Shown: positions 1-64,000 of the stretch, piece by piece
Numbering within the stretch: the stretch's first letter is position 1
Layout of the letters: the number at the start of each line of letters is the position of its first letter
Virus record (IMG/VR): IMGVR_UViG_3300045988_158233
Length of the DNA stretch: 64,000 nucleotides
Strand: one strand, 5' to 3'
Source of the DNA: a virus
Taxonomy: Duplodnaviria > Heunggongvirae > Uroviricota > Caudoviricetes
Program-made: the position numbers and the translations under genes
Notes under the pieces: model-generated
What the model was told of the DNA's origin: nothing
Database searches by the model: none
The model's input: the letters and a program-made list of their open reading frames with translations, nothing else

Positions 1-24
1 GTCAGAGAGCGTCGTCAGCGAGGA

Positions 25-363
25 TTGTGTCACCGTACCTATCTCTTTCTTCTTCATTGGTATGAGCATTTAGTCTGCGACGATACACAAACCATTCCTG
101 GTGCTAAGATCTGGGCAGGGCCTCTCATGCGAACCGGCGATGTGCGTATATACAATGCCAAAACAGAAACGTTCGAGGATGTGTTAGGTGAGTACGGGAT
201 GGGGAAAGAAACCGGATTTTTGCCGTGGAACAGAGGATTGTTGCTTGATGCAGAGTTAAGCTCTTGGCTCCCAAACAAAGTGCAAGTTAACGTTCAGAAA
301 TTTATCGTACTTATCATCTCCCGCAAAACAAGAACTCCAGTAGGTTTATACCTAAAAGATTAA
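25..363 (+). CDS. hypothetical protein (possibly truncated at window edge)
   Basis: 112-aa ORF with no recognisable motif; followed by hairpin plus T-run. Confidence 0.3.
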   Translation: MCHRTYLFLLHWYEHLVCDDTQTIPGAKIWAGPLMRTGDVRIYNAKTETFEDVLGEYGMGKETGFLPWNRGLLLDAELSSWLPNKVQVNVQKFIVLIISRKTRTPVGLYLKD

Positions 364-368
364 AAATC

Positions 369-391
369 AGGCGACTTTGGTCGCCTTTTTG
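369..391 (+). terminator. rho-independent terminator-like hairpin
   Basis: aggcgac-tttg-gtcgcct followed by TTTTT. Confidence 0.5.
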
Positions 392-490
392 TTAACAGCC
401 ATTGATTCTCGCCTAAAAATTCTAAGGCAGCACCTACCATTTAACCTTTACACCACAGCCGTAGGCATTTAGGCTATATCACATATAAGA

Positions 491-503
491 AAACAAGTTG
501 TTT
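491..503. promoter_or_regulatory. AAACAA-N-TTGTTT palindrome (motif A) upstream of parA
   Basis: aaacaagttgttt about 35 bp upstream of parA ATG; same 13-bp palindrome recurs upstream of several other genes. Confidence 0.4.
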
Positions 504-538
504 CAGACGATAATTATATACGCAAAGGGAACTCTCCA

Positions 539-1207
539 ATGACCAAGATCTTTGTGGTTGGCGGCACAAAGGGCGGGCCTGGCAAATCCACCGTTGCCCA
601 GCAAATTGCCGTTTGCCTGAAAGTCAAAAAGAAGAAGAAGGTTTATATCACCGATATAGATATTCAGCGCACGACAACGAGCTGGTGTGAAGACCGTCGA
701 CAGAACGAAGATCTTGAGCTGATTCCTTTTGCATACGTTCAAGATGACATCATTAAGCACCTAAAATCGCTTCAGGGTAGAGCTGAGTATGTAGTGGTAG
801 ATGCTGGTGGCTTTGACTCCGAAATTCAGCGACAAGCGATGCTGATGGCCGACGTTATCATTATCCCGCTGCGTCCTAAGCGTCGTGATTTGAAATCTTT
901 ACGTGACATCGATCCTATTATCGACAATGTTCGCAATGTAAACGACAAAGTGAAAGTCCGCGCGGTCATGAACCAATGCCCGGCTTTGCCATCACAAGTG
1001 TCTCGCATTCTAGCGGCTAAAGAGATTGTCGAGACGTTTGGCATCGAGTCTGCGCCAGTCAATCTATATAACCGCAACGTCTATGATGATGCGGAAGAGT
1101 CTGGTCGTTCTATCTTTGAAATGACCGGTAGCGAGCGCGACAAAAAGGCGGAAGCCGAGTTTGAAGAATTTGTAGATTATCTGTTGAGTCTGGAGGAAGA
1201 AGAATAA
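539..1207 (+). CDS. parA: ParA-family partition ATPase
   Basis: Deviant Walker A GGTKGGPGKST near N-terminus, ~220 aa, followed by overlapping small gene (ATAATG). Confidence 0.8.
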   Translation: MTKIFVVGGTKGGPGKSTVAQQIAVCLKVKKKKKVYITDIDIQRTTTSWCEDRRQNEDLELIPFAYVQDDIIKHLKSLQGRAEYVVVDAGGFDSEIQRQAMLMADVIIIPLRPKRRDLKSLRDIDPIIDNVRNVNDKVKVRAVMNQCPALPSQVSRILAAKEIVETFGIESAPVNLYNRNVYDDAEESGRSIFEMTGSERDKKAEAEFEEFVDYLLSLEEEE

Positions 1208-1566
1208 TGTCCATGAAAATGGGTGACCTAGCAAAGCGCAAAGAGCCTGATGCACCGGCTAAGAACACAACTCCTTTGCGCCAACCAATCAGACCACAGG
1301 GACGCCCGACTCGTGGCAAAGAGAAAATTAAAAGCCGCACGATGTCACTGGAAGACGAATACTTCGAACTGCTGGAGATGATGAAGTTCATCCCTCGCTT
1401 CGAGAAGTTCACCCGTTCTGACGTGATTCGCGCAGCCATTTTCCATCTGGCAGAGAAGTCACCGCAGGAAATCGAGGACATCGTGAAACTTAACGAGGCG
1501 ATCACTGCTGCCGATGTCACGATGCGTACCGATGAAATTAAACGCGAGTTAATGAAGAAAGGTTGA
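1207..1566 (+). CDS. small partition-associated protein (ParG/ParB-like centromere binder), tentative
   Basis: 119 aa, translationally coupled to parA, basic disordered N-terminus then helical C-terminal half; typical position of type Ib partner. Confidence 0.45.
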   Translation: MSMKMGDLAKRKEPDAPAKNTTPLRQPIRPQGRPTRGKEKIKSRTMSLEDEYFELLEMMKFIPRFEKFTRSDVIRAAIFHLAEKSPQEIEDIVKLNEAITAADVTMRTDEIKRELMKKG

Positions 1567-1576
1567 TATAAATCTC

Positions 1577-1608
1577 TAAGGCTGGTCTGCATTGGACAGC
1601 CTTAGAAA
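1577..1608. terminator. hairpin between convergent genes
   Basis: ctaaggctg...cagccttag inverted repeat between + gene ending 1566 and - gene ending 1627. Confidence 0.4.
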
Positions 1609-1626
1609 TATTTCGTTCTATGAAAG

Positions 1627-2700
1627 CTATTCGTAGTTAAGCTCACCGAACAGACTGAACATCAAGTCACCATCCAAAATTTCAAAGGGCAACTCGACAT
1701 ACTCATCCTTATGTCTCGGAATTGCGTTGCCGTCGTTAGGGGCATTCTTGGTATAACCTTTTACATGTTTACCGTTTTCTTTTGTATACGGCAGCACGAC
1801 AATTCGACCGTGATTTTTTGAAATGATAGTTCCTTCTTTCCAGAGCGTATTGCCTCTTGAGGTGGTTTCGCTTTCGCTAGCAACTTTAACACTCCAACCT
1901 ACCTGATTTTTGTCCTCAAACCAGAAAACAAAGTTGCCAACAACCAGTACCTTTTGCCCATTCCTGAGAGCTTCATCCAGCATTCTTTTTACGCTGGCGA
2001 GTTGCAGTAACCGGTTAGCACGCGGCAGAAGCATTGAGCGAATAGTCGCTTTTGTTTTTCCCCAATGTGCAGCGCCTGATAAACCAAAACCTCTGGCTAT
2101 GCGTTCTTGGTAGCAGATCTTCGCTGTCTTAGCTTTGTTGTTATATGAACATTCCCAAGTGTTAGGAGCAACGAGTTGAAGTGAAACTTGGAATTTGGGA
2201 AGAAAAACAAAATGTAAGTAAGGCATCTCGCTTAGCACGTCAAAAAGGGGTTGACGCAAAGTTTCGTAATCTGGGTTAATTATTAACTCATTTAATGTCA
2301 CTCGCGGATCGTTGGCGTGTGCCTTAATTGCTTCGTTGAGCATTATATGCTCTTCATCCATGAGACGTGATTTGGCTTTGAGTGCTTTGTCAACTTTCAA
2401 ACGCAATGACTTCTTTTGAAACATAGATAGAGGAAGTTTTTCAATGTCAAAGCTCACGTTTTTATTCAGCTCTAATGCCGCTTTTCTTGCTTCAGGATAG
2501 TTATCGTAGTCGTCATCAAAAGCGTGGTTTGGCATACCACGATCAACATATCGCCGATACCAAGCAAGGGTTCCATCATTACGGAGTTTCAGACAGAACA
2601 TCGACCATTTATTCCGTTCATATTTAGGCTGAGGCCAAAAAGCCAGTTCGGGAAGGCCATATCCTGGAAGTCTATTCATGCGCATGGTGACAATATCCAC
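1627..2700 (-). CDS. hypothetical protein
   Basis: 357-aa ORF convergent with par genes; no motif recognised. Confidence 0.5.
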   Translation of the reverse strand: MDIVTMRMNRLPGYGLPELAFWPQPKYERNKWSMFCLKLRNDGTLAWYRRYVDRGMPNHAFDDDYDNYPEARKAALELNKNVSFDIEKLPLSMFQKKSLRLKVDKALKAKSRLMDEEHIMLNEAIKAHANDPRVTLNELIINPDYETLRQPLFDVLSEMPYLHFVFLPKFQVSLQLVAPNTWECSYNNKAKTAKICYQERIARGFGLSGAAHWGKTKATIRSMLLPRANRLLQLASVKRMLDEALRNGQKVLVVGNFVFWFEDKNQVGWSVKVASESETTSRGNTLWKEGTIISKNHGRIVVLPYTKENGKHVKGYTKNAPNDGNAIPRHKDEYVELPFEILDGDLMFSLFGELNYE

Positions 2701-2804
2701 GAGGCTAAAACACTGATTCTAACATGATCTCCCTTGATAAATCTGTCAATGACATAGCATCTGGGGTTGGAGTCAAATTATGTTGTTCTTGGTATCCATT
2801 AGGA

Positions 2805-2863
2805 GCCTGTTTCTGTATATAAATAATAAGTAACTTATTAAATATATACGGAAGCAGGTCTTT
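2805..2863 (+). repeat. long AT-rich-loop hairpin, copy 1 of a shared element
   Basis: arms gcctgtttctgtatat / atatacggaagcagg; near-identical arms at 49944..50003; contains TATAAATA. Confidence 0.45.
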
Positions 2864-2965
2864 TAAAAGACACCACCAGACCAACTCCCTTCCGTTTTCA
2901 CTTCCAAAAACTGACACCAGTCGCTATCATCCGCTCATTGTGATAAGTAAGTAACTACCTACCAG

Positions 2966-3715
2966 GTGAGCCACATGAGCCAAATCTTTTTCGATACCAT
3001 CGACAACGACCAGTACGACTTCATGACAGAGTGGAATACCGCTGTTATGGACAAGTGGGTCGCTGAAAACATTGGTTTGTCGCGCTGTAAAGACGAGGCT
3101 GAACTCTTCGAGACGAAGTGGTTTGATTACCGCGACATGCATCCTCTGATGGCCACCTGTCTATTTACGGAGGCATACAAACGTCAGTACTCAAATATCA
3201 TGCTGACGCACGGTCGCGAACACTTTGAAACAGCTCCGTTCACCACCGGGTTAAAACGCCTGCCTTATCAGGAGTTGTCGACTGCCAATAAAACGTCGCT
3301 ATGGAAAGCACGCCAGTTTGCTGACCGCTATTGCTGCTCATACGACTACTTTATCTCCACCGTTCTTTCCGCAGCTGCACGACGACTGTGGGACAAGCTG
3401 CCGCGTCCGCAGCATTTGTGGCAGCCAGAACTGATTGAGATATTTGAAGATAAATTAGCCAGACGCGCAACAACCCGTCTGGATGACTCTCTGGTTAGCT
3501 TTAAGCATATGGGAGACATGCAGTTCAACCCGATTCAGGAAAGCTATTTTGAGTGGATTCTGGAGCGTTTACGCGCCATCCCCCGCAGCAAGCGCATACG
3601 CGCAATTTTCTCCGCTATCTGGCTAATGGAAATCGTTCCAGAGCGCCTTATTTCCGCCCACTTTCCAGAAGAACTGGAAGAAGCACGGCGGTTTATTGAT
3701 CCCCTATCTAATTAA
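2966..3715 (+). CDS. hypothetical protein
   Basis: 249-aa ORF (GTG at 2966 or ATG at 2975). Confidence 0.5.
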   Translation: MSHMSQIFFDTIDNDQYDFMTEWNTAVMDKWVAENIGLSRCKDEAELFETKWFDYRDMHPLMATCLFTEAYKRQYSNIMLTHGREHFETAPFTTGLKRLPYQELSTANKTSLWKARQFADRYCCSYDYFISTVLSAAARRLWDKLPRPQHLWQPELIEIFEDKLARRATTRLDDSLVSFKHMGDMQFNPIQESYFEWILERLRAIPRSKRIRAIFSAIWLMEIVPERLISAHFPEELEEARRFIDPLSN

Positions 3716-3726
3716 CTAATACTAGA

Positions 3727-3739
3727 AAACAATTTGTTT
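3727..3739. promoter_or_regulatory. motif A palindrome AAACAA-T-TTGTTT
   Basis: aaacaatttgttt about 20 bp upstream of helicase ATG, followed by aaaggaaa RBS-like tract. Confidence 0.4.
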
Positions 3740-3758
3740 AAAAAACAAAGGAAAGCAC

Positions 3759-5099
3759 ATGACCGAACTTTGCCATACAGGACGCGGGCTGTCCGAAGAG
3801 TTTGATGAAGATTTCCAGAACAGACTGACGGCATATTTTTGTCGTGATCACGAGTTTCTTACTCGTGCGGGAGATCTGGTTGTGCCTAGCCAATTTGCCA
3901 ATGCGGCCAATGCCATATTGGTTAATATGGTTTCGGGCTATTACCGTATGTACAAGAGCGCGCCCTCTTCATCTGCAATTCTGGATATGCTTAAGCGTGC
4001 GAAACGCGATAAGACTATCCGTGAGGAACTATTCGCCGATGTTGTTGCTGCGTTTAAGCGCATCCTTGCAGAAAAATTGTCCGATACCTCGTACATGGTT
4101 GACCAGGTATCAACCTTCGCAAAAAGCGTAGCGTTTGATGATGCTCTGATTAAGGCTGCTGAACTGAAAGAGAAAGGCGACTTTCAGGGGGCGATGGCAA
4201 TCATGGCCAAGGTTCAGCAGATTGGATCGAACGAAGCGACCGGAATCTATGACTACTACACCTCCGCAAGTGAGCGATTGAAAGCGCGTGAATATGAGGC
4301 TTCAGAGGAGTATGTGCCAAACAGCATTACAACTGGACTCCCTCTGCTCGATAGGTTGTTGTACCAAAAAGGCTGGGCGAAGCGTGAAATGGTGCTCTTC
4401 ATGGGGTTCGCTAAATCCGGTAAATCGACCGCAATGGGTGAGTTTTCCATAAACGCAACGCTTGCTGGCTACAATGTTCTGTATCTCTCGCTGGAGGTTC
4501 ACACCACCATTTTATCCGACCGTTTTGATGCAAGATTGTCGGAGACAGAAATGTCCAAGCTAGTGGAACGGCGCGATGAGGTTCATCGTAAGTTGGCAGA
4601 GTTGGGAGCCACGAAGGGGATTGGTAGTTTGTGGGTGGTTGAGCGTCCGTCAGGAAGTATGTCACCGGCAGATCTGGACCGTATGCTTAACAGCATGAAA
4701 GCCAACGGCATGGTGCCTGACATGGTTGTTGTCGACTACGCAGATTTGATGCGTGCCAGTTATGACCTTCGTGATGATCGCGCCAACATTCGTAGTATCT
4801 ACACCGATTTACGTGCTCTTTATGACAAACATAACGTTGCTGGAATCACGGCATCGCAGACAAACCGTGAAGGTGGCGCGTCAGAAGTTGCCACAATGAT
4901 GCACGCCGCCGACAACATCGAAAAAGTACGTATTGCTGACCTGGTAATAACGATCAACAAAACCGAAGAAGAAGAAGCGAAAGGAGAGGCTCGTCTCTAC
5001 TTTGCTGGTTCACGTAACCAGCAGGGAGGGATCAGCATTCGCGTTAAACAAAACCTCGAACAAATGCGCTTCATTGAGCGAATCTTAGACGTTACCTAA
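3759..5099 (+). CDS. DnaB-family replicative DNA helicase (phage gp41-like)
   Basis: Walker A GFAKSGKST, Walker B VVVDYADL, SQTNREG motif, RecA-like C-terminal domain. Confidence 0.75.
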   Translation: MTELCHTGRGLSEEFDEDFQNRLTAYFCRDHEFLTRAGDLVVPSQFANAANAILVNMVSGYYRMYKSAPSSSAILDMLKRAKRDKTIREELFADVVAAFKRILAEKLSDTSYMVDQVSTFAKSVAFDDALIKAAELKEKGDFQGAMAIMAKVQQIGSNEATGIYDYYTSASERLKAREYEASEEYVPNSITTGLPLLDRLLYQKGWAKREMVLFMGFAKSGKSTAMGEFSINATLAGYNVLYLSLEVHTTILSDRFDARLSETEMSKLVERRDEVHRKLAELGATKGIGSLWVVERPSGSMSPADLDRMLNSMKANGMVPDMVVVDYADLMRASYDLRDDRANIRSIYTDLRALYDKHNVAGITASQTNREGGASEVATMMHAADNIEKVRIADLVITINKTEEEEAKGEARLYFAGSRNQQGGISIRVKQNLEQMRFIERILDVT

Positions 5100-5180
5100 A
5101 AAATAAGCGTGGAGAACACCTCCACGCTTGATTCATTGGTGAAACAACTTTTCTTTTGCCAAACCACAAAAGAAAAACAC

Positions 5181-6362
5181 ATGAGCCTTTATGTTATATC
5201 AACATTTAGGTTGGTCACAATATTGCCTGTTAAAAGTGGAATTATCGTGAGCGAGCTGAAAGAGCTAATTACCGAATTAGATTTTGAACAATGGTTGGAC
5301 ACTGAAGGTATCGTTTATCGACGTGGAGGCGTGAGTGCTCGCGGTCGTGAAGTGAATATCAAGGAGTGTCCGGTATGCGGCAGCTCCAACTGGAAGGTAT
5401 ATTTCAATCTGACCAGTGGCGTCGGCAAATGCTTCGCTGGTGATCATCCCGAAGAGATTCAGTTCAATAAGCTGGTCTTCCTCAAGCACTACAGCGGTAA
5501 ATCACGACGACAGTTCGAGGAATATGTGCAGAACGCTCTTCTTTCCCAGGGGTGGGCACCAAAGAAAGAAGAGATAGTGCTTACAAGCACAGTCGAGTTA
5601 GAGGGACCACTTGCACTCCCTCGTCATTACGAACTTCCTATAGATGGCCGTCTTCCAGACTATCTGGTTGAACGAAACATATCGCCTGAAATGGCAAAGT
5701 ATTTTGACCTACGATACTGCGTCGAAGGCAAGCACGCTTATGTAGATCCGTATACAGATCAGGTAAAAGGACAGATATTCGATATGCGAGTACTGATACC
5801 GGTTTACGATCTGGATGGGGTAATGAAGACATTTCAGGGACGAGACATTACCGGTACAGCAGACCGCCGCTACCTCTTTCCTATGCAGCTTCCAGCTTCA
5901 GGTAAGTTTCTCTACAACGGCCATAATGCAGTTGGCAAACAGACTGTAGTTGTCTGTGAGGGGGCGTTCGATGTTATGGGAGTTAAACGAGCTATTTTTG
6001 ACGAAGAAACATTACGTGATTACGTGGAACCAATAGGAACGTTCGGGATGCATCTATCTGGCAACACCACTCAGGATGCAGAAGATCAGCTGGGCGCGTT
6101 CCTGACGCTCAAGGCGCGTGGATTACGTAATGTGATCATGATGTGGGATAGTGAAAAGCAAGCTATACGCAACACTATGGCCGCAGCCAGGCGACTCACA
6201 AGTATTGGTCTTAATGTCAAAGTTGCGTGTTTGGGCGAGGAAGGACTCGACCCCGGCGATGCGACACCGGGGCAGATTATCAAAGCCTACTATTGCGCAA
6301 AACCTTATTCACGACAGCTTGAACTCTTAAGCAAGGTGAAAGGCATTGCAGCACTAGTTTGA
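5181..6362 (+). CDS. DNA primase (zinc-ribbon plus TOPRIM)
   Basis: CPVCGSS...C..GDH zinc motif, TOPRIM-like VVCEGAFDV and WDSE; start chosen at ATG after gaaaaacac; longer ORF starts 5109. Confidence 0.7.
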   Translation: MSLYVISTFRLVTILPVKSGIIVSELKELITELDFEQWLDTEGIVYRRGGVSARGREVNIKECPVCGSSNWKVYFNLTSGVGKCFAGDHPEEIQFNKLVFLKHYSGKSRRQFEEYVQNALLSQGWAPKKEEIVLTSTVELEGPLALPRHYELPIDGRLPDYLVERNISPEMAKYFDLRYCVEGKHAYVDPYTDQVKGQIFDMRVLIPVYDLDGVMKTFQGRDITGTADRRYLFPMQLPASGKFLYNGHNAVGKQTVVVCEGAFDVMGVKRAIFDEETLRDYVEPIGTFGMHLSGNTTQDAEDQLGAFLTLKARGLRNVIMMWDSEKQAIRNTMAAARRLTSIGLNVKVACLGEEGLDPGDATPGQIIKAYYCAKPYSRQLELLSKVKGIAALV

Positions 6363-7499
6363 ACCAGTATTAGTCACATACACATTGACCGAAAATGATT
6401 TAACTTCTGTATTGAAGTTGTCAGTCATTACCGCGAGGTAGGCATTCTTGGTATCTCTGAATTGCTTCAGGATGATTTGAACGTTATCGGTGCAAACAAA
6501 CGAGGTAGCCAGATTGCCTCCTTTCTCTGAAAAATCCTTCAGGAAGGTGCAGTCAACTTTGCCATCATTAGCGGTGAAGGTAGCATCATCACCCTGCCAG
6601 GTAAATGTAGCGTTAACGCCCTTATCAATGGATTTAGCAATAAGTCGCTGGGTGGCGGATTTTGTTTTGGCTTTGGAAGCCGGCGCTCGATATTTGCCGC
6701 TTTCTTTCAGTTCTGCAATGTAATCGCAGCCTCTTTTTTCTCCTTTATCGCAAGCAGTCTGATAAAGGTCGGCTGCTTTTTTATAGTCCTTTTTTACACC
6801 TTCCCCATTCTCATACATAATGCCAAGATTGGTTATGGCGTCGGCGTTTCCAAGTTCCGCTGCCTTTTTATACCACTTAACTGCTTCTGCATCATTGCGT
6901 TTAACGCCTAACCCATCATCGTATAGTATTCCTAATCCTATCATAGCTTCTGAACTGCCTTGGTCTGCCGCCTTTTTGTAATAAGTAAAAGCCTTTTTAT
7001 AATTCTTTTTAACGCCTTTACCATATTGGTAATACGCCCCAAGAACTGAAGTTGCTTTAACATACCCGGCATCAGAGGCTAGTTTGAAGTATTTAATGGC
7101 GAGTGCATGATCTACTTTACCAAGCATCCCCTTTTGATAAATAGCACCAAGATTGTTGTAGGCTCTACCTTCACGAGCATCCCCCGCAAGTTTGTAGTAC
7201 TCAACAGCTTTATTTAGGTCTTTATCTACACCCTCGCCAAATGTGTACATAACTCCAAGTGCATAATATGCTACTTTATCTCCCTTTTCTGCAGCTAGAT
7301 CAATCCACTTCTTGGCCTCAACTACATCCTTATCAAAACCATTGACACCATCAAAATAATTTGTACCTAACTCACTTTGTGCTGCGGTATCCCCTGCGGT
7401 AGCGGCTTCTATCAGCGTTTGTTTATTGTCTGCGTTAACGAATCCAGAGTTAAAAAGCAAAGTTAATGCCAGCAACGATGAAGATTTTATGTATTTCAT
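6354..7499 (-). CDS. secreted Sel1-repeat (TPR-like) protein
   Basis: N-terminal signal peptide MKYIKSSSLLALTLLFNSGFVNA, then repeated A..YY.LG..Y..G.GV.KD Sel1-type units. Confidence 0.75.
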   Translation of the reverse strand: MKYIKSSSLLALTLLFNSGFVNADNKQTLIEAATAGDTAAQSELGTNYFDGVNGFDKDVVEAKKWIDLAAEKGDKVAYYALGVMYTFGEGVDKDLNKAVEYYKLAGDAREGRAYNNLGAIYQKGMLGKVDHALAIKYFKLASDAGYVKATSVLGAYYQYGKGVKKNYKKAFTYYKKAADQGSSEAMIGLGILYDDGLGVKRNDAEAVKWYKKAAELGNADAITNLGIMYENGEGVKKDYKKAADLYQTACDKGEKRGCDYIAELKESGKYRAPASKAKTKSATQRLIAKSIDKGVNATFTWQGDDATFTANDGKVDCTFLKDFSEKGGNLATSFVCTDNVQIILKQFRDTKNAYLAVMTDNFNTEVKSFSVNVYVTNTGSN

Positions 7500-7732
7500 G
7501 TTTTTTTTTCTGTTGATATAGGATGAACAGTTTAGACGCGGCAAGCGTCAAGTGTGCGAAAAAGGGTACTTAAATTTAGTTAATATGTCAGCTTTGTTGA
7601 TTTAGTTTATGGTCGGTAAAGTTACTGGGAAACTAATAACCATAAGAAATAGTACGCCATTTAATTATTGTGGCACTGCTCGTGTTTTGATTAACTAATA
7701 CCTGCGATAAATATAAATAAAGGGAAGCCAAC

Positions 7733-8146
7733 ATGAGCAAAAATAAGCTGATTTTAACAGGAGCTTTATTGTCTTTGTTTGCTTTAGTGGGGTGTAAGCC
7801 TACAGACGAGAAGGCTATTGCTCTGGGCCAACAAGCAATTGCGGATGATATGAAAGATCCCACGTCGGTGATGTTTAGGAAAGATAAGTTTGTCAGGACT
7901 GATCATGACGATGGGAGTGTGACAGGCTTTGTGTGCGGAGAATTGAACGCCAAAAATGGCTTTGGTGCATACGTGGGCTATCACTCATATGTTGTTGAAC
8001 TCGAAATGAAACCAAAGGGCATGTTTTCGAAAGGGGTGGTATACAAAATCCTATCGAAGTCGTTGGCACCTAATGATCCTCATGACTTACAGCGTTATAA
8101 GCAGGTCTACAGAAAGATGTGCAACAGTGAGGCTGTAGCTCATTAA
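7733..8146 (+). CDS. putative lipoprotein
   Basis: Signal peptide with lipobox LVGC (MSKNKLILTGALLSLFALVGC). Confidence 0.6.
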   Translation: MSKNKLILTGALLSLFALVGCKPTDEKAIALGQQAIADDMKDPTSVMFRKDKFVRTDHDDGSVTGFVCGELNAKNGFGAYVGYHSYVVELEMKPKGMFSKGVVYKILSKSLAPNDPHDLQRYKQVYRKMCNSEAVAH

Positions 8147-8271
8147 TGGTGAATGCCGGGCAGACTATAAGCCCGGCATCTTCGTATAGGGAACTATTGC
8201 GCCTAAAATGATAAGTAGATACATACTTAGTTTTTTGTAAGAATACTTTCATCTGTTAGCTAGGAGTTGGT

Positions 8272-9048
8272 ATGAAAGACGAAATTCAGAAATTGGCCTG
8301 TGACATCATTGATAAAACAGGTTTAGAAATCAGCGAGGGCAGTCGACTAGACATCATTGGAAAGGCCGTCAATACAGCAATGAATCATATCGCTGCTCGT
8401 ATGGACGAGATCCCGCTACCAGGGTTGCCTTATCTGAAAGTTGAGTTACACGTATGGGGCGAACCTTCTTGTGCACGGCGTTCTGCATTAGTTGTTTTTA
8501 TTAGCAAAGAAAACCCGCTCAGTCTTAAAGTGCAGGTTGGAGCATGGCTTGATGGCAGAGTGATCTACACAAATACCGTTTTTTGTCTTTCAAACGACGA
8601 AACTATTGAAGCGGCCATTCAAGAAGCAGTTCTAGCAATGCGCAGCAGCGGTTTGATGAAGAATAACTACGAAGAGTACTTGCGTTCGATAAGTGGTGAA
8701 AAGACATTATCTCTGAAAGCAGATTTCGTTACCCCGAAAAATCTGTTGGAAGTTTTGATTAATAAAGGGGCTAATAGTGCCGTAAATGTAATCAGAGAGA
8801 GTGAATACGCGTCTCTTTGGGATATGTGCAAAAGCCAGTTGGATCTTGTGCATATCGTTGTTGATGCGGGGAAGGCTTGTGATGGCGTAATGGCGGAATT
8901 TGCTGGGAAGATGGTCAGGATTGCTAACGAATTACCGATGATTAAGCAAGAGGCTAAATCATACGCCACCAATCATGTCACAGAGCTTCTTGCCCCTTAT
9001 CGCTTAGAAAGCGATCAGCGCAAGATGATTAGCTGGGGAAGTTGGTAA
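8272..9048 (+). CDS. hypothetical protein
   Basis: 258-aa ORF. Confidence 0.5.
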   Translation: MKDEIQKLACDIIDKTGLEISEGSRLDIIGKAVNTAMNHIAARMDEIPLPGLPYLKVELHVWGEPSCARRSALVVFISKENPLSLKVQVGAWLDGRVIYTNTVFCLSNDETIEAAIQEAVLAMRSSGLMKNNYEEYLRSISGEKTLSLKADFVTPKNLLEVLINKGANSAVNVIRESEYASLWDMCKSQLDLVHIVVDAGKACDGVMAEFAGKMVRIANELPMIKQEAKSYATNHVTELLAPYRLESDQRKMISWGSW

Positions 9049-9115
9049 GCTCTCTGTGTGTCGTTTTTTACGCAAATAATGATAGGTAAGCACAAGATTA
9101 TTTCTGGCGGTAATT

Positions 9116-9586
9116 GTGAAAGCTGATTTGTCAAAAATCCCTTCTATTTCAGGAAATAACGGTTATTCACTTCGTTGTGAGGAAGTAAAGATAAACGGTG
9201 AGTCGGCATATTGCAGCTATTCCGTTTGCCAGCACACCATTCTTGCCTTCAAAGAAAACCGTCTTCCTCGAACTTCTTTCCAGTCGTGCGCAACCGCTAT
9301 TAAAGCAGGCAAATGCAAGGCGTTAAAAATGATGGTTGAAGAGATTCGTAAAGGAGAATCTCTGTATTTCGAAGATATGACCGCACTCATTAAGGAGGTT
9401 GAAGAACGGAATAAACAAGCCAGAACTATAAAACGAAAACGTGACAGTGTAACGATTAGTAGCATGGTTAAGAAGAGCGCCACATCACAAACAGCGATCA
9501 CTGACGTGTATGCGGCGTTGCTTGAAGAAACAACAAAAGAAACACATGAGCAAATCGATCAACATATGGAGGCAAAACAACAATGA
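9116..9586 (+). CDS. hypothetical protein (start uncertain)
   Basis: ORF with GTG start; stop overlaps ligase start. Confidence 0.35.
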   Translation: MKADLSKIPSISGNNGYSLRCEEVKINGESAYCSYSVCQHTILAFKENRLPRTSFQSCATAIKAGKCKALKMMVEEIRKGESLYFEDMTALIKEVEERNKQARTIKRKRDSVTISSMVKKSATSQTAITDVYAALLEETTKETHEQIDQHMEAKQQ

Positions 9587-10905
9587 AAAAGTTGATCGCA
9601 CTTAAGCATAAGCTGGACGAAATGAAAGCTATGGGAACCAATGCAAAAAAAGAGGCATTGGCCAACATGGATGACTTTGAACAAAGCATGGTTTCATTGA
9701 TGCTCAACCCTTTCATCCGTTTTGGGGTAAAGAAATACAAAGTGGCAGAGCCGCTTAGTGAGTCCGTCCCAAGTGACGAAAAAGCCATTGATGTACTGAA
9801 TAAGCTGGCCTCTCGCGAGCTGACGGGGAACGCAGCAATAGCAGCTGTTGAGTCTATCGTGGCGTCAATGTGCGCCGATGGGCAGGACGTGTTCCGTCGT
9901 TTCCTCTTAAAAGACCCGAAAGCAGGTGTTGGGATTAGCCTATGCAACAAGGTTTTTGAAAATCCCATTCCGAAATTCGAGGTGCAGCTGGCGTCACCGT
10001 ATAAAGAAAAAGGCGACAAATACCCCTTCAAGCCAAATCCTAAAGCAAAATGGCCGATGATTGGCAGTCTTAAGCTCGATGGTTTGCGAGTAATTTGCGA
10101 GGTTATTGTTGACGAGGAAGAGGTTAACTTCCTTTCTCGTACTGGTAATCCAATCACGTCTCTCGATCACCTAAAGCCAGCAATGCTCGAATTAGGCAAA
10201 CTTTCAGGCCACAAACACATCTTCTTCGATGGTGAAGGAACAGCCGGTTCATTTAACCAGTCTGTATCTGCATTGCGCAAAAAGAACGTGCAGGCAATTG
10301 GCGCTATTTATCATGTTTTCGACTTCTTCCTACCGGAATGGCGGGCACAGGCTAAATCCAAAGAGTATGCAAAGACAGGTATGAAGCTGAAAGAGCGCCT
10401 GGCTATGCTGGTGGCGTTGTTTAAAAACGATCGCAGTGAAGGCTACGCACAAGACATTCACCTGCATCCGTTCTATATCATCCATAGCCACGAAGATTTC
10501 ATCGAACGCTTCATGAAACGCCTAGACGATAACGAAGAAGGGGAGATGGGCAAAGATCCGAACTCTGTTTACGAGTTTAAACGTACCCGCAGCTGGTGGA
10601 AGTTAAAAGACGAAGATTCAGAAGATGGTGAAATTATCGACTTTGAGCCGGGCGACCCGGACTCTGGTTTTGCCAACACGCTTGGAAAAATTGTTATTCG
10701 CCTTGAAAACGGTGTGATTGTTCGTGCGAGCGGCATTAAGCATAAATATCTGGACGAGATCTGGAACAACAAAGAGAAGTACCGTGGTCGTATTGTCGAG
10801 GTTCATTGTCACGAGAAAACGCCGGATGGCAGCTTACGCCACCCACGACTGAAATGGCCGCGTTGCTTACGCGATACAGAAGATCGAATCGGAGATAAAG
10901 AATGA
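9583..10905 (+). CDS. ATP-dependent DNA ligase
   Basis: Adenylation motif KLDGLR (KxDG), C-terminal ...SLRHPRLKWPR... typical of ATP ligases. Confidence 0.75.
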   Translation: MKKLIALKHKLDEMKAMGTNAKKEALANMDDFEQSMVSLMLNPFIRFGVKKYKVAEPLSESVPSDEKAIDVLNKLASRELTGNAAIAAVESIVASMCADGQDVFRRFLLKDPKAGVGISLCNKVFENPIPKFEVQLASPYKEKGDKYPFKPNPKAKWPMIGSLKLDGLRVICEVIVDEEEVNFLSRTGNPITSLDHLKPAMLELGKLSGHKHIFFDGEGTAGSFNQSVSALRKKNVQAIGAIYHVFDFFLPEWRAQAKSKEYAKTGMKLKERLAMLVALFKNDRSEGYAQDIHLHPFYIIHSHEDFIERFMKRLDDNEEGEMGKDPNSVYEFKRTRSWWKLKDEDSEDGEIIDFEPGDPDSGFANTLGKIVIRLENGVIVRASGIKHKYLDEIWNNKEKYRGRIVEVHCHEKTPDGSLRHPRLKWPRCLRDTEDRIGDKE

Positions 10906-11081
10906 TGCTCGGCTGGATGATTGCATTTTTAGCAGTTGGTTTTTTCATAGGTATTGTGGTGATGTCCAGTTGCATCAATGACTACATTAAAAGCGGTGTT
11001 ATAGAAAGACGCGGTCGTATTTATCGCATTGTAGAAATAACCAACACCCAGAAGGAGATTAAGGATGATCGTATTAAGTAA
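10902..11081 (+). CDS. small membrane protein
   Basis: 59-aa ORF overlapping ligase stop (ATGA); hydrophobic helix WMIAFLAVGFFIGIVVM. Confidence 0.3.
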   Translation: MMLGWMIAFLAVGFFIGIVVMSSCINDYIKSGVIERRGRIYRIVEITNTQKEIKDDRIK

Positions 11082-11280
11082 ACGGGAGAAGGAAACGCTT
11101 CATGAAATCAGTAAGTGGCCGGAGTTCCCTGAGTACTGGAAGCCTAAAACGCGAGCTAAGTTAGAGCGTTTAGGGTTGGTTGCAAACGTTTCTGAAACGT
11201 GGTGTTCGGCCAACTACCAGTTAACTGATAAAGGGAAAGTATTGCTACAGCAATTAGTAGAATCAGGAGTGTTAAAATGA
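11065..11280 (+). CDS. hypothetical small protein
   Basis: 71-aa ORF. Confidence 0.4.
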   Translation: MIVLSKREKETLHEISKWPEFPEYWKPKTRAKLERLGLVANVSETWCSANYQLTDKGKVLLQQLVESGVLK

Positions 11281-11425
11281 TTCCATACATCTCATTAGCT
11301 TTTATGGGTGGCTTCCTTATCGGCTTCGGCATCTGTCGTGATTTAATTAAGCAGGAACTTAAAACCAAAACACTGTGCATCGGAAAGCGTGTGTATCGGG
11401 TAGTTCATGAAACAAAGGTGAAAAA

Positions 11426-11716
11426 ATGAGCAATTTAACTTCTTGGGAATGGTGGTTGGCCACCTATTTCTTAGCGGCCGGAGTCGCATTCGCCTTTTAC
11501 GTAGGTCAGTTAGTCGTAAAACTGTTGCTGATTAAATTTGCTAGTCATAAACGTATCGATGATGGTCTGTGGCGTCTTGGCACCCTGGTGGAAACTCGCT
11601 ACGGGCAACTTAAGGAGAACGAAACCATTACTATCCAGGCGAAACGATTCACTGCCACCATCACAAGAACACCTAGTCGTAGAGTGGCCTTGATCAAAAA
11701 AGTCACAACCGAATAA
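11426..11716 (+). CDS. small membrane protein
   Basis: 96-aa ORF with N-terminal hydrophobic helix. Confidence 0.4.
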   Translation: MSNLTSWEWWLATYFLAAGVAFAFYVGQLVVKLLLIKFASHKRIDDGLWRLGTLVETRYGQLKENETITIQAKRFTATITRTPSRRVALIKKVTTE

Positions 11717-11724
11717 AAACATCA

Positions 11725-11747
11725 CGATAAGTATTTACTTACTTATC
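11725..11747. promoter_or_regulatory. motif B palindrome (GATAAGTA-N6-TACTTATC)
   Basis: cgataagtatttacttacttatc directly after stop of 11426..11716. Confidence 0.4.
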
Positions 11748-11890
11748 TTTTATGTATAAGATGACTTTGTTTTCGTTGAGACGCGACTGTTTGAACTTAA
11801 ATACAAGTGCAAACGAAGAAGTCTATCTGGCAGTAGCCTAATAAGCCAAACACCAGCGAGGTCAGTTTCCAGCCTCGTTACCGAAATGGG

Positions 11891-12228
11891 ACACACTGAG
11901 CGAGTGTGATTGCAGAACGCAGGAGGGAACATTCATGTTCCCTCCGATGAAGTAACAGAATGGGCGGTTGGTATATTTTCAACTCCATATGACTCCCGGA
12001 TTCTTAGCCACTGACCGCCCATCCTGTTACGTCATTTTGTTCAATTATGTCGTTTATACTGGGTTAAAAAGCGGCGACGTAGCCCGGCTGGTATGGTTAG
12101 CCAGCACACAACGTTGAGGCCATTACATTTTTATCAATTCTAAGGTTCTATTCACAGAGATACCGGCGAGCGTTGATATGTAACATGTTGGGCAAACATT
12201 CAATCGGAGTAGTGGCCTCAACGTTGTG
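11891..12228 (+). other. structured non-coding region with three long inverted repeats
   Basis: 10-bp stem hairpin ggagggaaca-ttca-tgttccctcc (11922..11945); 17-bp arms at 11952..11968 / 12014..12030; 16-bp perfect arms at 12106..12122 / 12213..12228. Confidence 0.4.
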
Positions 12229-12491
12229 AAGACAGGATTGTTGTGTAGGTTTAACCACTGTTGCCATTGGTGCCTGTTTTCACAACAAATGATTCCATAC
12301 ATCACATTGTATAAATTACAAAGTAGGTGCTGTCCTCAAAAACATCATCTACTTAAAGATTTTGCCTACTATTGAGCGAAGTCGAAAGCGTCTGGCACTA
12401 ACGAAAAGTGCAAGTAGCGGTGCGTTTCCTGGCAGAAACTAAACCGTCGCGATTGGCACTGTTGAGTAATAAATACTGGCAGTGTCGAATT

Positions 12492-12566
12492 GATGGTGTA
12501 GCTCAGCGGTAGAGCAGTTGGCTGTTAACCAACTGGTCGGTGGTTCGAATCCACCCACCATCGCCA
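12492..12566 (+). tRNA. tRNA-Asn (GTT)
   Basis: Cloverleaf by eye: acceptor GATGGTG/CACCATC, anticodon loop CTGTTAA, T-loop TTCGAAT, 3' GCCA. Confidence 0.85.
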
Positions 12567-12571
12567 ATTTA

Positions 12572-12658
12572 GGAGAGTTAGTCCGTAGAGGTAGCGGGGT
12601 AGACTGTAAATCTACTGTCATTGCGACTCGGGTGGTTCGACTCCATCACTCCCCACCA
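12572..12658 (+). tRNA. tRNA-Tyr (GTA), class II
   Basis: Anticodon stem GTAGA/TCTAC with loop CTGTAAA, long variable arm, T-loop TTCGACT, 3' ACCA; one A-C mismatch in acceptor stem, D-arm imperfect. Confidence 0.65.
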
Positions 12659-12662
12659 AATT

Positions 12663-12738
12663 GCCGGTTTAGCTCAGTTGGTAGAGCGCCTGCCTTGTAA
12701 GCAGGATGTCAGCGGTTCGAGTCCGTTAACCGGCACCA
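12663..12738 (+). tRNA. tRNA-Thr (TGT)
   Basis: Acceptor GCCGGTT/AACCGGC, anticodon stem CCTGC/GCAGG with loop CTTGTAA, T-loop TTCGAGT, 3' ACCA. Confidence 0.85.
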
Positions 12739-12962
12739 ATACAACGATAAGATCATTACGGTTAATCGTCGTTCATGTGCACAATGACTGGTCGAAAGGT
12801 AGTGATCTTACCGTTGTGGTGGATTCGCAGACTGATGCGATAGCTTTCTTGGATGTTAGGGAAATGCGGCCGCAAATCTTCCCTTTCGCGAGCGGTGATC
12901 GTCCGTAGTCCTAATTGGCTGCACCGTATGCCGGAGATTCAGTACCGGCTATCACAACGGCC

Positions 12963-13049
12963 GGAGAGTAGGGAGCATGGTGCTCAAGCGGTCTTGAAAA
13001 CCGTCCCATTGCGCAAGCGATGATGGTTCGATTCCATTACTCTCCGCCA
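12963..13049 (+). tRNA. tRNA-Ser (TGA), class II
   Basis: Acceptor GGAGAGT/ACTCTCC perfect, anticodon loop CTTGAAA, long variable arm, T-loop TTCGATT, 3' GCCA. Confidence 0.75.
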
Positions 13050-13051
13050 GA

Positions 13052-13129
13052 CACAGCGTTGAGCGGTTTGGCCTTTTAATCAACTCGATTAAGACTCCGC
13101 TAACATAAACCAGACCGCTCAACGCTGTG
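13052..13129 (+). repeat. perfect 16-bp inverted repeat immediately after tRNA-Ser
   Basis: cacagcgttgagcggt ... accgctcaacgctgtg separated by 46 nt. Confidence 0.5.
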
Positions 13130-13234
13130 ATAGACAATTACGGCAGACGTTCTTAACCATAGCTTGCTAACATCCTAGCAACACTTTTTTTTCAGCGCAA
13201 AATTCAAAGGGGCTTCGGCCCCTTTTTGGCTGGG

Positions 13235-14455
13235 TTAATTAAAACCGAATGAATTAAGTTCTGCTTTGAATTTATCGACCATTTTTTCAACTTCGTTTAC
13301 AATTGCGTGAATCTCTTCGTCTTTTCTCGGATTAGAATTGAGGTCAAAATATGCCTTATATAAGGCATATTTTGACAAGCTTCCTTCAATATTTTCAGAG
13401 AAAATATTGGTACGACCATCAGTTAATAAGATATCAGCAGATCGGGAATTTAAATTATATTTATAGTAAATCTTTATTAGTCTGCTTATCTCTTTTTCAT
13501 TCTTGATTACCCTCTGTCTTTTACCAGCAATATTAAGACTCCAGCCTACATAACTAGTCAGATCGGAATTAAACTTACACACTTCCGCATCAGCTTTTTC
13601 CATATTTAGATTAATATTATTTCTCATGTGTAGCGGTAATTCGTTGAATTTTTGCTGTAAATGCTGTTTGCAGGGATTGTTGTAAGACCACAGAATTGCG
13701 AACGTAGCTCTTTGCATCCGGGTATTCAGATCGATGTTAAAGTTCTCACGATCACGAATCATTTCATCTACATAAAACTCTACAGCTTTTCGGTATTCTT
13801 TGTTAAAGATCTCGGTAACATACATTTCTAAATAATGGACTTTCGAGATTGCCTCATCAAAAAAAAGCTCACTCTCAAAGAAGTTGTATTTATTTAAGAG
13901 ATTAGAAAGTCTACTTAAGTCATAGGTTTTATTATTTTCAATATTAAGACCAAAAATGGCAATTAACAGACTTACTTTATGATTAATACTGCTACGTAAT
14001 TGAGCTATATAAATTCTCTTTTCATCTTCTGCTGATGACAGTAGATAAAACTCTTTATCTAAATAATTTAAAATTAGAATTATGTGATTTACATATTTAA
14101 TGTAAATAGGTTGTTTTGTTACATAATAATAAATGCTTTTGATGGAATTAATGCTCAATTTCGTATTAAACTCTTTGTCATTCAACAAAGTGTTATTTAC
14201 GTCCTCAAGTAATTTATCATGTTGCTCTAGTAATATTCCGTACCATTCCTTAAAAGAGGCTTTTTTCATTTCAAGAAGTGAATCTGCCGTTAATTGTGTT
14301 GCCTTCATTGCAGCTTTTGCACTATTTCTTGCCTCATAAGCAGCCCAAGCAGTAACAAAAGTAGCAAGTGAACCTATAGCCTCTTTGTATTCTTTAGCCA
14401 CATCCCAAAAAATAATAGTTATTACACACAATATGAGAATTAATATTAAAGGCAT
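13235..14455 (-). CDS. AT-rich membrane-anchored protein of unknown function (candidate accessory/exclusion gene)
   Basis: 406 aa, N-terminal TM helix LILILILCVITIIFW, rich in K/N/I/Y; markedly lower GC than neighbours; opposite strand to flanking genes. Confidence 0.6.
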   Translation of the reverse strand: MPLILILILCVITIIFWDVAKEYKEAIGSLATFVTAWAAYEARNSAKAAMKATQLTADSLLEMKKASFKEWYGILLEQHDKLLEDVNNTLLNDKEFNTKLSINSIKSIYYYVTKQPIYIKYVNHIILILNYLDKEFYLLSSAEDEKRIYIAQLRSSINHKVSLLIAIFGLNIENNKTYDLSRLSNLLNKYNFFESELFFDEAISKVHYLEMYVTEIFNKEYRKAVEFYVDEMIRDRENFNIDLNTRMQRATFAILWSYNNPCKQHLQQKFNELPLHMRNNINLNMEKADAEVCKFNSDLTSYVGWSLNIAGKRQRVIKNEKEISRLIKIYYKYNLNSRSADILLTDGRTNIFSENIEGSLSKYALYKAYFDLNSNPRKDEEIHAIVNEVEKMVDKFKAELNSFGFN

Positions 14456-14590
14456 GTTATCTATATCGTTAGTTAATTTTGAACATAAATGATACTTAGT
14501 CCACCGCTAAATTTCATCAAATTTGATAATTTTCTTGACGATCATGTCTCAAAATTATTTATACTTGGCATATTTGAGATATATAATAAT

Positions 14591-14610
14591 AGGTAATAAC
14601 ACACCTATCA
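14591..14610. promoter_or_regulatory. motif B-like palindrome ATAGGT-N8-ACCTAT
   Basis: ataggtaataacacacctat about 50 bp upstream of glutaredoxin ATG. Confidence 0.3.
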
Positions 14611-14661
14611 CATTTAAGCATCAACAAGATAAATTACGGACCCAGACCAGAAAGGAAACTA

Positions 14662-14910
14662 ATGAGAAATATACTTATCTACGGACGAGATAACTGCTCA
14701 TACTGCAAACGTGCGGTCGAGCTGGCGAAGAAACTAAAGGGACATGGCTACGGTGATTATGAGTACATCGACATCACCACTGCCGGTATCGATAAGGAAA
14801 AACTTAGCGAAATTGTTGGTAAACCGGTAGAGACTATCCCCCAGGTGCTGATCGATGGCCAGCCGATTGGCGGATACACAGAACTGGCTGCATACGTCAG
14901 CACCCTCTGA
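14662..14910 (+). CDS. glutaredoxin (NrdH/NrdC-like redoxin)
   Basis: 82 aa with CSYC active-site motif near N-terminus and thioredoxin-fold length; sits with RNR genes in element. Confidence 0.75.
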   Translation: MRNILIYGRDNCSYCKRAVELAKKLKGHGYGDYEYIDITTAGIDKEKLSEIVGKPVETIPQVLIDGQPIGGYTELAAYVSTL

Positions 14911-14916
14911 TTTTAA

Positions 14917-14938
14917 CGGCTCACAGGAGCCGTTTTTT
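14917..14938 (+). terminator. rho-independent terminator
   Basis: cggctc-acag-gagccg followed by TTTTTT. Confidence 0.6.
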
Positions 14939-15075
14939 ATTCCCACCAAACTCACACCTGTTTCCATTAAAATTCAAAAAACAACGCCTGAATGATTCCA
15001 TACCTACTATGTATGGAATCATTGCTGAAAATGAGTTACTTTTACTCTTGATCCTATAAGAATCTATGCCTAATA

Positions 15076-15095
15076 TACTGTTTACTTATACAGTG
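15076..15095. promoter_or_regulatory. LexA box (SOS operator) upstream of integrase
   Basis: TACTGT-ttacttat-ACAGTG fits CTGT-N8-ACAG consensus; about 27 bp upstream of int start. Confidence 0.6.
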
Positions 15096-15121
15096 CATCG
15101 GCGTAACTCGGTGATTGTCAT

Positions 15122-16225
15122 ATGAAAAATAGCTTTGACAGAGCACGCGCTGCGGAGAACACCTCAAAAGAGGCGATAGAGTATCTCGAAAGAGCATCTC
15201 AAATGCAGGCCGTTATGATCTCCCAGGTCAGCAATGACATGAGATTCTCGGACGCATTCATGTTATTCACTCGCTTATCTCTGCTGATAACCAGACGTCG
15301 GCCAGAGATCGCTGTTCATTGTATTTTGATACATGTTTTGCCGCACATTGCCGATGTAAAAGTAAGTGACATTAATAGGTTCATGGTGAACCAACTGGTC
15401 AACCCACTAATACTGGATGGCAAAATTGTTATGGGCCGCCGCGTTTTCTCTCTGATGAAGCAGTTCCTTAGCTGGTGCGCCTTCCAGGGGATGATAGACG
15501 TGTCACCGTTAAACGATATGTCACTTAACAAAGTTGCCGGTGGCGCAAAGCCCACACCTCGCGAGCGGAAGCTGACCGACGCAGAGGTATGGGTGTTCTG
15601 GAATATATGGGACTACTTCAATGTGTGTGCTGGTACAAAATGGGCGGCCAGGCTGTGTCTTGTATCAGCAAGACGACCTGACGAAGTACTGCGGGCTAAA
15701 AAAAGTGAGTTCAATCTTAAGCGTGGGGTTTGGAATCAAGGCAAGAGGAACAAATCTGCCCGTGAGCATTCTCTGCCTTTAAGCTCATTAATGCGCACTT
15801 GTATTGAAGAGTTGTTCGAATATGGTAAAGACAGCCAGTGGCTCGTGCCTTCGAATAAAAAAATCGGGAAAGACCTTCCTATGTCTAAAGTGGCAATAGC
15901 CCAGGCATTACGTCGTATTCTGGAACGACCAGAACTGATGGAGCTTGAGCCATTTACACCCCGAGATTTGCGCCGTACTGCGCGTAGTTACTTCCCAGCA
16001 TTAGGCATAAGCCAGGAGGTATCACGTAAAATCATGAACCACAGTCTTGAGGGGATAGATCGGGTCTACGACCGGCACGATTATATGGACGAGATGCGAG
16101 ACGCCTTAGAAAGTTTCTCGACGTACATCGCATCAATCGTAGAGCAACCGGATTTAGACGAAATTGACCACAAATTTAAGGGAGATCGTCTATCAACAGA
16201 GCTTATTCGTGTAAATTTTTCATAG
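15122..16225 (+). CDS. tyrosine recombinase / integrase (P4-type)
   Basis: Catalytic-region motifs LVSARRPDEV (R), HSLPL, TPRDLRRTARS, and C-terminal RVYDRHDYMDEMRDAL with tyrosine nucleophile. Confidence 0.75.
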   Translation: MKNSFDRARAAENTSKEAIEYLERASQMQAVMISQVSNDMRFSDAFMLFTRLSLLITRRRPEIAVHCILIHVLPHIADVKVSDINRFMVNQLVNPLILDGKIVMGRRVFSLMKQFLSWCAFQGMIDVSPLNDMSLNKVAGGAKPTPRERKLTDAEVWVFWNIWDYFNVCAGTKWAARLCLVSARRPDEVLRAKKSEFNLKRGVWNQGKRNKSAREHSLPLSSLMRTCIEELFEYGKDSQWLVPSNKKIGKDLPMSKVAIAQALRRILERPELMELEPFTPRDLRRTARSYFPALGISQEVSRKIMNHSLEGIDRVYDRHDYMDEMRDALESFSTYIASIVEQPDLDEIDHKFKGDRLSTELIRVNFS

Positions 16226-16606
16226 AGACTTTATGGCCTCAACAACCTTTTGTGATGCGCCTTTCTCTTTACCGAATCGCTCGTTATATGCAGCAAGAAC
16301 CTGTTTTTCGTCCTCGTTAAGAGGAGCAGTGCCTTCTTTGTATAAAAATGCTGCGAGTTCGGGTTGGCGTTCTTCCAGCACCATCATCATAAGACGACTT
16401 GGCTCAATACCCAGTGCCAGCGCCAGCGGACGAACCTTATCGATAGGCAAAGGAATTTTGCCGCTTTTAATTAAAGAAAGGTTGTTGGCGTTTTTATACC
16501 CAATTGTTTTGGCTATCTGGGCCTGGCTCATAGGTGAGGATTCAATCAACCCTGCGATAAAAGCAGCGTAGCGACTTTCTATAAATTCAATCTTGTTATC
16601 AGACAT
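16220..16606 (-). CDS. XRE-family helix-turn-helix transcriptional regulator
   Basis: HTH segment MSQAQIAKTIGYKNANNLSLIKSGK; 128 aa; 3' end overlaps integrase stop. Confidence 0.65.
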   Translation of the reverse strand: MSDNKIEFIESRYAAFIAGLIESSPMSQAQIAKTIGYKNANNLSLIKSGKIPLPIDKVRPLALALGIEPSRLMMMVLEERQPELAAFLYKEGTAPLNEDEKQVLAAYNERFGKEKGASQKVVEAIKSL

Positions 16607-16637
16607 GGTTACAACCTTTGCGCGTTCAATTCTCTCT

Positions 16638-16651
16638 GGTAAGTGCTTACC
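16638..16651. promoter_or_regulatory. motif B core palindrome GGTAAGTGCTTACC adjacent to regulator gene start
   Basis: Perfect palindrome 30-45 bp upstream of the XRE regulator ATG; same core at 39700..39720. Confidence 0.45.
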
Positions 16652-16857
16652 GATATTACATCAAAGGTTAGGGTTGTAAAGCTATTATCATTTTTTTCGA
16701 TAGGCACTTAAAAGACCGGTTAAAGGCCATTGCACGGAGAAAAATTAGCCCAAAACAGGTAAGAAAATCAACTTGCATATGATATGTATGTATTCAGTAT
16801 TGATACAAATTTTAGTAGTATTCCTTACCATAGTATAAGTTAGAATGGATTGATTGA

Positions 16858-17070
16858 ATGAACACCACTATTTCCAGCCTAATCGCTCTTGAGATCGGAC
16901 ACGTACAGAAATTAGCTGATGAGTGTGTAGCTGACATCCTCACCGATCTACCGAATGAGCAGATTCAGGTTGGTGTGAATGACACAACTGGATTTATATT
17001 CGAACTTAACAACAAACGCTTCACGCTTCTCAATACCGGCTCCGGGTCTTTAGCCGTCAGAATCTGTTAA
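16858..17070 (+). CDS. hypothetical small protein
   Basis: 70-aa ORF. Confidence 0.4.
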   Translation: MNTTISSLIALEIGHVQKLADECVADILTDLPNEQIQVGVNDTTGFIFELNNKRFTLLNTGSGSLAVRIC

Positions 17071-17168
17071 CCCCTCTTCTCCCTGCGCGAATGGCTTAGT
17101 TCCCTGTTCGCGCAGTGCTACATTAAACACACTAGTAAATAATTTGTTTTCATAACAAAGGATTAGCC

Positions 17169-19277
17169 ATGTCTAAAAAACGTTCCATCAAAGAGGTTCA
17201 GGACTTCCGTGACAGTGTAAAACGAGTAGTCGCTCTCCTTTCAGGTAAAAACATCCCTGTTGCAGAACGAGGGGACGACGCTTATGTACGCTATAACGAT
17301 GATGGAGAGCCAATTCTCGTAAACATCCCATCAATCCCGGATAACGCAACACCGGCATTGATGAATGCTGTGCGCGGATTTCTCGATCATGAGGTTGCTC
17401 ACATTTTGTTTACCGATATTCGTGTGTCCAACAAAATGAGAGAAAAAGGACGCGTTCCTTCCTGGTCGCTATGGAATGCCTTAGAAGACGTGTTCATCGA
17501 GCGAAAAATGGGTCAGGTCTTTAACGGAACAAGACGTAATCTGATGGCAACTCAGCGCCTTATAATCGAAAAAGTCTTTAAACCAAAGGCTTCAGAGGCT
17601 ATTGCTTATTGTGGCAAAGATCAGCGCGCGCTTTTTCTAAACTTCTTTCTCTGTCCGGTTGTAAGAGCCTGGGATGGCCAAGCACCGTTCGTAGATTTCA
17701 TGGATGAATATTGGCCTGTCATTGAGAAACCAATTTCATTATTAAAAGAACATGGTATCGATGTGGCCGTGCGTAACATGTCTTGCACCGAGGATTGTGT
17801 AAAGGTGGCTGCGACCATAGCTAAGATCCTCAAAGACACTGAAAGTGAAAGCAAAGGTAAGGAGTCAGCTCCGGGAAAAACTTCCGATCCTTCAGACGCT
17901 GACCAGACGGATGCCTCTGGAGAAAACAATGAAGACAACGAAGATCATGAGACACCCTCAGCGTTAGATAACCACAAATCTATCAAATCAGAATCACAGA
18001 GTAAGCACAAACATGATAATAACGACAGTGATGATTCAGATAATTCTGAATCATCAGAAACAATATTCGATGATACAGAAAATGATAAAGAGGTATCAGA
18101 TTCTGATGCTTCTGATAACGCGGTGTCAGAATCATTTACCGCTGACCACGAAAAAAGAAAAACGACAGAAGACGGCTCTTCAGATATTCCAACTCCGTCA
18201 AAAATGAGTCTGGAAGAGGCTTTAGAGGAGCTGGATAGCATAGAAGATGAAGTCGGAGGCATGACAGAAGATGCTCTATCCGAAACGATTAAAAGCGAGT
18301 TAACAGAAAGCTCGAAAAGCGAATACAGGCCATACAATCGCTCATACGACTTCATCGGCTCGATTGATCAGGCAGAAGCCCATATCAAACGGCTTATTAA
18401 AACATTCTCCGATATTGATTTAGGAGGATATCCAATCAGCCGCTATCGCATCGTTCCTGAAGGCAACCAGCTCTTCGACAAATATATTGAAAAGCATCTT
18501 TCGTCAGGTGTTTCGTCGACGCTGGCAAAAGACCTGGAGCGAGCAATAGCAAGCAGAAACAGAGTTCAGTTTATACCGGGCCAGCGTCGGGGGCGCATTC
18601 ATGGTTCTAGTATCTACAGATTAGCAATGAATGATGATCGCGTGTTTCGTAAAAAAGAAGAATCTAAAGCCGTTAACGCCTGTGTTCAACAAGTGATTGA
18701 TTTATCAGGTTCAATGAGTGGTATAACGATACAATTGGCTCTTGCAAGTGCATATACCATCGCCGATGCCCTTGATCGAATAAATGTTCCCAACATTATC
18801 ACCGGCTTCACTACATTTGGTAGTCATATGGCGGCAGGAGAACTTAAGGCTGTCAAGTATGAGTTCTCTCGCTTTGAATCTTTAATGCTACCTATCATCA
18901 AAAATTGGAATGAAAAGGTAAATTCTCGCGAAGTTCGCTCACGTATGGGGTGCGTAGGCTACACATTCCCACTTCTTAATAACGTGGATGGTGAAAGCAT
19001 AGCCAGCCTTGCATCGTTATTTTCCGGTCGCATGGAGGACAGGAAGATCATGCTTGTTCTGAGTGATGGCGCGCCGTGGGCTGTTGGGAGAGGTTTTGAC
19101 GCTCATTTGCGTTCGGTTGCGAAGCAAATTGAAACGCAGACTGACATTGATTTGATGGCAATTGGCATCATGACTGACGCACCGGAGAGATTTTACTCAA
19201 ATCATGCCCTGGTAACGAGCGTTGATAGTCTTGGTTCATCTGTAGTTACTGAACTATCTCGTATCATTTTAAAGTGA
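17169..19277 (+). CDS. vWA-domain protein with acidic linker (CobT-like)
   Basis: C-terminal von Willebrand A MIDAS motif DLSGSMSG and ...LVLSDGAPW; long D/E/S-rich middle region. Confidence 0.7.
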   Translation: MSKKRSIKEVQDFRDSVKRVVALLSGKNIPVAERGDDAYVRYNDDGEPILVNIPSIPDNATPALMNAVRGFLDHEVAHILFTDIRVSNKMREKGRVPSWSLWNALEDVFIERKMGQVFNGTRRNLMATQRLIIEKVFKPKASEAIAYCGKDQRALFLNFFLCPVVRAWDGQAPFVDFMDEYWPVIEKPISLLKEHGIDVAVRNMSCTEDCVKVAATIAKILKDTESESKGKESAPGKTSDPSDADQTDASGENNEDNEDHETPSALDNHKSIKSESQSKHKHDNNDSDDSDNSESSETIFDDTENDKEVSDSDASDNAVSESFTADHEKRKTTEDGSSDIPTPSKMSLEEALEELDSIEDEVGGMTEDALSETIKSELTESSKSEYRPYNRSYDFIGSIDQAEAHIKRLIKTFSDIDLGGYPISRYRIVPEGNQLFDKYIEKHLSSGVSSTLAKDLERAIASRNRVQFIPGQRRGRIHGSSIYRLAMNDDRVFRKKEESKAVNACVQQVIDLSGSMSGITIQLALASAYTIADALDRINVPNIITGFTTFGSHMAAGELKAVKYEFSRFESLMLPIIKNWNEKVNSREVRSRMGCVGYTFPLLNNVDGESIASLASLFSGRMEDRKIMLVLSDGAPWAVGRGFDAHLRSVAKQIETQTDIDLMAIGIMTDAPERFYSNHALVTSVDSLGSSVVTELSRIILK

Positions 19278-19291
19278 ACAAAACAGCCTTA

Positions 19292-19314
19292 ACGATAAGT
19301 AACCACTTACGATA
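19292..19314. promoter_or_regulatory. motif B-like palindrome
   Basis: cgataagtaaccacttacgatag between CobT-like stop and CobS-like start. Confidence 0.3.
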
Positions 19315-19372
19315 GATAATGATATATTTATATAAGAAGTTGAACGCTCATTAGAAAACAAAGGAAAAACGC

Positions 19373-20608
19373 ATGACTACTACTGCACTGCAAAATGAAA
19401 AAAATCCTTCTGATTACCTTGTTTGCAAGTGGTGCGGAAAATCATTTCACTATTTTAAGTCCCATGTAGCCAATGGTAATTGCGAGGGCATTCCTGAGTC
19501 AGTAAAAGATGCCGATCCTGACACCGTACTGAAAATGTACACAACACAGTTTCCAGATGAGCCAACGCTATCGAAAAAGGCACTTGATGCAATTCAAGCT
19601 AAACGTGCCGAGCAAAAAAGCGAAATGGCCAAATCATCTGGCGTGACCAGTAGCCCAGGCTACACAGGCACAGTTGAGTACAAGACAGATCTGGTCGCAG
19701 CTCACGAACTGCTAAATGTAACGGTGAAAGAACTCGGAACAAAACGTGGGACGCCGCTCATGGTTAGCGTCAACGTCAATACGCCGTTTCCAGAGTTCGT
19801 TCCAGAAGTGAAGAAGGGATACGTATATGGCGACTTCGAACTGATCAAAGACATTTTCATGATGCTTGAACTTGGCATACCTGGCTATTTGTGGGGTCAT
19901 GCAGGAACAGGCAAATCTTCATTGCCTACACAACTATGTGCTTTGCTCAATCGTCCGTTAATCCGTGCCCAACATACAGCATCAATGGAAGAGGCTCATG
20001 TTACGGGACAAATTCTGGCGCGTGATGGCTCTACGTATTTCGAGCCTGGCTTGCTTGCGCTCGCAATGAAGCATGGCTGGGTTTACCTCGCGGATGAATA
20101 CGACTTTGCGTTTCCACAGATTCTTGGCGTGTATCAGCCAGTGCTGGAAGGTGAAGCGTTGGTCATCAAAGAGGCGACTCCAGAATGGCGTCGCATTACT
20201 CCGCATGAACGGTTTGCTTTCATTGGCACTGGCAACACGAACGGATCTGGTGATGAAACCGGCTTGTACCAGGGTACAAACATCCAGAACGCCGCGAACT
20301 TTTCGCGTTTTGGCATCGTTTCGAATGTGAAATACATGAGCAAAGAGGCAGAGATCAACATGTTGATAAATGCCGGTATCGTGGATGAATACGCAGAAAA
20401 GATGGTTAAGTTTGCCGGTATCGTTCGCGATGGATACGAAGAACACCTTATCAGTCAGCCAATTGGCCCTCGTGAACTTTTGTTGTCGGCCAAGATTGGA
20501 ATGATGCGAGGCGACTTTGTGACAGGTATTGAGCGTTCTTTCATTAACAAACTCCCTTCAGCTTCTGCACAAGCGGCTCGTGAAGTTGTTCAAAAAATAT
20601 TTGGTTGA
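19373..20608 (+). CDS. MoxR/CobS-like AAA+ ATPase with N-terminal Cys-rich segment
   Basis: Walker A GHAGTGKSS, Walker B-like VYLADEYD, N-terminal CKWCG...C motif. Confidence 0.7.
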   Translation: MTTTALQNEKNPSDYLVCKWCGKSFHYFKSHVANGNCEGIPESVKDADPDTVLKMYTTQFPDEPTLSKKALDAIQAKRAEQKSEMAKSSGVTSSPGYTGTVEYKTDLVAAHELLNVTVKELGTKRGTPLMVSVNVNTPFPEFVPEVKKGYVYGDFELIKDIFMMLELGIPGYLWGHAGTGKSSLPTQLCALLNRPLIRAQHTASMEEAHVTGQILARDGSTYFEPGLLALAMKHGWVYLADEYDFAFPQILGVYQPVLEGEALVIKEATPEWRRITPHERFAFIGTGNTNGSGDETGLYQGTNIQNAANFSRFGIVSNVKYMSKEAEINMLINAGIVDEYAEKMVKFAGIVRDGYEEHLISQPIGPRELLLSAKIGMMRGDFVTGIERSFINKLPSASAQAAREVVQKIFG

Positions 20609-20814
20609 TCGTGCGTAAAGGATGTTTCGGCTCTCTTATCGCTGCTTCTGAAACTGGTAAGGCTTGTCTGGTGTGTCCAGACAAGCCCGATTGTCACCAA
20701 TCAGCAAAAGAAGTTGCGATTTCGATGCATGGGAAGTTCGTAGGCTTCCCCAATGACAAAATCAAAAAAACCAGAAAGGTAAAAACACATGAAGGCACTG
20801 ATGGTTCGAACTGA
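20605..20814 (+). CDS. small Cys-rich protein (doubtful)
   Basis: 69-aa ORF with C..CxxCPDKPDC; overlaps polymerase start by 26 bp. Confidence 0.25.
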   Translation: MIVRKGCFGSLIAASETGKACLVCPDKPDCHQSAKEVAISMHGKFVGFPNDKIKKTRKVKTHEGTDGSN

Positions 20815-23800
20815 CTTCTCACTTGGGGAGTCGGCTCTAAAAGCAGAAAACGCGGTGAAGATTGCCAGAGAAGCTGGCTACACCGCTGTAATTTCAGCAG
20901 ATAGCATGAATATTGCGAGCGTTATTCCACTACAACGTGCCGCTGGTGACGACATGGCGGTTATTTGTGGTGTGAAACTAAACATTGTTGATGATCCCAC
21001 ATACGAGCACCGGGCTAAACTTGCTAAAGAATCTATGAGATGTATGGAATCATTAGAGCGGGGACGTAACTACTCGTTTACCGCTCTAATTAAAAATGAG
21101 CAAGGATATCGCGACATCTGCGAACTAATGACGGTGGCCAACACACGAGAACAGTTCTACTTTGTACCGCGTCTCTCGCTCGAACAGTTGGTTTCTACAT
21201 ATGCCAAAGGCAACATCATCCTGCTCACTTCCGACATCGGTAGCGTGTTCCAACGCAACGATTTTGCAAAAATCATAAGCTCACTGATTACAGCGGGCGG
21301 GAAAGACAACTTCTATAGCGTGGTTTATCCGCACCCTACCCCATTCTACGACCAGATTAACGTCCGAGCGATGAAAGTAGCCAGCGCACTGAAAATAGAG
21401 CCAGTAGCGTTCTATCCCGCTTATTACGAATCGATCGACGATGCAGACATTAAAGACATTGCGCACATGGTTACGAACAACATAAAAATCGACCAGCCGC
21501 ATCGTCTGCGTATCCCCCACCAGCGAGATAACGCCGTCAATGGTCGCCGCCATCTCCTTGAGGCGCTTAAAGCCTTCTCCGTTCGCATGGATGTGCCGGT
21601 AACAGCTGCAATGGCCTCAACAACGCAGGACTCCATTATCGAAGCCTGTACATGGCGCTGGCATGAATTGCCACCAGCACTGCCCAAGATGGCAGACGAC
21701 GAGCCTGCAACGCTGATGAAACTGGCTGTTGCAGGGCTGCGCAAACGTCTTACCACAAAAGAGTTTGGCTACACACCACCGGCTTCTGAGAACAGGGTTT
21801 ATGTTGAGCGACTTAAGTACGAAATGGACACGCTTACTCGCCTGGGATTTTGTGGTTACTTCCTGATGGTACGCGATCTGATGAATCACAGCCGTGAAAC
21901 TGGCATTCCTGTCGGGCCTGGTCGTGGTTCCTCCGCTGGCTCTTTGGTGGCATGGTGCATAGGCATAACCAACGTCGACCCTATCCGTCACGGTCTTCTG
22001 TTTGAACGTTTCATCAACCCTGAGCGTCTCGACTTGCCAGATGCGGATTTGGACTTCAGCCAGGCACGTCGCCATGAGGTGATCGAGTATCTGAATGAAC
22101 GATACGGCGAAGATTACGTTGCGGGTATTCCGAACTTCACATATCTGGGCGCAGCCTCTGCACTACGTGACACCGCTCGTATTTATGGTGTGGAGTCCGC
22201 AGATATGGCGGTATCAAAAGAACTGAAGAACGTCGAGGATGATAGCCTTCCATTGGAAGAGCTGCGCGAACAACTGGCAAGTCTCGACAAATACGCGACA
22301 AAATATCCTGATGCATTCAATGCAGCCTGCAAGTTACAAAGCCTTATGCGTGGCTTTGGTAGACATGCGGCAGGGATGATCGTAGCAGGTGTTCCTCTGA
22401 CAGAACGTACACCGGTTGAGCGCCGTGGTGACGCGCGTTGTATCGCATTTGACAAGCGTTACTGCGAGGCTATGGGCCTAATTAAGCTGGACGTACTTGG
22501 CCTAGCAACTCTCGATTTGCTTGATAGTGCAAAACGCTACATTAAAGAGAACACAGGTGAAGATATCAATCTTGATGCCATTTCTCTTGAAGATCGCAAG
22601 GTGCTGGATGGTTTTGCTGCTGGGTACACTCAAGGTGTTTTCCAGCTTGAATCAGGCCCAATGCGCAAGCTGCTTAAAGATTTAGGTGGTGGAATTGAGC
22701 CAATGAGCTTTAAAACGGTCGTCGCTACGACTGCGCTCTTCCGGCCGGGGCCAATTCAGTCAGGCATGTTGGATGACTATGTTTCTGTCGCCAAAGGCTT
22801 TATGACGCCGGAATCATTACACCCCGTTCTTGATGAACTTACCGCGGAAACAAATGGCGTGATTCTCTATCAGGAACAGACGATGAACGCGACTCGATTG
22901 CTTGCCGGCTTCACAATGGCTGAAGCTGACGCTGTGCGTTCCGCAATCGGTAAGAAGAACATGGAAAAAATGAAGAGCATGGGCGAGAAGTTCATCGTTC
23001 AGGCTCAAGCTGGCTGGATAGACGTTGAGCTGGAAGATGGCACTACACAGCGCATTCACCGTGCGGAACATTTTAAATGCGAAGACGGAACTCTGAAAAC
23101 TGTCGAAGAGGCACTTGAGCACGGCGCAAAACTACCTATAAACGCAGTACGCGTTACAGCGTCACATCCAGGGCTATCAGAGATGAAAGCGAAGGAGATC
23201 TGGACCGCATTCGAAAAAAATGGTGCCTACCAGTTCAACAAATCACACTCTGTTGCTTACTCCTTGATCAGTTATCAATCTATGTGGTTGAAAACTCATT
23301 ATCCCGCAGAGTTTTTCGCTGCTGCTCTCACTATTCTTGGCGAAGATAAACACCAGGGGCTGGTTAAAGATGCGCTGACCTATGGTATTCGCGTATTGCC
23401 ACCAGACGTTAACGTGTCATCCAACCGAATCGAGATCCGCACGCTTGAAGATGGCAGCCAGGTGCTGTATGCGCCCTTCTCTGCTGTGAAGGGGTGTTCT
23501 GAGAATGGCTGCCAAGCCATCATGAGAGCGCGAGAAAAAGTTGGCGGCAAATTCGAGTCACTGGCGCAATTCGAAGAAGCTGTCGAGAAACGTGCCTGTA
23601 ATAGTCGAGTGCGCGAATCGCTGCAAAAAGTAGGGGCGTTTGCATCCATCGAGCCAGGTAGTCTGCCAGCAACTGATCCAGAGCGCCTACGCGACCAGGC
23701 TGAATTGATGGGAAACCTTGTCATAGACGCAGTTAAAGCCTCACGTCCGTTTGAGATGAACTCCAAACGTTCGGCTGAGATTAACGTGCTCATGACACGG

Positions 23801-24307
23801 ATGGCGGCTGAAATGGGCTTAGGTGATGAACTAATCCGCCCCAGCATTGGTATTAAGCCGAAAATCATGATCATTCTGGACAATGCGAACGGCAATGATG
23901 CTCGAACCGGTTACTTTATGGAGAACGGATACGACGATTTTAAGGCCAAGCTATTGACGGCTGGAGATTTACGCATGGGCGATCTGTATGTCACAGGCGT
24001 TTGCAAAAAGGTGAAAGACAAAGAAAAGGACTACACCAAAGACGAGATCGGCCAGTTCACCGACTTTATGCGTGAAGAGATCAATCTGGTACGTCCGACC
24101 TATGTGCTGACGTGTGGCAGCCGGGCGACGTCGCTCTTCAACAACAAGATCAAACCATCCGACCTGGTTGGACGCAAAGAGTATCTGCCGGAGCTAGATG
24201 TGACTGTTTTCTACGGATTTAACCCGAATATTTTGTACTTTCGCCCAGAGGAAGGCGAAAAGCTGGAAGCAATTCTTGCAGAGGTAGCGGAGACTATTAG
24301 CAAATGA
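20789..24307 (+). CDS. DnaE-family (Pol III alpha-like) DNA polymerase
   Basis: 1172 aa; palm motifs GYFLMVRDL...GIPVGPGRGSSAGSLVAWCIGIT..DP....LLFERFINPER and ..FDK......GLIKLDVLGL..; N-terminal PHP region lacks His residues. Confidence 0.85.
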   Translation: MKALMVRTDFSLGESALKAENAVKIAREAGYTAVISADSMNIASVIPLQRAAGDDMAVICGVKLNIVDDPTYEHRAKLAKESMRCMESLERGRNYSFTALIKNEQGYRDICELMTVANTREQFYFVPRLSLEQLVSTYAKGNIILLTSDIGSVFQRNDFAKIISSLITAGGKDNFYSVVYPHPTPFYDQINVRAMKVASALKIEPVAFYPAYYESIDDADIKDIAHMVTNNIKIDQPHRLRIPHQRDNAVNGRRHLLEALKAFSVRMDVPVTAAMASTTQDSIIEACTWRWHELPPALPKMADDEPATLMKLAVAGLRKRLTTKEFGYTPPASENRVYVERLKYEMDTLTRLGFCGYFLMVRDLMNHSRETGIPVGPGRGSSAGSLVAWCIGITNVDPIRHGLLFERFINPERLDLPDADLDFSQARRHEVIEYLNERYGEDYVAGIPNFTYLGAASALRDTARIYGVESADMAVSKELKNVEDDSLPLEELREQLASLDKYATKYPDAFNAACKLQSLMRGFGRHAAGMIVAGVPLTERTPVERRGDARCIAFDKRYCEAMGLIKLDVLGLATLDLLDSAKRYIKENTGEDINLDAISLEDRKVLDGFAAGYTQGVFQLESGPMRKLLKDLGGGIEPMSFKTVVATTALFRPGPIQSGMLDDYVSVAKGFMTPESLHPVLDELTAETNGVILYQEQTMNATRLLAGFTMAEADAVRSAIGKKNMEKMKSMGEKFIVQAQAGWIDVELEDGTTQRIHRAEHFKCEDGTLKTVEEALEHGAKLPINAVRVTASHPGLSEMKAKEIWTAFEKNGAYQFNKSHSVAYSLISYQSMWLKTHYPAEFFAAALTILGEDKHQGLVKDALTYGIRVLPPDVNVSSNRIEIRTLEDGSQVLYAPFSAVKGCSENGCQAIMRAREKVGGKFESLAQFEEAVEKRACNSRVRESLQKVGAFASIEPGSLPATDPERLRDQAELMGNLVIDAVKASRPFEMNSKRSAEINVLMTRMAAEMGLGDELIRPSIGIKPKIMIILDNANGNDARTGYFMENGYDDFKAKLLTAGDLRMGDLYVTGVCKKVKDKEKDYTKDEIGQFTDFMREEINLVRPTYVLTCGSRATSLFNNKIKPSDLVGRKEYLPELDVTVFYGFNPNILYFRPEEGEKLEAILAEVAETISK

Positions 24308-24455
24308 ACAAAGAGAACACCATGAAGGTGGCCAGAGAGAAAAGAGTTTATGGAAGTAAACAAGATTGGCGATGTAAGACAGTACAGGCTGAAGTGCCAA
24401 ACCAGAGTCTCGCTATCCAACATTCTTGGTAAGAAGGTCGCTTAATATAATAAAC

Positions 24456-24481
24456 AGGCCCGTTATATAACGGGCCTTTTA
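24456..24481. terminator. bidirectional terminator hairpin
   Basis: aggcccg-ttatataa-cgggcct followed by TTTT; between DnaE (+) and convergent minus-strand gene. Confidence 0.6.
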
Positions 24482-24482
24482 G

Positions 24483-25463
24483 TTAACAAATTCTATTATT
24501 AACTAGTATAGTATGGAGTTTATTATTTATAGGGGAATACGGATCGAAATCACTCATCATGACACTATTTGATTCGCACGCCTGTTCAAAGGCATACATA
24601 ATTATAGGCATATAGCGCTCATGACATTTTTTAAGTGATTTAACTTCCTCTGATAGATACTCTAGTCGATTGTTACCTCTAATAGCCAATTCCACCTCAT
24701 CATATGAGTACAACAAATCGTTTAAATCACAGAAAAAATTAAAATTTGGTAGTCCATGTTTTAAATCCCCGTCCACAATTGTTTCTTCAAAGAATTCCCC
24801 TAATGCAGTAATGTTTCTCTCAATACCTTCGCATCGTTCAATGATCTTCAGATCTTCACTAGATAGCCATAATCTAAGCCATTTCTCTCTATCCCTTGGA
24901 GATTTCAGATATTGGTCTTCGTTAAATGTTACTGATGTACTTCCTGAGTTATTGTAATCCGCTGTACTTGATAACGATGCGATGGTTTGTTTGTCTAAAT
25001 GCCGCCAGTAAATATCTGGCTCTTCATGCTTATTATCTTCGTTTAGACAAATTAAAACGATCACTATAGGGAAATCGCATTCCCCCCAATACTTTAAATT
25101 TTTATAGGGGATCTGTACTCCTAGACTACTACTCATTGTGCGTGAGGTGGTTTTTACCTGAACGCCAATAAACATACCGGTAGAAAGTTCATTTTCATAG
25201 ATTTCAACCTGTGCATCCAACCCCATATCAATATCCAGCAGTCGACAAGGCCATTTGAAATAACGGGAAATCCAATAAGCAAATAAGTACTCACCAGCGT
25301 GTCCTTCTGCACTGGTCTTCGGATATGTCATGCCTTCAGTTTTATTTTTTTCTGCTGCTGACCTCGCAGACTTAACTTTTGGGGGTGGGGACAGTTCTTT
25401 AGTCGGCACAGGCTTTTCTGCTTTTGCTTGATTGTTAGCTTTATTCATTGATTTTATTCTCAC
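24483..25463 (-). CDS. AT-rich protein with PD-(D/E)xK-like nuclease-fold motif (DUF4365-like, tentative)
   Basis: 326 aa; motif GHAGEYLFAYW...DIDMGLDAQVEIY......GVQVKTT; low GC; opposite strand to neighbours. Confidence 0.55.
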   Translation of the reverse strand: MRIKSMNKANNQAKAEKPVPTKELSPPPKVKSARSAAEKNKTEGMTYPKTSAEGHAGEYLFAYWISRYFKWPCRLLDIDMGLDAQVEIYENELSTGMFIGVQVKTTSRTMSSSLGVQIPYKNLKYWGECDFPIVIVLICLNEDNKHEEPDIYWRHLDKQTIASLSSTADYNNSGSTSVTFNEDQYLKSPRDREKWLRLWLSSEDLKIIERCEGIERNITALGEFFEETIVDGDLKHGLPNFNFFCDLNDLLYSYDEVELAIRGNNRLEYLSEEVKSLKKCHERYMPIIMYAFEQACESNSVMMSDFDPYSPINNKLHTILVNNRIC

Positions 25464-25591
25464 TTTGTTCTGTTCGCTTTATGCCCTGATTCTGCCCTTT
25501 AGCTCCCATACTGTCTACCGCTAATCATAGCAGTAAAGCTCTTTTTATTTGATATAATCAAATACACAAAATTAAGTTGGAACCTATCAAA

Positions 25592-26023
25592 ATGAGTGCA
25601 GATATCTACGAAAAAATAATGTCCGATCTTGAATTCGACCGCGACAATCTGGAGGAAGTCTGGCGTCAGCAACCGCGCTTGTTGATGGAGTATGGCTCAA
25701 AACTCGCTCATGCAGAAAGAAGTGTCGCAGAGGCAAAACTTAACCTTGAAGCTGTTGAAGCAAAGCTATACGACACAGAGCGTAAGAACTTGAGTATGAA
25801 CGGCATTAAGTTCAACGAGTCTGTACTGGACGCTAAGGTTAAAACAAACCCACAGTATCTATCTAAACGTCAGAAGTTGGATGACGCACGGCACATAGCA
25901 GACATATACAAACATGCTGTCGCCGCCTTTTCGCATCGCCGAGACATGATCGTTCAGGCGTCAAAGATGGCCATCGTTGAATTAGAGCGATTAGGCTCTG
26001 AACGCTTTATTACTCCCCGTTAA
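25592..26023 (+). CDS. hypothetical protein
   Basis: 143 aa from ATG; helical; longer ORF begins at TTG 25577. Confidence 0.45.
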   Translation: MSADIYEKIMSDLEFDRDNLEEVWRQQPRLLMEYGSKLAHAERSVAEAKLNLEAVEAKLYDTERKNLSMNGIKFNESVLDAKVKTNPQYLSKRQKLDDARHIADIYKHAVAAFSHRRDMIVQASKMAIVELERLGSERFITPR

Positions 26024-26028
26024 TTTTT

Positions 26029-26057
26029 GATAGATAATAAGTAAGTACTGATCTATC
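26029..26057. promoter_or_regulatory. motif B-like palindrome
   Basis: gatagat-aataagtaagtactg-atctatc. Confidence 0.35.
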
Positions 26058-26140
26058 ATTTAACAGCTCGAAAGAGCCACGAATGAACGAAAGCCCAACG
26101 CGCATAGCGCCATCGGCCAAATCACAACAAGGAGAAACAC

Positions 26141-27169
26141 ATGTCTAAGACATTACTTGATTTGCTTAACAAAACTCGTGAAGACATTGCCGCCAAACGT
26201 GGTAACAACGTTGATCTGACTCGCTTAAAAGACGGCGTTAACTATATCCGCATCTTCCCGAATAAAGACGACCCAAACGGTAAGTTCTTCCAGACTTTCG
26301 GTATGCACTACGTTAAGTATCAGAACGAGGAAGGTAAAGAAGCAACCAACGCTTATATTTGTGAGCAACATACTCACGGTCGCGCTTGTCAGCTATGCGA
26401 AATGGTGATGGAAGGTCGCGCTCGTCACAAGGGTAACAAAGCAATGGAAGAACGCATCGGTCAAATGCGTGCCACTCCTCGCTACCTGGTCAACGGCATT
26501 CTTTCTGCTCGTGAGGATTTCGCAGATGCTGAGAAATGCCAGTTAATCGAGCTGCCGTCTACTGTATTCGATGATATCTGCAAAGCAATCACCGAAGACA
26601 TCGCTGATGATATCGGCAATCCACTGAGCAAAGAGGAAGGCTACGCATTCCTGATTAAACGTACTGGCTCTGGTCGCGATACCAAATATGACGTCTCGCC
26701 TAAGCGTAAAGTCTACAAAGGCGATATCGAAGATAAATTCTGGAACACCCAGCATGATCTGATCGCATACGCAAATCAGGCTGATGAAACTCGTCTTCTG
26801 TCGACAGTTCGCACTATGGGTCGTCTGATTGGCATCGCTGCACCAACTGCCGCAGCATCTGCACCAGCAATTTCCTCAACCGCGAAAACATCGGCTGCGG
26901 CACTACCTGGATTTGGCTCTGTCACTGGTCATACAGAAGGAGCGACGGCTGTAGCAACCGCGCACACACCGGCTTCTGAACCAACCAGTCTGGTTGATGA
27001 AGAAATCCTCCGTGCCGTTGAAACTGAATTTAAACCAGAGGCAAGTTCCGCTGCCGTTGCCGTATCAGTCAAAGAGTCTGAAGCAGTCGCAGCGACATCT
27101 GTAGCAACCGCATCTGCGACGGAAGATGAAGGTCTGGATGACCTACTGAGAGAGCTGGACTCTCTGTAA
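26141..27169 (+). CDS. single-stranded DNA-binding protein, gp32-like (tentative)
   Basis: Zn-type motif CEQHTHGRACQLC, Ala/Ser/Thr-rich linker and acidic C-terminal tail EDEGLDDLLRELDSL. Confidence 0.5.
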   Translation: MSKTLLDLLNKTREDIAAKRGNNVDLTRLKDGVNYIRIFPNKDDPNGKFFQTFGMHYVKYQNEEGKEATNAYICEQHTHGRACQLCEMVMEGRARHKGNKAMEERIGQMRATPRYLVNGILSAREDFADAEKCQLIELPSTVFDDICKAITEDIADDIGNPLSKEEGYAFLIKRTGSGRDTKYDVSPKRKVYKGDIEDKFWNTQHDLIAYANQADETRLLSTVRTMGRLIGIAAPTAAASAPAISSTAKTSAAALPGFGSVTGHTEGATAVATAHTPASEPTSLVDEEILRAVETEFKPEASSAAVAVSVKESEAVAATSVATASATEDEGLDDLLRELDSL

Positions 27170-27178
27170 TCCCATTAC

Positions 27179-28174
27179 GTGACCAGTAAGGCGTCTACGG
27201 ACGCCTTACTTTTTGGAAGGAATGTACCGGTGAATTATCTCTTCGTAGATGGCAATAGCCTGGGTTATTACCACCAACAATCTGACAAATTGCACAACGG
27301 CGAAATGGAAGTACAGGCTGCTTTCGGCTTTGTTAAGAACGTCCGTCGTTATGCCTCCATCCTCCATGCCCGACCTATGATTCTTTGGGATGGATTTAGT
27401 GACAAGCGTCGCGACTTTTACCCGGACTACAAAGCAAATCGCGACGACGATCCTGATATGAAAAAGATGAAGGAAGGCTTTGCTATCCAGAAGCCATACA
27501 TCCTCAAAATGATGACCGCGCTTGGAGTTACCCAACTCATTGCAAAAGATGCAGAAGCGGATGATCTGGCCGGGCTGCTGGTATCCCGCATGGCACCGCA
27601 GCCAACCGTTGAACACATCTATCTGTTAACAGGCGATAGCGACTGGCTTCAGTTAGTTCGTGAAAACGTAAGCTGGGTAAGCCTGCGTGAAGACGCCAAA
27701 AACAAGCAGGTTAATTTTGAGCAATTTGCGGAGCTGACAGGATTCGCCACGCCTCGCGCATTTTTGGAAGCAAAAGCATTACAAGGCGATAACTCGGACA
27801 ACATTAGCGGTGTTGGTGGCATTGGTGCTGGCGGTGCGAAAGAGCTGCTGCATGAATGGGGAAGTGTCGCAACGATGGTACGCGGCATCAACGACGGCTC
27901 AATCGTGGTTAATAAAGGGCGTCATAAGACCGCCTTCAACAAACTAGCGAAGAATGCCTTCAACGAGAAAACAGGCTGTCGAATGCTCGAAGCGTTCAAG
28001 AGAAACATCACGCTAATGAACCTGATTGAGACGAAGTTTCCGCCTACCGAAATCGAAACAATCAAAGGCAATCGTGACGTGAAAGCATTCGAGCAACTGT
28101 GCTACGAGCTGAATTTCCGTTCGTTCCTTGAAGACCTTGAAGTGTTTGTTCTTCCATTCGAAAGGTATTGCTAA
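27179..28174 (+). CDS. 5'-3' exonuclease / flap endonuclease (T4 RNase H-like)
   Basis: FEN motifs LFVDGNSL, YKANRD, LTGDSD, QGDNSDNISGVGGIG; a hairpin plus T-run overlies 27186..27214 so true start may be GTG 27230. Confidence 0.75.
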   Translation: MTSKASTDALLFGRNVPVNYLFVDGNSLGYYHQQSDKLHNGEMEVQAAFGFVKNVRRYASILHARPMILWDGFSDKRRDFYPDYKANRDDDPDMKKMKEGFAIQKPYILKMMTALGVTQLIAKDAEADDLAGLLVSRMAPQPTVEHIYLLTGDSDWLQLVRENVSWVSLREDAKNKQVNFEQFAELTGFATPRAFLEAKALQGDNSDNISGVGGIGAGGAKELLHEWGSVATMVRGINDGSIVVNKGRHKTAFNKLAKNAFNEKTGCRMLEAFKRNITLMNLIETKFPPTEIETIKGNRDVKAFEQLCYELNFRSFLEDLEVFVLPFERYC

Positions 28175-28440
28175 TGCTTAAATCGATTATCAATGGCGCT
28201 ACAACCACCCCTGCCCAACTGGCAAAAGAGATTGTCTTTTATCACGGTGAGTACGCTGTCATCGCACTGCCGTCAATTCTAGGCGCTGCCGGAATGAAAG
28301 CGACAGATCGCGAGTTTGGATTAGTCAGCGAGCAGGTCGTAAAAATCCTCGCTCGTGTATCCAGACTCCTTAACCACGATGCGATTGTATTCGATGAATC
28401 CGCCGCTTTAAAACGAATCAACGAAACAAAAGGAGCCTGA
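28168..28440 (+). CDS. hypothetical small protein
   Basis: 90-aa ORF between FEN and RecA-like genes. Confidence 0.35.
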   Translation: MLMLKSIINGATTTPAQLAKEIVFYHGEYAVIALPSILGAAGMKATDREFGLVSEQVVKILARVSRLLNHDAIVFDESAALKRINETKGA

Positions 28441-28442
28441 TC

Positions 28443-29516
28443 ATGGCAAAAGGAAAATCCGCACTGGCACTTGCTCTGAAAAAGAAAATCGGTAGCAACG
28501 ACGAAATTCAGAAAGTAACTCATTGGATTGATACAGGCTTTCCACCGTTAAACAAAGCTATTTCTGGTCGTTACGATGGCGGCTTCCCATGTGGTCGTAT
28601 CGTCGAAGTATTCGGTCCTCCAAGTGCAGGGAAAACGTTCCTTGCAACAGCAGCGATGATCTCCGCTCAAAAACAAGATGGTCTGGCGGTATTCCTCGAT
28701 CATGAAAACAGTTTTGACGTTGGCCTGGCTGTAGCCAATGGCCTGAACGCAGATGAGGATGACGGTCAGTGGGTATACAAGCAGCCAGATACCTTCGAAG
28801 ACTCTGTAGAGTTGATCGGCACAATACTTAAATTGGTTCGTGATGAAGAGCTTATCCCCGAATCAGCACCTATCTGTATCGTGGCTGACTCTCTTGCGTC
28901 TATGGTTCCGAACTCCAAAGCTGAGAAGTTCGAAAAGATGGCTGAAGGCACTGCCAAAGACAAAGATCAGCTAAACATGAACGACAATACGGCACTGGCT
29001 CGTGCGACGAGTGCGAACTTCCCTACTCTGGCTTTGTGGGCACGCAAATACAACGCCTGCATCATCTTCTTGAATCAGGTTCGCACAAAAATCGGTGTAA
29101 TGTTTGGCGACCCTACTACGTCGCCAGGTGGAGATTCACCGAAGTTCTACGCTTCTGTACGTATCCGTCTTGGTGCATCGGTGATGAAGGATGGTAAAGA
29201 GAAGATCGGCCAGGACGTAGGCGCAGAATGCATCAAAAACAAAGTTGCACCACCGTATGGCAAATGCACCTGGAAATTCTACTTCGATCCTACTCGTGGC
29301 CTCGACGTTATCGAATCGCTCGTCGAGTACATGCTGGAAGAAGGATACCTGCCAAAGAACGCCAGCGGGCGAGTTGAAATTGGTGACAAGAAATACACCA
29401 AATCGCAGATCGTCGAGATGTATCGGGAGAAGCCACTGGCTGAAATCATTGCGGCTTTGCAGGCAATCGACGACCGAAGAGCAAAAGACAACCCCACCGA
29501 GTCAGTAGAAGAGTAA
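28443..29516 (+). CDS. RecA-family recombinase
   Basis: Walker A GPPSAGKT, Walker B ICIVADSLASM, and conserved FLNQVRTKIGVMFGDPTTSPGG..PKFYASVRIRLG. Confidence 0.8.
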   Translation: MAKGKSALALALKKKIGSNDEIQKVTHWIDTGFPPLNKAISGRYDGGFPCGRIVEVFGPPSAGKTFLATAAMISAQKQDGLAVFLDHENSFDVGLAVANGLNADEDDGQWVYKQPDTFEDSVELIGTILKLVRDEELIPESAPICIVADSLASMVPNSKAEKFEKMAEGTAKDKDQLNMNDNTALARATSANFPTLALWARKYNACIIFLNQVRTKIGVMFGDPTTSPGGDSPKFYASVRIRLGASVMKDGKEKIGQDVGAECIKNKVAPPYGKCTWKFYFDPTRGLDVIESLVEYMLEEGYLPKNASGRVEIGDKKYTKSQIVEMYREKPLAEIIAALQAIDDRRAKDNPTESVEE

Positions 29517-29522
29517 ACACAA

Positions 29523-29550
29523 GGCGTCCACAGGACGCCTTTTTTATCTC
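29523..29550 (+). terminator. rho-independent terminator
   Basis: aggcgtcc-acag-gacgcct followed by TTTTTT. Confidence 0.6.
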
Positions 29551-29557
29551 TTGAAAA

Positions 29558-29576
29558 TATATAAGTACTTACTTAT
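29558..29576. promoter_or_regulatory. motif B-like palindrome
   Basis: atataagtacttacttat. Confidence 0.35.
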
Positions 29577-29608
29577 TATTTTCGCATAACAACCACATAG
29601 GAAAACAC

Positions 29609-29809
29609 ATGATCAAAATCTATCTATTGGCAGTAGCCACAGGCCTTTCAGTGGCTCTCATCTACGGTTTACTGGTTCCGTCGCTGATTTCTACCAAGAG
29701 TGATTTAGCCGTCATGTTTGGAGTTATCGTTGGTTTTGGTGCTCCTGTAATCGGTCTTATTGCTGGTCGTAAGTTTATCAACTCATTAATCAAAGCAAAG
29801 GGGAAATAA
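29609..29809 (+). CDS. small membrane protein
   Basis: 66 aa, two hydrophobic helices. Confidence 0.4.
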   Translation: MIKIYLLAVATGLSVALIYGLLVPSLISTKSDLAVMFGVIVGFGAPVIGLIAGRKFINSLIKAKGK

Positions 29810-29812
29810 GTA

Positions 29813-30643
29813 ATGAAGAAAGGTTTACTTGCAGTTGCTCTGGCGGCTATTTGCACAATGGGTCTTACTGGCTGCGATCGCGTGGAGCCTGGATACGTTG
29901 GCATCAAAGTAAACAAATTAGGTGAAGACAAAGGGATTGGTGAAGTGGTTGGCGTTGGTCGCCAATGGACAGGTCTTAACACCGAACTTTACGTATTCCC
30001 GACCTTCAAACAAATGAAGACCTACGACGAGCCGTTCACATTCCAGATGAGTGACGGTACTGCTATTGGTCACAAAATTGGCGTTGCGTATCTGGTTAAT
30101 CGTGACAAGGTAACGACGGTGTTCCAGACCTATCGCAAAGGCGTAGACGATATCACCGAATCAGATCTGCGTCAGAAAATTGCCGACTCTCTAAACCGTT
30201 TGGCCAGCCGTATGACCACTGACTCATTTATCGACGGTGGTAAGGCACAATTGCTGGACAACGCACTGAAAGATATTCAGAAAGAGATGTCTCCGGTTGG
30301 TATTGAGGTACTGAGCCTGTCATGGGTTGGAAAGCCTGATTACCCAAAAACTGTCATTGAATCTATTAACGCCAAAGTAACGGCTAACCAGCGTACTCTG
30401 CAACGTCAGCAGGAAGTTGAACAACGTAAAGCTGAGGCGAATATGCTACGTGAACAGGCTAATGGTGAAGCTGATGCTATCCGTGCTCGTGCGCAAGCAG
30501 AAGCAGACGCCATTCGTCTGCGCGGTGAAGCTCTGCGTCAAAACCCGAACGTTATGGAACTGGAAGCCATCAATAAATGGAATGGCCAGTTACCGCAGTA
30601 CATGACTCAAGGGGCTAACACTCCTTTCATTACAGTGAAATAA
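29813..30643 (+). CDS. SPFH/band-7 (prohibitin-like) lipoprotein
   Basis: Lipobox LTGC signal; band-7 core followed by Ala/Glu/Arg-rich coiled coil (EADAIRARAQAEADAIRLRGEA). Confidence 0.7.
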   Translation: MKKGLLAVALAAICTMGLTGCDRVEPGYVGIKVNKLGEDKGIGEVVGVGRQWTGLNTELYVFPTFKQMKTYDEPFTFQMSDGTAIGHKIGVAYLVNRDKVTTVFQTYRKGVDDITESDLRQKIADSLNRLASRMTTDSFIDGGKAQLLDNALKDIQKEMSPVGIEVLSLSWVGKPDYPKTVIESINAKVTANQRTLQRQQEVEQRKAEANMLREQANGEADAIRARAQAEADAIRLRGEALRQNPNVMELEAINKWNGQLPQYMTQGANTPFITVK

Positions 30644-30658
30644 CTCCCCTAAAAAGTT

Positions 30659-30686
30659 CAGGCGTCCAGTTGGACGCCTTTTTTAT
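30659..30686 (+). terminator. rho-independent terminator
   Basis: aggcgtcca-gttg-gacgcct followed by TTTTT. Confidence 0.6.
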
Positions 30687-30705
30687 CGCAATTATCTTAT
30701 TAAGA

Positions 30706-30718
30706 AAACAATTTGTTT
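30706..30718. promoter_or_regulatory. motif A palindrome
   Basis: aaacaatttgttt about 17 bp upstream of ATG at 30735. Confidence 0.4.
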
Positions 30719-30734
30719 AAAAGGATAAGAAAAC

Positions 30735-31160
30735 ATGGCAGCTATTAAGAAACTCTACGATGCCGCAAACGTGGCTCTGGATGTTATTGATGATGAAGTA
30801 GCAAAAGGCTTTCCTGAACCTGATTGGGCGCATCAGCTACGAAACGCTATCGCAGAAATGACCCCACCAGATCCAACCCCCGACGAGACAGACTGGCAGC
30901 GATTCATCCGTATGTACGCTCAGGAAATAGGTCCAACGCCAACGGCAGAGCAGGCAATGCTGCTGAAATACTTCAAAGAGGCGGGAGAGGATTTACCAAT
31001 TGATGACTCAGCATATTGGTTCCACTGCGCATGGCGTAAGTATGACGTGATATTCACACAAGGCATGGGAAGCAAAGATATGGTTGTGTGGCATCTACTC
31101 CATATAGACACAGCCGTTGACAGAGTTATTGAACAGTTTTTCCCTAAACAAGAAGATTGA
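30735..31160 (+). CDS. hypothetical protein
   Basis: 141-aa ORF. Confidence 0.45.
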   Translation: MAAIKKLYDAANVALDVIDDEVAKGFPEPDWAHQLRNAIAEMTPPDPTPDETDWQRFIRMYAQEIGPTPTAEQAMLLKYFKEAGEDLPIDDSAYWFHCAWRKYDVIFTQGMGSKDMVVWHLLHIDTAVDRVIEQFFPKQED

Positions 31161-31215
31161 TCGCCTATTCATAACTAACAAAATAAGTAAACACTAACCA
31201 CAAAAGGAAAAACAC

Positions 31216-31491
31216 ATGAGAGTTTTAGTTCGAATCGTTACCAGCACTGTCTATGACGTGTTTCCGCTTTTTATGGTCAAAGCCGATGGCCTTAACGACG
31301 AAGAAACTGACGCGCTGATCCAGCGTATTCTCGTTGAATATACAGGTCATGACGCTGATTCAGTGATGGTTGATGATGATGGTGTTTGTTGGCATAACGG
31401 CAACTGTTGGTACGTAGAAGAGACTCAACAAATCAGTGATGAAGATGCCGCACATCTTGAGCGTATTTTAAGCATCAGCACTTTTGAGTGA
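31216..31491 (+). CDS. hypothetical protein
   Basis: 91-aa ORF. Confidence 0.4.
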   Translation: MRVLVRIVTSTVYDVFPLFMVKADGLNDEETDALIQRILVEYTGHDADSVMVDDDGVCWHNGNCWYVEETQQISDEDAAHLERILSISTFE

Positions 31492-31706
31492 GTTTACAGT
31501 AAAATTTATATAAGTTAGTATCTACCTATCATGAAGATTTTTATTGAATACTTGTTACTCATCGTTTCAATAGCTTTTGCCATCGACTGCATTTTCACCG
31601 GTGTCATTCGTAAAGTCTTTTCCCCGGTGAACGACGTAGTCATAAACGCTTTGGCTATCGTGCTCGTATTTAATTCAGCATTTGATGTAATCAAAGAGGT
31701 GGCAGC

Positions 31707-32042
31707 ATGAAGGCCATCCCATTCGCGCTGTTGTTCCTTTCTTCGATCGTTGTGGCCGACACCACTGTTTATCAGTGTGAAATGTCTGTAGCCGACGTTA
31801 AGAATGGCGCTCTTACCGACGTCATAAAAGCACCATATGGCGCGATGGTCGTAGACAGCGGCGACCAGTTCTATGTTGTGCGAGACGATCGAGTATTGTC
31901 ATCCCCATATCTCACAAACCGTAATGGCAAATTAACCGGCGTCGGAGAAGACCACTTCGTATACAACAAATACAAGGGCTTCTATGGCGTTCACGCTTCT
32001 CAGCAAAGCTACCTTTTCGATGACTGCAAGGAGGTTGGATAA
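31707..32042 (+). CDS. small secreted protein
   Basis: N-terminal signal peptide MKAIPFALLFLSSIVVA. Confidence 0.45.
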   Translation: MKAIPFALLFLSSIVVADTTVYQCEMSVADVKNGALTDVIKAPYGAMVVDSGDQFYVVRDDRVLSSPYLTNRNGKLTGVGEDHFVYNKYKGFYGVHASQQSYLFDDCKEVG

Positions 32043-32254
32043 TGGCATTAACACTGGCAGGTCTGGAAATCGAGAAAACAAGCGGATACTGGCGTGCTAA
32101 GGGTTTCAAGCAGCCTGGCATTCTTGAGCGTCTGGAACGTGAAGATGGGTATATCGTCCACCAGCGGCGTGAATGGCGTATGTACGATCCAGAAACAGGA
32201 AAACTGACTACAAAAGCCGGAACACTTTGGGGTCTGTTGAAGAAAATACACTAA
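32042..32254 (+). CDS. hypothetical small protein
   Basis: 70-aa ORF overlapping previous stop. Confidence 0.35.
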   Translation: MALTLAGLEIEKTSGYWRAKGFKQPGILERLEREDGYIVHQRREWRMYDPETGKLTTKAGTLWGLLKKIH

Positions 32255-32302
32255 ATGCAAACTGACTGCGGCACGTTCCGCAGTCATATTTCATAGTCGT
32301 CA

Positions 32303-32834
32303 CCGCTGACAGCATACACAATCAACTGCCGCTGATAGCATATCGAGAGTCTATCTCACCGCTCACAGCATACTTTACTCGATTTTTTACCGCTGACAGC
32401 ATACTTAAGACATTGCATGAATAATGTGTACCGGTATGGGTATAACCAGAACAAAATTACCGCTGGCAGCATACGAAGGTCTGATATATGCCATTAATTA
32501 CCGCTGATAGCATATCCAAACAAAAATTCCTCAATAAAACACCGCTGACAGCATACGTTCTATCAGGGAGCAGCAGGCAATAAATACCTTTCACTACAAG
32601 TAATCAGCGCAATGGGAATAGAATGTTAGTGAGCGCAAACCTATATGGAATGCACTCTTCGAGGTTAGTAACCACTGGGGAGGTATAAAAGAGCATTGAG
32701 TGGTGATAGATGATTTACCGCTCACAGCATACGTTTATCTCACTATACCGCTGGTAGCATATCTTTAACCGTTCACAGCATACTTTTCAGAAAAATAGCC
32801 GCTGATAGCATACATTTCACCGCTGACAGCATAT
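32303..32834. repeat. iteron array downstream of repA (incA-like copy-control repeats)
   Basis: About 11 copies of CCGCTGACAGCATAC and variants (ccgctgatagcatat, ccgctcacagcatac, ccgctggcagcatac, ccgttcacagcatac) with irregular spacing. Confidence 0.8.
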
Positions 32835-33928
32835 CAAAGCAGTTTGAGACTATTGGAAAGGATCTCAATCATCTTGATATTTTCAGGCGTCAAATTCTGC
32901 GAAAGTTCAGTTATCTTGTTGATAATGTTCTGTTTAGCATCAATTTCCCCGGCTTTCTCATCTGGTTTTTTGGGTTCGATGTCTTCAGGTTTTGGCGGTG
33001 CGACTTTAAGTTTTGGATTGCGGCTGTGAATCTGGATATAGATCGACCGCCCTCGCTTAATCTCGCTGTATTCGAGATAGCCCAAATCTTGGAGAGCTTT
33101 TAAGCCGTTACGTATAGTCTGATTCTGCGAGCTTACATTCCTGCTACTCAAATTGAGTCGCGCACGCAATCGAGCAAGCGATACCGGCGCAGGCTTGGTT
33201 GGAAGACTTTCGATGAAGGTGTACAGAGCCTGTGCTGTTTCTTTGCGTGGTAGCTTATTGATAACCTTTAACTGCAAAAGAACCTTATGGTCAAAGCGAT
33301 ATAGTTCGGCCAGCTTCGGTTCTGCATAGAACACCACCGTATCTTTCTGCTCGTTGTAGTCCACGCTATTGATGAGGTGCACCATCAGAAGCGAGATCTT
33401 GTTAGAGCCGTCGACGTTCTTTTCTTCATACGTTCTCTGGAAAGACAGAGTTGTACGCATGATCTTCAAAAGACTGTTTGTAAGCCGGTCGCGGAGTGTT
33501 TTGCGGATCTGTGACGATGGATAGCCACAAAACTTCGCAAATTTCGTGATGCTTAACTCGACACGACCGTTAGGTTCGCCGTATTCTGCCAGCGAACGCA
33601 CAACGCCCACCCACGTTTTGAAATCATGATCCATGTCGAGACGAGGACCGGTTATCTTGATATCGGAATAGCCTTCAGAACGGGCTACTTCGAGCTGAAC
33701 AAGCTCCTTTGAAGCATCGATCTCATTTGGCTTGTTACGCTTGCTGTATTTTGTCCCCTTGAGCGTGGGCACGAACAATCCCAGCCGCATCAACGCAATT
33801 GGTTGGACTGTATTGTTGCTATTAGGGACAAGTTCCCCTGTGTACAATTCAAGGGAACCTTCTTCAAAGTTGTCGAGATTATCTTCTACTTCTTTGTTAT
33901 TTTTACCTTTTTTATTTTTTGTGGACAT
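32834..33928 (-). CDS. repA: iteron-binding replication initiator (RepA-like)
   Basis: Gene flanked on both sides by the same 15-bp iterons; start chosen at internal ATG (MSTKNKKGK) just downstream of the upstream iterons; basic N-terminus. Confidence 0.65.
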   Translation of the reverse strand: MSTKNKKGKNNKEVEDNLDNFEEGSLELYTGELVPNSNNTVQPIALMRLGLFVPTLKGTKYSKRNKPNEIDASKELVQLEVARSEGYSDIKITGPRLDMDHDFKTWVGVVRSLAEYGEPNGRVELSITKFAKFCGYPSSQIRKTLRDRLTNSLLKIMRTTLSFQRTYEEKNVDGSNKISLLMVHLINSVDYNEQKDTVVFYAEPKLAELYRFDHKVLLQLKVINKLPRKETAQALYTFIESLPTKPAPVSLARLRARLNLSSRNVSSQNQTIRNGLKALQDLGYLEYSEIKRGRSIYIQIHSRNPKLKVAPPKPEDIEPKKPDEKAGEIDAKQNIINKITELSQNLTPENIKMIEILSNSLKLL

Positions 33929-33949
33929 GTGGACACCTTTGTCATTCAA

Positions 33950-34050
33950 CCGCTGACAGCATACTTGATTTGCCGCTGACAGAATACCAAAAACAGTTGG
34001 CAGCATACGGTGAACCGCTGACAGACTATCAATTACCGCTGACAGCATAC
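33950..34050. repeat. iteron array upstream of repA (origin/incC-like)
   Basis: About 5 copies of CCGCTGACAGCATAC-type repeats between 33950 and 34050. Confidence 0.75.
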
Positions 34051-34087
34051 ATGAACATGGCTTCAGACCAGTCGTGGCGCGGCTTAC

Positions 34088-34165
34088 AGCGATCGGGGAT
34101 CTTATTTGATCTATACAAGGATCTATCTATGGATCTCTTTATTGGGATCTATCCTGTGGATATGT
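34088..34165. promoter_or_regulatory. GATC-rich origin segment with DnaA-box-like site
   Basis: Six GATC within 34091..34149 at 7-12 bp spacing, then TGTGGATAT (8/9 match to DnaA box TGTGGATAA). Confidence 0.55.
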
Positions 34166-34249
34166 GAATAATTAAAACAGGCATTTACTACCTTCGGCGC
34201 ACCTGGTGGGTTATCGTTGCCTCGGCTAACAATCACAGAAAAATGACAT

Positions 34250-34894
34250 ATGGATCTAAAACGCACGCGCTGGGTTCGTCGTCTTGAAGACGGCTCCTAC
34301 ACTATCGAATCAAATTCCAACCTGAATAAGCAGAAGTTGCTTTGTGACATCTGCGGTATAGCGGCGAAGTGCCCGATCTACGAAACCAGAATTAAACTTG
34401 ATAAGGCTGGTGTGAATTTTCATTTAAACAGTTGCATCAGGTACGTTCCATTACTCGCATTTCGTAAACCGATCATCGGATTGGATGCTCCCTACTTCAA
34501 CACACTCCGTTCAGGTGTGACGTGGCGAGATCGTTTATCACCAGACAAGCTGATTTGCCTCGTATCCGCAGACACAGGGAAAATCATCCGTTTTGGGAAA
34601 GTAGACAAGGTTTACTCAGGCCCAGTAGACGAAATGTTGCGGAAACACAGCCGGTTTAATCATCTCTGTATGGGTGGTGAGAAAATCGAGAAGGTAGAAG
34701 AAGTGATCCGCAAATCCTACGGACACTTTCTGACCAAAGATAGCCTGCTCACCGCAATCTACATCAGACATGTAAAACGTGAGTTCGACCTCGAATACCA
34801 CAGCGAAGAAGAGCTTAACCTTGTTGACCCACGTCCAAAAGCTGGCGTCATAAGCATAAACGCAGCGCGTAAAAAGCCCACTGACGCGCTGTAA
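34250..34894 (+). CDS. hypothetical protein
   Basis: 214-aa ORF next to origin. Confidence 0.5.
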   Translation: MDLKRTRWVRRLEDGSYTIESNSNLNKQKLLCDICGIAAKCPIYETRIKLDKAGVNFHLNSCIRYVPLLAFRKPIIGLDAPYFNTLRSGVTWRDRLSPDKLICLVSADTGKIIRFGKVDKVYSGPVDEMLRKHSRFNHLCMGGEKIEKVEEVIRKSYGHFLTKDSLLTAIYIRHVKREFDLEYHSEEELNLVDPRPKAGVISINAARKKPTDAL

Positions 34895-35017
34895 CCCTCC
34901 AGATCGTATATTGGCGTAGATAGAATCTACGCCCCCTCAAAATAGCTCTCATAGCGTTCTACAGTGATCCTGTCTTATTTTTAGTCATACAGACAAGCAA
35001 AGTTGCGCCACGATAAA

Positions 35018-35040
35018 TAGGTATATACTTACTTATAAAT
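35018..35040. promoter_or_regulatory. motif B-like palindrome
   Basis: ataggtatatacttacttat. Confidence 0.3.
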
Positions 35041-35148
35041 TTTGTATATTAAGGCGCTCGTTTCATTCCTAACATACCGTTATGCATAGTTGTTTACCTC
35101 CTCATTGCTCTTAGAATTTGTATCAAAATAACCACAAAGGAAAAATAC

Positions 35149-36234
35149 ATGACTTTGCCATACGGCGTCATTTCTGACTGCCACTACCACAAATGGGATG
35201 CGTTCTCCACGACGAACGCTGAGGGGCTTAACTCCAGACTTGAAATACAGTTGGAAGCAACGAAAGAAGCAGCCATCGCCATGAAGAAGGCCGGTTGTAA
35301 GTACATGTTGGTTGCCGGTGATACATTTCACGTCCGAGGAACTGTGTCCCCTTCTGTTTTGCATTACGTAACTGAAACGTACAAGTGGATTATCAACGAG
35401 CTTGATCTGACAGTAGTAATGCTGGCCGGTAATCACGATCTTGAAACCAACGATTCAGTATATAGCGCCAACGCAGCAGCATCGCTGAGTTCTATCGGCG
35501 TGGTAATCGTATGTGGCAAGCGCCCACACTCAATAAAAATTGGTGATGTGACTGTCCACCTGATTAGCTGGCGTAACAATCATGCGGAACTTATCAGCGA
35601 TCTGAAAGCATTACGTAAGAGCGTAGAAGGTGATAATCATGACGTTGTTATCCATACATCCATTAACAAAGCCATTCCAACAATGCCTGACGTCGGTATC
35701 GATGCGCAGGAGTTAAAGGATATCGGCTTTCGTCTCGTGCTTAGTGGGCATTACCACAACCACAAAGAGGTCATTCCTGGAGTTATCAGTGTCGGTGCAC
35801 TGACTCATCAAAATTGGGGAGATGTTGGATCTCTGGCTGGCTACATGATCGTAAACCCGGACGGCAGTTTCAGTCACTACGAAACCAGTGCGCCTAAATT
35901 CATTAACCTGGAAGATGATGTTGCTGATGACCAAATTCGCGGCAACTACGTGCGTTTCCGCGCCGTAATTGAGAACGATGAAGAAGGCATTAAGTACCAG
36001 AACATCCTCAAAACAATGGGTGCAAAAGGTGTCGTGTGCAACTTCATCCGTAAGTCATCAATGATGGAAGGGACAGCCAGCACAACTGAAACCAGCAAAA
36101 TCGATAGCCTAGGAGAGTCGGTATCTGCTTATTGCAAGATTGTCCACGATACTGACGGCGGATTTGATCTGAGCAAATTGGATATTTTGTGTCAGGAAAT
36201 CCTCACCGAAGCGGAGAGTTCGGAGGCTGTGTGA
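35149..36234 (+). CDS. SbcD/Mre11-like nuclease (calcineurin-like phosphoesterase)
   Basis: Phosphoesterase motifs DCHYH, GDTFH, GNHD, SGHYHNH. Confidence 0.75.
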   Translation: MTLPYGVISDCHYHKWDAFSTTNAEGLNSRLEIQLEATKEAAIAMKKAGCKYMLVAGDTFHVRGTVSPSVLHYVTETYKWIINELDLTVVMLAGNHDLETNDSVYSANAAASLSSIGVVIVCGKRPHSIKIGDVTVHLISWRNNHAELISDLKALRKSVEGDNHDVVIHTSINKAIPTMPDVGIDAQELKDIGFRLVLSGHYHNHKEVIPGVISVGALTHQNWGDVGSLAGYMIVNPDGSFSHYETSAPKFINLEDDVADDQIRGNYVRFRAVIENDEEGIKYQNILKTMGAKGVVCNFIRKSSMMEGTASTTETSKIDSLGESVSAYCKIVHDTDGGFDLSKLDILCQEILTEAESSEAV

Positions 36235-36463
36235 AGCAAAGTCGTTATGGGAGCTTTCGAGACTTTGCCATCACGATGAAAAGACTTGAACGAGGCCAGA
36301 CGGTGATGTTTCACAAGCCCTACCCGCCACAAGGAAATCCCGTAGCGTTTTATCTTGGAAGGTTAACAAGAAAAGGCGTATTGAGGCGCAGATCCTTCCC
36401 GGCGCATACGGAGTTCAGATTGAAAGAAGGCCAAAAGCTAACACACGGTATCAGAGGTGTTAT

Positions 36464-38380
36464 ATGAAGTTTTTAAAGCTCCAGGTTGAGAATTTTATGG
36501 CTATCGCCAGCGCGGAGGTCGAGTTAGATCAGCGTGGTTTAGTGCTCATTCAGGGTGTTAATAGTGATGATAGTTCCGCATCAAGTAATGGCTCTGGAAA
36601 GTCAACTCTAATGAATAGCCTGATGTGGTGTCTTTATGGCGAAACAGCTCATGGTGTGAAGGGTGACGATGTGTTGTCTACCGACCATGAAAAGAACTGT
36701 CGTGTTGCAGTAACCATCGAGGATGAAGGCAAGAGATACGCAATCATTCGTCACCGTAAACACAAAGAGTTCAAAAATCGTCTTATCGTTCGTGGTGAAG
36801 ATGGCGATATGACGAAAGGCAAAGATGCGCTGACGCAGGAGTTCGTCGAGCGTCTGATCGGTGCATCTAAAGAGGTTTTCATGGCTTCCATCTATGCGAG
36901 CCAAGAAGCTATGCCAGATTTACCTGGAATGTCCGACAAAAACCTCAAAACCATCGTAGAAGAAGCCGCTGGCGTTGACAGACTGACACGCGCCTACGCT
37001 ATTGCTCGTGAGCGAGCTAATGCAGCTGCCGCACGTATGGATGTGGTTAAAACCAAATTGGAGTCGACAATCTCGACCATTGAGGCAACACAGTCAGAAA
37101 TTGAGTCAGCGAAAGCCTCCTCTGAATCATGGGAGCAAGAGCGTTCTAAACGTTATGACGATGCCCTGGCTGGGCTGGCCAGTGCCGAAGTTGAGTTAAC
37201 GGAAGTTGAACTTGAGATCCGCACTCTTCCCGAACAGATACGTGATACCGAGAAGGCAATCGAAAGTGAGCGCAAAAAGTTAGCCTCAAAAGAAGAACAT
37301 GACGCCAAGTTGCTCAAAGTTCGTGGTGCGATAACTGATATTCGGGCAAGCATCAAAGCTACAGAAAATAGTCAGGCTGATGCAATGAACCGCGCGCGTA
37401 ATTTTAAGACCAAAGCAGAAGAGGTTGGTACTAAAGTGGGATCACCATGCCCTACTTGTGGCAAAGCCTACTGCGAAGAAGATCTATCAACGGTGAAGGA
37501 GAATTTCATTGAACAAGCACGTCAGGAAATTGGTCAGGCGAAGACACTTGCAGAGGCAATGGCTAAACACAAAACGAATCTTGAGAAAGCGTTAAGCATT
37601 GAGTCTGCCCTTGTTAAAACGACACCTGATGTAACGGCTATCATTGCCCGGATTGAAGAGCTTACGAAACAACTCTCATCTTTGCGTCATCGTGAGAAGG
37701 AGGTTGTTGCTATTGAGTCTCTTGTGACTCGTGCTCGTACTGAGGTCGATCGTATATCAAAAGAGATTAATCCGTTTATTGCTCTTATCGCCAGACACGA
37801 AGATAACTTGGTATCCAGTAAGTCTACCTTCAAGTCCTTAAAAGATGAGTTGAAGGCTATTCAGGAACAAACGTTGCTATTGGAAAAAGCTCGTCAGGTC
37901 TACTCTCCTGCCGGGGTGCGTTCTCATATTTTGACGTCTGTTACGCCTTTCCTGAATACACGCACTGCCGAGTATCTCAATACGTTGTCTGACGGGAATA
38001 TTACTGCTGAGTGGTCGACGATGGATGTCACTAAAAAAGGTGAGTATCGCGACAAATTCAACATTAGTGTGCAGAAGAAAGGTTCAAGTAAGTCGTTCCA
38101 GACCCTCTCTGGTGGTGAGAAGCGGAAGGTTCGCATTGCGTGTTCTTTGGCATTGCAGGATCTGGTTAGTAACCGGGCGAGTAAAAACATCGATTTGTTT
38201 ATCGGCGACGAAATTGACGATGCACTCGATACAGCCGGTCTTGAACGCCTCATGGGTATTCTGGAGTCCAAAGCTCGCGAGCGAGGTACTGTGCTGATTA
38301 TCTCCCATAAAGAGATGAAGTCATGGTTCCGGGAAACTATTACGCTGGAAGTTAAAGAGGGGCGCAGCTATGTCGTTTAA
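36464..38380 (+). CDS. SbcC/Rad50-like ATPase
   Basis: Walker A GSGKST, long coiled coil with CPTCGKAYC zinc hook, signature LSGGEKRK and Walker B DLFIGDEID. Confidence 0.8.
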   Translation: MKFLKLQVENFMAIASAEVELDQRGLVLIQGVNSDDSSASSNGSGKSTLMNSLMWCLYGETAHGVKGDDVLSTDHEKNCRVAVTIEDEGKRYAIIRHRKHKEFKNRLIVRGEDGDMTKGKDALTQEFVERLIGASKEVFMASIYASQEAMPDLPGMSDKNLKTIVEEAAGVDRLTRAYAIARERANAAAARMDVVKTKLESTISTIEATQSEIESAKASSESWEQERSKRYDDALAGLASAEVELTEVELEIRTLPEQIRDTEKAIESERKKLASKEEHDAKLLKVRGAITDIRASIKATENSQADAMNRARNFKTKAEEVGTKVGSPCPTCGKAYCEEDLSTVKENFIEQARQEIGQAKTLAEAMAKHKTNLEKALSIESALVKTTPDVTAIIARIEELTKQLSSLRHREKEVVAIESLVTRARTEVDRISKEINPFIALIARHEDNLVSSKSTFKSLKDELKAIQEQTLLLEKARQVYSPAGVRSHILTSVTPFLNTRTAEYLNTLSDGNITAEWSTMDVTKKGEYRDKFNISVQKKGSSKSFQTLSGGEKRKVRIACSLALQDLVSNRASKNIDLFIGDEIDDALDTAGLERLMGILESKARERGTVLIISHKEMKSWFRETITLEVKEGRSYVV

Positions 38381-39113
38381 ATTAAGCCGCTCGCAGTTTT
38401 TGCAGGTATTTGCAGTGATGCAGTCGATAAAACTGATCAATGGGCATACTTCCAATGGTGCGGCTCCACGTATTCTGTGGGGCAGCAACAATATTGACGG
38501 AGTACAATTCGCCGCGTTGCTTGGTCTAATATCCGAGACGCCATTGATGCAAAGTTTGAAATCACTACCACCTGGATGTATTGCGCCGATCCTGATTAAT
38601 CCTTTTGTTGAGGGGGGATATCTTCCCAACGTCGGGCCTGGGTTTATTGCATCCCATGAAACTGAAGATCTTAACATTAATAGCGAAGGGTTCTTTGGGG
38701 GAATGGGTGCGCATCACTGTATGGCTTTCACGAACCTTATTCGACTTGCCAATAAGCGGGTGGATAGTTTGGCATCGCCAGGTGATGCTTTTACTGGTTT
38801 CCTTATCCAAAGGAGGGATAAAAAGTACAGTGCGGACAAACTACAGTTTGTTGGTAAGTATGGAGAAATGGTAGAAATCGAACTTCAGCTCCCTCATGTT
38901 TTAGCAAACGATAGTGCAGACAGTCGGAGGCTGTTGGGCATCATGCGTCATTTCATAGCAAGTGGTGTTAAACATGCCGCAGATAAACGTGTCACGCAGG
39001 AAAATGAGTATTCAGACTTTGCAAACTATCCCCAACCAACGTTGCAAACGGCAATAGTAGCCAATTCGTTGGAGGCGAGATTATTGGAAAACCCTATATG
39101 GGGAACATGGTAA
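38370..39113 (+). CDS. hypothetical protein
   Basis: 247-aa ORF overlapping SbcC stop. Confidence 0.45.
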   Translation: MSFKLSRSQFLQVFAVMQSIKLINGHTSNGAAPRILWGSNNIDGVQFAALLGLISETPLMQSLKSLPPGCIAPILINPFVEGGYLPNVGPGFIASHETEDLNINSEGFFGGMGAHHCMAFTNLIRLANKRVDSLASPGDAFTGFLIQRRDKKYSADKLQFVGKYGEMVEIELQLPHVLANDSADSRRLLGIMRHFIASGVKHAADKRVTQENEYSDFANYPQPTLQTAIVANSLEARLLENPIWGTW

Positions 39114-39122
39114 GGAGACTAT

Positions 39123-39692
39123 ATGAGTAAAAAAATCAGCGTAGTTGGTGTTGATCCCTCAATGAGCAACTTTGGGCTTGCTGTGGGCACTTTAGACCTT
39201 GAGACGGACGAACTTGAGATTCACGGCCTTACTCTTGTTGAGACTAAAGCGGGGAGTAACAAAAAGACCGTTCGTGTGAACAGTGACGATCTGCGCCGAG
39301 CCAGTGAAATATGGCGTGTTGCGAAGCCAATCATTGATAAGGCAAATATGGTTTTTTGTGAGCTACCGGTTGGGAGCCAAAACTCTCGTTCGCAGACGTC
39401 TTACGGTATTTGTATCGGTGTACTTGCGTGTGTGGATAAGCCATTGATCCAGGTTACTCCAAACGAAATCAAGCATTTTGTCGGCAATAAACTTACTACA
39501 TCGAAAGAAGAGATTATCCAGTGGGCTACGAAAAAACACCCTAAAGCACCGTGGCTGCGTCGTAAGCAATCTGGACAGGATGTTCTCGTGAACAAAAACG
39601 AACATTTGGCTGATGCGGTGGCTGCCATCCATACCGGTATGCAAACAGATCAGTTCCGCCAGGTGCGCGATGTTCTTAAGTCTCTCATTTGA
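39123..39692 (+). CDS. RuvC-like Holliday junction resolvase (tentative)
   Basis: N-terminal VVGVDPSMSNFGLAV, CELP and C-terminal EHLADAVAAIH resemble RuvC catalytic motifs. Confidence 0.55.
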   Translation: MSKKISVVGVDPSMSNFGLAVGTLDLETDELEIHGLTLVETKAGSNKKTVRVNSDDLRRASEIWRVAKPIIDKANMVFCELPVGSQNSRSQTSYGICIGVLACVDKPLIQVTPNEIKHFVGNKLTTSKEEIIQWATKKHPKAPWLRRKQSGQDVLVNKNEHLADAVAAIHTGMQTDQFRQVRDVLKSLI

Positions 39693-39699
39693 TTTCATT

Positions 39700-39720
39700 G
39701 ATAGGTAAGTGCTTATCTAT
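39700..39720. promoter_or_regulatory. motif B palindrome upstream of nrdA
   Basis: gataggtaagtgcttatctat about 45 bp upstream of nrdA ATG. Confidence 0.4.
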
Positions 39721-39765
39721 TAACATGAGCCACTATATTTAGTGGCCCTCTTTATTTGGTGATAC

Positions 39766-42125
39766 ATGATAAGCATCGTAAAACGTAACGGCCAAACAGA
39801 GCCGTTATCCGAAGAAAAATACAACCGCGTCGTAATGTATGGCGTAGAAGGCATTCGTGGTGTAAGCGCATCCGCTGTAGCAATGGGAGCTGCGGCCAGC
39901 ATTTTTGATGGGATTACCACCAGCCAGTTGCATGAGGCTTTGGTTAAATCTGCCGCTGATTTGATCTCACCAGAAGCACCAAATTACTCACAGGTGGCTG
40001 CCCGCCTGAACATTTTTAAAATCCGCAAAGATGCCTTCGGTCGTTACGACTATCCGAACTTCTACCAACACATTGTCAAGAACGTTAACAAGGGCGTTTA
40101 TGACAAGGATTTGCTGACACATTATTCGTTTGAAGAGATCGAAGAACTCGGCAATTACATTAAGCCGAAACGTGACGATCTTTTTGGCTATGCAGCTACG
40201 GTGCAGTTGCAAAGCAAATACCTCGTTCAAAACCGTGTTACTGGTGAGATTCATGAGGGGCCGCAACATATCTATATGCTGGTAGGCATGTGTCTGTTCC
40301 AGAATTGGGAAGACGACTGCGCTGGCAAAACACGTATGGAGATGGTCAAAGGTTTCTATGACGTTACAAGTACGTTCAAACTGTCTCTGCCCACACCAAT
40401 CATGGCCGGCGTCCGTACTCCAACCCGTCAGTTCTCCAGTTGTGTGCTGATTGAGTCTGGCGATAGTCTGAAAGGGATTAGTGCAGCTTCAGCCGCAATT
40501 ATCGACTACGTTTCACGTCGTGCTGGAATTGGTATTGGTTTTGGCCGTATCCGTGCGCTGGGCAGCGAGATCCGCAATGGTGAAGCCACCCATACTGGAG
40601 TTATTCCATTCCTGAAGCATTTCCAGACGGCTGTTAAATCTTGTTCGCAAGGTGGTGTTCGTGGTGGCGCAGCAACAGCGTTTTACCCGATCTGGCATCT
40701 TGAAGTTGAAAGTCTGCTGGTGGTGAAAAATAACCGTGGTATTGATGAAAACCGCGTTCGCCATCTTGATTACGGCGTCATGAGTAACCGTCTAATGTAC
40801 CGTCGACTCGTCAGAAGCGAGAACATCACTCTGTTCAGCCCGCATGATGTGCCTGATATGTACGAAGCCTTCTTCACAGACCAGGAGCTGTTTGAAAAGC
40901 TGTACCATAAATACGAAGCCGATGATTCAATTCGCAAGAAGTCAGTACCTGCCATTGAGCTGTTCTCATCTCTGATGCAGGAACGAGCGTCCACGGGCCG
41001 AATTTATATTGCGAACGTCGATCATATTAATGAGCATGGCGCTTTCATTCCTGCTCTTGCACCTGTTCGCCAGTCAAACCTGTGTATGGAGATCACCCTA
41101 CCCACCCGTCCACTGGCATTTACCGACGACCCGAACGGTGAGATCGCGCTATGCACTTTATCCGCTTTTAACCTCGGAGCCATCCGTTCACTGGAGTCTC
41201 TTAAAGAGGTGGCGTTCTATGCCGTTGCTGCACTGGATTCGTTACTGGATTATCAAGACTATCCGATGGAGGCAGGCCGAGTTGCCCGCCACTCAAAGTT
41301 GCTTATCCGATGGAGGCAGCCGAAGTGCCTGCCAAAGCTCGTCGTAGCTTGGGAATTGGTGTAACCAACTTTGCTTATTACCTGGCAAAGAATGGCGTTC
41401 GTTATTCTGATACCGCTGGCAATAAACTGGTGCATGAAACGTTCGAAGCTATCCAGTATTACCTTCTTGATGCCAGCTGCCGACTTGCTGAAGCAAAAGG
41501 TGAGTGTGACTGGTTTGAGCAGACCAAATACGCAATTGGTCAGTTGCCGATCGACCATTACCGTTCTTCATTAGACGAAAGTGGCGAAACCAACTTTGAG
41601 TTAAAGATGCCGTGGGAAGAACTGCGTGAACGTATTGCAAAATACGGCCTTCGCAACTCCACTCTGACGGCACAAATGCCATGCGAGACTTCCAGCCAGA
41701 TCACTAATTCCACCAACGGCATCGAACCGCCTCGTGGCCCGGTGTCAGTGAAATCTTCTAAGGACGGCATCGTCAAGATGGTCGTGCCTGAGTTTGAAAA
41801 ACTGAAGGAACAGTATGAATACCTGTGGGATATGCCGGACAACCGCGGCTATCTGACAAAGGTGGCGATCATCCAGAAGTTCTTTGACCAGGCTATTTCG
41901 GCCAATACCAACTATGACCCTTCTCGCTTTGAAGGCGATAAAGTCCCAATGATGACGCTACTGTCAGATTTGCTTCTCGCCTACAAGATGGGAGTTAAAA
42001 CGCTTTACTACCACAACACCAGAGATGGTGCAGGAAAGCGTGATGACGACGAACCGCAGAATCCACTGGCGCAAGCTGTAGCCGTCGAGCCAGAAGATGA
42101 GTGCGACGGAGCCTGCAAAATCTGA
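39766..42125 (+). pseudogene. nrdA: class Ia ribonucleotide reductase alpha subunit, reading frame interrupted near 41276..41319
   Basis: Two ORFs (39766..41364 and 41310..42125) together align to full-length NrdA; 44-nt segment flanked by 16-bp direct repeats causes the frame change. Confidence 0.8.
41276..41319 (+). repeat. 44-nt insert within nrdA bounded by 16-bp direct repeat
   Basis: tatccgatggaggcag at 41260..41275 and again at 41304..41319; intervening unique 28 nt gccgagttgcccgccactcaaagttgct. Confidence 0.8.
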
Positions 42126-42130
42126 CATAT

Positions 42131-42149
42131 GGTGGGGGATATCCCCACC
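42131..42149 (+). terminator. GC-rich hairpin after nrdA
   Basis: ggtgggggatatccccacc followed by T-rich tract. Confidence 0.5.
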
Positions 42150-42187
42150 TTCTCTTTGATTTGTAAGCCTTGTTTAAACACATAAGA

Positions 42188-42200
42188 TAACAACTTGTTT
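42188..42200. promoter_or_regulatory. motif A palindrome (1 mismatch) upstream of nrdB
   Basis: taacaacttgttt; a second half-site ttgtttaaac at 42170. Confidence 0.35.
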
Positions 42201-42231
42201 AAACGCACCAAAAAAGAAAAAGGAAAAACAC

Positions 42232-43374
42232 ATGTCATATTCAACGTTCCGTTTGGGTGCTAATGATGCAACCAAAGAGCCTATGTTCCTCGGACAATCT
42301 GTCAACGTGGCACGTTACGATCAGCAAAAATACCGTGATTTTGAAAAGTTGATTGAACGTCAATTGTCTTTCTTCTGGCGGCCGGAAGAAGTTGATATTT
42401 CGAGCGATCGTATCGACTTCAACACGAAGCTGCGGGACCACGAACGTCACATTTTTCTGAGCAATCTCCGTTATCAAACGTTACTCGATTCAGTTCAGGG
42501 ACGTAGTCCAAATGCAACGCTGCTGCCGCTTATCTCTATTCCTGAACTGGAAACGTGGGTTGAAACGTGGTCTTTCTCTGAGACTATCCATAGCCGCAGC
42601 TACACCCACATTATTCGTGGCATGGTGGACGATCCGAGCATTGTTTTTGACGGTATTGTTACGGATGAAGAAATCATCAACCGAGCGATCAGTATCTCTG
42701 CTGAATATGACAGGCTTTATGGGATGACCTGCGAGCGCCAGTCGTTAGGTGAGAAGGAGTTTGAACGTCTGTACGTAAATGAATATGGCTGGGAGCCATA
42801 CCCTTTGCACCGTCAGCTTTTCCGCACGTTGGTGTCCATTAATGCGCTTGAGGCGATCCGTTTCTATGTAAGTTTTGCATGTACGTTTGCCTTTGGCGAA
42901 CGGAAGTTGCTTGAGGGTAACACCAAAATTATGCGCTTTATTGCCCGTGATGAAGCTCTGCATTGCGAAGGAACTGAACGCATGATCCGCTTCATGCGTA
43001 CCGGTCGCGAAGGTTTATTGTGGAAAGAGATTGCTGCTGATGAAGAAAACGTCATTTACGACACCATGAAATCAGTCGCCGAACAAGAAATGAACTGGGC
43101 AGACTATCTCTTCAAAGACGGTTCGATGATTGGTTTAAACGCGGATATTCTCAAAACCTATGTAAAATACCGCACCAATCTGGCTATGAATCGTCTTGGC
43201 CTGAAGGCTTTATTTCCAGAGGTTACCACCGATCCGCTGGTCTGGATGAACAAGTGGTTGTTAACCGACACACTGCAAATTGCACCACAAGAGGCAGAGC
43301 AAAGCACATATCTGGTAGGTCAGATCGATTCTACCGTGGATAAGGCTTCTCTAAGCCAGTTTGCTGACCTGTAA
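42232..43374 (+). CDS. nrdB: class Ia ribonucleotide reductase beta subunit
   Basis: 380 aa; diiron/tyrosyl-radical region ...[15 protein letters not shown]... and [11 protein letters not shown]. Confidence 0.85.
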
Positions 43375-43451
43375 ACCGATACAAAGCATTATGTGGCCTG
43401 GCAACGCTGGGCCACAATGGATCACAAGAATTAAGAAGGAACAAAACTAGC

Positions 43452-44321
43452 ATGAACTTTACCAAACTGACTGACCACCTGAAACTTGCCACCGATCGAC
43501 TCATTGGATTTAAGCCAGAACCATATGAGTTGCATGAAGGTCATGGTGTAGCTACTGAAAGTATTTACAAGATGGTCGATCAGTTTCATGAACTCTTCCA
43601 GCATCCGAGACGCGTTATGCCGACACCAGAGCTGCTTCGTCTCCGTGCAAGCCTGATTCATGAAGAAGCTGTAGTGGAAGGTATTCCAGCCGCAATGAAT
43701 GGGGATATTGAGCAACTGCTGGATGCAATGGCCGACTTTTTATACGTTGGTGTTGGTACGATGGTCGCCATCAAAGGTGGTATTTCTACCGGCATGACCT
43801 ATTACACGCAGGAACAGAGCATTGATCGCTTTATGCAGACAATTTTTGTGCCCGGTAACACTGTTTTCGATGATATGGCAATGCCATTTCAGGAAGCTCG
43901 TGAGGCGTCATGTATGCTCGAAGAGCTGGCAGATAAACTTGAGAACAAGACTGTTAAGGATTCTGAGCTGATTCAGGAACTGCGCCGTGTCATGAACAAA
44001 ATCTATGTGGCGTGCATGATGACCTATCGACTGGCTGATTTCCTCGGTATCAATGTAGTCGAGCTGGTTGGCGAAATTCATCGGTCTAACATGACAAAAT
44101 TATGGCCTGCTGATGTCGAGGAACGTCGCCAGGCTGTGGCCAACTGCAAATACGACTCTTCAGACCTGGGATTTCGCCATGCTGATGGTACCGATAAGAT
44201 GATCGGTTTTCGAATTTCCGATGGAAAGATTCTGAAGTCTCCAACCTATAGTGATGTCGATTTATCCTCCTTTGTTGAGCAAGCTAAAGCCTCAGCAATG
44301 TACGGAATGATCAAAAAATAA
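43452..44321 (+). CDS. hypothetical protein (possibly MazG-like NTP pyrophosphohydrolase)
   Basis: Acidic helical motifs HEEAVVEG...GDIEQLLDAMADFLY; location within nucleotide-metabolism cluster. Confidence 0.35.
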   Translation: MNFTKLTDHLKLATDRLIGFKPEPYELHEGHGVATESIYKMVDQFHELFQHPRRVMPTPELLRLRASLIHEEAVVEGIPAAMNGDIEQLLDAMADFLYVGVGTMVAIKGGISTGMTYYTQEQSIDRFMQTIFVPGNTVFDDMAMPFQEAREASCMLEELADKLENKTVKDSELIQELRRVMNKIYVACMMTYRLADFLGINVVELVGEIHRSNMTKLWPADVEERRQAVANCKYDSSDLGFRHADGTDKMIGFRISDGKILKSPTYSDVDLSSFVEQAKASAMYGMIKK

Positions 44322-44464
44322 TTGTAGGTAGTTATCTATCTATGTATATTGTGTTAGCGCGTTAAATTCCTGAAACAACTATTCGTTTTGGTGGCCTATG
44401 GCCACCATTTTTTTATCTATCTGGCCTTGTTCCCTCAATAAATGTAAACTCACGTAATGAATAA

Positions 44465-45595
44465 GTGGTTACTTATCTTTGTGAGGTTTTTGTGTCACTC
44501 CTTTTGAATCGTGAGCATACGAACGGTCAGGTAACAAACGCATCGTATGCAAAAGTTATTGAGACGGTGCTTAAAAGCGGCGTGCAGGCTGATGATCGCA
44601 CAGGCACTGGTACTTTAAGCACCTGCTACGTTCCCTCTTACTACATGCTTACTGGTGGGACTGTGCCGCTTATTTCTGGAAAGGCGGTAAATCTTAAGCC
44701 ACTGCTTGTCGAACTTGAGTGGTATCTGAAAGGCACGGGCAACATCCAATTTCTCAAGGATAACGGCGTTAAGATTTGGGATGCATGGGCCGATGAGAAT
44801 GGCGATTTGGGGCCAGTTTACGGTAAGCAGTGGCGTCGATGGGAAGATACCCGCATCGTGAGCCATAGTGAATATCTGAGCAAGATCGCTACTTTCCGTG
44901 AACGCGGGTACAAAGTCGAGGGATACCTAGGTATCAGTGAAGATCGCGTAGTGCTGTCCCGTGAAATCGATCAGCTACAGCGTATTGTCGATACACTGCG
45001 CACGAACCCTACCGATCGTCGCATCATGCTTAACGCATGGAACGTAGGCGAGCTTGAGGATATGAAACTGCCACCTTGCCACTTTGTCTTCTCTTTGTGG
45101 AGTCGTGAGCTTGATTTTGAAACCCGTTTAACGATGGCAACTGACATTGGTCTTCAACACAGTCGCCTCGGTTACGAGTCTATCTACACCAAGATGCTAT
45201 ACGATCTGGAGATGGACGGCAGTGTTACTGAAGCTGAACTGGATGAACTTGGAATCCCCAAACGCATCCTCAACTCCTGCCTCGTACAGCGTAGCGTAGA
45301 CACTTTTGTTGGTATGCCATTCAATATTGCTGGCTATGGCATTCTCACTCATTTTCTCGCGAAGATTACGGGTCACATGGCCGGTGCATTTGTGCATTTT
45401 GGCTTTGACGTGCATTTGTACAATAACCACATGGAAAGTGTGCGTGAGCTAATGCAACGACAGGCTCCAGAGCATTCAGATCCGGTCGTTATATTCCCTA
45501 ATGAATGGTCTGAGCTGGATGATTTCAAATGGGACGAGATTCTTATTCTTGGCTATGCCCCTCTACCGTGGATCAAGGTTCCAGTGGCGGTGTGA
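44465..45595 (+). CDS. thyA: thymidylate synthase
   Basis: DRTGTGTLS and catalytic LPPCHF motifs; no in-frame ATG, start GTG 44465 or GTG 44492. Confidence 0.8.
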   Translation: MVTYLCEVFVSLLLNREHTNGQVTNASYAKVIETVLKSGVQADDRTGTGTLSTCYVPSYYMLTGGTVPLISGKAVNLKPLLVELEWYLKGTGNIQFLKDNGVKIWDAWADENGDLGPVYGKQWRRWEDTRIVSHSEYLSKIATFRERGYKVEGYLGISEDRVVLSREIDQLQRIVDTLRTNPTDRRIMLNAWNVGELEDMKLPPCHFVFSLWSRELDFETRLTMATDIGLQHSRLGYESIYTKMLYDLEMDGSVTEAELDELGIPKRILNSCLVQRSVDTFVGMPFNIAGYGILTHFLAKITGHMAGAFVHFGFDVHLYNNHMESVRELMQRQAPEHSDPVVIFPNEWSELDDFKWDEILILGYAPLPWIKVPVAV

Positions 45596-45596
45596 T

Positions 45597-46010
45597 ATGG
45601 CAAGAGGTATGTATGTCTTATGCGAAATTGAAGGTGTGCTGGCAAATACCAGCCATCGTAAATCTGTATCTGACTCGGATGCAGGCCAATTCATTGCCGG
45701 TGATGAACTCATTTTCCCCACCAGCCGTATGTTGCGTGGTTTTGCTCGCTCAGGGGCTGAAGTGGTGCTTATCAGTAGCCGCTCTGAAACTCTTGAAGCG
45801 CCCACTAAACGATGGCTGAAAGATTTTGGTGTTGATTACGACTGGCTTCATCTCGTACCGAATAGCACTAGTTATGAGAAGCATATTAAGCGCACATTAG
45901 CGGAGCATAAAGGCGATCTGCTTATCGCTGCGCTGGTGCACGATCCTCGACTCCGTGCCGCTTTAGCTGACTCTCATCATAGACCGGTCATCTATGAGGT
46001 GAGCAAATGA
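45597..46010 (+). CDS. hypothetical protein
   Basis: 138 aa from ATG overlapping thyA stop (TGATATG). Confidence 0.4.
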   Translation: MARGMYVLCEIEGVLANTSHRKSVSDSDAGQFIAGDELIFPTSRMLRGFARSGAEVVLISSRSETLEAPTKRWLKDFGVDYDWLHLVPNSTSYEKHIKRTLAEHKGDLLIAALVHDPRLRAALADSHHRPVIYEVSK

Positions 46011-46483
46011 AGATGATAGCTGCTGTTGGCCGTAACTATGAGATCGGCATAGCGAACGAACTGCCCTGGCGTTGTTCTACCGATCTGAAGCTATTTAAGA
46101 GACTCACCAAAAACGCCACTGTCGTTATGGGGCGTAAAACGATGGAAAGTCTCAAACGCCCTCTTCCAGAGCGTCATAACCTCGTTTTGACGCGCTCTCA
46201 TGGCTTTGTACCAAATGGATTCTACCCTGCTGGTGTGGATGATGTGTTGCGATTACCAGAGCCTGTGTGGGTGATTGGCGGGAAACAAATTTACTCGCTA
46301 TTCATGCCGCATGTTGAAGAGATTTGGCTCTCCCACATCGACGTTGATGTGCCAAACGCCGATGCATTCTTCCCGGCAAGCATGATGCGTAATTTAGGCT
46401 TTGTGCCTGTTGAAACAGCTTATACCCAACGAGCCAGCGAGGAAGAGCCTGGCTTTTCGCAGATCGTATACAGAAGGTCGTAA
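46007..46483 (+). CDS. dihydrofolate reductase
   Basis: MIAAVGRNYEIGIANELPW, VVMGRKTMESL, VIGGKQIY. Confidence 0.8.
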   Translation: MKMIAAVGRNYEIGIANELPWRCSTDLKLFKRLTKNATVVMGRKTMESLKRPLPERHNLVLTRSHGFVPNGFYPAGVDDVLRLPEPVWVIGGKQIYSLFMPHVEEIWLSHIDVDVPNADAFFPASMMRNLGFVPVETAYTQRASEEEPGFSQIVYRRS

Positions 46484-47127
46484 TGGATTACCGGATTGGG
46501 ATCACTGGTGCTCAGGGCAGTGGGAAAACAACCCTGGCTAAATATATCGACAAACATTACGGAATCCCTTACGTGGATGCTGGTGTCGGAAGTTTGATGA
46601 GCCGCCTCGGTGTTCGAGTAGGTGAGTCTATGCCTCTATATGAGCGGCTTCAGATTCAAATGGAAATAGCAAAGCATATAGAGCTACTTACACGTGGTGT
46701 TGAAGGCTTTGTTATCGATCGCACACCTGCTGATGTTATGGCCTACACGTTGGATTTGGTCGGCCATACAAATGAAGATCGGTGTATTGAGTTAGCCCTC
46801 GATATCGAAAAGTTTTGCCACAAAACTGCTATTTCAAACTTTAACGCCATTGCTGGCCTACGCCCGGGGGTCTCTCTCTCAGAGCGAGATTACTTGCGGT
46901 CACAACGAGCATCATTAGACCGTCTGTATGTCGCTCGTATTGATGCGTTGATGTGCGGGGAACTGACAAAAATTCACCTGCATCCGCAAAGGGGAGATCT
47001 GCAAACCTTCGTCGTTTCCAACCGGTATCGCACAGTTGAAGCAAGAGCCAGATCAGTAATGAGAATGCTCGATAACGCGGTAGAAAAGATAGAAAACCGC
47101 TTCTGTGGCCGAGTTACCGTTCATTAG
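46483..47127 (+). CDS. P-loop nucleotide/nucleoside kinase (dNMP-kinase-like)
   Basis: Walker A GITGAQGSGKTT at N-terminus, ~210 aa, in nucleotide-metabolism operon. Confidence 0.5.
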   Translation: MDYRIGITGAQGSGKTTLAKYIDKHYGIPYVDAGVGSLMSRLGVRVGESMPLYERLQIQMEIAKHIELLTRGVEGFVIDRTPADVMAYTLDLVGHTNEDRCIELALDIEKFCHKTAISNFNAIAGLRPGVSLSERDYLRSQRASLDRLYVARIDALMCGELTKIHLHPQRGDLQTFVVSNRYRTVEARARSVMRMLDNAVEKIENRFCGRVTVH

Positions 47128-47188
47128 AAATTGTTCGCCTCTTCGACATTGCGACAATAAAACTCTCAAAATGGGTTAAGGATAAAAA

Positions 47189-47608
47189 ATGTTTAGTGAA
47201 CTGTTGCTTGAAGATGAACTGGATCGGAAAACAACAGAGGCTTTGATTCGTGTAGCGGACGAACATTCCCGGTCGCTTATGAGCGATCGAGAGGCTCGTC
47301 TGGCTATTCGTGCCATATTCGAAACTGTGCAGGGGCTTGTTGGCGCACAAGTAGGTGAAGCCATTAACATCGCCATGTCTCAGTTCAGTGAAGGCAGTAT
47401 AAAGCCTCTGTTTCCTATGCATTTGATGCTGGCTGGTGGCACGGTGCTTTACGTCTCTGTTTGTCTGGATAGCAACCAAATCAACATTCTCAACACGGCG
47501 TCAGGTAAGTGGAAAGATCCGGTTGTCTGTGAAACCAGTGAAGAAACTTTGAAAAAAGCGGCTCAATTTGTACGTAGCGCACTACTTAAGGGCGCTAAGA
47601 AGTTGTAA
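47189..47608 (+). CDS. hypothetical protein
   Basis: 139-aa ORF. Confidence 0.4.
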   Translation: MFSELLLEDELDRKTTEALIRVADEHSRSLMSDREARLAIRAIFETVQGLVGAQVGEAINIAMSQFSEGSIKPLFPMHLMLAGGTVLYVSVCLDSNQINILNTASGKWKDPVVCETSEETLKKAAQFVRSALLKGAKKL

Positions 47609-47617
47609 GGAGTTTTG

Positions 47618-48175
47618 ATGACAACGATTGTTGCAGGCATCGATATCGAGTCTACGGGGCTGGATTTCCTTTCTGGTCATAAAATTATTGAAATCGCAAT
47701 TACCCGCTATGAACTGGAGACACAGAGACATATTGATAGTCTGGAGATGCGTTTTAACCCTCGCAGGAACATAGATCCGAAAGCTCAAGCCGTTCATGGC
47801 ATTTCATTAGAACAGCTGGCAGCTGAACCTTTGTTGTCAAATCATGCCAGCGAAATTGGCGCTTATATGGAGGCATGTAGTGCGTGGGTTGCTCATAACG
47901 GCGAAGCGTTTGATATACCATTTATTAGACACGAGTTTTCAGGGTATGGAGTAAGACTGCCAGACGTTCCCGTTATAGATACTATGTTATCGGGATTGTG
48001 GGCCACAGAAGACGGCAAACGTCCTCGCCTTGAAGAATTGGCCTTCTCTCTTGGCTTTATATACGATCATACCAAAGCACATAGTGCCTTATATGACACA
48101 AACTTAATGATGCAATGCTTCTTTAAGGCACGTAATAAATACGGATTTTTTAAATTACCCTCTGAAATTGTGTAA
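47618..48175 (+). CDS. DnaQ-like 3'-5' exonuclease (DEDDh)
   Basis: Exo motifs GIDIESTG, HNGEAFDIPF, HSALYD; RBS aaggag before ATG 47618. Confidence 0.75.
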   Translation: MTTIVAGIDIESTGLDFLSGHKIIEIAITRYELETQRHIDSLEMRFNPRRNIDPKAQAVHGISLEQLAAEPLLSNHASEIGAYMEACSAWVAHNGEAFDIPFIRHEFSGYGVRLPDVPVIDTMLSGLWATEDGKRPRLEELAFSLGFIYDHTKAHSALYDTNLMMQCFFKARNKYGFFKLPSEIV

Positions 48176-48180
48176 AACAA

Positions 48181-48219
48181 AAGCCTGCTTTAAAGATAGT
48201 TTGAAGCAGGCTTTCTTTT
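48181..48219 (+). terminator. rho-independent terminator
   Basis: aagcctgcttt...aagcaggcttt inverted repeat then T-run. Confidence 0.6.
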
Positions 48220-48335
48220 AAAGAACAGTCGCCTTTCAATCATTTCCTGCCTGTATTTAATACTTTTCCGCCTGATAGGTTTAGTCAAAATGTAGCCATC
48301 GAAACGCAAATGCAACTAAACAGAAGGAGACTTAC

Positions 48336-49145
48336 ATGAGTTCGGTTGAAAATGTAATGACAAATGATGATCTGGATGAGCTGACAGCCATGTTGCAATC
48401 ACTTGATGAACCAGTAAAAAAAGCTGCACAGGTTGAAAATACTGATGATATTGACGATCTGCTTCTCGGCCTCGATGCTGGCGTAGCCATGAGTTCTGAT
48501 GATGTTGCCGAAGAACTGTTCAATGAAGAAAAAGTAGGTGATTTCAGCTCCGCTTTAAATGAGTTGGAATTAGCTCATGAGCCTATAAACGTAATTAACG
48601 CTGAAAGTGTTGAAGCTGCCGTAAACGAGCCAGAACAATTGGGATTTATTGAGGTTGAAGAGTGTGTTGAGGTTAATGAAGAATTAAAAGTTCAACAGTC
48701 AAATGATAGCAATACAAATAAAAAAGCTCGTACTGCAAGAGGTCCTCGTTTTACTTTAAGTGATAAAGATGATTCGTTTTTCAATAAAGCAGGCTTAGAA
48801 AAAGATATTTTCTTAGACGCTTACGATAACGCGCCTGTCAAAGCAAAGGATAAGATATTAAACCTTCTTAATTGGTTTAGCGGAGGTCCAGATATTAGTG
48901 TTTACACGGTAATTTCCATGAGACACCTTCTCACAGAAAAGAAGGCTACAAGTAATAGTATTAAGATTGCTTTAATGAGCAATCCAGAAAAACCGTATCC
49001 GCTTAACACTGCGTCAACTCAGGCTGGGCAAATGATGGCTGTATTTCCAGCTACAGGAATTGCCGTTAGAGACGGTGGAAATCTAACATTGAACGAAGAA
49101 TCACCGATCGTTAAGAAGTTTGTCGCGGAGTACACTATTGGATGA
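48336..49145 (+). CDS. acidic protein of unknown function
   Basis: 269 aa; N-terminal ~120 aa very rich in D/E. Confidence 0.45.
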   Translation: MSSVENVMTNDDLDELTAMLQSLDEPVKKAAQVENTDDIDDLLLGLDAGVAMSSDDVAEELFNEEKVGDFSSALNELELAHEPINVINAESVEAAVNEPEQLGFIEVEECVEVNEELKVQQSNDSNTNKKARTARGPRFTLSDKDDSFFNKAGLEKDIFLDAYDNAPVKAKDKILNLLNWFSGGPDISVYTVISMRHLLTEKKATSNSIKIALMSNPEKPYPLNTASTQAGQMMAVFPATGIAVRDGGNLTLNEESPIVKKFVAEYTIG

Positions 49146-49298
49146 CGTTCCCCTACTGAAAATAAAGCCCATAGAGAGCTTTATAGTGCTGGGTAAGCCA
49201 ATCACATACCCAGCACCACAAAAACGCGCCAGAGAGCTTCTCGTTTGCATTTCTGGCGCGTTTTATTTGATTGCCATACATAAAATCAAATGCAAAAA

Positions 49299-49318
49299 TA
49301 GGTAATCACTTACCTATT
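49299..49318. promoter_or_regulatory. motif B perfect palindrome ATAGGTAA-N4-TTACCTAT
   Basis: ataggtaatcacttacctat, 10-30 bp upstream of methyltransferase ATG. Confidence 0.45.
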
Positions 49319-49922
49319 GAGAAAGAAGATGATTGCAGCCGAAAAAATCAAAAAGCGAAAGCGCGACAACTCTCTTCGTGACCTCTGGAGAACACCTGAC
49401 TGGCTGTTTAATGCCATTCAACGTTATCTGGGAGTGACATTTGATGTTGACGTTGCCTGCAATAAGGACAATGCAAAGCTGCCTATTTTCATAGGCGTTG
49501 AGCGCGATGCTTTGAAATCTGAATGGGGGCAGCCAGGTACAATTGCCTTCCTCAATCCACCCTACTCCAAAATCTCCCCCTGGATTGATGCGGCTATACG
49601 TGAGCAGGCTCGCGGAGTTACAACAGTGATGCTAATTCCTCAATCCCTCGATACAAAGTGGTATGAGCGTGCAACAGAGTGTGCGAATGAGACGATTATT
49701 CTGTCTGGTGGCCGCGTAGCGTTTGTCGAGCCTGACGTCAATCTGGGTCAGGTAGAAGTAAACATCAACCCCGGTGGCAGTATGCTCGTTGTTTTTCGCG
49801 GATTCTGTCAGGACGCTGGGCACTCTATAAGCAAGATCCCTTTGGACGTCATGAAAAGTCTGGGAGGGTATGATCCTGCGAATGTGATCAGGAAAAAAAG
49901 ACCATCAAAGAAGGCTGCTTAG
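49317..49922 (+). CDS. phage-type DNA N6-adenine methyltransferase (Dam-like)
   Basis: FLNPPYS catalytic motif, ~200 aa; probable start ATG 49329. Confidence 0.7.
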   Translation: MRKKMIAAEKIKKRKRDNSLRDLWRTPDWLFNAIQRYLGVTFDVDVACNKDNAKLPIFIGVERDALKSEWGQPGTIAFLNPPYSKISPWIDAAIREQARGVTTVMLIPQSLDTKWYERATECANETIILSGGRVAFVEPDVNLGQVEVNINPGGSMLVVFRGFCQDAGHSISKIPLDVMKSLGGYDPANVIRKKRPSKKAA

Positions 49923-49943
49923 TTTGCTCTGGCGTCTGTAATT

Positions 49944-50003
49944 AGCCTGCTTCTGTATATATAAATAACTACATATTAATTATTAATATACGGAAGCAGG
50001 CTG
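49944..50003 (+). repeat. long AT-rich-loop hairpin, copy 2 of shared element
   Basis: arms agcctgcttctgtatat / atatacggaagcaggct; 3' arm identical to copy at 2843..2858. Confidence 0.45.
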
Positions 50004-50084
50004 TTTTGTATCAGAGACTCCCAGACCTGAACATCACTACAGAATCCACTAGAACCCCTTCCCAGACGCTTTAAAATCGATTTT

Positions 50085-50339
50085 ATGAACCACTTTAAGG
50101 AAACCAACATGTCATACCCGACTAATGTCGTTGCGCTCGTAGAGAGCGATTTTCTGGCCCAGGCTCGTGAAATGATGAAAGATCGTGAGCAGGCCTTCAA
50201 CTTGTACGAATGGGCAATTAAGTGCTTGCATCTTGGCGAGCATCGCGAACTTGTTGAACAGCTTTTAGGTGAGTTGATCAATGAGGTGTTTGCCTTGAAT
50301 GTTCAACTACATGGTAGAGAAAATAATCAATCACAATGA
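50085..50339 (+). CDS. hypothetical small protein
   Basis: ORF; probable start ATG 50109. Confidence 0.35.
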   Translation: MNHFKETNMSYPTNVVALVESDFLAQAREMMKDREQAFNLYEWAIKCLHLGEHRELVEQLLGELINEVFALNVQLHGRENNQSQ

Positions 50340-50860
50340 TAGATAAGTACAAACTATTCATAAAGTGAATTGTAAGTGCTAAGATCTGATAGTTTCCAGT
50401 CGTAGACTGGAGGCTCGATCTGATGGGTGGGGGTAAGCGTCACTGGCGTCAGGTTTAAAAAAGCTCACTACCAGCGTAGAACCGGTGCCGTTTAGGTGTC
50501 GGGGAAGGGGGAACCAAAGTGAGCAGAGACAAGGGTCACTTTATGATTGTCGAGTCTGGGGTGTTTCGAGAGGTTGAATCCAGTACTCCCCTTCATAAAG
50601 TGTGGGAAGATCTCGGTTCTGGGGTGCTGTCATCCATAACTTCCCAAGTCTAAGCTGGCAGTAGACTTAGACCATAGCTTTTCAGGTTATGAAACGACCA
50701 GGTTGGTGAGGAATTTTATACTCACCTCCCTGGGAGAGTATTACCTGAAAAGACAACCTCTCACTTCGTTCGAGGTGAACTTCACTCACTTCGTTCGTTC
50801 AGTTCAGGTTTATAAAAACCTGTTCTGGGAAGTAATTTGTTTATTTTAATAATTATTAAC
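50340..50860 (+). other. structured non-coding region (candidate ncRNA or secondary origin)
   Basis: ~520 bp without ORF of 60 aa or more; several stem-loops, direct repeat cacttcgttcg x2, ends in alternating Pu-Py palindromes cacgcgtgtgcgcacgcg. Confidence 0.3.
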
Positions 50861-50921
50861 ACGCACGCGTGTGCGCACGCGCGAGGAAAAAATCGGCGCG
50901 GCGCTTGATTCAGGAGTTTAT

Positions 50922-51515
50922 ATGACGACGAAGACACCAGCCCGATCGCAAGCAAAAACTCGCAAAAAAGACAAAAACAAAAATTCTCCCCGCACCAATC
51001 CCACAACGCCTGTCGTAGAGTTCAACCCCCAGCTTAAAACCGTGAAAATCTTTAGTGATGGCTCTTGCCTCAAAAATCCGGGTGGCCCGGGCGGTTACGG
51101 TATCGTTCTCCAGTATCGTGGTGAGGAACGCGAGTTCTCAGATGGTTTTCATAGCACCACCAATAACCGCATGGAGATGATGGGGGCACTTATCGGGCTG
51201 GAGCGTTTGAAATATCCATGCAACGTTATTTTGTACTCTGATAGCCAGTATCTGAAAAACGGCATGACACAGTGGATGAAATGGTGGAAACGTAATGGAT
51301 GGATGACTTCTGATAAAAAACCGGTAAAGAATGTTGATCTGTGGAAACGTCTGGATGAGGCCGCAAGTCGACATAATGTTCGCTGGAAGTGGGTTAAAGG
51401 TCACGCCGGGCATCGTGAAAATGAAATATGTGATCGACTCGCGAAGATCGCAGCTTTTTCCGCAGCCGATACGCCTCACAAGAAAGACATTGGTTTTATT
51501 TACAACAAGTGGTAA
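50922..51515 (+). CDS. rnhA: ribonuclease HI
   Basis: [43 protein letters not shown] match RNase HI catalytic motifs; basic N-terminal extension. Confidence 0.8.
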
Positions 51516-51533
51516 GTAAGTGTTTACCTATCA
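51512..51533. promoter_or_regulatory. motif B-like palindrome
   Basis: ggtaagtaagtgtttacctatc overlapping rnhA stop. Confidence 0.35.
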
Positions 51534-51608
51534 TATTAAATCATGTATCTTATCGGCGTCAGGATGACAATGTGTCGGTAAGACACAGTTCCAGGATGGA
51601 ACGAGAAA

Positions 51609-51630
51609 GGCGGCTGGCGATCGCCAGCCG
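51609..51630. other. 22-bp perfect GC-rich palindrome
   Basis: gcggctggcgatcgccagccgc. Confidence 0.5.
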
Positions 51631-51660
51631 CAACTCTTTCTGACACTGGATGGAGTCCAC

Positions 51661-52155
51661 ATGGCACGTCAAACCTATTTCACTTCTGCAACTAAACGTC
51701 CTCGTTCACTACGTCAAATTTTGGCCGAATTATTTAGCGGTCGTGTTCTGTCACGTCTTGATGAACTGGAGACTACCGTTCGGTTGCTGAATGAACGTTT
51801 AGATAAGCAAGCGTCAGTTGTTGCGAACGTGGGGGCGATTGTTACCTCTGGTTCTTCACACCAAGCGAAAAATGCACGGCCTTTAGTGAAGGAGAAAAAC
51901 AACAAGGACAGTTCGAATGGAAAATTTTCAAAGAAAGAGGCTGAAACCAATGGCCTACGTTCTCATTATAGTTTCACTGGCGACGGTAGCCGTTCCAGCC
52001 GGTCAGAGCCTTTTGATGCCGGATTCATCCATCACCACACCTCCGTCGACGACAATTACCACCACTCCAGTAGAGCGTCCTGTCACTCTGGATGGGATGA
52101 CGGTGGATGCGATACCTCAAGTTCATCCAGTTACTCAGGATCATGTTGTGACTAA
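51661..52155 (+). CDS. hypothetical protein with His/Cys-rich C-terminus (frame uncertain)
   Basis: 164-aa ORF; overlaps alternative-frame ORF 51917..52168 that encodes a hydrophobic helix. Confidence 0.3.
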   Translation: MARQTYFTSATKRPRSLRQILAELFSGRVLSRLDELETTVRLLNERLDKQASVVANVGAIVTSGSSHQAKNARPLVKEKNNKDSSNGKFSKKEAETNGLRSHYSFTGDGSRSSRSEPFDAGFIHHHTSVDDNYHHSSRASCHSGWDDGGCDTSSSSSYSGSCCD

Positions 52156-52164
52156 GGTGGTTGT

Positions 52165-52353
52165 ATGAACTGGCTTTCAAATCACTTTGGGAAAATTTGG
52201 CTGGCAATTCTGGCTCTCATGGCCGCCGGTTGGGTATCCAACATTATAAAACTCGTTTGCTCAGGTGATCTCCAGTTTCAGGCTGGCATGACCTTGGCTC
52301 GTGTAGTTGGGATTTTTATTTTTCCAGTCGGTTCGGTACTTGGTTATTTCTGA
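52165..52353 (+). CDS. small membrane protein
   Basis: 62 aa, two hydrophobic helices. Confidence 0.35.
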   Translation: MNWLSNHFGKIWLAILALMAAGWVSNIIKLVCSGDLQFQAGMTLARVVGIFIFPVGSVLGYF

Positions 52354-52409
52354 CGGTTGTTAGTGCATATGCATTGACCGTCTTTGCGTAAGCAATTTAT
52401 GTAACCAGA

Positions 52410-52422
52410 AAACAATTTGTTT
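52410..52422. promoter_or_regulatory. motif A palindrome
   Basis: aaacaatttgttt about 25 bp upstream of ATG 52447. Confidence 0.4.
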
Positions 52423-52446
52423 TGACAAATAGCAAAAGGAAAACAC

Positions 52447-52872
52447 ATGTTAGGTTTCTTCAAAAAGAAAACTCGTAAAGCTGTTATCGAAGTCAAAAAA
52501 ATGGAGAACCGTGATGCGGTTGAAGCCACCGTGTGGGGCGGGTACATGATCTCCTATGCCAACGGTACATGCGATGCAAAAGAAATTTCCATTCTTGAGA
52601 AAACAATTGCAGCTCTGCCTGCATTTTCTCCTTTTGCTGGTGAGATTGCCCAGATGAGCGCCAATATCCGCGCTCAATACGAAGCCTCACCGCGCCGTGC
52701 TAATGCCCAGGCTTTACGTGAGCTGGCGGATGTGGCCGGGACTGATGATGCAGTAGATGTACTGTGTCTGTGCCTTGATATTGCCGACCAGGACGGCATT
52801 GATGAACCAGAAGAGCAGGCGCTGAAAAAGATCGCCCAGGCGCTTCAGTTGTCACTGGATGCTTATCTCTAA
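52447..52872 (+). CDS. TerB-like domain protein (tentative)
   Basis: Two TerB-type acidic motifs: YANGTCDAKEISILEKTI and IADQDGIDEPEEQALKKIAQALQLS. Confidence 0.5.
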   Translation: MLGFFKKKTRKAVIEVKKMENRDAVEATVWGGYMISYANGTCDAKEISILEKTIAALPAFSPFAGEIAQMSANIRAQYEASPRRANAQALRELADVAGTDDAVDVLCLCLDIADQDGIDEPEEQALKKIAQALQLSLDAYL

Positions 52873-53138
52873 TGCTTGAGAGATTCCGGCTTGTGACCGT
52901 CATTGCTCTTCTGGTGATGGCGGTGTTGGTGGATTTTACGGGAAAGATGATGTCTGTCATTTCTGATGGCGTCCTCATTGGTCTGGCGATCTACTTCGCT
53001 TATCCGCTAGTCCGTAAAGCAACGTGTTAATGACAAGGGCCAAATGGCCCTTGTGTTTCGTTGACCGAAATAGAGAGTTTGCACCTTTACGTTTAGCTTG
53101 CTCCCCTTTTATGCCACATCACAATAAAGCCAATAAGA

Positions 53139-53151
53139 AAACAACTTGTTT
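53139..53151. promoter_or_regulatory. motif A palindrome
   Basis: aaacaacttgttt about 19 bp upstream of ATG 53170. Confidence 0.4.
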
Positions 53152-53169
53152 AAGCATTAGGAAAAACAC

Positions 53170-53739
53170 ATGTGCAAGAAATGCAAAGCGATAGCTGATG
53201 AACAAAACGCCTTATTCGAAGAAATGGATGCTAATGAACTGGTCAAAATGTTAGCCATTCTTCGAGGAATAGAAGACGTTTCCATATTTGAGAGAGTGGT
53301 TACAGCACTTAATTTTGAGTCCACCTTTGAAGAGCCAACTCAGGTTGTAGCTTTAGCACATCATTTCGGTGTTCATTATCTTGCTGAAAAAGAGCGCGCT
53401 GATAAGTTGCAGGCGACTTTGGATATGGTGAGCGAGACTCAACGAACTGATGACACTAACAAGAGTGAGGCGATTATTGCCAGCAAAGATCGTGAAATTG
53501 CTGGGCTTAAATCCTCTCTAACGATGTTGATGTCTGCGTTCAATCTTATGTCTTCTCAGGCGGGTTATAAAATGCCATCACTAAACAGCGATGATCCGAT
53601 GGCCGTTCGTCAGCTTTTGGGAGCAATGGCCGACCAACTCGACGACACAAAGAGTCGCCTTGAAGACATGATGCGTGAGTTAAGCCATCGACATAACCTC
53701 GCAACACAACCACACAAAGTCTTTCAAAGCTCTAATTGA
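53170..53739 (+). CDS. hypothetical protein
   Basis: 189-aa ORF, N-terminal CKKC. Confidence 0.45.
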   Translation: MCKKCKAIADEQNALFEEMDANELVKMLAILRGIEDVSIFERVVTALNFESTFEEPTQVVALAHHFGVHYLAEKERADKLQATLDMVSETQRTDDTNKSEAIIASKDREIAGLKSSLTMLMSAFNLMSSQAGYKMPSLNSDDPMAVRQLLGAMADQLDDTKSRLEDMMRELSHRHNLATQPHKVFQSSN

Positions 53740-53793
53740 TCTGATATGGCCGCATGATCGGCCATATTGTGTTGATAAAAACAAGGGTGAAAA

Positions 53794-54075
53794 ATGGCAT
53801 ACGGTACAGGGATTTACAACAATAAAGGAATTAACGTTACTGGCTTCCTTACACCTATTTTTTTTCTTGATCGATTTACGGCGTCATCAGGCTCTAAGAC
53901 GTACTCTAATCCGCCACCGGGTAAATCACTACATGCCGTGTGGTCATTAATGCCTCTTAACAACGACAACTACATCAATTTACCTGTTCCAAATGTTACT
54001 ATTAATGGAAATACGGTTAGTTGGTCAAATTTATATACGGGGCTTGGTTCTTACATATACACATACTGGGGATAA
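53794..54075 (+). CDS. hypothetical protein (low GC)
   Basis: 93 aa, Asn/Thr/Gly/Tyr-rich. Confidence 0.4.
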   Translation: MAYGTGIYNNKGINVTGFLTPIFFLDRFTASSGSKTYSNPPPGKSLHAVWSLMPLNNDNYINLPVPNVTINGNTVSWSNLYTGLGSYIYTYWG

Positions 54076-54077
54076 TT

Positions 54078-54692
54078 ATGTTCGGGATGTCAATTACTCA
54101 ATCAGATGGAAGTTTGTGGATGAGTCCAGAATTTACTCCGCAAAATCTGATTAATAAAGGGACAATGTCTACATCTAAAGGTTCTGTTTTTCAAACATCA
54201 ATCCCATCAAACAAATCATGTTTTTTTTTCATAAAAAGCAGTAATAAGGCGAACATGATGTTTATTCATGAGCATAGTAACGGATACAATGCTCTCAGAT
54301 TGCATCAGGTAAATGGTAGCCCCGGAACAATAACAGTTTATGCTTTTTCTGATATGGTGTTACCACATTCTGGCTATGGCATTGCCATGTATAACAGCGC
54401 AGGCGCAATGGTGTATCACGGTGAGATGATGCCCCTTGATGCGAAACTTATCACTATTTCTGACCCTCAATTTACAATAGATATGGGGTATCCATGTGCG
54501 GTAATGCCTGCTATGGTTGGAGTATATAACTATAGACGAACCGATTACGACAGACCTGTCTATGTAACAATGACAGGTGCAACTGGAAACCAAGTATATA
54601 ACGGTCAATGGTATTCCGGTAATGTCACATGGGATATTAAGAAGATTTATACAAACAAAATTCTGGTGATAAATACCTCCAAGTATGATTAG
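54078..54692 (+). CDS. hypothetical protein (low GC) containing T9 tract
   Basis: 204 aa from ATG 54078; T9 homopolymer at 54221..54229 in coding frame. Confidence 0.45.
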   Translation: MFGMSITQSDGSLWMSPEFTPQNLINKGTMSTSKGSVFQTSIPSNKSCFFFIKSSNKANMMFIHEHSNGYNALRLHQVNGSPGTITVYAFSDMVLPHSGYGIAMYNSAGAMVYHGEMMPLDAKLITISDPQFTIDMGYPCAVMPAMVGVYNYRRTDYDRPVYVTMTGATGNQVYNGQWYSGNVTWDIKKIYTNKILVINTSKYD

Positions 54693-54758
54693 CCAATGCC
54701 TTTATTTGAAGGATTGCCTGTTTATTTCTATTTAGTACCTTTTCATTTTTGAAATAAT

Positions 54759-54793
54759 TGCACCATTAAACAAATCACTTCTTAATGGTGCAA
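54759..54793. promoter_or_regulatory. 12-bp perfect inverted repeat spanning RBS/start region of methyltransferase gene
   Basis: ttgcaccattaa ... ttaatggtgcaa separated by 10 nt, ending 3 bp before ATG 54796. Confidence 0.45.
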
Positions 54794-54795
54794 TT

Positions 54796-56481
54796 ATGAA
54801 TACAGCCCTTTCCATCATCGACGATGCCAACTCAAACACTGCTATCGACTATCGGCAGGAAATGAACGTCATCCACGAAATTGTGGCCGAGTGCGAGAAA
54901 GAGATCGCCTTCATGTATCAGGTTCACGACTTCGTTTATGGCGACGAACGCCACAACATGATTAATCGCCTGCTGAGACTAAACCATCGACCAGATGAAG
55001 ATCGCTCGCGTTTAAATCGAGGTTGGTTGGATAAAGTCGATCTGGAATGGGTGAAACAGAATATTTGGGCCGAGTACTGGAGGAAGGTCACGGACATGAC
55101 TAACGTTTTGCTGATCATGCCAGCTTCCCGTCGAGATGAGTGGCGCGAGCAGTTTATAGAGGGCAAACAGGAAGTCATCAAAACTGACAGAACCGGCTAC
55201 CAGATGAAGGTTAAAGAGTTCGTTGGTGTACCGGAGTTCAAAGCAGAAACGGTCATACCCACGATGCTTAATTTGCTGAATGACAGGCACAAATATCTCT
55301 CTGAGCGCGTGTATGGCTTGTTTAAGGCGCTGAGTCCTGCGCACAAGACAAATAAGACAAACGGTTTCAGCGAGCGTCTGATAATCGCTGACTGCATTTC
55401 TGATTTCTGGCGGGACAGCGTTAGCGTGAACTATCGCAAAGAGGACTACATCGACGATCTGCGTGTCTTGCTTCATTTCTTCGCGCACAAAGAATTTATT
55501 ACCATCAACCGCACTGCTGAGGTGCTATCAGCTGCGTATCGGGCAAACGACTGCCAGACCGGTGACTGGATGAACGTCGATGGAAATCTGATGCGCGTGA
55601 AGATGTTCAAGAACGGCAACGTTCACTTTGAAATACATCCTGACGTGGCCTGGAAGTTGAATGAGGTGCTGGCTTACAGTATGCCTGCTGCAATTCCCGC
55701 GCCATGCCGAACTGCGCCAAAAACACGGGCACCAAAGCAGTTCGGGTTAATCCAGAAGACGATCTCCGTGCCGGTTCGCACTGCGCTTCGTGACGGGCGA
55801 TTTAGCAAAGACAAAGGCGTATGGTACTTCTCTGATTCAGCTCTCCAGAAGTCGCAGGTGGAAGAGCTTGAGCGCACACTGAGCTTCATTGGCGGCGTGC
55901 AGGAGAAAAAGCACTGGCAGTTCCCGTATGAGATCGGCCATACGCTAAATACGATTGTGGCTACCGGTTTAATACCGGATACAAAATCACACCAGTTCTA
56001 CCCTACCCCACGCTTGATTGCTGAGTACGTTGCCAGAGCCACTGAATTGAAGCCTGGTGAGAAGTTGTTGGAGCCTCAAGCCGGACGTGGGGATCTTCTG
56101 GCCTATATTAACGCCGATCTGGAAGATGTTACCTGCATAGAAATCGCACCTCTCTTCGCTGATATCCTGCGTGGAAAAGGGTATACGAACACGATTTGCT
56201 GCGACTTCATAAAGTGGTCTGAGGACAACGCAGGTTATCAGTTCGACAAAATCGTTATGAACCCGCCGTACTCGCTTGGTCGTCATAGAGAGCACACGCT
56301 GGCTGCGCTGGGGCATCTGAAAGTCGGCGGGCGTCTTGTAGCAGTATTGCCGGGCACTGCGCCAATACTGGACTGGATGACGATGGATAATTACGTTTAT
56401 GCCAGAGGGAAGTCGTTTACCAACGAGTTTGAAGACACAGGGATCACAGTCAGCGTATACGTTTTCAAACGCGTTAAATGA
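54796..56481 (+). CDS. DNA methyltransferase with ~380-aa N-terminal domain of unknown function
   Basis: C-terminal SAM motif LLEPQAGRGDL followed by catalytic VMNPPYS (amino-MTase). Confidence 0.65.
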   Translation: MNTALSIIDDANSNTAIDYRQEMNVIHEIVAECEKEIAFMYQVHDFVYGDERHNMINRLLRLNHRPDEDRSRLNRGWLDKVDLEWVKQNIWAEYWRKVTDMTNVLLIMPASRRDEWREQFIEGKQEVIKTDRTGYQMKVKEFVGVPEFKAETVIPTMLNLLNDRHKYLSERVYGLFKALSPAHKTNKTNGFSERLIIADCISDFWRDSVSVNYRKEDYIDDLRVLLHFFAHKEFITINRTAEVLSAAYRANDCQTGDWMNVDGNLMRVKMFKNGNVHFEIHPDVAWKLNEVLAYSMPAAIPAPCRTAPKTRAPKQFGLIQKTISVPVRTALRDGRFSKDKGVWYFSDSALQKSQVEELERTLSFIGGVQEKKHWQFPYEIGHTLNTIVATGLIPDTKSHQFYPTPRLIAEYVARATELKPGEKLLEPQAGRGDLLAYINADLEDVTCIEIAPLFADILRGKGYTNTICCDFIKWSEDNAGYQFDKIVMNPPYSLGRHREHTLAALGHLKVGGRLVAVLPGTAPILDWMTMDNYVYARGKSFTNEFEDTGITVSVYVFKRVK

Positions 56482-56501
56482 TAGGTAAATACTTACTTAA
56501 T
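56480..56501. promoter_or_regulatory. motif B-like palindrome
   Basis: gataggtaaatacttacttaat overlapping MTase stop. Confidence 0.35.
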
Positions 56502-56542
56502 TTGTGTAAGAATGTAATAACTAAACGATAAGAGAAAAACAC

Positions 56543-57247
56543 ATGAACAACCTCCAGTTAGAGCATTTTAACGTCACAGGCCATTCTGATTTTCCTTTCA
56601 AGTTTACATTGAAAGGTTATGCAGAGGATGCGGTAGGCCAGATCATTATTGATAAAGGCATCGTTAAGTTTGAGGGGGATTTTGATGAATCCGCGAAAAC
56701 ATTCATAGACTTCGTTGCCAAACGTTGGAGCGAGCAATGGAAAGACCTGGAAAAGCGCGCTAATGAGTTTGATCGGTTCATGGATGCAATGGATACAGCA
56801 AAAGAGGCTCTTGCTGCCGGGACTCCGTTAGATCTGGAGTCACTTTTCAACGGCGAAGTGGCCTCTGCGATGTTCGCCACCATGTTCGCGGGTGAGTTCG
56901 TCCGCAGCGGTGCCAAAAACTACCTTGAGCTGGATTACAACGTCCCTGCAATTGGCGATTTCGTCGTTACCATCCAACGCAAAGAAGGTAAGACGCCAGG
57001 TGAACGCGTCGCAGAGCTTGAGGCCGTTGTGGATCAGCGTAACGGAGAGTGTGACCGTTTGATCAACGAGCTTCATGCACTTCGGGAAGAAAGAATATGC
57101 GCGGGTAGTAATACACGTAATGCAGCGGATATCTACTTCCAGTTAGTTGAGGAATGCCAGATTCCACCAGGTGGCTCTCTTGTCGATTACGTCAGACATT
57201 TAATGGCGGAAGTTAACTCCAGCCATAAAGATGGTGAGGTGCGCTGA
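56543..57247 (+). CDS. hypothetical protein
   Basis: 234-aa ORF, first of tightly packed operon. Confidence 0.45.
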   Translation: MNNLQLEHFNVTGHSDFPFKFTLKGYAEDAVGQIIIDKGIVKFEGDFDESAKTFIDFVAKRWSEQWKDLEKRANEFDRFMDAMDTAKEALAAGTPLDLESLFNGEVASAMFATMFAGEFVRSGAKNYLELDYNVPAIGDFVVTIQRKEGKTPGERVAELEAVVDQRNGECDRLINELHALREERICAGSNTRNAADIYFQLVEECQIPPGGSLVDYVRHLMAEVNSSHKDGEVR

Positions 57248-57627
57248 TGTTTGGCATTGATGCACAGCGTATAGCCGCTTTTGCAAAAAGTCCTCTTGAT
57301 AATCCCTTGTCTCGTAGTGAGCAAATGGCGCTGGCAAGGCTTTTTCTTCACATTCAAAAACAGGCAGACGTTTTCAATAACATGCCTGATCAACCTATTC
57401 TGGATGGTCACATCCAGATGGTCATTAACAGTCATGAGAAAGGCTGGGCTGCAATCGTCCCCTGCACAATTACATACAAGTTGGCGAAAGAGGTTCAAGA
57501 GTTTCGAAAAGCCAGTGTCGAATCGGAGTCTACCAAAGCCGCAATAAACACTCTTATTCGCATGGGGTTCACATGGACCGGTGGAGCCTACTGGCAAGCA
57601 CCTCAACCCATTTTATCCGGCAATTAG
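57247..57627 (+). CDS. hypothetical protein
   Basis: 126-aa ORF overlapping previous stop. Confidence 0.4.
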   Translation: MFGIDAQRIAAFAKSPLDNPLSRSEQMALARLFLHIQKQADVFNNMPDQPILDGHIQMVINSHEKGWAAIVPCTITYKLAKEVQEFRKASVESESTKAAINTLIRMGFTWTGGAYWQAPQPILSGN

Positions 57628-57765
57628 GCGCTACAAATCCTTCTGCATGAATAAATAAAGGCCATAACTTATGTCCTTAAATAAATTGTTTTCTACCTTT
57701 TCTTATTTGTGAAAATAAACCAGCACTTGGTAGTGCTTATGTAACAGCAAAGAAGAGAAAAACAC

Positions 57766-58221
57766 ATGAGTAACAAAATCGAAAATCCCGTAGTTCTCAT
57801 TCACAAGCGCGAGAACCACGACTCCTATGCGGTGGCGATCACCAATGGGAGTCACGATTTTTACGATGGCCTGCTAATGGCCTCAGTGTCGCCTGATGAG
57901 GCAGACAACTCTTTTGCCGTCTTCGCTATGGTTGGTTACTACATGGCTGCCGAAATTGAGAAGTTGCGGGCGCAGAGAGACGCATTAGCGGCGGAGAATG
58001 CAGCCCTGAAAGAATCTGAGCGAGCATTCGATGCGATGTGTGCCGAGGAACACGGAGATAATTGGGTTAGCGAATTAACGGAGACTCCAGCAACCGATGC
58101 TTTTCTGGCTGAAGTACGTGCGCAGGGCGTGGAGATGTTTGCTGAGTGCGCATACACACTTGAACATCATGATCACGCAGTAGCTTTTGCCGCTGAGCTT
58201 CGTACAGGAGCTAAACAGTGA
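57766..58221 (+). CDS. hypothetical protein
   Basis: 151-aa ORF. Confidence 0.45.
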   Translation: MSNKIENPVVLIHKRENHDSYAVAITNGSHDFYDGLLMASVSPDEADNSFAVFAMVGYYMAAEIEKLRAQRDALAAENAALKESERAFDAMCAEEHGDNWVSELTETPATDAFLAEVRAQGVEMFAECAYTLEHHDHAVAFAAELRTGAKQ

Positions 58222-58784
58222 ATGAGATTTACTACCTGACGTTACGTGAACGTTATTCACCAAAACCAGCGCCTAAATGCTCTGTTTGTGGCGAGGAAAT
58301 GTCAATACAGCGCATATCTGGAGCACATGTTGTTTATGCCTGTTCCGGTGAGGGTGATGACGGATATTTTAAGATAGGGCGTACTTTTGCAGACGAACAT
58401 TATGAAAAATCACGCGTAACAGTAGTTGATGATAGTGATCCCGATGTGATTGCACTGCTGGACGAACTGGATAAAAGACAGCAACACATCCGACGTCTTG
58501 AGCAGGAGAACGTAGAGATGGCCCTAACGCTTGAGAAACTGCGTGTTGAGCTGGAGACCGTTAAACAGCGGGAAAAGGATCTGTTTATGGAAAATGTTCG
58601 ACTTAAGTCAGGTATAGCAGGTCTGATACACCTCGGTATTCGATATGCGGATGTCGAAGTCATGAAAATAGCTGGAGATGCCCAGCTTTCTACTCCCTGT
58701 ACTGACAGCATCATAAACAGTATTGCATCAGGCGTTTTCACCAAAGAGGGTCAGCATGATGAGAACAGTAGAAGTTCGCGCTGA
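58218..58784 (+). CDS. hypothetical protein with zinc-ribbon-like motif and coiled coil
   Basis: CSVCGEE...YACSGEGDDG, heptad-rich middle. Confidence 0.45.
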   Translation: MNEIYYLTLRERYSPKPAPKCSVCGEEMSIQRISGAHVVYACSGEGDDGYFKIGRTFADEHYEKSRVTVVDDSDPDVIALLDELDKRQQHIRRLEQENVEMALTLEKLRVELETVKQREKDLFMENVRLKSGIAGLIHLGIRYADVEVMKIAGDAQLSTPCTDSIINSIASGVFTKEGQHDENSRSSR

Positions 58785-58944
58785 AGATGTAACCCCAGGT
58801 GATGTGGTCATAACATCTAAAGGCAAACGATGTGCGGTTAAATCTTTCTGGATGAACGGTGAAAAAGTGACTCTGTTCGGTACGGATGGTTCCGAAACTG
58901 ATTATGACTACGACGAATTGCTTGTTGTTGAGAGAGCCACCTAA
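58756..58944 (+). CDS. hypothetical small protein
   Basis: 62 aa from ATG 58756. Confidence 0.35.
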   Translation: MMRTVEVRAEDVTPGDVVITSKGKRCAVKSFWMNGEKVTLFGTDGSETDYDYDELLVVERAT

Positions 58945-59480
58945 TGACCACCTTTACCAAAGAACAGTTAATCTCCCATGCACGCGAAAGCGTTAGTTAT
59001 CTGGAAGACTTGAAAGGACGTGTTAGTAAAGAAGGAGCGGACTGCAAAGTTGTTCATGAGATGGTTGAACGAGATCTAAAACTGGCTCGAATTGCACTGA
59101 CCTCACTGGAGGCAGAGCCAGTGGCGTGGCTGGTAACACTCACAAAAAACGATCAGGAATCAGTCTCTATTATTTACCGTGACTGTGCAGAGAAAGATAC
59201 ATGGGTTCGGATACATGAGTCACTCGGTTCTGTCGCACATGTTGCCCCGCTTTACATGGCGCAGCCAGAACCGTCGAAGGAGGAGAAAGGACGTTCAGTC
59301 ATCCAGGGTAAAGCCGATAATTCACCATTGCCGCGCTACCAGGTTATCGAATTAACAATGCTGGTTAAACAATTGGTCAGCCAACTGAAAAAAGCAAAAC
59401 CTGATTGCAAATTACCGGATAGGGCGATGGATTATCTTTTGCGGAACGGACTGCTAAGTGTGGAGGATGCCTTACGATGA
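58944..59480 (+). CDS. hypothetical protein
   Basis: 178-aa ORF overlapping neighbours. Confidence 0.45.
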   Translation: MTTFTKEQLISHARESVSYLEDLKGRVSKEGADCKVVHEMVERDLKLARIALTSLEAEPVAWLVTLTKNDQESVSIIYRDCAEKDTWVRIHESLGSVAHVAPLYMAQPEPSKEEKGRSVIQGKADNSPLPRYQVIELTMLVKQLVSQLKKAKPDCKLPDRAMDYLLRNGLLSVEDALR

Positions 59481-60064
59481 TTGAAATGACAAAAGAAGAA
59501 CTAACACAGGCAACAAAGGATTACGGAAAAAAGCACATCGCACATCGTATGGCGAATGTGTTACTGGCCTTGTCTGAACAAAAGCCATCTGCGTTTGTAA
59601 TGAAAGATGATTTGGCCGATCCGGCAATTGTTTCGACTCCGGCATATTTAGATATTGAGGATGCGGAACAAAAAACGATTGGGGATATTGTCGCGCTTTA
59701 TGCCGATCCCTTTCCTGTCATCGGCGACACTACTGCTCTTGTGGACGATATTTTAAACATTCTCGCGCTTCTTGAGGCTGGCGATTGGTCAGAACATTGC
59801 ACTAAAACGGAGTTAGGCGGTCGGCTTGAAAGAGAGATTACACAACTTATTGGTGATGCCCAAAATGATTTGTCACCTGAGCATCTCCCCTGCGATGTAG
59901 TCCTTGTGCCAGGGATGAGGATACACGAAGGCGTCAGAACGAAAACATTATTAACCGCATTACAGAGAAGAGCCGAACTAAGCTCGCGGATAAAGTTGAT
60001 GCCATCCAAAATATTTGATGTCGTCAAATTTACGCCATCGCAACATACTGAGAGAGATAAATGA
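59477..60064 (+). CDS. hypothetical protein
   Basis: 195-aa ORF. Confidence 0.45.
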   Translation: MIEMTKEELTQATKDYGKKHIAHRMANVLLALSEQKPSAFVMKDDLADPAIVSTPAYLDIEDAEQKTIGDIVALYADPFPVIGDTTALVDDILNILALLEAGDWSEHCTKTELGGRLEREITQLIGDAQNDLSPEHLPCDVVLVPGMRIHEGVRTKTLLTALQRRAELSSRIKLMPSKIFDVVKFTPSQHTERDK

Positions 60065-60693
60065 GCACGGTAGCGAAAGATCTCACAGAAGATATTCTCA
60101 ATGAAATTATTGCTGGTGCAAATACCTCGCTTGAGCAACTTCTTGCGTTAGCACTGAGAGCCGAACGTCGAGACAGAAATCGTTTTTATGAACGATTACC
60201 AGGGAAACGACCAGATAGATCAGATGAAGAAGGTTGCGATATAGACTACATGGAGCCTTCAGAGATTTATCAACTTGGTAAAGATGACGGCTGGAACGCT
60301 TATCACGATGCTGTGATGAAGTTGGATGAAAAAGTTAAACCTCTTTCTCGACCGGTAGATCACGGTTTCCGCGATAACTGCGAATGCTCTAGTTGCCAGA
60401 CCACGGCCCGTATTTGTTCCGAATTGACAGATAAGTCCAGCCTAATCTACGAAGTTAATGTAGGCGGTAATACATGGGTCGAATGCACAAGAGCTGCATA
60501 CGTAAGAGCAAAAGACAAGGGTGAATTAACCAGAGTTGTTGCCCATCACCCAAATAATGAGCTTAAAGATCACCAGATTAGAGAACTGGTGAATGAGTTG
60601 CGGGATATTGCGGTTCAGTACCACGGAACGCAGCAATTGCGGGAGAAAATTGCCAGAGCAGTGAACAACTCAATTAGATCAGAAAGTATGTAG
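60061..60693 (+). CDS. hypothetical protein
   Basis: 210-aa ORF with CECSSC motif. Confidence 0.45.
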   Translation: MSTVAKDLTEDILNEIIAGANTSLEQLLALALRAERRDRNRFYERLPGKRPDRSDEEGCDIDYMEPSEIYQLGKDDGWNAYHDAVMKLDEKVKPLSRPVDHGFRDNCECSSCQTTARICSELTDKSSLIYEVNVGGNTWVECTRAAYVRAKDKGELTRVVAHHPNNELKDHQIRELVNELRDIAVQYHGTQQLREKIARAVNNSIRSESM

Positions 60694-60900
60694 TCAATAC
60701 AATAAAATGGCCCCATTTGGATGGGGCCGGTAACAACTAGCATTATGGGCGCTGGTTGACGTACTCAATGATCGCTTCGATGATTGCGAACATAGGCGGC
60801 ACGATTTTGAAAAGTAAGTTAAGCACTATAGGCCTCACTTAGTTTTATCGCACCTAGCTGCAAATACCTTTGAGCTTGCCTTTGCAGTTGCAATATCTGT

Positions 60901-61093
60901 AGTCGCCAGATACTTACGGCACGATTTCGAGTTAAGGTAAGGTTTTAGAGTCACCAAAAACCTGGACTTAAATCTTCTTTGAGAACAACGATGTTTGGTA
61001 AATGGTCATTATTACCTAGCATGACGGCTCAACGTTTCTTGATGAATCCAGTACATTCGGTTAATCTTAGCTCAGTCGCCAGATACTTATGGC
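60901..61093. repeat. 20-bp direct repeat pair in non-coding region
   Basis: agtcgccagatacttacggc (60901..60920) and agtcgccagatacttatggc (61074..61093), 173 bp apart. Confidence 0.6.
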
Positions 61094-61126
61094 TCAGGAA
61101 CAGAGGCGCAAACTCTGTTTCCTTTT

Positions 61127-61160
61127 AAAAAGCCCAGCCTAGTCAACTGGGCTTTTTTAA
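61127..61160. terminator. bidirectional terminator-like hairpin
   Basis: aaaaagcccag-cctagtcaa-ctgggctttttt. Confidence 0.55.
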
Positions 61161-61453
61161 TGTCCGTTTTTAACCAAATGTACCCACAATACCGCAACAT
61201 CAGTGTCTTGCGAATTAAGATAGGATTTATAGAGACTATGTGCAAGTGCATAACTTTGTGGATAACTCGTAAAGGAAAAAGTGGTTTCCGCGGACATTAG
61301 TTCAGACAAGGAGTCTGGGAAAGTCAATGGGAAGTAAAAATTTGTTAAAAATAACGTTTGTTGGAATTGTATATATTTATGCCTTTCAATAGTTAGCATC
61401 TTATTAACATCTTTTTTAAGAGATAGAGTTCAAAAATATATAGCTTCAACATA

Positions 61454-61473
61454 TACTGTATGCATATACAGCA
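61454..61473. promoter_or_regulatory. LexA box upstream of umuD-prime-like gene
   Basis: tACTGTatgcatatACAGca = CTGT-N8-ACAG; 16 bp upstream of ATG, RBS aagagg between. Confidence 0.6.
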
Positions 61474-61489
61474 TTAAGAGGCGAGTATT

Positions 61490-61879
61490 ATGGGCTTCCC
61501 TTCTCCTGCGGCGGATTATGCTGAGAGCCGTATTTCTCTTGATCAGCAGATAATTAGACATCCTTCAGCGACCTACTTCATGAGGGCGGCTGATAGTCAT
61601 CATCGTGAGGGAATATTGCAGGGTGCATTGCTGGTGGTCGATTCCTCACTGACTCCTGTTGATGGATCTCTTCTTGTATGTGCTCTGGATGGGGAATATC
61701 GCGTAAAAAGATACCGGAAGTATCCACGTCAGCATCTGGAGGATTTAAGAACTGGTAAGAAGGAAGCATTGCCAAAGGATGATGATGGATGCACGGGCAG
61801 CAATGCCGTGTTTGGTGTGATCACTCACATTATCAACGACGCAAGAAGTGGCGAGTTTGATGATTGTCCTGTGATGTAG
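61490..61879 (+). CDS. UmuD-prime-like (HumD-like) S24 peptidase-family protein lacking the N-terminal arm
   Basis: Begins MGFPSPAADY (matches UmuD sequence from the Cys24-Gly25 cleavage site onward), retains DS (Ser nucleophile region) and VKR (Lys) positions. Confidence 0.7.
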   Translation: MGFPSPAADYAESRISLDQQIIRHPSATYFMRAADSHHREGILQGALLVVDSSLTPVDGSLLVCALDGEYRVKRYRKYPRQHLEDLRTGKKEALPKDDDGCTGSNAVFGVITHIINDARSGEFDDCPVM

Positions 61880-61891
61880 GAGAACTGTTTA

Positions 61892-61916
61892 GGTGGTGCA
61901 TTGCACCACCTTTTTA
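61892..61916 (+). terminator. rho-independent terminator
   Basis: ggtggtgca-t-tgcaccacc followed by TTTTT; abuts mrp stop codon. Confidence 0.6.
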
Positions 61917-63017
61917 TCACACTGCGCGGAATGCGATTTCGCCAGGTATTACTTCACCTTGCCAATACATTTGGGCAGCAACGCGATCTGCGAGGTCACG
62001 ATAAATAGCCGTAAATTCGCTATCTGGACGACTAATAACGGTTGGTGTTCCGTTATCCAGATCTTCACGAAGAGAGATATGAAGTGGCATTTGGCCTAAC
62101 AACTGCGTGTTGTATTTCTCGGCCAGTTTCTGTGCGCCACCGGTGCCAAAAATTGGCTCGTGATGACCGCAGTTACTGCAAATATGCACACTCATGTTTT
62201 CGACGATACCTAGTACCGGCACTTCGACTTTTTCGAACATCACAATGCCTTTCTTCGCATCGATCAGCGCGATGTCTTGCGGCGTAGTTACCACAACCGC
62301 ACCAGTTACAGGAATGTTCTGCGCCAGCGTCAATTGAATATCACCAGTGCCCGGCGGCATATCGAGAACGAGATAGTCCAGATCAGGCCACAGTGTTTCC
62401 TGCAACATCTGCATCAGCGCCTTGCTGGCCATCGGTCCACGCCACACCATTGCATTGTCGTCGGTGACCAGATAACCAATAGAGTTGGTTGCCAGGCCAT
62501 GAGACATGATAGGTGCCATGTGAGTACCGTCCGGTGAGGTTGGACGTTGGTTTTCCGCGCCCAGCATGGTTGGAATTGATGGACCATAGATATCGGCATC
62601 CAAAATACCAACTTTCGCACCTTCAGCAGCCAAAGCCAGTGCCAAGTTTACTGCTGTGGACGATTTGCCTACACCGCCCTTGCCTGAGCTTACGGCGATA
62701 ATATTCTTAACACCATTAATGCCTGGTTGGTTTTTGACGCGCTTAAGCGTGGCAATGTTGTACGACAGCTTCCAGTCAATAGCCTTTGCGCCAGTGATAC
62801 GGAGCAGATCACCACTACATTGCTCTTTCAGGTCTTCAAAAGGCTTATTCCACACGAAAGGCATGATTAGTTCGACATGCAGTGTGTCATCCATCAACGC
62901 AACATGGTGTAACGCTTTAAGCGTAGTCAGGTTGTGTTTCAGGGTTGGGTGCTGAAAATTAGCCAGCGTACCGGCTACCATTGCTCTCAGGGCATCCGGC
63001 GATTTGGACTCGCTCAT
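61917..63017 (-). CDS. apbC: iron-sulfur cluster carrier ATPase Mrp/ApbC
   Basis: Full-length match by eye to E. coli Mrp: deviant Walker A SGKGGVGKSST, CSNCGHH motif. Confidence 0.9.
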   Translation of the reverse strand: MSESKSPDALRAMVAGTLANFQHPTLKHNLTTLKALHHVALMDDTLHVELIMPFVWNKPFEDLKEQCSGDLLRITGAKAIDWKLSYNIATLKRVKNQPGINGVKNIIAVSSGKGGVGKSSTAVNLALALAAEGAKVGILDADIYGPSIPTMLGAENQRPTSPDGTHMAPIMSHGLATNSIGYLVTDDNAMVWRGPMASKALMQMLQETLWPDLDYLVLDMPPGTGDIQLTLAQNIPVTGAVVVTTPQDIALIDAKKGIVMFEKVEVPVLGIVENMSVHICSNCGHHEPIFGTGGAQKLAEKYNTQLLGQMPLHISLREDLDNGTPTVISRPDSEFTAIYRDLADRVAAQMYWQGEVIPGEIAFRAV

Positions 63018-63174
63018 CCCGTCTCCTTTATTTTAATTTGCGCAATTGTCGCCTTGTAGTGTACTCCAGCTACGACATTTAATCATTTATGAGAAATGCT
63101 GTTATCACATGGCAGACATAAGGCCATTTTGTTACTATCAAGCCCCTTTTCACTACAAAGAAGTAATGCCTACT

Positions 63175-64000
63175 ATGACCCAAGTCGCGAAGAAAATTCT
63201 GGTGACGTGCGCGCTGCCGTACGCTAACGGCTCAATCCACCTCGGCCATATGCTGGAGCACATCCAGGCTGATGTCTGGGTTCGTTACCAGCGAATGCGC
63301 GGCCACGAGGTTAATTTCATCTGTGCCGACGATGCCCACGGTACGCCGATCATGCTGAAAGCACAGCAGCTTGGTATCACACCGGAGCAGATGATTGGCG
63401 AAATGAGTCAGGAACACCAGACTGATTTCGCAGGCTTTAACATCAGCTATGACAACTATCACTCGACGCACAGCGAAGAGAACCGTCAGTTGTCTGAGCT
63501 TATCTATACTCGCCTGAAAGAGAACGGTTTTATTAAAAACCGCACTATCTCTCAGTTGTACGACCCGGAAAAAGGCATGTTCCTGCCGGATCGTTTTGTA
63601 AAAGGCACCTGCCCGAAATGTAAAGCGCCAGATCAATACGGCGATAACTGTGAAGTCTGCGGCGCAACATATAGCCCGACTGAATTGATCGAGCCGAAAT
63701 CGGTGGTTTCTGGCGCTACCCCGGTAATGCGTGATTCCGAACACTTCTTCTTTGATCTGCCTTCTTTCAGCGAAATGTTGCAGGCATGGACCCGCAGCGG
63801 CGCGTTGCAGGAGCAGGTGGCGAACAAAATGCAGGAATGGTTTGAATCCGGCCTGCAACAGTGGGATATCTCCCGAGATGCGCCTTACTTCGGTTTTGAA
63901 ATTCCGAACGCGCCGGGCAAATATTTCTACGTCTGGCTGGACGCGCCGATTGGCTACATGGGTTCCTTCAAGAATCTGTGCGACAAGCGCGGCGATACCA
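63175..64000 (+). CDS. metG: methionyl-tRNA synthetase (5' part; continues beyond window)
   Basis: N-terminus [35 protein letters not shown] with HLGH motif and zinc knuckle CPKC...CEVCG. Confidence 0.9.

Follow-up and report, generated by a model that had tools for sequence, protein, structure and literature searches.

The window, a 64,000-nucleotide stretch of DNA from an SSU5-like E. coli phage-plasmid (99.4% identity to pLF82 / phage Cyrano), carries adjacent genes for a CobT-like protein and a CobS-like AAA+ ATPase, which are a real and strongly conserved gene pair and not a chance feature. In the reading that we prefer, and to which we give about an even chance, a DNA-tethered CobS-like hexamer drives an adaptor with MIDAS and zincin domains, remodelling and possibly cleaving a protein associated with DNA at an early stage of lytic replication. 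Viral cobST pairs, and pairs of MoxR and vWA-peptidase proteins, have already been described. What is new relative to an earlier, sequence-only reading of this DNA is the zincin-like N-domain with its intact site, the Ros/MucR-type finger, and the replication-side position of the pair in distant phages.

Both open reading frames lie where the sequence-only reading had placed them, and the polymerase gene that it put after them is dnaE (Table 1). The cobT-like and cobS-like genes are co-oriented with dnaE and directly upstream of it, with a divergent repressor gene just 5′ of the operon. The latter, an HTH gene homologous to Cyrano CYRAN_45 (‘putative repressor’), marks a switch region upstream of the cobT-like/cobS-like/dnaE operon. 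In the LF82 lysogen CYRAN_45 is expressed 10x above background, and the pair is absent from the list of expressed genes (PMC9928086, Table 1). The hairpin that precedes the cobT-like gene has a minimum free energy of −22.8 kcal/mol (z = −3.1; equally good folding in 0/200 shuffles) and is possibly an attenuator or processing site. The 69-residue ORF overlaps the cobS-like gene at the stop codon and dnaE at the start, an arrangement suggestive of translational coupling; its slot is taken in related elements by a sigma70_r2-like gene. The dnaE product ends in a family-4 UDG-like domain (TIGR00758 UDG_fam4, aa 1053–1170), and the same fusion is found in four sampled elements (L093–L096). The hairpin that closes the operon has T-rich tails on both strands.

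Table 1. Features of the operon and its surroundings, in window coordinates
Feature	Position	Strand	Basis or remark
HTH regulator	16220..16606	−	Divergent; Pfam HTH_19, phrog_8 transcriptional regulator
70-aa ORF, first ORF of the rightward operon	16858..17070	+	phrog_2627; Cyrano annotation CYRAN_46
Stable RNA hairpin	17083..17115	+	Lacks a U-tract; downstream of the 70-aa ORF, upstream of the cobT-like gene
CobT-like protein, 702 aa	17169..19277	+	Pfam CobT and CobT_C, phrog_1576
N-domain, aa 1–225	17169..17843	+	Predicted zincin/M48-like fold, intact HExxH...ED..E site
HExxH, putative zinc-binding/catalytic motif, H74-E75-V-A-H78	17388..17402	+	Residue conservation among relatives
E106-D107-x3-E111, candidate third zinc ligand, ‘glutamate helix’	17484..17501	+	Conservation; model helix 99–117
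Acidic Ser/Thr-rich linker, aa 225–385	17841..18323	+	Presumed disordered; length varies among relatives
C-terminal module, aa 440–702	18486..19277	+	‘Shaft’-equivalent segment, then vWA with MIDAS
CobS-like AAA+ ATPase, 411 aa	19373..20608	+	Pfam AAA_5, phrog_249
Ros/MucR-type zinc finger, aa 16–67	19418..19573	+	Predicted ligands C18, C21, H31, C37
AAA+ core, aa 141–411	19793..20608	+	Residue-by-residue alignment to Brucella CobS
69-aa Cys-rich ORF	20605..20814	+	phrog_6337; between the cobS-like gene and dnaE
DnaE-type DNA polymerase III alpha, last gene of the operon	20789..24307	+	Pfam PHP, DNA_pol3_alpha, finger, HHH_6
Terminator-like hairpin, bidirectional, closing the operon	24456..24477	.	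9-bp stem, 6 GC pairs

The larger protein had been described as CobT-like, with an acidic linker and a C-terminal vWA MIDAS domain, and the analysis bears this out. Pfam CobT matches residues 9–294 (E 8e-28) and CobT_C matches residues 492–701 (E 1e-82). The linker consists of 31% Asp and Glu and 27% Ser and Thr, giving a net charge of −36; relatives of the protein range from 649 to 790 residues in length, and differ mostly in this region. The C-terminal module aligns with residues 347–616 of Brucella CobT, a span that includes both the shaft (Q373–R413) and the MIDAS. Among 147 relatives the MIDAS residues (D511-x-S513-x-S515, N605/D607 and D633) are 100% conserved, and residues K454, E457, R458, G471, G475, L482 and F493 in the shaft region are 90–100% conserved. 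A vWA domain with a complete MIDAS (DxSxS...T/N...D) is thereby encoded adjacent to the gene for a MoxR-class ATPase.

The N-domain has, as far as its residues indicate, a complete zincin site of a kind that cellular CobT has lost. H74, E75 and H78 are 99%, 99% and 98% conserved, and E106, D107 and E111 99% each, among the 147 relatives, which are mutually no more than 50% identical; an HExxH is found in 143 of 146 relatives. The predicted model places H74, E75 and H78 on helix 62–81, and E106 and E111 on helix 99–117, so that the HExxH is accompanied by a glutamate on the following helix, as in zincins, the candidate ligands being E106 and E111. The HExxH is missing from all of the 82 cellular CobTs that were checked (78/78 from Hyphomicrobiales and 4/4 from other orders), which have G-x-x-D-[SA]-x-A-L-[RQ] at this position. 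It has also been lost in two phage lineages, Pseudomonas Nickievirus and the Stenotrophomonas phages, where the pair nonetheless stays at the same place, so that catalysis cannot be a universal requirement.

The assignment of the smaller protein to the MoxR/CobS-type AAA+ ATPases is supported by a Pfam AAA_5 match (E 2e-15), by alignment of residues 141–411 with residues 38–315 of the Brucella CobS chain (PDB 9ujv; E 2e-25), and by structural superposition. In a Foldseek search the AF2 model (pLDDT 87.5) superposed best on NorQ (E 1e-15, TM 0.87) and CbbQ (TM 0.87). These are MoxR-class motors, and the match of the model suggests that the proposal of a chaperone-like remodelling machine is probably correct. 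Midasin was also among the sequence matches. The catalytic motifs, with identities taken from the Brucella CobSTN preprint (10.64898/2026.07.21.739949), are Walker A (G175–K181), Walker B (D241–E242), sensor-1 (N288), the Arg finger (R312) and sensor-2 (R367), all of them 100% conserved among 121 relatives. The protein thus combines the AAA_5 fold of a MoxR-type ATPase with intact catalytic motifs and, since all AAA+ catalytic residues are kept, is predicted to be an active motor.

The N-terminal cysteine cluster noted in the sequence-only reading is real, comprising C18, C21 and C37 together with H31. We conclude from sequence comparison that it is probably a Ros/MucR-type zinc finger and a putative DNA-binding domain. 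The family pattern is C-x2-C/D-x9-H-x4-H...Y56...P61...S67, and relatives have the four-ligand spacing C-x2-C-x9-H-x3-4-H, with C18 conserved in 100%, C21 in 67% (Asp in 33%), H31 in 84% and H36 in 85%. An Asp in place of Cys at the second ligand, as in this third of the CobS-like proteins, also occurs in Ros homologues. A profile built from 40 N-extensions had Ros87 (PDB 2jsp) as its top PDB match (E 1.5e-5), and 34 of the 40 match Pfam ROS_MUCR (best E 3.6e-8). The window's own finger is a CCHC variant, with N36/C37 where the family has H36 and with a 12-residue insertion, the former shared by an enterobacterial subgroup and the latter specific to it; the segment alone gave no ROS_MUCR match at E ≤ 0.1, and its membership comes from alignment with its relatives. 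The AF2 model is confident over residues 11–87, and its finger (β16–17, β24–25, α28–33, α49–59; pLDDT 83–95) is compatible with the βββαα fold. Like Ros/MucR proteins (PF05443), the phage family has the C-x2-C-x9-H-x4-H spacing followed by T-x-E-x-Y...P-x-x-P-L-L-S. It differs from them in that the finger is N-terminal on an AAA+ motor rather than C-terminal to an oligomerisation domain, and the window copy differs further in its CCHC ligands and insertion. The finger is an addition in the enterobacterial, rhizobial and pseudomonad branch of the CobS-like proteins, and is absent from the CobS of ICP2 and of cyanophages.

The pair is widespread. By tblastn, 77 phage records matched the CobT-like protein and 494 matched the CobS-like protein, and an exhaustive search gave 2,680 cluster representatives with E ≤ 1e-10. 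The order CobT–CobS–(sigma/small ORF)–DnaE is found in phages of E. coli, Rhizobium, Pseudomonas and Stenotrophomonas as well as in L093–L096, and in the majority of relatives the gene after the pair is sigma70_r2-like. In ICP2 the pair lies upstream of primase–helicase–PolA, and in cyanophage S-PM2 between gp46 and gp45/44/62; the HExxH, DxSxS and Walker A motifs of the window pair recur in the S-PM2 ‘peptidase’ and CobS. The pair is therefore found within the replication modules of phages with three polymerase families (DnaE, PolA and PolB-type), and in every lineage examined its place is in the replication or early region, far from the structural genes. Gene position is circumstantial evidence for a role in replication, but its retention across very distant phages narrows what had been called an unknown role.

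The relationship to cobaltochelatase was examined in detail. The pair has the architecture common to CobS and CobT, namely the AAA+ motifs, vWA/MIDAS, shaft, acidic linker and M48-like N-domain, and this is homology of architecture, not of function. It resembles Brucella CobSTN (PDB 9ujv, 9uka; 10.64898/2026.07.21.739949) in being a two-gene unit whose CobS-type core has identical catalytic motifs, and whose CobT component has an M48-like N-domain, an acidic disordered linker (about 90 residues in Brucella, according to the same preprint), a shaft and a vWA/MIDAS domain. It is unlike Brucella CobSTN in lacking CobN, in forming a separate clade, in keeping HExxH...ED..E and in having acquired the Ros/MucR finger; in addition, the shaft is basic (GQRRGR) in the phage protein and acidic (LEEGYLD) in Brucella CobT. 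The scores against the NCBIfam equivalogs were 72.6 bits for TIGR01651 (CobT; cut-off 759.05), matched by the C-domain only, and 84.8 bits for TIGR01650 (CobS; cut-off 558.55). A rough, unrooted NJ tree of C-domains puts the cellular CobTs in one bipartition (branch 0.35) and the window protein outside it, among phage-type sequences. In agreement with the earlier remark that a cobalamin context is lacking, the full annotation of pLF82 has no cobN or any other cob/cbi gene among its 118 features, and its ribonucleotide reductase is the B12-independent class Ia NrdAB. Clear orthology to functional chelatase subunits together with other cob genes would have spoken against the sequence-only reading; as the element has no cob genes, this combination is not present. 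Cobaltochelatase identity was rejected on the basis of the sub-cut-off scores, the missing cob genes, the class Ia reductase, the separate clade and the absence of the pair from the genes expressed in the lysogen.

For the preferred reading of a DNA-tethered motor and adaptor, the following mechanism can be proposed. By analogy with CobS6–CobT of Brucella and with NorQ–NorD, whose complexes have been solved, the CobS-like subunits would assemble into a hexameric ring, the pore of the ring would receive the CobT-like shaft, and ATP hydrolysis would move the adaptor, whose MIDAS face would grip a client protein. Judging by the domains, six Ros/MucR fingers could tether the ring to (AT-rich) DNA, and the zincin domain could cut the client or at least grip it. 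Early in the lytic cycle a DNA-associated protein would thus be removed, unfolded or processed, allowing the phage replisome to assemble or run, and the machine would be switched on together with the phage DNA polymerase. The client could be a nucleoid or silencing protein of the host, a roadblock, or those parts of the host replisome that the phage DnaE has to borrow. We found no experiments on any viral CobST pair in the literature.

Hexameric motors whose neighbouring gene encodes a MIDAS adaptor are also known from NorQ–NorD, CbbQ–CbbO and RavA–ViaA; these differ from the phage pair in that they carry out the maturation of respiratory or carbon-fixing enzymes, and they lack both a DNA-binding and a zincin domain. 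Rea1/Midasin, an AAA_5 ring with a MIDAS, pulls factors from pre-ribosomes; p97/Cdc48 together with SPRTN/Wss1 combines an AAA+ protein with a DNA-dependent zincin and clears DNA–protein adducts at forks. Both are analogies of function and not of homology, in which an AAA+ motor, a MIDAS or adaptor and a zinc protease act on a client bound to nucleic acid.

A different function is suggested by the fact that NorQ and CbbQ stand closest to the ATPase in structure, and chelatase subunits in sequence. The pair might be a chaperone for metal-cofactor maturation, modelled on NorQ/NorD, CbbQ/CbbO, CoxD/E and the chelatases, that supplies a metal to, or inserts it into, a metalloenzyme of the phage or the host that acts in DNA or nucleotide metabolism, with HExxH/E as a metal-handling and not a protease site. 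The conserved His2Glu site and the MIDAS site are both of metal-binding types, and the element encodes metalloenzymes that could be targets, namely NrdAB (class Ia, with NrdB as the example), the PHP domain of DnaE and a metallophosphoesterase. However, this leaves the DNA-binding finger on the motor unexplained, the associated polymerases (DnaE, PolA and PolB-type) differ so that no single metalloenzyme partner is obvious, and peptidases typically have HExxH...E on an M48-like fold as their catalytic site; we consider it rather unlikely. Much less credible is the hypothesis, published for archaeal and cyanobacterial viruses (PMC8651126), that viral CobS and CobT are auxiliary metabolic genes which boost cobalamin synthesis with host CobN. 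The proteins are true homologues of CobS and CobT, and the viral ‘cobST’ and cyanophage cobS of that work (PHROG 249 ‘porphyrin biosynthesis’, PHROG 1576) belong to the same family, the window proteins matching phrog_249 and phrog_1576 end to end. Nevertheless, the idea of chelatase subunits hijacking host CobN is inapplicable in E. coli, which has neither the aerobic pathway nor hydrogenobyrinic acid diamide, and which made B12 de novo only after addition of cobN/S/T and about 25 other genes (PMC6249242). Together with the evidence against chelatase identity given above, and the active-looking zincin and Ros finger, which are foreign to chelatase, this brings the metabolic reading close to refuted for an E. 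coli host, and we attach almost no weight to it.

Two alternatives remain. One is that a DNA-bound complex evicts or degrades a repressor, xenogeneic silencer (of the H-NS/MucR type) or defence protein, as a takeover function or switch apart from the replisome, opening phage DNA for transcription; adjacency to dnaE would then reflect early timing only. The pair consists of the first large genes downstream of the divergent repressor, an integrase and a divergent HTH gene lie upstream of it also in L093 and L095, the sigma70_r2-like gene accompanies it in most relatives, and the finger belongs to the type of MucR, which serves alphaproteobacteria as their AT-rich silencer (PMC7710501). We find this improbable, given that strictly lytic phages (ICP2 and the T4-like cyanophages) carry the pair within replication clusters, that PADLOC gave 0 hits and that Enterobacteria have H-NS, not MucR. 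The other alternative is a virion-assembly chaperone with a maturation protease, as assigned to the metallopeptidase–vWA adaptor and MoxR-class partner of T4-like (group 2.2) jumbo phages, which have the same domain architecture (Iyer et al. 2021, PMC7824862). That proposal rests on analogy with the tail-development MoxR system of ATV, and makes no link to CobS/CobT, to replication modules or to the Ros/MucR finger. Such a finger would be unexpected on a capsid or tail chaperone, and the distance from structural genes in every lineage also argues against this function, which we regard as very improbable.

We therefore suggest that the ‘cobalamin/porphyrin biosynthesis’ label usually given to this pair is probably wrong, because the pair is more likely to be a DNA-anchored, ATP-driven protein-remodelling machine.

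The two genes proposed by the sequence-only reading, a CobT-like protein of 702 residues with an acidic linker and a C-terminal MIDAS domain and a CobS-like AAA+ ATPase of 411 residues with an N-terminal Cys cluster, were upheld in every detail. The CobT-like protein matches Pfam CobT at aa 9–294 (E 8e-28) and CobT_C at aa 492–701 (E 1e-82), and its linker (aa 225–385) is 31% Asp+Glu with a net charge of −36; the CobS-like protein matches AAA_5. Both have end-to-end PHROG matches, to phrog_1576 and phrog_249 ('porphyrin biosynthesis') respectively. The 3.4-kb segment with the two genes is 99.4% identical to phage Cyrano (plasmid pLF82 in strain LF82); 194 PLSDB plasmids share at least 95% identity with it, nearly all of them non-mobilisable and from Escherichia/Shigella. 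The window as a whole is an E. coli phage-plasmid of the SSU5-like kind.

That the pair exists, is homologous to CobS/CobT and is widespread in viruses is already known (PHROGs, NCBI names, PMC8651126). The peptidase–vWA–MoxR architecture has also been noted once before, for T4-like jumbo phages in which a vWA protein with an N-terminal metallopeptidase and a MoxR partner was assigned to virion assembly (PMC7824862). The quantified difference in the zincin site, intact in proteins of the viral type and degenerate in those of the chelatase type, appears to be new, as do the Ros/MucR finger carried by the CobS-like motor and the synteny of the pair with replication modules across polymerase families.

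Homologues of the CobT-like protein were collected exhaustively as cluster representatives at 50% identity, giving 5,081 at E ≤ 1e-3, 2,680 at E ≤ 1e-10 and 524 at E ≤ 1e-30. Among the full-length best representatives, mutually no more than 50% identical, 143 of 146 have an HExxH motif in the N-domain. Within the alignment of relatives H74, E75, H78, E106, D107 and E111 are 98–99% conserved and G70, D73 and G120 100% conserved, which indicates that the predicted zincin site of the viral type is under strong purifying selection. The histidines are lost in the Pseudomonas Nickievirus and Stenotrophomonas phage homologues and kept in those of Gordonia phage, podovirus ICP2 and cyanophage S-PM2 (where the protein is named 'peptidase'). 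A loss in ICP2 suggested by MAFFT was an artefact of N-domain misalignment, as direct inspection finds HECYH at residue 64. The N-domain is modelled with a pLDDT of 93.3 as a helix, a three-stranded sheet and a helical bundle; the same topology is reported for Brucella CobT_N, described by its authors as M48C-like. The MIDAS residues are invariant among relatives, and conservation also extends to the counterpart of the Brucella CobT shaft, the part that enters the pore of CobS.

Near-identical enterobacterial clusters dominated the initial homologue search, and most of what the Brucella C-domain retrieved was truncated gene calls lacking the N-domain; cellular CobTs were therefore sampled from genome and plasmid loci. 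HExxH is found in 0 of 78 Hyphomicrobiales CobTs, and is likewise absent from the CobTs of Pandoraea, Sphingomonas, Cereibacter and Caballeronia. Homology of the N-domain to CobT rests on the Pfam CobT match and on a profile–profile alignment (E 1.5e-4, probability only 51%), which places Hyphomicrobiales CobT 'G-D-S-M-A-L-R' opposite phage 'L-D-H-E-V-A-H'; comparison of the N-domain with PDB chains, using a single sequence or a 5-sequence profile, gave chance matches only and did not find Brucella CobT_N. Because the motif is present in the viral type and absent from cellular CobT, the chelatase adaptor looks, at the level of sequence, like a pseudo-peptidase, and the contrast suggests a source for this adaptor. 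As regards truncation, in the Brucella-like assembly GCA_012103055.1 (L011, a cellular locus, 3316–5380) cobT is split by a frameshift and its protein called as a 459-aa fragment, and many database 'CobT' entries among the search matches are similar truncations.

The core of the CobS-like protein (aa 141–411) aligns residue by residue with Brucella CobS. Walker A (G175–K181), Walker B (D241–E242), sensor-1 (N288), the arginine finger (R312) and sensor-2 (R367) are all 100% conserved in 121 diverse relatives. Its AlphaFold model (pLDDT 87.5) superposes best on NorQ (E 1e-15, TM 0.87) and CbbQ (TM 0.87), both MoxR-class rings with a vWA/MIDAS partner. The core is preceded by an extension of approximately 100 residues, with the pattern C18-x2-C21(or D)-x9-H31-x4-H36 followed by T-x-E-x-Y56...P61-x-x-P-L-L-S67 in relatives. 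Ros87 (2jsp) is the top PDB match (E 1.5e-5) of a profile built from 40 such extensions, in an alignment spanning the ligands; 34 of the 40 individually match Pfam ROS_MUCR (best E 3.6e-8), and several members of the family have a precomputed PF05443 match. The window finger is a divergent enterobacterial variant (C18, C21, H31, C37 and a 12-residue insertion) that alone is not significant for ROS_MUCR, and was therefore assigned by aligning it with its relatives; confidence of the model is high across this region (aa 11–87). By these profile matches the Cys cluster of the family is identified as a Ros/MucR-type zinc finger, a type to which the window copy probably belongs.

Ros/MucR fingers bind AT-rich DNA, and a review of MucR notes phage-borne homologues as well as 'unexplored' ones with extra domains (PMC7710501). 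We found no description of a Ros/MucR–AAA+ fusion in the literature, and no such finger in cellular, ICP2 or cyanophage CobS. Other Cys motifs stand in place of the Ros finger elsewhere: in Gordonia phage Anamika (L007, 4209–7681), where the ATPase gene comes first, the ATPase N-terminus has CLTC and CKAC and the CobT-like protein CPAC, and the S-PM2 'peptidase' (L092, 2468–4690) begins with CPFC. Zinc-knuckle additions may be a recurrent theme in the CobST-like family.

The pair is homologous to CobS/CobT yet is not a cobaltochelatase. Against the NCBI equivalogs the CobS-like protein scores 84.8 bits (cut-off 558.55) and the CobT-like protein 72.6 bits (cut-off 759.05), while matches to the solved Brucella CobS and CobT have E 2e-25 and 9e-17, the latter confined to the C-domain. 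A rough neighbour-joining tree of the C-domain separates the cellular CobTs cleanly by a single long branch and places the window protein with the phage-type sequences, which are very diverse. The sequence-only reading saw no cobalamin context, and this holds for the whole element: the complete pLF82 annotation (118 features) is free of cobN and of any other cob or cbi gene, and the ribonucleotide reductase it lists, class Ia NrdAB, does not use B12. It has been suggested that viral CobST hijacks host CobN (PMC8651126); this cannot apply in an E. coli host, which makes B12 de novo only once cobN, cobS, cobT and about 25 more genes are introduced (PMC6249242). A genuine chelatase working with host CobN is thus highly improbable.

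The Cyrano record (OV696614.1, 12001–15440) labels the pair 'dimethylbenzimidazole phosphoribosyltransferase' and 'cobalamin synthetase', an error that arose from a collision of names, since it is the unrelated CobT and CobS of Salmonella that have these functions. In other records the label is 'porphyrin biosynthesis protein'. Cellular cobS–cobT-like pairs (L097, 5005–7842; L100, 4973–7689; and loci L011, L098 and L099) are also not beside cob genes: the Pandoraea pair abuts urease genes (ureG), the Caballeronia pair genes for a GTP-binding protein and an amidohydrolase, and alphaproteobacterial pairs lie beside bolA and a J-domain gene. Some bacterial 'cobalt chelatase' pairs may also have other clients.

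Features of the window around the cobT-like and cobS-like genes, in order of position
Feature	Coordinates	Strand	Remarks
tRNA cluster	12492–13049		Asn, Tyr, Thr, Ser; Cyrano record annotates just Asn, Thr, Ser
406-aa ORF	13235–14455	−	phrog_18168; replaces shorter CYRAN_43 of Cyrano
HTH repressor	16220–16606	−	divergent
70-aa ORF			between repressor and hairpin
Hairpin	17083–17115		−22.8 kcal/mol, z −3.1, no U-tract; before cobT-like start codon
cobT-like	17169–19277	+	702 aa
cobS-like	19373–20608	+	411 aa
69-aa Cys-rich ORF	20605–20814		phrog_6337, 'GKACLVCPDKPDC'; overlaps cobS-like stop codon and dnaE start
dnaE	20789–24307		UDG-like domain at C-terminus (about 23940–24300)
Bidirectional terminator	24456–24477		closes block after dnaE
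DUF4365 protein	24483–25463	−	PADLOC 'Aga_REase-PNTD1-PNTD2', E 2e-10

The hairpin could be an attenuator or RNA-processing site. The slot of the 69-aa ORF holds a sigma70_r2-like gene and a small ORF in Rhizobium and Stenotrophomonas phages and in metagenomic relatives. The C-terminal domain of DnaE resembles family-4 uracil-DNA glycosylases (TIGR00758, aa 1053–1170, E 1.6e-7), and the fusion recurs in four of four distant relatives sampled (PF03167). Cyrano/pLF82 has cspG and hicAB in the position of the DUF4365 gene, and the site looks like a variable cargo/defence hotspot. CYRAN_43 is the top-expressed Cyrano gene in the lysogen (723x background). The pair is outside the genes expressed in the LF82 lysogen, and is therefore not a lysogenic-conversion gene.

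The block CobT–CobS–(sigma70_r2-like or small ORFs)–DnaE also occurs in Rhizobium, Pseudomonas and Stenotrophomonas phages and in all four diverse 95–124-kb elements sampled; in two of these the block is preceded, like that of the window, by an integrase and a divergent HTH gene. ICP2 carries the pair ahead of primase–helicase–PolA, with a few small ORFs in between, and in the T4-like S-PM2 it lies between gp47/gp46 and gp45/gp44/gp62. The pair therefore travels with the replisome genes of three polymerase families, which speaks against a partner specific to one polymerase and against a role in virion structure, and is consistent with an early function associated with DNA. These phages encode DnaE, but the pLF82 annotation includes neither a clamp nor a clamp loader.

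We consider the likeliest mechanism, to which we give about an even chance, to be removal or processing of a DNA-associated protein by the motor–adaptor pair at the onset of lytic replication. Its observed parts are the intact motor, the MIDAS, the conserved shaft, the zincin signature, the Ros/MucR-family finger and the co-orientation with dnaE downstream of a repressor. By analogy with the CobS6–CobT and NorQ–NorD structures, the hexameric ring would grip the adaptor shaft and move it by ATP hydrolysis, while the MIDAS face would hold the client; from the added domains, up to six fingers may anchor the ring on DNA and the zincin domain may cleave, or at least clamp, the client. Candidate clients are a host nucleoid or silencing protein, parts of the host replisome, or another roadblock. 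We found no functional experiment on any viral CobS/CobT pair in the literature.

A chaperone maturing the metal cofactor of RNR, DnaE-PHP or other metalloenzymes is possible though improbable. A DnaE-specific role such as PHP-domain metallation was downgraded, given that PolA-type and T4 gp43-type replisomes come with the pair too. Counter-silencing or a switch function unrelated to the replisome is unlikely. A chaperone–protease for virion assembly, the role assigned in jumbo phages, is slightly less likely still, as the replisome synteny argues against it. PADLOC gave no credible match to a defence system for either protein; a DrmE match (E 0.0014) fell on the low-complexity linker and was disregarded.

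Removal of a DNA-associated protein can be put in a more specific form, which we offer only tentatively, as a minority prospect: viral 'cobS/cobT' may be a replication-associated segregase–protease acting on DNA-bound proteins, with CobT its pseudo-protease descendant. A MoxR-class ring, Ros/MucR-anchored in this branch, would pull the MIDAS adaptor, and an active zincin would cleave the DNA-bound protein, possibly a host silencer, a replisome component or a roadblock. E75Q, E242Q, D511A and the zinc-finger change C18S are direct mutational handles, and Cyrano/pLF82 and SSU5 are workable experimental systems. The lytic switch of SSU5-like phage-plasmids has practical interest because these elements are frequent in clinical Enterobacteriaceae and bear resistance genes.

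Thousands of database entries carry a cobalamin or porphyrin biosynthesis label, and virome studies tally these genes as B12 metabolism, a role that is not possible for the pair in an E. coli element. If the segregase–protease proposal is true, viral 'cobS/cobT', now scored as auxiliary metabolic genes for cobalamin in marine viromes and hundreds of phage genomes, would be reassigned, and would represent a bacterial-virus counterpart of p97–SPRTN/Wss1 or Midasin logic. The family is very large, and it may conceal a step in phage DNA replication or early takeover that is general but has gone unrecognised.

Follow-up and report, generated by a model that had tools for sequence, protein, structure and literature searches.

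A UDG-tailed, DnaE-type DNA polymerase with a degenerate PHP domain and a separately encoded DEDDh exonuclease in an SSU5-type phage-plasmid

Which enzyme proofreads for a phage-borne DnaE-type polymerase whose PHP domain has degenerated? The question is raised by a stretch of 64,000 nucleotides (hereafter 'the window') from virus record IMGVR_UViG_3300045988_158233, in which the first-pass annotation had noted such a polymerase together with a separate DEDDh exonuclease. That observation is confirmed, and both genes (Table 1) are real. The window is part of an SSU5-type (SSU5-like) phage-plasmid, a temperate element. The finding is largely ordinary, because both genes are already annotated in near-identical public genomes: records of the SSU5 family name a 'DNA polymerase III alpha subunit' and a 'DNA polymerase III epsilon subunit / 3'-5' exonuclease', and the former label is carried by the gene of Escherichia phage PhiR41_1 to which the window's dnaE is 96% identical in DNA and 98.6% in protein.

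Table 1. Positions in the window of the polymerase, the exonuclease and the neighbouring features discussed in the text.
Feature	Position	Strand	Basis
DnaB-like helicase	3759-5099	+	Pfam
DnaG/Toprim-like primase	5109-6362	+	Pfam
ATP-dependent DNA ligase	9583-10905	+	Pfam DNA_ligase_A_M, E 9e-13
CobT-like VWA protein	17169-19277	+	Pfam
CobS-like AAA+ ATPase	19373-20608	+	Pfam
C-family (DnaE-type, Pol III alpha-like) DNA polymerase, 1172 aa	20789-24307	+	Pfam, NCBIfam, PDB relatives
Degenerate PHP domain, aa 1-300	20789-21688	+	MAFFT alignment, HMMER alignment to 5lew
Polymerase core: palm/thumb aa 309-571, fingers aa 574-740	21713-23008	+	Pfam, alignment
Insertion of ~50 aa (aa 741-790), specific to SSU5/Xenorhabdus subclade	23009-23158	+	Alignment
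(HhH)2 / beta-binding-domain region, aa 866-955	23384-23653	+	Pfam HHH_6, E 1.7e-16
Candidate beta-clamp-binding motif Q970-A-E-L-M974, in low-confidence linker	23696-23710	+	Conservation, clade consensus DQxEL[LM]
C-terminal family-4-UDG-like domain, aa ~990-1172	23756-24304	+	AF2, Foldseek, Pfam, TIGR00758
gp32-like SSB	26141-27169	+	Pfam
5'-3' flap exonuclease (FEN)	27179-28174	+	Pfam
RecA-like recombinase	28443-29516	+	Pfam
RepA with flanking iterons (at least 14), core ACCGCTGACAGCATAC	32297-34051	-	Repeat family D1
Plasmid-type initiator RepA, Rep3 family	32834-34048	-	Pfam Rep3_N
Nucleotide-metabolism run: nrdA (disrupted), nrdB, MazG-like, thyA, DHFR, P-loop kinase	39766-47127	+	
Stand-alone DEDDh 3'-5' exonuclease, 185 aa, epsilon-like catalytic domain only	47618-48175	+	Pfam, PHROG, PDB, alignments
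RNase HI, candidate primer-removal function	50871-51515	+	Pfam RNase_H, E 1.3e-45

The polymerase is built in the order PHP, Pol3 palm/thumb, fingers, insertion, (HhH)2 and UDG-like domain, with Pfam matches to PHP (aa 6-175, E 6.5e-13), DNA_pol3_alpha (309-571), finger (574-740) and HHH_6 (866-955). It scored 631 bits against NCBIfam TIGR00594 (cut-off 434), and its closest PDB relatives are the Taq and Mtb DnaE1 enzymes (E 1e-122 to 1e-114). The catalytic residues D418, D420 and D568 (E. coli D401, D403 and D555) are conserved in the alignment, as is H820, the equivalent of E. coli H760, and judged from these positions the active site is intact. In Klebsiella relatives a homing endonuclease splits the polymerase at the site of the insertion, leaving ORFs of 787 and 389 aa on either side of a NUMOD4-HNH ORF.

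The N-terminus had been said to lack the histidines of an active PHP domain, and this stood up: the Pfam PHP match is present, but the metal ligands are all lost. With two Streptomyces-phage DnaEs that keep nine of nine ligands as the reference, and the MAFFT alignment read position by position, the window has M5, R7, E14, S39, K63, S96, a gap, P210 and Y212 at the nine ligand positions; none is identical, all five histidines are gone and E14 alone is conservative. Against M. tuberculosis DnaE1 (5lew), HMMER aligns the N-terminal ligands and the last two positions in the same way, and shifts two middle positions by one residue, with the ligand lost either way. E. coli DnaE retains four identical ligands and one conservative one of the nine in the MAFFT alignment, by which the window's PHP is the more degenerate of the two. 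Degeneracy is equal across the whole clade (SSU5, Xenorhabdus, nickie, RHEph10 and BUCTxx99). With all metal ligands gone, the PHP would be kept only as a structural domain and the polymerase would be unable to proofread for itself. According to section 19 of PMC3919608 and the Discussion of PMC12926913, an inactive PHP is made good by DnaQ, present either as a domain or as a stand-alone protein; the pairing of a degenerate PHP with the DEDDh exonuclease fits this published rule.

A degenerate PHP is, however, also typical of DnaE2 and DnaE3 (PMC3919608, section 19), and would equally suit an accessory or error-prone polymerase of that kind, with host Pol III copying the element from the RepA/iteron origin and a dedicated proofreader unnecessary. 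The plasmid-type RepA with its at least 14 iterons points the same way, as do the absence of the OB and tau-binding domains that replicative DnaE1 has and the failure to reach the cut-off of any NCBIfam DnaE equivalog model, including all those for DnaE1. Nonetheless, we hold this explanation to be improbable. DnaE1 models give the polymerase a higher score (679 bits) than does the model of the error-prone DnaE2 (400 bits), and ImuA/ImuB-type partners were not seen. Moreover, dnaE sits within a full set of phage replication genes (DnaB-like helicase, primase, ligase, gp32-like SSB, FEN and RNase H), a module kept across deeply diverged phages, among them some, such as nickie, with no plasmid genes annotated in the regions examined.

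The exonuclease lies, as described in the first-pass annotation, among nucleotide-metabolism genes some 23 kb away: the gap from dnaE is 23.3 kb, and it is the last gene of a same-strand nrdA-nrdB-MazG-like-thyA-DHFR-kinase run. Its start is likelier the ATG at 47618, preceded by an AAGGAG ribosome-binding site, than the TTG at 47615 chosen earlier. The DEDDh set is complete (D9, E11, D99, H155 and D160) and invariant in 107 full-length homologues. The protein matches Pfam RNase_T (E 2e-21) and PHROG 192, 'DNA polymerase exonuclease subunit' (E 9e-52), and the PDB entry closest to it is E. coli epsilon (1j53, E 6.5e-11). Among NCBIfam models, those for epsilon (NF004316 and TIGR01406) and for the PolC and DinG exonuclease domains gave 62-73 bits, versus 21.8 for RNase T and 15.6 for Exo X; all curated epsilon cut-offs were missed (72.7 vs 196), as was that of the generic dnaq domain model (52.8 vs 71.5). 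Together with the 107 homologues, the exonuclease spans 175-205 aa, and alignment with E. coli DnaQ found in none of them the epsilon segment that tethers to PHP in E. coli. With this alpha-binding segment absent and the epsilon cut-offs missed, the earlier description of a 'DnaQ-like proofreader' goes too far where it implies a physical partner, and we infer their association rather than observe it.

These same two properties would be expected of a general DNA exonuclease with a part in nucleotide salvage, recombination or end-processing, co-expressed with dNTP-synthesis genes and not acting as the polymerase's proofreader; T4 DexA is a comparable case. The gene's place at the end of the nucleotide-metabolism run, not adjoining the polymerase, speaks for such a role and against partnership, and the NCBI name of the family is just '3'-5' exonuclease'. 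We nevertheless consider it unlikely, because the nearest sequences are proofreading domains (epsilon, PolC exonuclease) rather than enzymes of the RNase T, Exo X or Orn type, no alternative proofreader is evident for the polymerase, the element is a temperate phage-plasmid, and every lineage with this polymerase retains the exonuclease, which at comparable identity is absent from all other phage records. Specifically, the UDG-tailed polymerase is full-length in 31 phage records (12 SSU5-like, 10 Rhizobium, six P. syringae, two Stenotrophomonas and one Xanthomonas), and exactly those 31 carry an orthologue of the exonuclease (at least 36% identity), 25-31 kb downstream and in conserved gene order where both were mapped on one linear record. 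For the Streptomyces-phage DnaEs with nine of nine PHP ligands there was no match to the exonuclease at E 1e-8. As the 31 form one related phage group with conserved synteny, in which all core genes co-occur, their complete co-occurrence shows retention, not partnership. The two genes belong to the core of a replication module common to ~110-kb phages of Enterobacteria, Rhizobium, Pseudomonas, Stenotrophomonas and Xanthomonas.

Might the proofreader instead come from the host? The polymerase could recruit host epsilon (DnaQ) via its PHP, like E. coli alpha, with the phage exonuclease acting elsewhere. Retention of the PHP fold without any of its ligands suggests a structural or docking role, and the hosts are gamma-proteobacteria with a canonical epsilon. 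However, the PHP is so diverged from that of E. coli alpha that HMMER leaves its first ~96 residues unaligned, and the same polymerase type occurs with its own exonuclease in Rhizobium, Pseudomonas and Stenotrophomonas phages, which argues for a self-supplied partner. We consider recruitment of host epsilon highly improbable.

Judged from sequence, the 185-aa exonuclease most likely acts as a 3'-5' proofreader in trans, in the manner of epsilon with E. coli alpha. Being a catalytic domain only, without epsilon's alpha-binding tail, it would need another route of recruitment, and we favour one in which both proteins would attach to the host beta sliding clamp, each via a short motif. In the polymerase the candidate is QAELM, which follows the HhH domain: homologues of 37-63% identity all keep R966 and Q970, inside an otherwise variable linker (residues 11-22 of the AF2 model, pLDDT below 50), and the alignment shows the variants QLELL, QLELM and QKELL across the clade. 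In the exonuclease the putative motif is GFFKLP, within a conserved tail (G[FL]Fx[LI]P) that aligns with the position of epsilon's QTSMAF. GFFKLP is without the usual leading Gln, and both proposed motifs are short. The presence of candidates on both proteins suggests use of the host beta clamp, a reading also favoured by the lack of a phage clamp or clamp loader among the ORFs scanned (see below).

The most distinctive feature of the polymerase, missed by the first-pass annotation, is its UDG-fold C-terminal domain, which stands in place of the OB fold and tau-binding domain. The AF2 model of this domain (pLDDT 83.8, pTM 0.81) has as its best Foldseek match the S. tokodaii family-4 UDG 4zbx (E 1.9e-12, TM 0.72/0.79), and is similar to family-4 UDG and UdgX structures generally (TM 0.64-0.79). 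Sequence models gave E 1e-3 for Pfam UDG and, for TIGR00758, 31-36 bits, under the cut-off of 125. Unlike family-4 UDGs and UdgX, the domain has LDNAN for the canonical GE[AG]PG of motif A and NP for the HPS of motif B, and the conserved Cys of the Fe-S cluster were not found in the alignment; glycosylase activity is doubtful. In place of the OB fold, the domain may serve in DNA binding or uracil sensing. Overall, we think it rather probable that this is a replication module in which a UDG-tailed DnaE with a dead PHP would be proofread in trans by the DEDDh exonuclease, both docking on the host clamp.

The DnaB-like helicase, primase, SSB-like protein and ligase attributed to this module are all present by Pfam. 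The helicase-primase order recurs in SSU5, nickie and RHEph10, and the CobT/CobS-like pair lies directly upstream of dnaE in all lineages examined (SSU5, nickie, RHEph10 and the P0107 contig). A 'self-contained replisome', as previously proposed, was not borne out: a sliding clamp, clamp loader and tau were not found among the window ORFs scanned with Pfam and PHROG, a search that could have missed divergent clamps, and none is in the annotation of PhiR41_1 positions 1-100,000. The supposedly 'unusual composition' holds among coliphages but is not new, given 1214 phage records with a DnaE-like gene, the prior annotation noted above, and the published architecture with a UDG-like domain for the OB and tau-binding domains (Timinskas et al., online 2013; PMC3919608, section 14). 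The first interpretation of the locus is therefore partly supported.

Among known systems, the closest is the SSU5 family itself (Salmonella phage SSU5; Escherichia phages PhiR41_1, Cyrano and CMS-2020a; Klebsiella SSU5-like phages), with identical gene order, 85-96% DNA and 92-99% protein identity in dnaE, and 80-98% identity in the exonuclease (73.5% in two GArcari Klebsiella records). The window differs from these relatives in a 44-bp insertion that disrupts nrdA and in an accessory DUF4365 gene downstream of dnaE. The polymerase also resembles 'DnaEX', the UDG-tailed Pol III alpha with a PHP-Pol3-(HhH)2 core and an archaeal-type (family 4, PF03167) UDG domain in place of OB and CTD, which certain strains of Y. 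pestis and S. enterica are reported to carry as an additional polymerase (Timinskas et al., NAR 42:1393; PMC3919608, section 14), and AF2 and Foldseek confirm the UDG fold in our case. The passages of PMC3919608 searched do not tie 'DnaEX' to phages or phage-plasmids, single out its PHP status or mention a companion exonuclease.

Like the E. coli Pol III core (alpha-epsilon-theta) on beta, the window pairs a DnaE with a non-catalytic PHP and a separately encoded DEDDh enzyme, with one candidate clamp motif following the HhH domain and another at the immediate end of the exonuclease fold. Unlike it, the polymerase keeps none of nine PHP ligands (4-5 in E. coli alpha) and has a UDG fold for OB and CTD, the exonuclease lacks epsilon's C-terminal alpha-binding segment and scores below the epsilon family cut-offs, and theta, tau and clamp loader were not found in the window ORFs scanned. 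The exonuclease further resembles the mycobacterial 'noncanonical' DnaQ homologue, a second proofreader that contributes to replication fidelity (PMC11348249). In mycobacteria, however, an active PHP is the primary proofreader, whereas with the window's PHP dead the exonuclease would be the sole one. The mycobacterial non-canonical DnaQ reportedly acts through the beta clamp. Finally, a replicative polymerase is also physically joined to a UDG-fold module in vaccinia, whose D4, a UDG, is a polymerase processivity subunit; in the window, by contrast, a C-family polymerase carries the UDG fold as part of its own chain.

The window covers part of an SSU5-type phage-plasmid, as its sequence identity, its synteny and the presence of plasmid functions together with phage genes all indicate; elements of this type are well described as a phage-plasmid family (PMC7969092). 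By megablast, its polymerase gene is 96% identical to those of PhiR41_1 (an Escherichia phage) and CMS-2020a, 90% to that of phage Cyrano, 85.5% to that of Salmonella phage SSU5 and ~80% to those of Klebsiella SSU5-like phages, and the order of its genes is that of SSU5 and PhiR41_1. An integrase gene is also present, and the repA gene has on both sides of it an iteron of ~22 nt (core ACCGCTGACAGCATAC), which makes this a classical iteron plasmid origin within the phage replication region. The feature coordinates are collected in the table. In the region of SSU5 corresponding to the four-tRNA cluster of the window, which we inspected, one tRNA (Asn) is annotated. Our searches turned up SSU5-like elements in clinical E. 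coli, Salmonella and Klebsiella.

Coordinates of features in the window and of homologous genes in loci retrieved for comparison
Feature	Coordinates	Strand	Remarks
ParA-like ATPase	539-1207
Sel1-repeat protein	6354-7544	-	396 aa
tRNA genes Asn-GTT, Tyr-GTA, Thr-TGT, Ser-TGA	12492-13049
CobT-like VWA and CobS-like AAA+ (AAA_5) ATPase pair	17169-20608		just upstream of dnaE
CobS/CobT-like pair, locus L002	13982-17383
CobS/CobT-like pair, locus L003	10988-14830
CobS/CobT-like pair, locus L093	4641-8245
DnaE-type polymerase	20789-24307	+	1172 aa
Subclade insertion within polymerase	23009-23158		aa 741-790
dnaE of Klebsiella phage vB_KpnS_p4727 (L095)	301-4553		two ORFs, 787 and 389 aa
DUF4365 protein	24483-25463	-	GC 0.41
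Iterons	32297-32835; 33944-34051		at least 14 copies
RepA, Rep3 family		-	flanked by at least 14 iterons
RuvC-like resolvase	39123-39692		PHROG 159
nrdA	39766-42125		two overlapping ORFs, 532 and 271 aa
Insertion in nrdA	41260-41303		44 bp
Small P-loop kinase-type protein	46483-47127
DEDDh exonuclease	47618-48175	+	185 aa
RNase HI	50871-51515		~55-aa N-terminal extension
Mrp/NUBPL-type P-loop ATPase	61917-63017	-	PF10609, E 2e-102

The polymerase is a member of the C family (the Pol III alpha/DnaE superfamily). All four of its Pfam domains, PHP (PF02811, aa 6-175), DNA_pol3_alpha (PF07733, 309-571), finger (PF17657, 574-740) and HHH_6 (PF14579, 866-955), exceed their gathering scores, TIGR00594 gives 631 bits (cut-off 434), and the nearest solved structures are the DnaE1 proteins of Taq and M. 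tuberculosis and E. coli alpha (E 1e-122 to 1e-109). In alignment, the catalytic aspartates are kept as D418, D420 and D568 (E. coli D401, D403 and D555), as are the equivalents of E. coli K553, R390, R362 and H760. It falls outside DnaE1, the replicative alpha of E. coli type: its C-terminus has a UDG fold where DnaE1 has an OB fold and a tau-binding domain, and the best equivalog model (NF004226, cut-off 1002) gives 679 bits.

The first-pass annotation had proposed that the PHP domain lacks its active-site histidines, and this was borne out. We read nine metal-ligand positions from a MAFFT alignment of the polymerase, members of its clade (the UDG-tailed DnaE polymerases), E. coli DnaE and two Streptomyces-phage DnaEs. 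All nine ligands (H, H, D, H, E, H, C, D, H) are present in both Streptomyces-phage proteins and four in E. coli alpha, along with one conservative change (R10, H12, D19, F44, D69, H83, G134, D201, R203); the window protein is identical at none of the nine (M5, R7, E14, S39, K63, S96, a gap, P210, Y212) and thus does not have the metal site of an active PHP proofreading domain. A second, independent alignment made with HMMER, to M. tuberculosis DnaE1, concurs at the N-terminal ligands and at the last two positions, and shifts two middle positions by about one residue with no ligand regained. The domain is equally degenerate in SSU5, a Xenorhabdus plasmid protein, nickie, RHEph10, BUCTxx99 and two metagenomic proteins (45–54% identity).

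The C-terminus of the polymerase (aa ~990–1172), overlooked in the first-pass annotation, holds neither an OB fold nor a tau-binding domain; a UDG-like fold is found there instead, an architecture that is already in the literature as the variant ‘DnaEX’ of Timinskas et al. (PMC3919608, section 14). The likeness to a UDG is visible by eye; Pfam UDG matches the window protein below threshold (E 1e-3), a precomputed PF03167 match exists for three homologues, and ‘uracil-DNA glycosylase-like’ is noted in the RHEph10 record. An AlphaFold2 model of aa 960–1172, built from an alignment of 12 sequences (pLDDT 83.8, pTM 0.81), has the alpha/beta fold of family-4 UDG: among PDB structures, Foldseek matched it best to S. 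tokodaii family-4 UDG (4zbx, E 1.9e-12, TM 0.72/0.79), followed by the UDGs of T. maritima (1l9g) and T. thermophilus (1ui0), UdgX and TDG. Canonical family-4 enzymes have a motif A of GE[AG]PG, a motif B of HPS and the four cysteines of a 4Fe-4S cluster. The clade has L-D-[NGA]-[AP]-[NS] as motif A and N-P as motif B, its alignments have no invariant cysteine, and TIGR00758, the family-4 model, gives 31–36 bits (cut-off 125). By motif, cysteine and score, then, the domain departs from the family-4 uracil-DNA glycosylases. D1031 and N1145-P1146 are invariant across the clade, so the domain may still hold a pocket.

Several variants of this gene and its surroundings deserve mention. In Klebsiella SSU5-like elements such as phage vB_KpnS_p4727, dnaE is divided into one ORF with the PHP, Pol3 and fingers domains and another with the HhH and UDG-like domains, and a free-standing gene for a NUMOD4-HNH homing endonuclease (233 aa) lies between the halves. 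The split falls at the ~50-aa insertion that sets the SSU5 subclade apart. Since the 787-aa form stands for > 1000 database sequences, a polymerase in two pieces is probably functional. In three other database relatives (P0097, P0103 and P0118), N-terminal regions of the polymerase are fused to a RecA domain (PF00154), as expected if ~4 kb from dnaE to recA had been deleted in degenerate derivatives of phage-plasmids. Directly downstream of dnaE in the window, the DUF4365 gene lies in a patch of low GC; at this site SSU5 has an AlpA-like gene and others, and a distant relative has YafO-toxin-like and GSP_synth genes, so that it looks like a variable slot for accessory or defence functions.

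A stand-alone DEDDh exonuclease, also claimed in the first-pass annotation, is indeed encoded ~23 kb from the polymerase gene. A start at the ATG of 47618, which an AAGGAG site precedes, is likelier than one at the TTG of 47615 originally assigned. The protein carries the motifs DIESTG, HNGEAFD and HSALYD, and its DEDDh residues (D9, E11, D99, H155 and D160) are all invariant among 107 full-length homologues. Its matches include Pfam RNase_T (E 2e-21) and PHROG 192, named ‘DNA polymerase exonuclease subunit’ (E 9e-52), and its best solved relative is the catalytic domain of E. coli epsilon (1j53, E 6.5e-11). Used as a profile against viral contigs, the alignment of the family returned 80 loci, all of them relatives with at least 57% identity.

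How far this exonuclease is ‘DnaQ-like’, as it had been called, depends on what is meant. The DEDDh motifs and the kinship to proofreading domains stand: its nearest curated relatives are epsilon and the exonuclease domains of PolC and DinG (62–73 bits), and the models for RNase T and Exo X give 21.8 and 15.6 bits. Its predicted chemistry is therefore epsilon-like, but it falls outside epsilon proper on three counts. First, it scores below the curated cut-offs for epsilon (NF004316, 72.7 against 196; TIGR01406, 66.7 against 222.7) and below that of the generic dnaq domain model (TIGR00573, 52.8 against 71.5), all three of which are cleared by E. coli DnaQ as a control. Second, it ends ~25 residues past Exo III, all homologues being 175–205 aa long, and in alignment is without the C-terminal segment (E. 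coli residues ~190–243) that tethers epsilon to the PHP domain of alpha (PMC3664792; PMC2528190). Third, the QTSMAF clamp motif of E. coli epsilon is absent; at its position, directly behind the last helix, G[FL]Fx[LI]P is conserved throughout the family, a candidate clamp motif with no leading Gln.

The distribution of the two genes bears on whether they work together. A tblastn search of 50,697 phage records with the polymerase found a DnaE-like gene in 1214, and matches over the full length, including the UDG domain, in only 31 (12 SSU5-like, 10 Rhizobium RHEph10-like, six Pseudomonas syringae nickie-like, two Stenotrophomonas and one Xanthomonas). Orthologues of the exonuclease with at least 36% identity occur in exactly the same 31 records, the other seven matches being weaker (27–35%), and lie 25–31 kb downstream of the polymerase wherever both coordinates share one linear map. 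SSU5, nickie and RHEph10, whose proteins are just 35–40% identical, have in common the order DnaB-like helicase, primase, ligase, CobT, CobS, DnaE, gp32-like SSB, FEN, RecA, SbcD/SbcC, RuvC-like, NrdAB, ThyA, DHFR, kinase, exonuclease; RHEph10 departs from it in having nrdB before nrdA and neither DHFR nor kinase annotated. A metagenomic relative with a 54%-identical polymerase (P0107) has unchanged local synteny (CobT-CobS-DnaE ... gp32-FEN-RecA), the exonuclease region lying past its 10-kb flank. We left Xanthomonas phage JGB6 (L007, OQ436456.1) out of the alignments, as its record is fragmented by frameshifts and its match coordinates fall on unrelated annotations; its replication genes, dnaE included, are broken into many short ORFs, which points to numerous frameshift errors and makes the record unsuited to comparison uncorrected.

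From this distribution and order, the polymerase and exonuclease genes are ancient core members of one replication module. Their co-occurrence in 31 of 31 records and their synteny fit a partnership without proving one, since the 31 genomes are a single syntenic lineage in which all core genes co-occur. We lean towards the view that the exonuclease proofreads for the polymerase. Its place after the NrdAB, ThyA and DHFR genes would also suit a salvage or processing enzyme co-expressed with the genes of dNTP synthesis; given relatives that are largely proofreading domains, we consider this unlikely. It is more doubtful still that the DnaE is an accessory polymerase without a part in replication, the element being copied from the RepA/iteron origin by host Pol III: such an origin is present, but the dnaE gene is embedded in the replication module. 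Least probable of all would be recruitment of host epsilon by a polymerase whose gene is accompanied by an exonuclease gene in every one of the 31 records.

The CobS/CobT-like pair stands upstream of dnaE in all lineages examined (SSU5, nickie, RHEph10 and the 54%-identical metagenomic relative), in some of them with one to three small ORFs before dnaE; from its place, its function is more likely linked to the replication module than to cobalamin synthesis. The run of replication genes on one strand is broken by the Sel1-repeat gene, which comes just after the primase gene and overlaps the called primase ORF at its end. The nrdA gene (large subunit of class Ia ribonucleotide reductase), a single ORF in PhiR41_1, is split in the window by an insertion relative to that phage, an imperfect duplication bounded by a 16-bp repeat (TATCCGATGGAGGCAG) that shifts the frame; the window nrdA is therefore either a pseudogene or an assembly error.

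The replisome had been described as self-contained, and here the first-pass annotation went too far: domain and PHROG searches of the window ORFs scanned found no sliding clamp, clamp loader or tau, and none is annotated in positions 1–100,000 of PhiR41_1. Hence reliance of the polymerase on the host beta clamp would be the simplest inference. Known clamp-binding pentapeptides include those of the QL[SD]LF type. Within ‘DQxEL[LM]’ of the polymerase (QAELM here, QLELL in RHEph10, QLELM in BUCTxx99), R966 and Q970 are invariant; the variants fall within the range of known pentapeptides, and this candidate motif directly follows the HhH domain, within a linker modelled at low confidence, where E. 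coli alpha has its internal clamp motif. The ‘SRPFE’ that MAFFT aligned to E. coli QADMF is the poorer candidate, only R986 being conserved.

Two ORFs of the window were considered for other roles and rejected. The one with a weak PHROG match to a clamp loader shows in Pfam nothing beyond a small P-loop kinase-type domain, and the corresponding gene of nickie carries the annotation thymidylate kinase; the other, labelled ‘RNase H-like’ in SSU5 and considered as a second DEDD exonuclease, is a RuvC-like resolvase. The Mrp/NUBPL-type ATPase is unusual cargo for a phage, and near the region of this gene and that for RNase HI, PhiR41_1 also has genes annotated as methionyl-tRNA synthetase and UmuD-like protein.

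In the mechanism we propose, the phage DnaE would make DNA with a purely structural PHP domain, and the 185-aa DEDDh nuclease would proofread in trans, in keeping with the rule in the literature that a DnaQ-type exonuclease makes up for an inactive PHP domain (PMC3919608, section 19; PMC12926913, Discussion). Recruitment would proceed without a tether of E. coli type, and we would favour co-docking on the host clamp. Much more tentatively, the system could be a stripped-down, clamp-centred core resembling Pol III, in which a PHP-dead DnaE and a tail-less exonuclease are joined only by docking side by side on the two clefts of host beta2, through QxEL[LM] of the polymerase and G[FL]Fx[LI]P of the exonuclease, with no need of an alpha-epsilon tether, tau or theta. 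The catalytically altered UDG-fold domain might then serve as a DNA-binding or uracil-sensing element in place of the OB fold, and the CobS/CobT-like AAA+/VWA pair might be an unrecognized accessory factor.

Much of this is familiar. The system was read correctly from the start, and it is already annotated in near-identical public genomes, where the exonuclease is labelled ‘DNA polymerase III epsilon subunit’ (PhiR41_1), ‘Exonuclease, PolIII subunit epsilon’ (Cyrano) or ‘dnaQ’ (nickie); the element and both genes are likewise in public records or the literature, and the pairing of a dead PHP domain with a DnaQ-type exonuclease follows the logic of E. coli, a textbook arrangement. In the literature on phage DnaE with UDG and PHP, the pHCM2 polymerase and nickie/RHEph10 DnaE/DnaQ, we found no experimental work on either protein, and no description of the full loss of PHP ligands in the clade, of an exonuclease that has no tail but keeps a conserved motif where epsilon has its clamp motif, or of how strictly the two genes are linked in phages of several proteobacterial groups. 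Such points are modest and can be tested. If studied, the pair could serve as a minimal model of C-family proofreading with two proteins and as a natural test case for the way in which a proofreader acting in trans reaches its polymerase, and it might prove to be one of the determinants of the mutation rate of these elements. The genes and their pairing add little; what could matter are the departures from the E. coli arrangement. Compared with E. coli Pol III, the clade comprises widespread ~110-kb phages and phage-plasmids whose epsilon-like nuclease appears untethered, whose polymerase has a UDG fold where the OB and tau-binding domains stand, and which apparently depend on the clamp of their host.

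Follow-up and report, generated by a model that had tools for sequence, protein, structure and literature searches.

A predicted low-copy plasmid replicon of the P1/RepFIB family in an SSU5-type phage-plasmid of Escherichia coli

The plasmid replicon of phage P1 has an origin, oriR, in which tandem DnaA boxes, five heptamers with a (C/T)GATCG site, and a spacer containing gccgcgccacg are followed by five iterons at 21-bp phasing. The P1 record annotates the DnaA site, the Dam sites, the incC iterons, repA, and the incA iterons, and was used here as the reference. This oriR/RepA system serves the plasmid state only; for lytic growth P1 uses a separate replicon, repL/oriL. Phage-plasmids of the SSU5 supercommunity are typed as IncFIB (PMC7969092); blaCTX-M-15 occurs in some of them, such as pECOH89 (PMC3999498), and a related element, Cyrano, is present at about 5.5 copies per cell (PMC9928086). 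A paper on IncpKPHS1 plasmids reported four iterons only and no Rep domain (PMC6735626). Our literature search found no experiment on the replicon subtype described below.

Within the window, by which we mean the whole 64-kb stretch of DNA that was analysed, positions 32303-34171 very probably constitute the replicon that maintains an SSU5/pHCM2-type E. coli phage-plasmid as a low-copy plasmid prophage, and belong to the P1 oriR/RepFIB family of iteron replicons. The anatomy of the locus, its statistical significance, its protein and origin homology, and the selective conservation of its iterons are direct observations, and homology predicts that it functions as a replicon. The type is already known in kind, and the locus is an ordinary, clear relative of the phage P1 and RepFIB plasmid origins. 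From the outer end toward rep, it consists of DnaA boxes, five AGATCC heptamers, CGATCG, a G+C-rich spacer, and five iterons at 21-bp phasing. The initial annotation had likened it to the P1 organization (incA iterons, repA, and incC/oriR with GATC heptamers and DnaA boxes), and the order of parts is indeed that of the annotated P1 record. Its label, a P1-type iteron replicon, is likewise upheld by Rep homology, origin-core homology, part order, and iteron phasing, each of which agrees with P1. 'P1/RepFIB family' is the more exact label, because Rep is slightly closer to the RepFIB RepA of F (52% identity) than to P1 RepA (46%).

The rep gene (32834-33931, minus strand) runs from an ATG at 33931 to a stop codon at 32834 and encodes the 365 residues originally claimed for it. 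The product, RepA, is a predicted iteron-binding initiator of the Rep_3 class with a tandem winged-helix fold. A profile search of the protein against Rep families revealed similarity to initiators, with a match to Pfam Rep3_N (WH1) at E 4e-9 (37.4 bits; cut-off 22.4). The homologues included P1 RepA (BLASTP E 4e-86; tblastn E 2e-64), the RepFIB RepA of F (BLASTP E 2e-110), SSU5 RepA (48% identity), and a Klebsiella phage-plasmid Rep (85%), and tblastn with Rep matched P1, P7, and RepFIB-type P1-like phages. The homology to P1 RepA covers a core of residues 33-310. Rep is 79 residues longer than P1 RepA, from which it differs by an N-terminus of about 45 residues that is lysine-rich and predicted to be disordered, and by a C-terminal tail of two helices that is common to RepFIB-type proteins and lacking in P1 RepA. 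RepFIB of F/P307 (IncFIB) is the closest classical initiator, its identity with Rep extending into part of this tail.

An AlphaFold model of Rep had a mean pLDDT of 70.8, with values of about 80-90 in the core. Among PDB structures, Foldseek matched this model to RctB domains 2-3 (E 1e-6), to RepE (E 5e-5), and to the WH1 domains of MSBI1.176 and pPS10 RepA, at modest TM-scores of 0.37-0.5. Sequence searches of PDB chains, with Rep alone or with a 30-sequence profile, gave no meaningful match, so that only fold comparison tied Rep to RepE and RctB. Together, profile and model place Rep as a predicted Rep_3 (PF01051) tandem winged-helix iteron initiator, in the class of RepE, pi, and pPS10 RepA. 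A search of NCBIfam gave no match for Rep or for the neighbouring 214-aa protein. A 404-aa ORF was considered as the real Rep and rejected; RefSeq places the Rep start codon 39 codons too early.

Over 121 bp, the origin core shares 75% identity with that of P1 oriR and 72-78% with three further P1/RepFIB-type origins, all of which have their parts in the same order. Next to the iterons lies a G+C-rich spacer (34050-34090, 59% GC) that contains gccgcgccacg and has its homologue in the G+C-rich part of the P1 oriR core. It is followed by an A+T-rich cluster of Dam sites (34091-34151, minus strand, 34% GC), made up of CGATCG and five AGATCC-type heptamers, one of them AGATCA. Six GATC sites had been counted here in 60 bp; we find six in 59 bp, starting at 34091, 34098, 34108, 34120, 34132, and 34146 (spacing 7/10/12/12/14 bp). 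This is the densest such cluster in the window, which elsewhere has at most three sites per 60 bp, and a Poisson model predicts about 0.03 comparable clusters over the whole stretch. Aligned to P1 oriR, the heptamers coincide column for column with the Dam sites annotated there; all five keep GATC, whereas one P1 heptamer reads AGGTCC. The cluster is presumed to be the region of DNA unwinding and SeqA sequestration.

Two DnaA boxes, in tandem and sharing one base, close the origin on its outer side (34155-34171, minus strand). The first, TGTGGATAT at 34155-34163, corresponds on the minus strand to ATATCCACA with one mismatch, and the second, TTATTCACA at 34163-34171, abuts it and is a perfect match to TTATNCACA. 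A single DnaA-box-like site had been proposed; TGTGGATAT was correctly recognized, but the number was not, as TTATTCACA adjoins it. DnaA-like 9-mers are not enriched across the whole window (69 found, 64 expected), and the two boxes are meaningful because their position equals that of the annotated DnaA site of P1 oriR. P1 also has clear DnaA boxes between its iterons and repA, whereas here two GTCCACA motifs, both weak, surround the start codon. In F, the same TTATCCACA-type box, then GATCC repeats, lie upstream of repA, but the iteron sequence is unlike the present one and the distance from origin to repA is much longer (some 250 nt separate the GATC region from the start codon).

Read in the direction of rep, the iteron consensus is GTATGCTGTCAGCGGT, as against ATGTGTGCTGGAGGG in P1. 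With up to two mismatches, CCGCTGACAGCATA has 16 matches in the 64-kb window, all on the plus strand and all within 32303-34049; a 17th copy, at 33994, is degenerate (three mismatches) and in register with its neighbours. When three mismatches were allowed there were 25 matches, compared with 4.7 +/- 2.2 in shuffled sequences, and none of 100 shuffles reached 25. Both the iterons and the GATC cluster are far beyond chance and restricted to the replicon locus.

The origin (incC-like) iterons are five direct copies at 33950-34049 (minus strand; starts 33950, 33973, 33994, 34015, and 34036, spacing 23/21/21/21 bp), in agreement with the five or so first noted upstream of rep, and they end 18 nt before the rep ATG. 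Their spacing of 21-21-21-23 bp, about two helical turns per step, compares with 21-21-21-22 bp in P1. The third is the degenerate one, and the copy in the Klebsiella lineage is degenerate in the same manner. Downstream of rep about 11 copies had been reported; the array is real, but it holds 12. The proximal control cluster (32718-32833, minus strand) has five, starting at 32718, 32748, 32769, 32799, and 32820 with spacings of 30/21/30/21 bp, the final copy abutting the rep stop codon. This first control iteron begins 1 nt past the stop codon, as it does in P1, and the first downstream iteron has the same position in P1, JK004, and pJN2-26. An iteron-free spacer of 162 bp (32556-32717), containing only short ORFs that overlap repeats, divides it from the distal control (incA-like) cluster of seven (32303-32555, minus strand; starts 32303, 32329, 32359, 32390, 32460, 32501, and 32542), which is oriented in the same way as the origin iterons. 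No Rfam family matched 32000-34400 at E up to 1, so the iteron spacers contain no antisense or regulatory RNA of a known kind.

The control array is larger than incA and differently arranged, with 12 iterons, all direct and split 5 + 7 by the 162-bp spacer, in place of the nine of P1, of which three are direct and six inverted. Because the array is unlike incA in number, orientation, and split, handcuffing geometry and the copy-number set-point may differ from those of P1. The number of control iterons is itself variable, being 12 here, nine in the 99%-identical phage PhiR41_1, from which the three outermost distal copies are absent, and eight (4 + 4) in the Klebsiella relatives. Across the SSU5 supercommunity (SSU5, pLF82/Cyrano, pHCM2, and Klebsiella pKPHS1-type elements such as pJN2-26) the architecture is alike, as is the neighbourhood, in which an ASCH-like gene is followed by rep and then by a small 'Cre-associated' gene. 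The Klebsiella type, with its 85%-identical Rep, has an identical iteron core and identical origin spacing, whereas SSU5/Cyrano, with RepA at 48%, has a different, CCACTGTAGTGAG-like iteron and 14 control copies in mixed orientation. Between the E. coli and Klebsiella types the iteron cores are 91% identical and the spacers 55% (Fisher p 1e-5), with rep genes 76% identical, which indicates that the iterons are under stronger constraint than the spacers.

We suggest that the replicon works as follows, each biochemical step being carried over by homology from P1. RepA monomers would bind the five 21-bp-phased origin iterons (33950-34049) and host DnaA the paired boxes at the opposite end (34155-34171), and the two proteins would jointly open the intervening A+T-rich stretch with its five AGATCC heptamers and CGATCG. 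These sites would need Dam methylation for the origin to fire, and SeqA would sequester them when hemimethylated; theta replication by host helicase and Pol III would then follow. The 12 downstream iterons (32303-32833) would act as an incA-like copy control, through RepA titration and 'handcuffing' with the origin iterons. As expected for this family, replication would be autonomous and would depend on RepA, DnaA, Dam methylation, and DnaK/DnaJ/GrpE, and the iteron arrays would exert incompatibility; indirect support comes from the natural plasmids in which no other replicon is typed. The rep promoter is presumed to lie within the origin iterons (33950-34049), and RepA bound there probably represses it. 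A sigma-70 scan of the minus strand at 33930-34060 gave no match at 9 or more of 12 positions, weak candidates only were seen by eye, and on inspection of the origin iterons no candidate was common to the E. coli type and the Klebsiella type. As no sigma-70 promoter of consensus grade was detected in the origin iterons or their vicinity, autorepression is postulated solely from analogy.

The setting of the locus supports a plasmid lifestyle for a phage-like gene set, as first claimed: the window matches, at 99-99.7% identity, both the genome of Escherichia phage PhiR41_1 and E. coli plasmids of about 100-114 kb that are circular and non-mobilizable. At the locus itself identity is 99.7% to p503440_100 and 99.0% to PhiR41_1, and the first 25 kb of the window show 96-98.5% identity to E. 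coli plasmids of 110-115 kb. The replicon region is present to at least 80% in 121 plasmid records, two of which were examined in detail; both are non-mobilizable and list rep_cluster_488 as their sole replicon. Reduced E. albertii derivatives of 62-64 kb also retain the replicon as the only one typed. A literature search on PhiR41_1 or rep_cluster_488 found no relevant paper. By these relationships the host element is assigned as an SSU5/pHCM2-type phage-plasmid (IncFIB(H89-PhagePlasmid)-like), a plasmid prophage as P1 is. In PlasmidFinder-based literature pECOH89 is typed 'IncFIB(H89-PhagePlasmid)', and the tie of the present rep to the pECOH89 reference extends to consistency with the published 48% identity to pLF82 RepA only. 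With this replicon module, SSU5-like phage-plasmids would be maintained in E. coli as plasmids of low copy number.

The element carries the DNA-metabolism genes typical of this group, namely DnaE, a DnaB-like helicase, ligase, CobT/CobS-like proteins, NrdAB, ThyA, RNase H, and Dam, together with exonucleases; several ORFs in the window are without family assignment. With DnaB-like helicase, DnaE, ligase, RNase H, exonucleases, and NrdAB all encoded, and with no separate lytic origin or initiator identified within the window, the module might be, or might also be, the vegetative origin of the phage, RepA recruiting the element's DnaB-like helicase and DnaE. We consider this very unlikely. The homologous P1 oriR/RepA serves the plasmid state, lytic growth proceeding from the separate replicon repL/oriL (PMC6906374), the 17 iterons with their 12-copy control array form a copy-limiting design, and the reduced E. 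albertii plasmids, with about 40 kb less DNA and with IS insertions, still rely on the replicon. An unlikely extension of the plasmid-replicon reading is that the origin might be served by more than the host replisome, RepA handing over to the element's DnaB-like helicase and DnaE, and that the enlarged, all-direct, two-cluster array of variable copy number could tune copy number and so couple plasmid maintenance with lytic or amplified replication.

That the locus is an inactive relic, with another, undetected replicon maintaining the element, seems to us scarcely credible. Function here is predicted by homology and some of the window's ORFs match no family, which leaves such a reading some room, but the Rep ORF is intact, lineages from E. 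coli, Salmonella, and Klebsiella conserve it, the iterons are more constrained than their spacers, and the replicon is the sole typed one in the 100-kb and 64-kb plasmids examined. Almost no probability attaches to the repeats being phage attachment sites, a partition centromere, or a CRISPR-like array instead of initiator-binding sites, even though the GenBank record of Klebsiella phage pJN2-26 names two of them attL and attR and the window has a ParA gene without an identified centromere: the two 'att' sites belong to a set of 13 copies of one 16-nt motif on either side of rep, par is 31 kb away, the units of 14-19 nt at irregular 21-41 bp spacings come with no cas genes, and the repeats adjoin a P1-homologous origin core and correspond in arrangement, phasing, and position to the RepA iterons that experiments have defined in P1, so that all three identities were rejected.

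Taking the locus as a P1/RepFIB-family plasmid replicon, the base-level map of initiator, 5 + 12 iterons, Dam-site heptamers, and DnaA boxes leaves the understanding of iteron replicons unchanged, but corrects annotation (the RefSeq Rep start and the attL/attR labels) and delimits a fragment suited to mini-replicon construction. It also makes predictions about incompatibility. As the iteron sequence is distinct from that of P1, the element is predicted to be compatible with P1, and as the iteron is identical in the Klebsiella relatives, it is predicted to be incompatible with them. Thus pECOH89-type (E. coli) and pKPHS1-type (Klebsiella) phage-plasmids should be mutually incompatible though typed as different groups, a prediction we hold to be more likely than the hand-over of RepA to the element's own helicase.

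The outer boundary of the replicon is a terminator-like bidirectional hairpin (32263-32286; 9-bp stem with six GC pairs), adjoined by a convergent 70-aa gene (32042-32254). These occupy the place directly downstream of the incA-like array where P1-type ParA (about 400 aa, with an N-terminal DNA-binding domain), ParB, and parS were sought and not found. In place of the adjacent parABS of P1, the window has a small ParA-type partition ATPase of 222 aa (539-1207, plus strand), 31 kb from the replicon and the only partition-type ParA; the gene was named parA at the outset and does encode a ParA/MinD-type P-loop ATPase. Small repeats around it were searched as a centromere, with nothing convincing. 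A translationally coupled 119-aa ORF follows parA (1207-1566) and, though without a family match, is possibly the centromere-binding partner of ParA. Further along, the Dam-family N6-adenine DNA methyltransferase of the element (49317-49922, plus strand; Pfam PF05869, E 2.4e-37) may methylate the GATC sites of the origin.

As judged by sequence comparison, the origin beside the initiator gene repA is homologous to P1 oriR, and the likeness extends beyond a shared layout. The origin core, from the DnaA boxes to the first iteron, spans 121 nt here and 118 nt in P1, with 75% identity; its identity is 72–78% with the cores of Cronobacter phage JK004, Klebsiella phage pJN2-26, and RCS47 (a RepFIB-type P1-like phage), and 60% with that of SSU5. 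In the orientation of rep, the window has ttattcacatatccacaggatagatcccaataaagagatccatagatagatccttgtatagatcaaataagatccccgatcgctgtaagccgcgccacgactggtctgaag where P1 has ttatccacattatccactggatagatccaataatcaggtccatacagatcccaattagatccatatagatccctgatcgttgcaggccgcgccacgtctggcttagaag. The P1 GenBank record annotates the same parts, namely a DnaA binding site, five Dam sites, incC iterons 10–14 with PrepA, repA, and incA iterons 1–9. Origin iterons are spaced at 21-21-21-23 bp here and at 21-21-21-22 bp in P1, and the first control iteron lies 1 nt past the rep stop codon in the window, P1, JK004, and pJN2-26 alike. The RepFIB origin of plasmid F resembles that of the window in that GATCC repeats follow a TTATCCACA-type box. 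Together, the core identity, the annotated parts, the spacing, and the likeness to F place the origin in the P1 oriR/RepFIB family, and the P1-type replicon proposed in the initial annotation is borne out by origin-core homology, order of parts, and Rep homology.

Beyond the iterons upstream of rep, a G+C-rich spacer (59% GC) precedes a stretch of 34% GC that holds six GATC sites (starts 34091–34146). The six sites, already recognized in the initial annotation, form the densest such cluster in the window (elsewhere at most three per 60 bp; Poisson expectation over the whole window about 0.03). The single DnaA-box-like site described there is also present (minus strand, 34155–34163, ATATCCACA), but a second, better box adjoins it in tandem (minus strand, 34163–34171, TTATTCACA). 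On the side opposite the origin, a terminator-like hairpin (32263–32286) bounds the locus. GATC is kept in all five heptamers here, whereas one P1 heptamer reads AGGTCC. The P1 DnaA boxes between incC and repA have no clear counterpart, only two GTCCACA motifs flanking the start codon, at whose place the Klebsiella type (pJN2-26, representing the pKPHS1-type phage-plasmids) has GTATCCACA.

The initiator itself is encoded on the minus strand (ATG 33931 to stop 32834, 365 aa). A Pfam search matched the Rep3_N (WH1) initiator domain at residues 119–240 (E 4e-9, 37.4 bits, cut-off 22.4). By BLASTP, Rep is 46% identical to P1 RepA over residues 33–310 (E 4e-86) and 52% identical to RepFIB RepA of plasmid F (E 2e-110); by tblastn, it is 48% identical to RepA of SSU5 and Cyrano (E 4e-78) and 85% identical to Rep of Klebsiella SSU5-like phage-plasmids (E about 0). 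It is also 50–59% identical to a large Enterobacterales family named 'RepB family / RepFIB RepA'. Sequence searches alone brought up no solved structure. An AlphaFold model built with 30 homologues as input (mean pLDDT 70.8; core residues 70–305 mostly 80–90) matched best, in the PDB, RctB domains 2–3 (E 1e-6), RepE of mini-F (E 5e-5), and two WH1 domains, from MSBI1.176 and from pPS10 RepA; TM-scores were modest (0.37–0.5), and the predicted fold is the tandem winged-helix type of iteron initiators. Disorder is predicted for the first ~45 residues and residues 308–329. Rep is extended at both ends relative to P1 RepA (286 aa), with a disordered, Lys-rich N-terminus and, at the C-terminus, a tail of two helices that RepFIB-type proteins also have. 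RefSeq relatives are called at 404 aa from ATG 34048, with an added stretch of CDS (33932–34048, minus strand) crossing all five origin iterons; we prefer the 365-aa start because of homologue lengths, the annotation of Escherichia phage PhiR41_1, and an AAAGG Shine-Dalgarno sequence 7 nt ahead of ATG 33931, all of which disfavour the longer form.

The iteron core, CCGCTGACAGCATA on the plus strand (GTATGCTGTCAGCGGT as a consensus in the rep direction), has 16 matches with at most two mismatches in the 64-kb window, each on the plus strand and only within 32303–34049. A seventeenth copy at 33994 is degenerate (three mismatches) and keeps the register of its neighbours. Allowing up to three mismatches, the window holds 25 matches, as against 4.7 ± 2.2 in 100 dinucleotide-preserving shuffles, none of which reached 25. 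Five copies lie upstream of rep (33950–34049), as the initial annotation had it; the downstream array is likewise real, with 12 copies rather than about 11. The observation and interpretation given in that annotation both stand, corrected for this count and for the second DnaA box. The control copies form a proximal cluster of five (32718–32833) and a distal cluster of seven (32303–32555), divided by 162 bp without iterons (32556–32717) that gave no Rfam match and no credible ORF; in the Klebsiella relative, the matching interval measures only ~70 bp. All 12 are oriented as the origin iterons are, whereas P1 has nine, three direct and six inverted. The iteron sequence is also unlike that of P1, and incompatibility with P1 (IncY) is therefore not expected.

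By analogy with the P1 paradigm, RepA monomers would fill the five phased origin iterons while DnaA binds the tandem boxes at the opposite end; the A+T-rich heptamer region between them would melt if fully methylated at its GATC sites and be sequestered by SeqA if hemimethylated, with theta replication carried out by host DnaB and Pol III. Repression of repA by its own product, bound at the origin iterons, is presumed; it is the weakest step of the scheme because no consensus-grade promoter was found in those iterons. The 12 downstream copies would play the part of incA and exert control by titration and handcuffing. Such a design would fit a low copy number; Cyrano, a related element with a different Rep subtype, was measured at ~5.5 copies per cell (PMC9928086). 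That the replicon also serves as a lytic origin is unlikely given its copy-limiting design and the precedent of P1, even though the element encodes a large part of a replisome. The rest of the window encodes a DnaB-like helicase, an ATP-dependent ligase, DnaE, a RecA-like protein, and a 5'-3' exonuclease, alongside SbcCD-like proteins, NrdAB, ThyA, RNase H, a Dam-family methyltransferase, PhoH, an integrase, and CobT/CobS-like proteins, a DNA-metabolism set typical of SSU5/pHCM2-type phage-plasmids.

Comparison of the window (E. coli type) with the Klebsiella type argues that the repeats are functional: the rep genes share 76% nucleotide identity, and at the origin the 16-nt iteron cores are 91% identical (73/80) as against 55% for the spacers between them (22/40; Fisher's exact test, p = 1e-5). 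The degenerate third iteron (GCCAAC variant) keeps its degenerate form in both. The pJN2-26 record (MZ779062) labels two 20-bp repeats flanking rep (1881–1900 and 3151–3170) attR and attL, but these are two of 13 RepA iteron copies, and the labels look like a prophage-finder artefact; the number, phasing, position, and homology of the repeats contradict their reading as att sites, as in that record, and equally as a centromere or a CRISPR-like array. Other lineages with the same architecture carry other iterons (ATGTGTGCTGGAGGG in P1 and JK004, TTGACTATACGCGA in RCS47, CCACTGTAGTGAG in SSU5), the pattern expected of initiator-site co-evolution and incompatibility-group diversification. The common iteron of the E. 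coli and Klebsiella lineages makes for a testable incompatibility prediction. Control arrays vary in number, with 4 + 4 copies in the Klebsiella type and nine in PhiR41_1, where an 87-bp deletion (relative to 32303–32389) removes the three outermost; among relatives 99% identical, such variation might alter copy number.

The locus is 99.7% identical to that of E. coli plasmid p503440_100 (circular, non-mobilizable, 100,473 bp), whose sole MOB-suite replicon it is (rep_cluster_488), and 99.0% identical to that of PhiR41_1 (107,998 bp, host MG1655). In the plasmid collection, 121 records, mostly from E. coli, Shigella, and E. albertii, carry at least 80% of it. In E. albertii plasmids of 62–64 kb, it is the only typed replicon (98.6% identity); NZ_CP034165 and about eight similar records are reduced derivatives, shorter than the phage-plasmid by ~40 kb, that bear IS insertions and carry hdeAB as cargo; in effect, they are natural deletions that still persist as plasmids. 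Conservation of the locus contradicts the view of the replicon as a relic, and so does the fact that the plasmids examined have no other typed replicon. The replicon is a member of a well-known family, and the SSU5/pHCM2-type group is already catalogued as phage-plasmids typed IncFIB (PMC7969092; PMC3999498; PMC13645330). One paper on Klebsiella IncpKPHS1 plasmids counted four iterons past repA and reported no Rep domain (PMC6735626). The searchable literature on this subtype offered coarse descriptions and no experimental dissection; added here, at the level of annotation, are a full map of the 5 + 12 iterons, the five heptamers and two DnaA boxes of the P1-homologous core, the corrected Rep start, and the incompatibility prediction for the E. 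coli and Klebsiella lineages.

While parABS of P1 adjoins its replicon, the window has no adjacent P1-type parABS, and its only partition-type ParA (222 aa, 539–1207) lies 31 kb away. An ORF of 119 aa, translationally coupled to it by an ATGA overlap at 1207, matched no family and may encode a centromere-binding partner; the 13-bp inverted repeat after it (1572–1609) may be a terminator or binding site. A search near this ParA found no centromere or centromere repeats. A second 'ParA-like' ORF (61917–63017, minus strand, 366 aa) falls in the Mrp/NUBPL iron-sulfur carrier family (PF10609, E 2e-102); by that assignment it is no partition ATPase, and it lends no support to plasmid partition. The Dam-family N6-adenine methyltransferase (49317–49922; PF05869, E 2.4e-37) might, speculatively, methylate the six origin GATC sites without host Dam; P1 likewise encodes a Dam-type enzyme. 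Divergent from the origin, a 214-aa gene (34250–34894) without Pfam or NCBIfam matches is kept beside rep in SSU5 (SSU5_070), Cyrano, and pJN2-26, and its Cyrano counterpart is annotated as an ASCH domain protein. Finally, nrdA, encoding the class I ribonucleotide reductase large subunit, is split into overlapping ORFs in different frames (39766–41364 and 41310–42125) that cover positions 1–275 and 274–523, respectively, of Pfam Ribonuc_red_lgC; a frameshift, pseudogene formation, or a sequencing error could account for the split.

Follow-up and report, generated by a model that had tools for sequence, protein, structure and literature searches.

A 44-nt insertion that splits nrdA in an SSU5-like Escherichia coli phage-plasmid is probably a scar of long-read assembly

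Results

The nrdA locus

The DNA analysed here, a stretch of 64,000 nt that we call the window, carries at the place of nrdA two overlapping open reading frames of 532 and 271 aa, followed by nrdB (Table 1). The break between them coincides with an exact 16-nt direct repeat, TATCCGATGGAGGCAG, the two copies of which are spaced by a filler of 28 nt, GCCGAGTTGCCCGCCACTCAAAGTTGCT, so that the whole insertion amounts to 44 nt. Apart from these two copies, which were read directly from the sequence, the window has no match to the 16-mer at up to two mismatches; shuffled controls gave 0.01 matches on average, and at least two matches in none of 100 shuffles. A first-pass annotation of this DNA had described both the exact repeat and the split into two frames, and its coordinates for the two were reproduced without a third copy of the repeat coming to light. 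Its further claim, that removal of 44 nt gives back one NrdA frame, held as well: with the 44 nt taken out, a single ORF of 771 aa is obtained (...DYQDYPMEAAEVPAKARRSLGIGV...), which is a class Ia NrdA, in agreement with the annotation of the relatives' genes as class 1a nrdA, and which equals the nrdA of relatives in length (2316 nt).

The break lies near residue 500 of E. coli NrdA, past the equivalent of C462 and ahead of Y730/Y731, and the product of ORF2 aligns with residues 502-760 of the E. coli protein (E = 3.6e-98). As the native ATG is located inside the duplicated 16-mer, ORF1 and ORF2 jointly retain every residue of NrdA, with an overlap of M-E-A. The stop codon of ORF1 comes 52 nt after this ATG, and the sequence preceding ORF2 contains no Shine-Dalgarno motif.

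Table 1. Features of the split nrdA locus, in window coordinates
Feature	Position	Strand	Description
ORF1	39766..41364	+	532 aa; NrdA residues 1 to ~503; start same as that of the relatives' annotated nrdA
ORF1 content			ATP-cone, equivalents of N437/C439/E441 and C462; then 29 out-of-frame codons and TAA at 41362
Repeat copy 1, TATCCGATGGAGGCAG	41260..41275	+	Codons Y-P-M-E-A plus G
Filler, GCCGAGTTGCCCGCCACTCAAAGTTGCT	41276..41303	+	Degenerate copy of 41320-41349; ends in TTGCT
Repeat copy 2	41304..41319	+	Native nrdA resumes here
ORF2	41310..42125	+	271 aa, C-terminal part of NrdA; begins at the native Met of YPMEA
ORF2 residues	41310..42125	+	Y730/Y731 and the C-terminal Cys pair present
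nrdB	42232..43374	+	Intact; partner subunit undamaged

Identity of the element and its nearest relatives

Judged by its sequence, the window is an SSU5/pLF82 ("Cyrano")-like E. coli phage-plasmid. Its nrdA is 98-99% identical to the genes of the Escherichia phages Cyrano (pLF82; 99.3%), CMS-2020a and PhiR41_1, and matches SSU5 with 71% identity; Cyrano itself has been described as an SSU5-like phage-plasmid (PMC9928086). The closest records are eight plasmids of 108,475 bp from chicken E. coli, including DG341-1, DG342-2, DG343-1 and DG351-2, and the 64-kb window is collinear with such a 108,475-bp plasmid at 99.97% identity. Over the full 64 kb, 18 substitutions and the 44-nt insertion separate the window from DG341-1, with zero further indels. 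Eleven of the 18 substitutions are intergenic, their positions having been mapped by hand onto the annotation of the sibling plasmid, and the overall pattern looks like natural divergence in a well-polished sequence. Three of the 18 are gathered within 62 nt (57674-57735); mapped onto the sibling, these positions fall into the space between two annotated genes.

Several other features of the element may be recorded here. Four clustered tRNA genes (Asn-GTT, Tyr-GTA, Thr-TGT, Ser-TGA) occupy 12492-13049. The nucleotide-metabolism block runs in the order nrdA-nrdB-MazG-like-thyX-HAD-dfrA51, the last of these genes, which encodes a trimethoprim-resistant dihydrofolate reductase, being placed at ~46007-46483 by mapping from the sibling annotation; dfrA50 and dfrA51 in phage-plasmids are reportedly the subject of one paper. 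Toward the end of the window (~61.9-64 kb, again mapped from the sibling), two host-like housekeeping genes, apbC and a complete metG (methionine-tRNA ligase), lie beside a HumD/UmuD-like gene. In DG341-1, rnhA is called 'frameshifted' by RefSeq. The corresponding stretch of the window, 50855-51515, shows no difference from DG341-1, and the rnhA of the window is an intact ORF of 214 aa that starts with GTG at 50871 and includes the RNase HI domain. The N-terminal extension of this gene varies by small indels among relatives (matched spans of 760-764 nt for a query of 761 nt), and what lies behind the 'frameshift' may be a matter of annotation, or variability of the leader, and not a dead gene.

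The insertion in relatives

The 44-nt insertion is absent from four phage records, in which nrdA spans 2316 nt as against 2360 nt in the window, and the alignment shows a clean gap of 44 nt with one copy of the 16-mer. A 261-nt probe spanning the insertion site matched 200 E. coli plasmids and 172 plasmids of PLSDB, and a match of at least 99% to the probe was found in 0 of the 200 and 0 of the 172; the matches listed consisted of two pieces spanning 217 nt in place of the 261 nt of the probe and hence lacked the insert. The SbcC-like ATPase gene beside nrdA led to 6,971 blocks in a gene-position index, and in the ten further assemblies taken from these, NrdA has 771 aa or 748 aa. All 15 of the site-spanning loci that were fetched are uninterrupted and read CAAGAC-TATCCGATGGAGGCAG-C. 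SSU5 likewise lacks the 44 nt, as do SSU5-like phages of Klebsiella (70-71% identity), with nrdA in the middle of the record. No public gene call matches the product of ORF1, and the junction patterns of the split allele were not found in viral, genome or metagenome collections. The comparison with related elements that the first-pass annotation had proposed thus finds nrdA intact in every relative examined and the insert not conserved: the insertion is a singleton, private to this one sequence.

Origin of the filler

The nucleotides between the two repeat copies had initially been described as 28 and unique. The count is correct, but the filler is not unique, being a degenerate copy of the bases 3' of the second repeat copy. 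Its first 15 nt agree with the 15 nt that follow this copy at 12 positions, with an offset of 1 and with the mismatches to the native sequence mostly at wobble-like positions; carried on without gaps at the same offset, the agreement is 15/27 (p ~1e-3, against random 28-mers and shuffles), and a gapped alignment to CCGAAGTGCCTGCCAAAGCTCGTCGTAGCT takes in the entire filler. The insertion therefore has the structure of a tandem duplication which is exact over 16 nt and badly degraded beyond. Copies made by replication slippage are exact; a degraded copy between perfect flanks resembles rather the poorly resolved consensus at the end of a contig.

A donor for the filler was found neither within the window, with three mismatches tolerated, nor in 5,426 complete E. 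coli genomes, nor in viral and genome contig collections. Metagenome contigs gave no match either, which is a weak negative as this collection is incomplete and also missed the JGI contig described below. A divergent nrdA allele was considered as donor and rejected: the likeness ends after 15 nt, and the translation does not run on into the conserved RRSLGIGV. The same applies to a template nearby on either strand, the 60 nt upstream and both reverse complements matching at chance level (p = 0.11-0.46), and to two inverted repeats that touch the filler (I4 and I9), which are no better than many chance pairs in the gene. The 28-nt filler may bear some resemblance to the E. coli CRISPR repeat.

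A related contig with its end at this position

A JGI contig of the same sublineage, Ga0169822_100181 (3300014921; 61,144 nt), is 100% identical to positions 41301-45125 of the window (3.8 kb), closer than DG341-1, and terminates at the same base. The 32 nt at its end, CTGCACGTGTTCCGTTACGGTATTACCAAGCT (positions 1-32 of the contig), reach a score of 16.5 against the native upstream sequence, which 0 of 2000 shuffles attained. The same 32 nt match the ONT ligation adapter AATGTACTTCGTTCAGTTACGTATTGCT, as given in the Porechop_ABI preprint, at 19 of 24 positions, and 0 of 500 shuffles did as well. Where the contig departs from the native sequence, most of the departures shift it toward the adapter, as read by eye from the alignments. 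The end, similar to both the native sequence and the adapter and departing from the former mostly toward the latter, is thus a blend of the two, as is expected of an untrimmed adapter that was partly polished. The native nrdA sequence at 41229-41252 is itself weakly adapter-like (p ~0.03). A metagenome contig deposited in public thus retains adapter sequence, either untrimmed or polished in part.

Both in the window and in this contig, TATCCG is immediately preceded by GCT, the 3' end of the adapter, while all relatives have GAC at this place. The filler of the window is as long as the adapter (28 nt) and shares its last five bases, TTGCT. Over its entire length it agrees with the adapter at 10 of 28 positions (p ~0.1-0.15), so that it is the length and the last 5 nt that tie the window to the adapter; together they are suggestive of an adapter origin of the filler. 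Matches of the filler to other adapters (PacBio, Illumina, other ONT) were not significant.

The JGI contig came out of a look-up with the ORF2 product, which selects contigs that start near the ATG and returned three contigs, and the coincidence in the position of its end is therefore in part a product of selection. Two short Logan contigs (L008 and L009) beginning at the ATG or 2 nt ahead of it were set aside as no evidence, since the look-up picks edge-partial genes.

Discussion

What, then, are the 44 nucleotides that interrupt nrdA in this sequence? We consider them to be the scar of a contig end or circularisation join in a long-read assembly, the true nrdA being ordinary and intact, and put the probability of this explanation at about 0.65. 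Errors at the ends and circularisation points of long-read assemblies are common. In the present case, a contig would have begun at a nanopore read that starts with TATCCG (41304) and had retained its 28-nt ligation adapter, and the opposite end of the contig would have overrun 41304 by 16 nt. On joining of the two ends, by circularisation or merging, overlap and adapter would have been left untrimmed. Short-read polishing could subsequently have brought the adapter's 5' half closer to the native sequence downstream, with the TTGCT at its 3' end unchanged, and a later rotation or merging of the record would have made the scar internal. The insert is private, its filler is a degenerate copy of adjacent sequence, and a contig of the same lineage ends at this very place in adapter-like sequence; the order of the assembly steps, and the derivation of the window and the JGI contig from one read set or from two similar ones, are what we infer from this. 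Counter to an artefact, the window is free of other errors of the long-read type, without a single other indel in 64 kb against its nearest relative. Moreover, as the junction lies inside the window and not at a contig end, an assembly scar needs the rotation or merge after joining. In practice, the nrdA of this element should be treated as intact, or at most as a private pseudogene. Of the three options that the first-pass annotation had left standing, artefact and inactivating insertion both survive, with the artefact favoured, and recoding finds no support.

The inactivating insertion is the main alternative, if a less likely one: the 44 nt would then be a real and very recent private mutation, either an imperfect tandem duplication or filler DNA from break repair, which frameshifted nrdA and turned it into a pseudogene. 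The high quality of the sequence, clean of further indels over the 64 kb, agrees with this, as do the natural look of the 18 substitutions, 11 of them intergenic in the sibling annotation, and the position of the insert in the middle of the contig. Furthermore, nrdA is accessory in a phage-plasmid, and its loss would be tolerable because the host's nrdAB provides dNTPs. However, duplications by slippage are exact, whereas 28 of the 44 nt are here just ~55-70% like their template, and the collections searched hold no donor for the filler. Nor does a private mutation account for the end of the JGI contig, which lies at this very base and is adapter-like, and all relatives examined have kept the gene intact.

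A very improbable explanation is that the 16-mer marks a physical end of the DNA, be it a cos-like cohesive terminus of 16 nt or the cut of a site-specific nuclease, at which reads would start and stop, and that end-repaired termini were joined, by which the 16-mer was duplicated. Filled-in cohesive ends would indeed yield such a duplication, and two assemblies are discontinuous at the identical base, one of them with adapter abutting TATCCG. However, the site falls within a conserved enzyme gene, in what the annotation identifies as a replication and nucleotide-metabolism region, and nrdA stands uninterrupted in mid-record in SSU5 as in every other SSU5-like phage record. For Cyrano, PMC9928086 gives no terminus data. 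The assemblies of the window and of the JGI contig may well share reads, which would remove the coincidence of the shared base and make a physical end unnecessary.

That the 44 nt are real and NrdA nevertheless stays functional, by low-level ribosome hopping or by -1 slippage, helped by the identity of the two 16-mers, or else by assembly of the two ORF products, has a similarly slim chance in our estimate; it would be a recoding or split-enzyme state seen just after it arose. The first two routes amount to programmed recoding, in which either a 44-nt hop between the matching codons of the repeats or a -1 slip, for instance at TCA AAG (41293-41298), would restore full-length NrdA; the hop would give the junction peptide …DYQDYPMEAAEVPAK… and the slip an insertion of 15 aa. 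Several features invite this idea. The take-off and landing codons match (TAT/CCG/ATG/GAG/GCA, 44 nt apart), the gap nearly equals the 50-nt coding gap of T4 gene 60 in length, the -1 frame reads open through the insert into the native frame, and each repeat contains a GGAGG. The features of the gene 60 cassette, as listed by Manning and Atkins (10.1101/2022.08.31.505936), include linkage to mobA and a Shine-Dalgarno-like sequence that precedes the landing codon by a few nucleotides, where the gap is AU-rich toward its 3' end. Here, in contrast, GGAGG occurs only inside the repeats, and the 28-nt gap has 57% G+C and no Shine-Dalgarno sequence near its 3' end. The codon after GCA is a common GGC, neither a stop nor a hungry codon, and ORF1 continues for 29 codons to its TAA; the first-pass annotation had already noted that no stop follows the first repeat, which counts against a classical bypass. 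The RNA fold, which it had suggested checking, is unremarkable: 41240-41340 folds with a minimum free energy of -29.8 kcal/mol, where shuffles average -27.5 (z = -0.67) and 49 of 200 of them reach the same stability. The peptide upstream of the take-off site is ordinary conserved NrdA sequence, and no extra gene or mobA-type element is present at the site. As for -1 frameshifting, there is no X XXY YYZ heptamer, and the weak single-site A-AAG (41295-41298) is accompanied neither by a stimulatory structure nor by conservation. The absence of the insert from all relatives, including near-identical ones, excludes a conserved recoding device, and programmed recoding of any kind seems exceedingly improbable.

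We regard it as just as far-fetched that ORF1 and ORF2 each yield a polypeptide of their own and that the two combine into an active large subunit in the manner of NrdA-a and NrdA-b of the Aeromonas phage Aeh1, a precedent for functional split NrdA (PMC3045599). The two ORFs do jointly keep the entire NrdA, but the allele is a singleton without conservation, ORF2 has no Shine-Dalgarno sequence and opens 52 nt ahead of the ORF1 stop, the tail of ORF1 consists of 29 accidental out-of-frame residues, and the split is located near E. coli residue 500 instead of between C439 and C462. In Aeh1, a mobE homing-endonuclease gene divides nrdA between the equivalents of these two cysteines, an arrangement that is fixed in this phage, and specific tails are essential, their deletion leading to a ~2000-fold loss of activity (PMC3045599). 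No homing-endonuclease gene is inserted at the split described here, which contains only the 44 nt and so does not conform to genes in pieces. Even taken together, recoding and the split enzyme retain barely more than a trace of probability. Should reads prove the 44 nt real, and should there be an NrdA peptide across the junction, they would afford a rare view of the birth of a bypass or split enzyme de novo; no evidence points there. The case rather gives reason for caution, in that even a neat 'take-off/landing' repeat within a conserved gene can stem from assembly.

How does the locus compare with known systems? With NrdA of Aeh1 it shares a class Ia nrdA in two ORFs with all catalytic residues kept, and it differs in that a mobE gene and evolved tails are found there, whereas here a gene-less stretch of 44 nt occurs in a single sequence. 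T4 gene 60 has a gap of similar length (50 as against 44 nt) and, likewise, identical take-off and landing codons; unlike that different gene, the present one is without a stop or hungry codon, a structure, a suitably placed Shine-Dalgarno sequence, conservation and a link to mobA. Pseudogenes made by small tandem duplications resemble it in the flanking direct repeat, the lost frame, the intact relatives and the accessory nature of the gene, but their unit is exact throughout, while here it is exact for 16 nt only and the other 28 nt are degenerate. Join errors of long-read assemblies, finally, have in common with it a short exact duplication, junk of adapter length with the 3' bases of the adapter, and an insert confined to one assembly. 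From these, too, it departs in two respects, as the junk in the window is mostly unrecognisable as adapter (10/28) and the join is internal.
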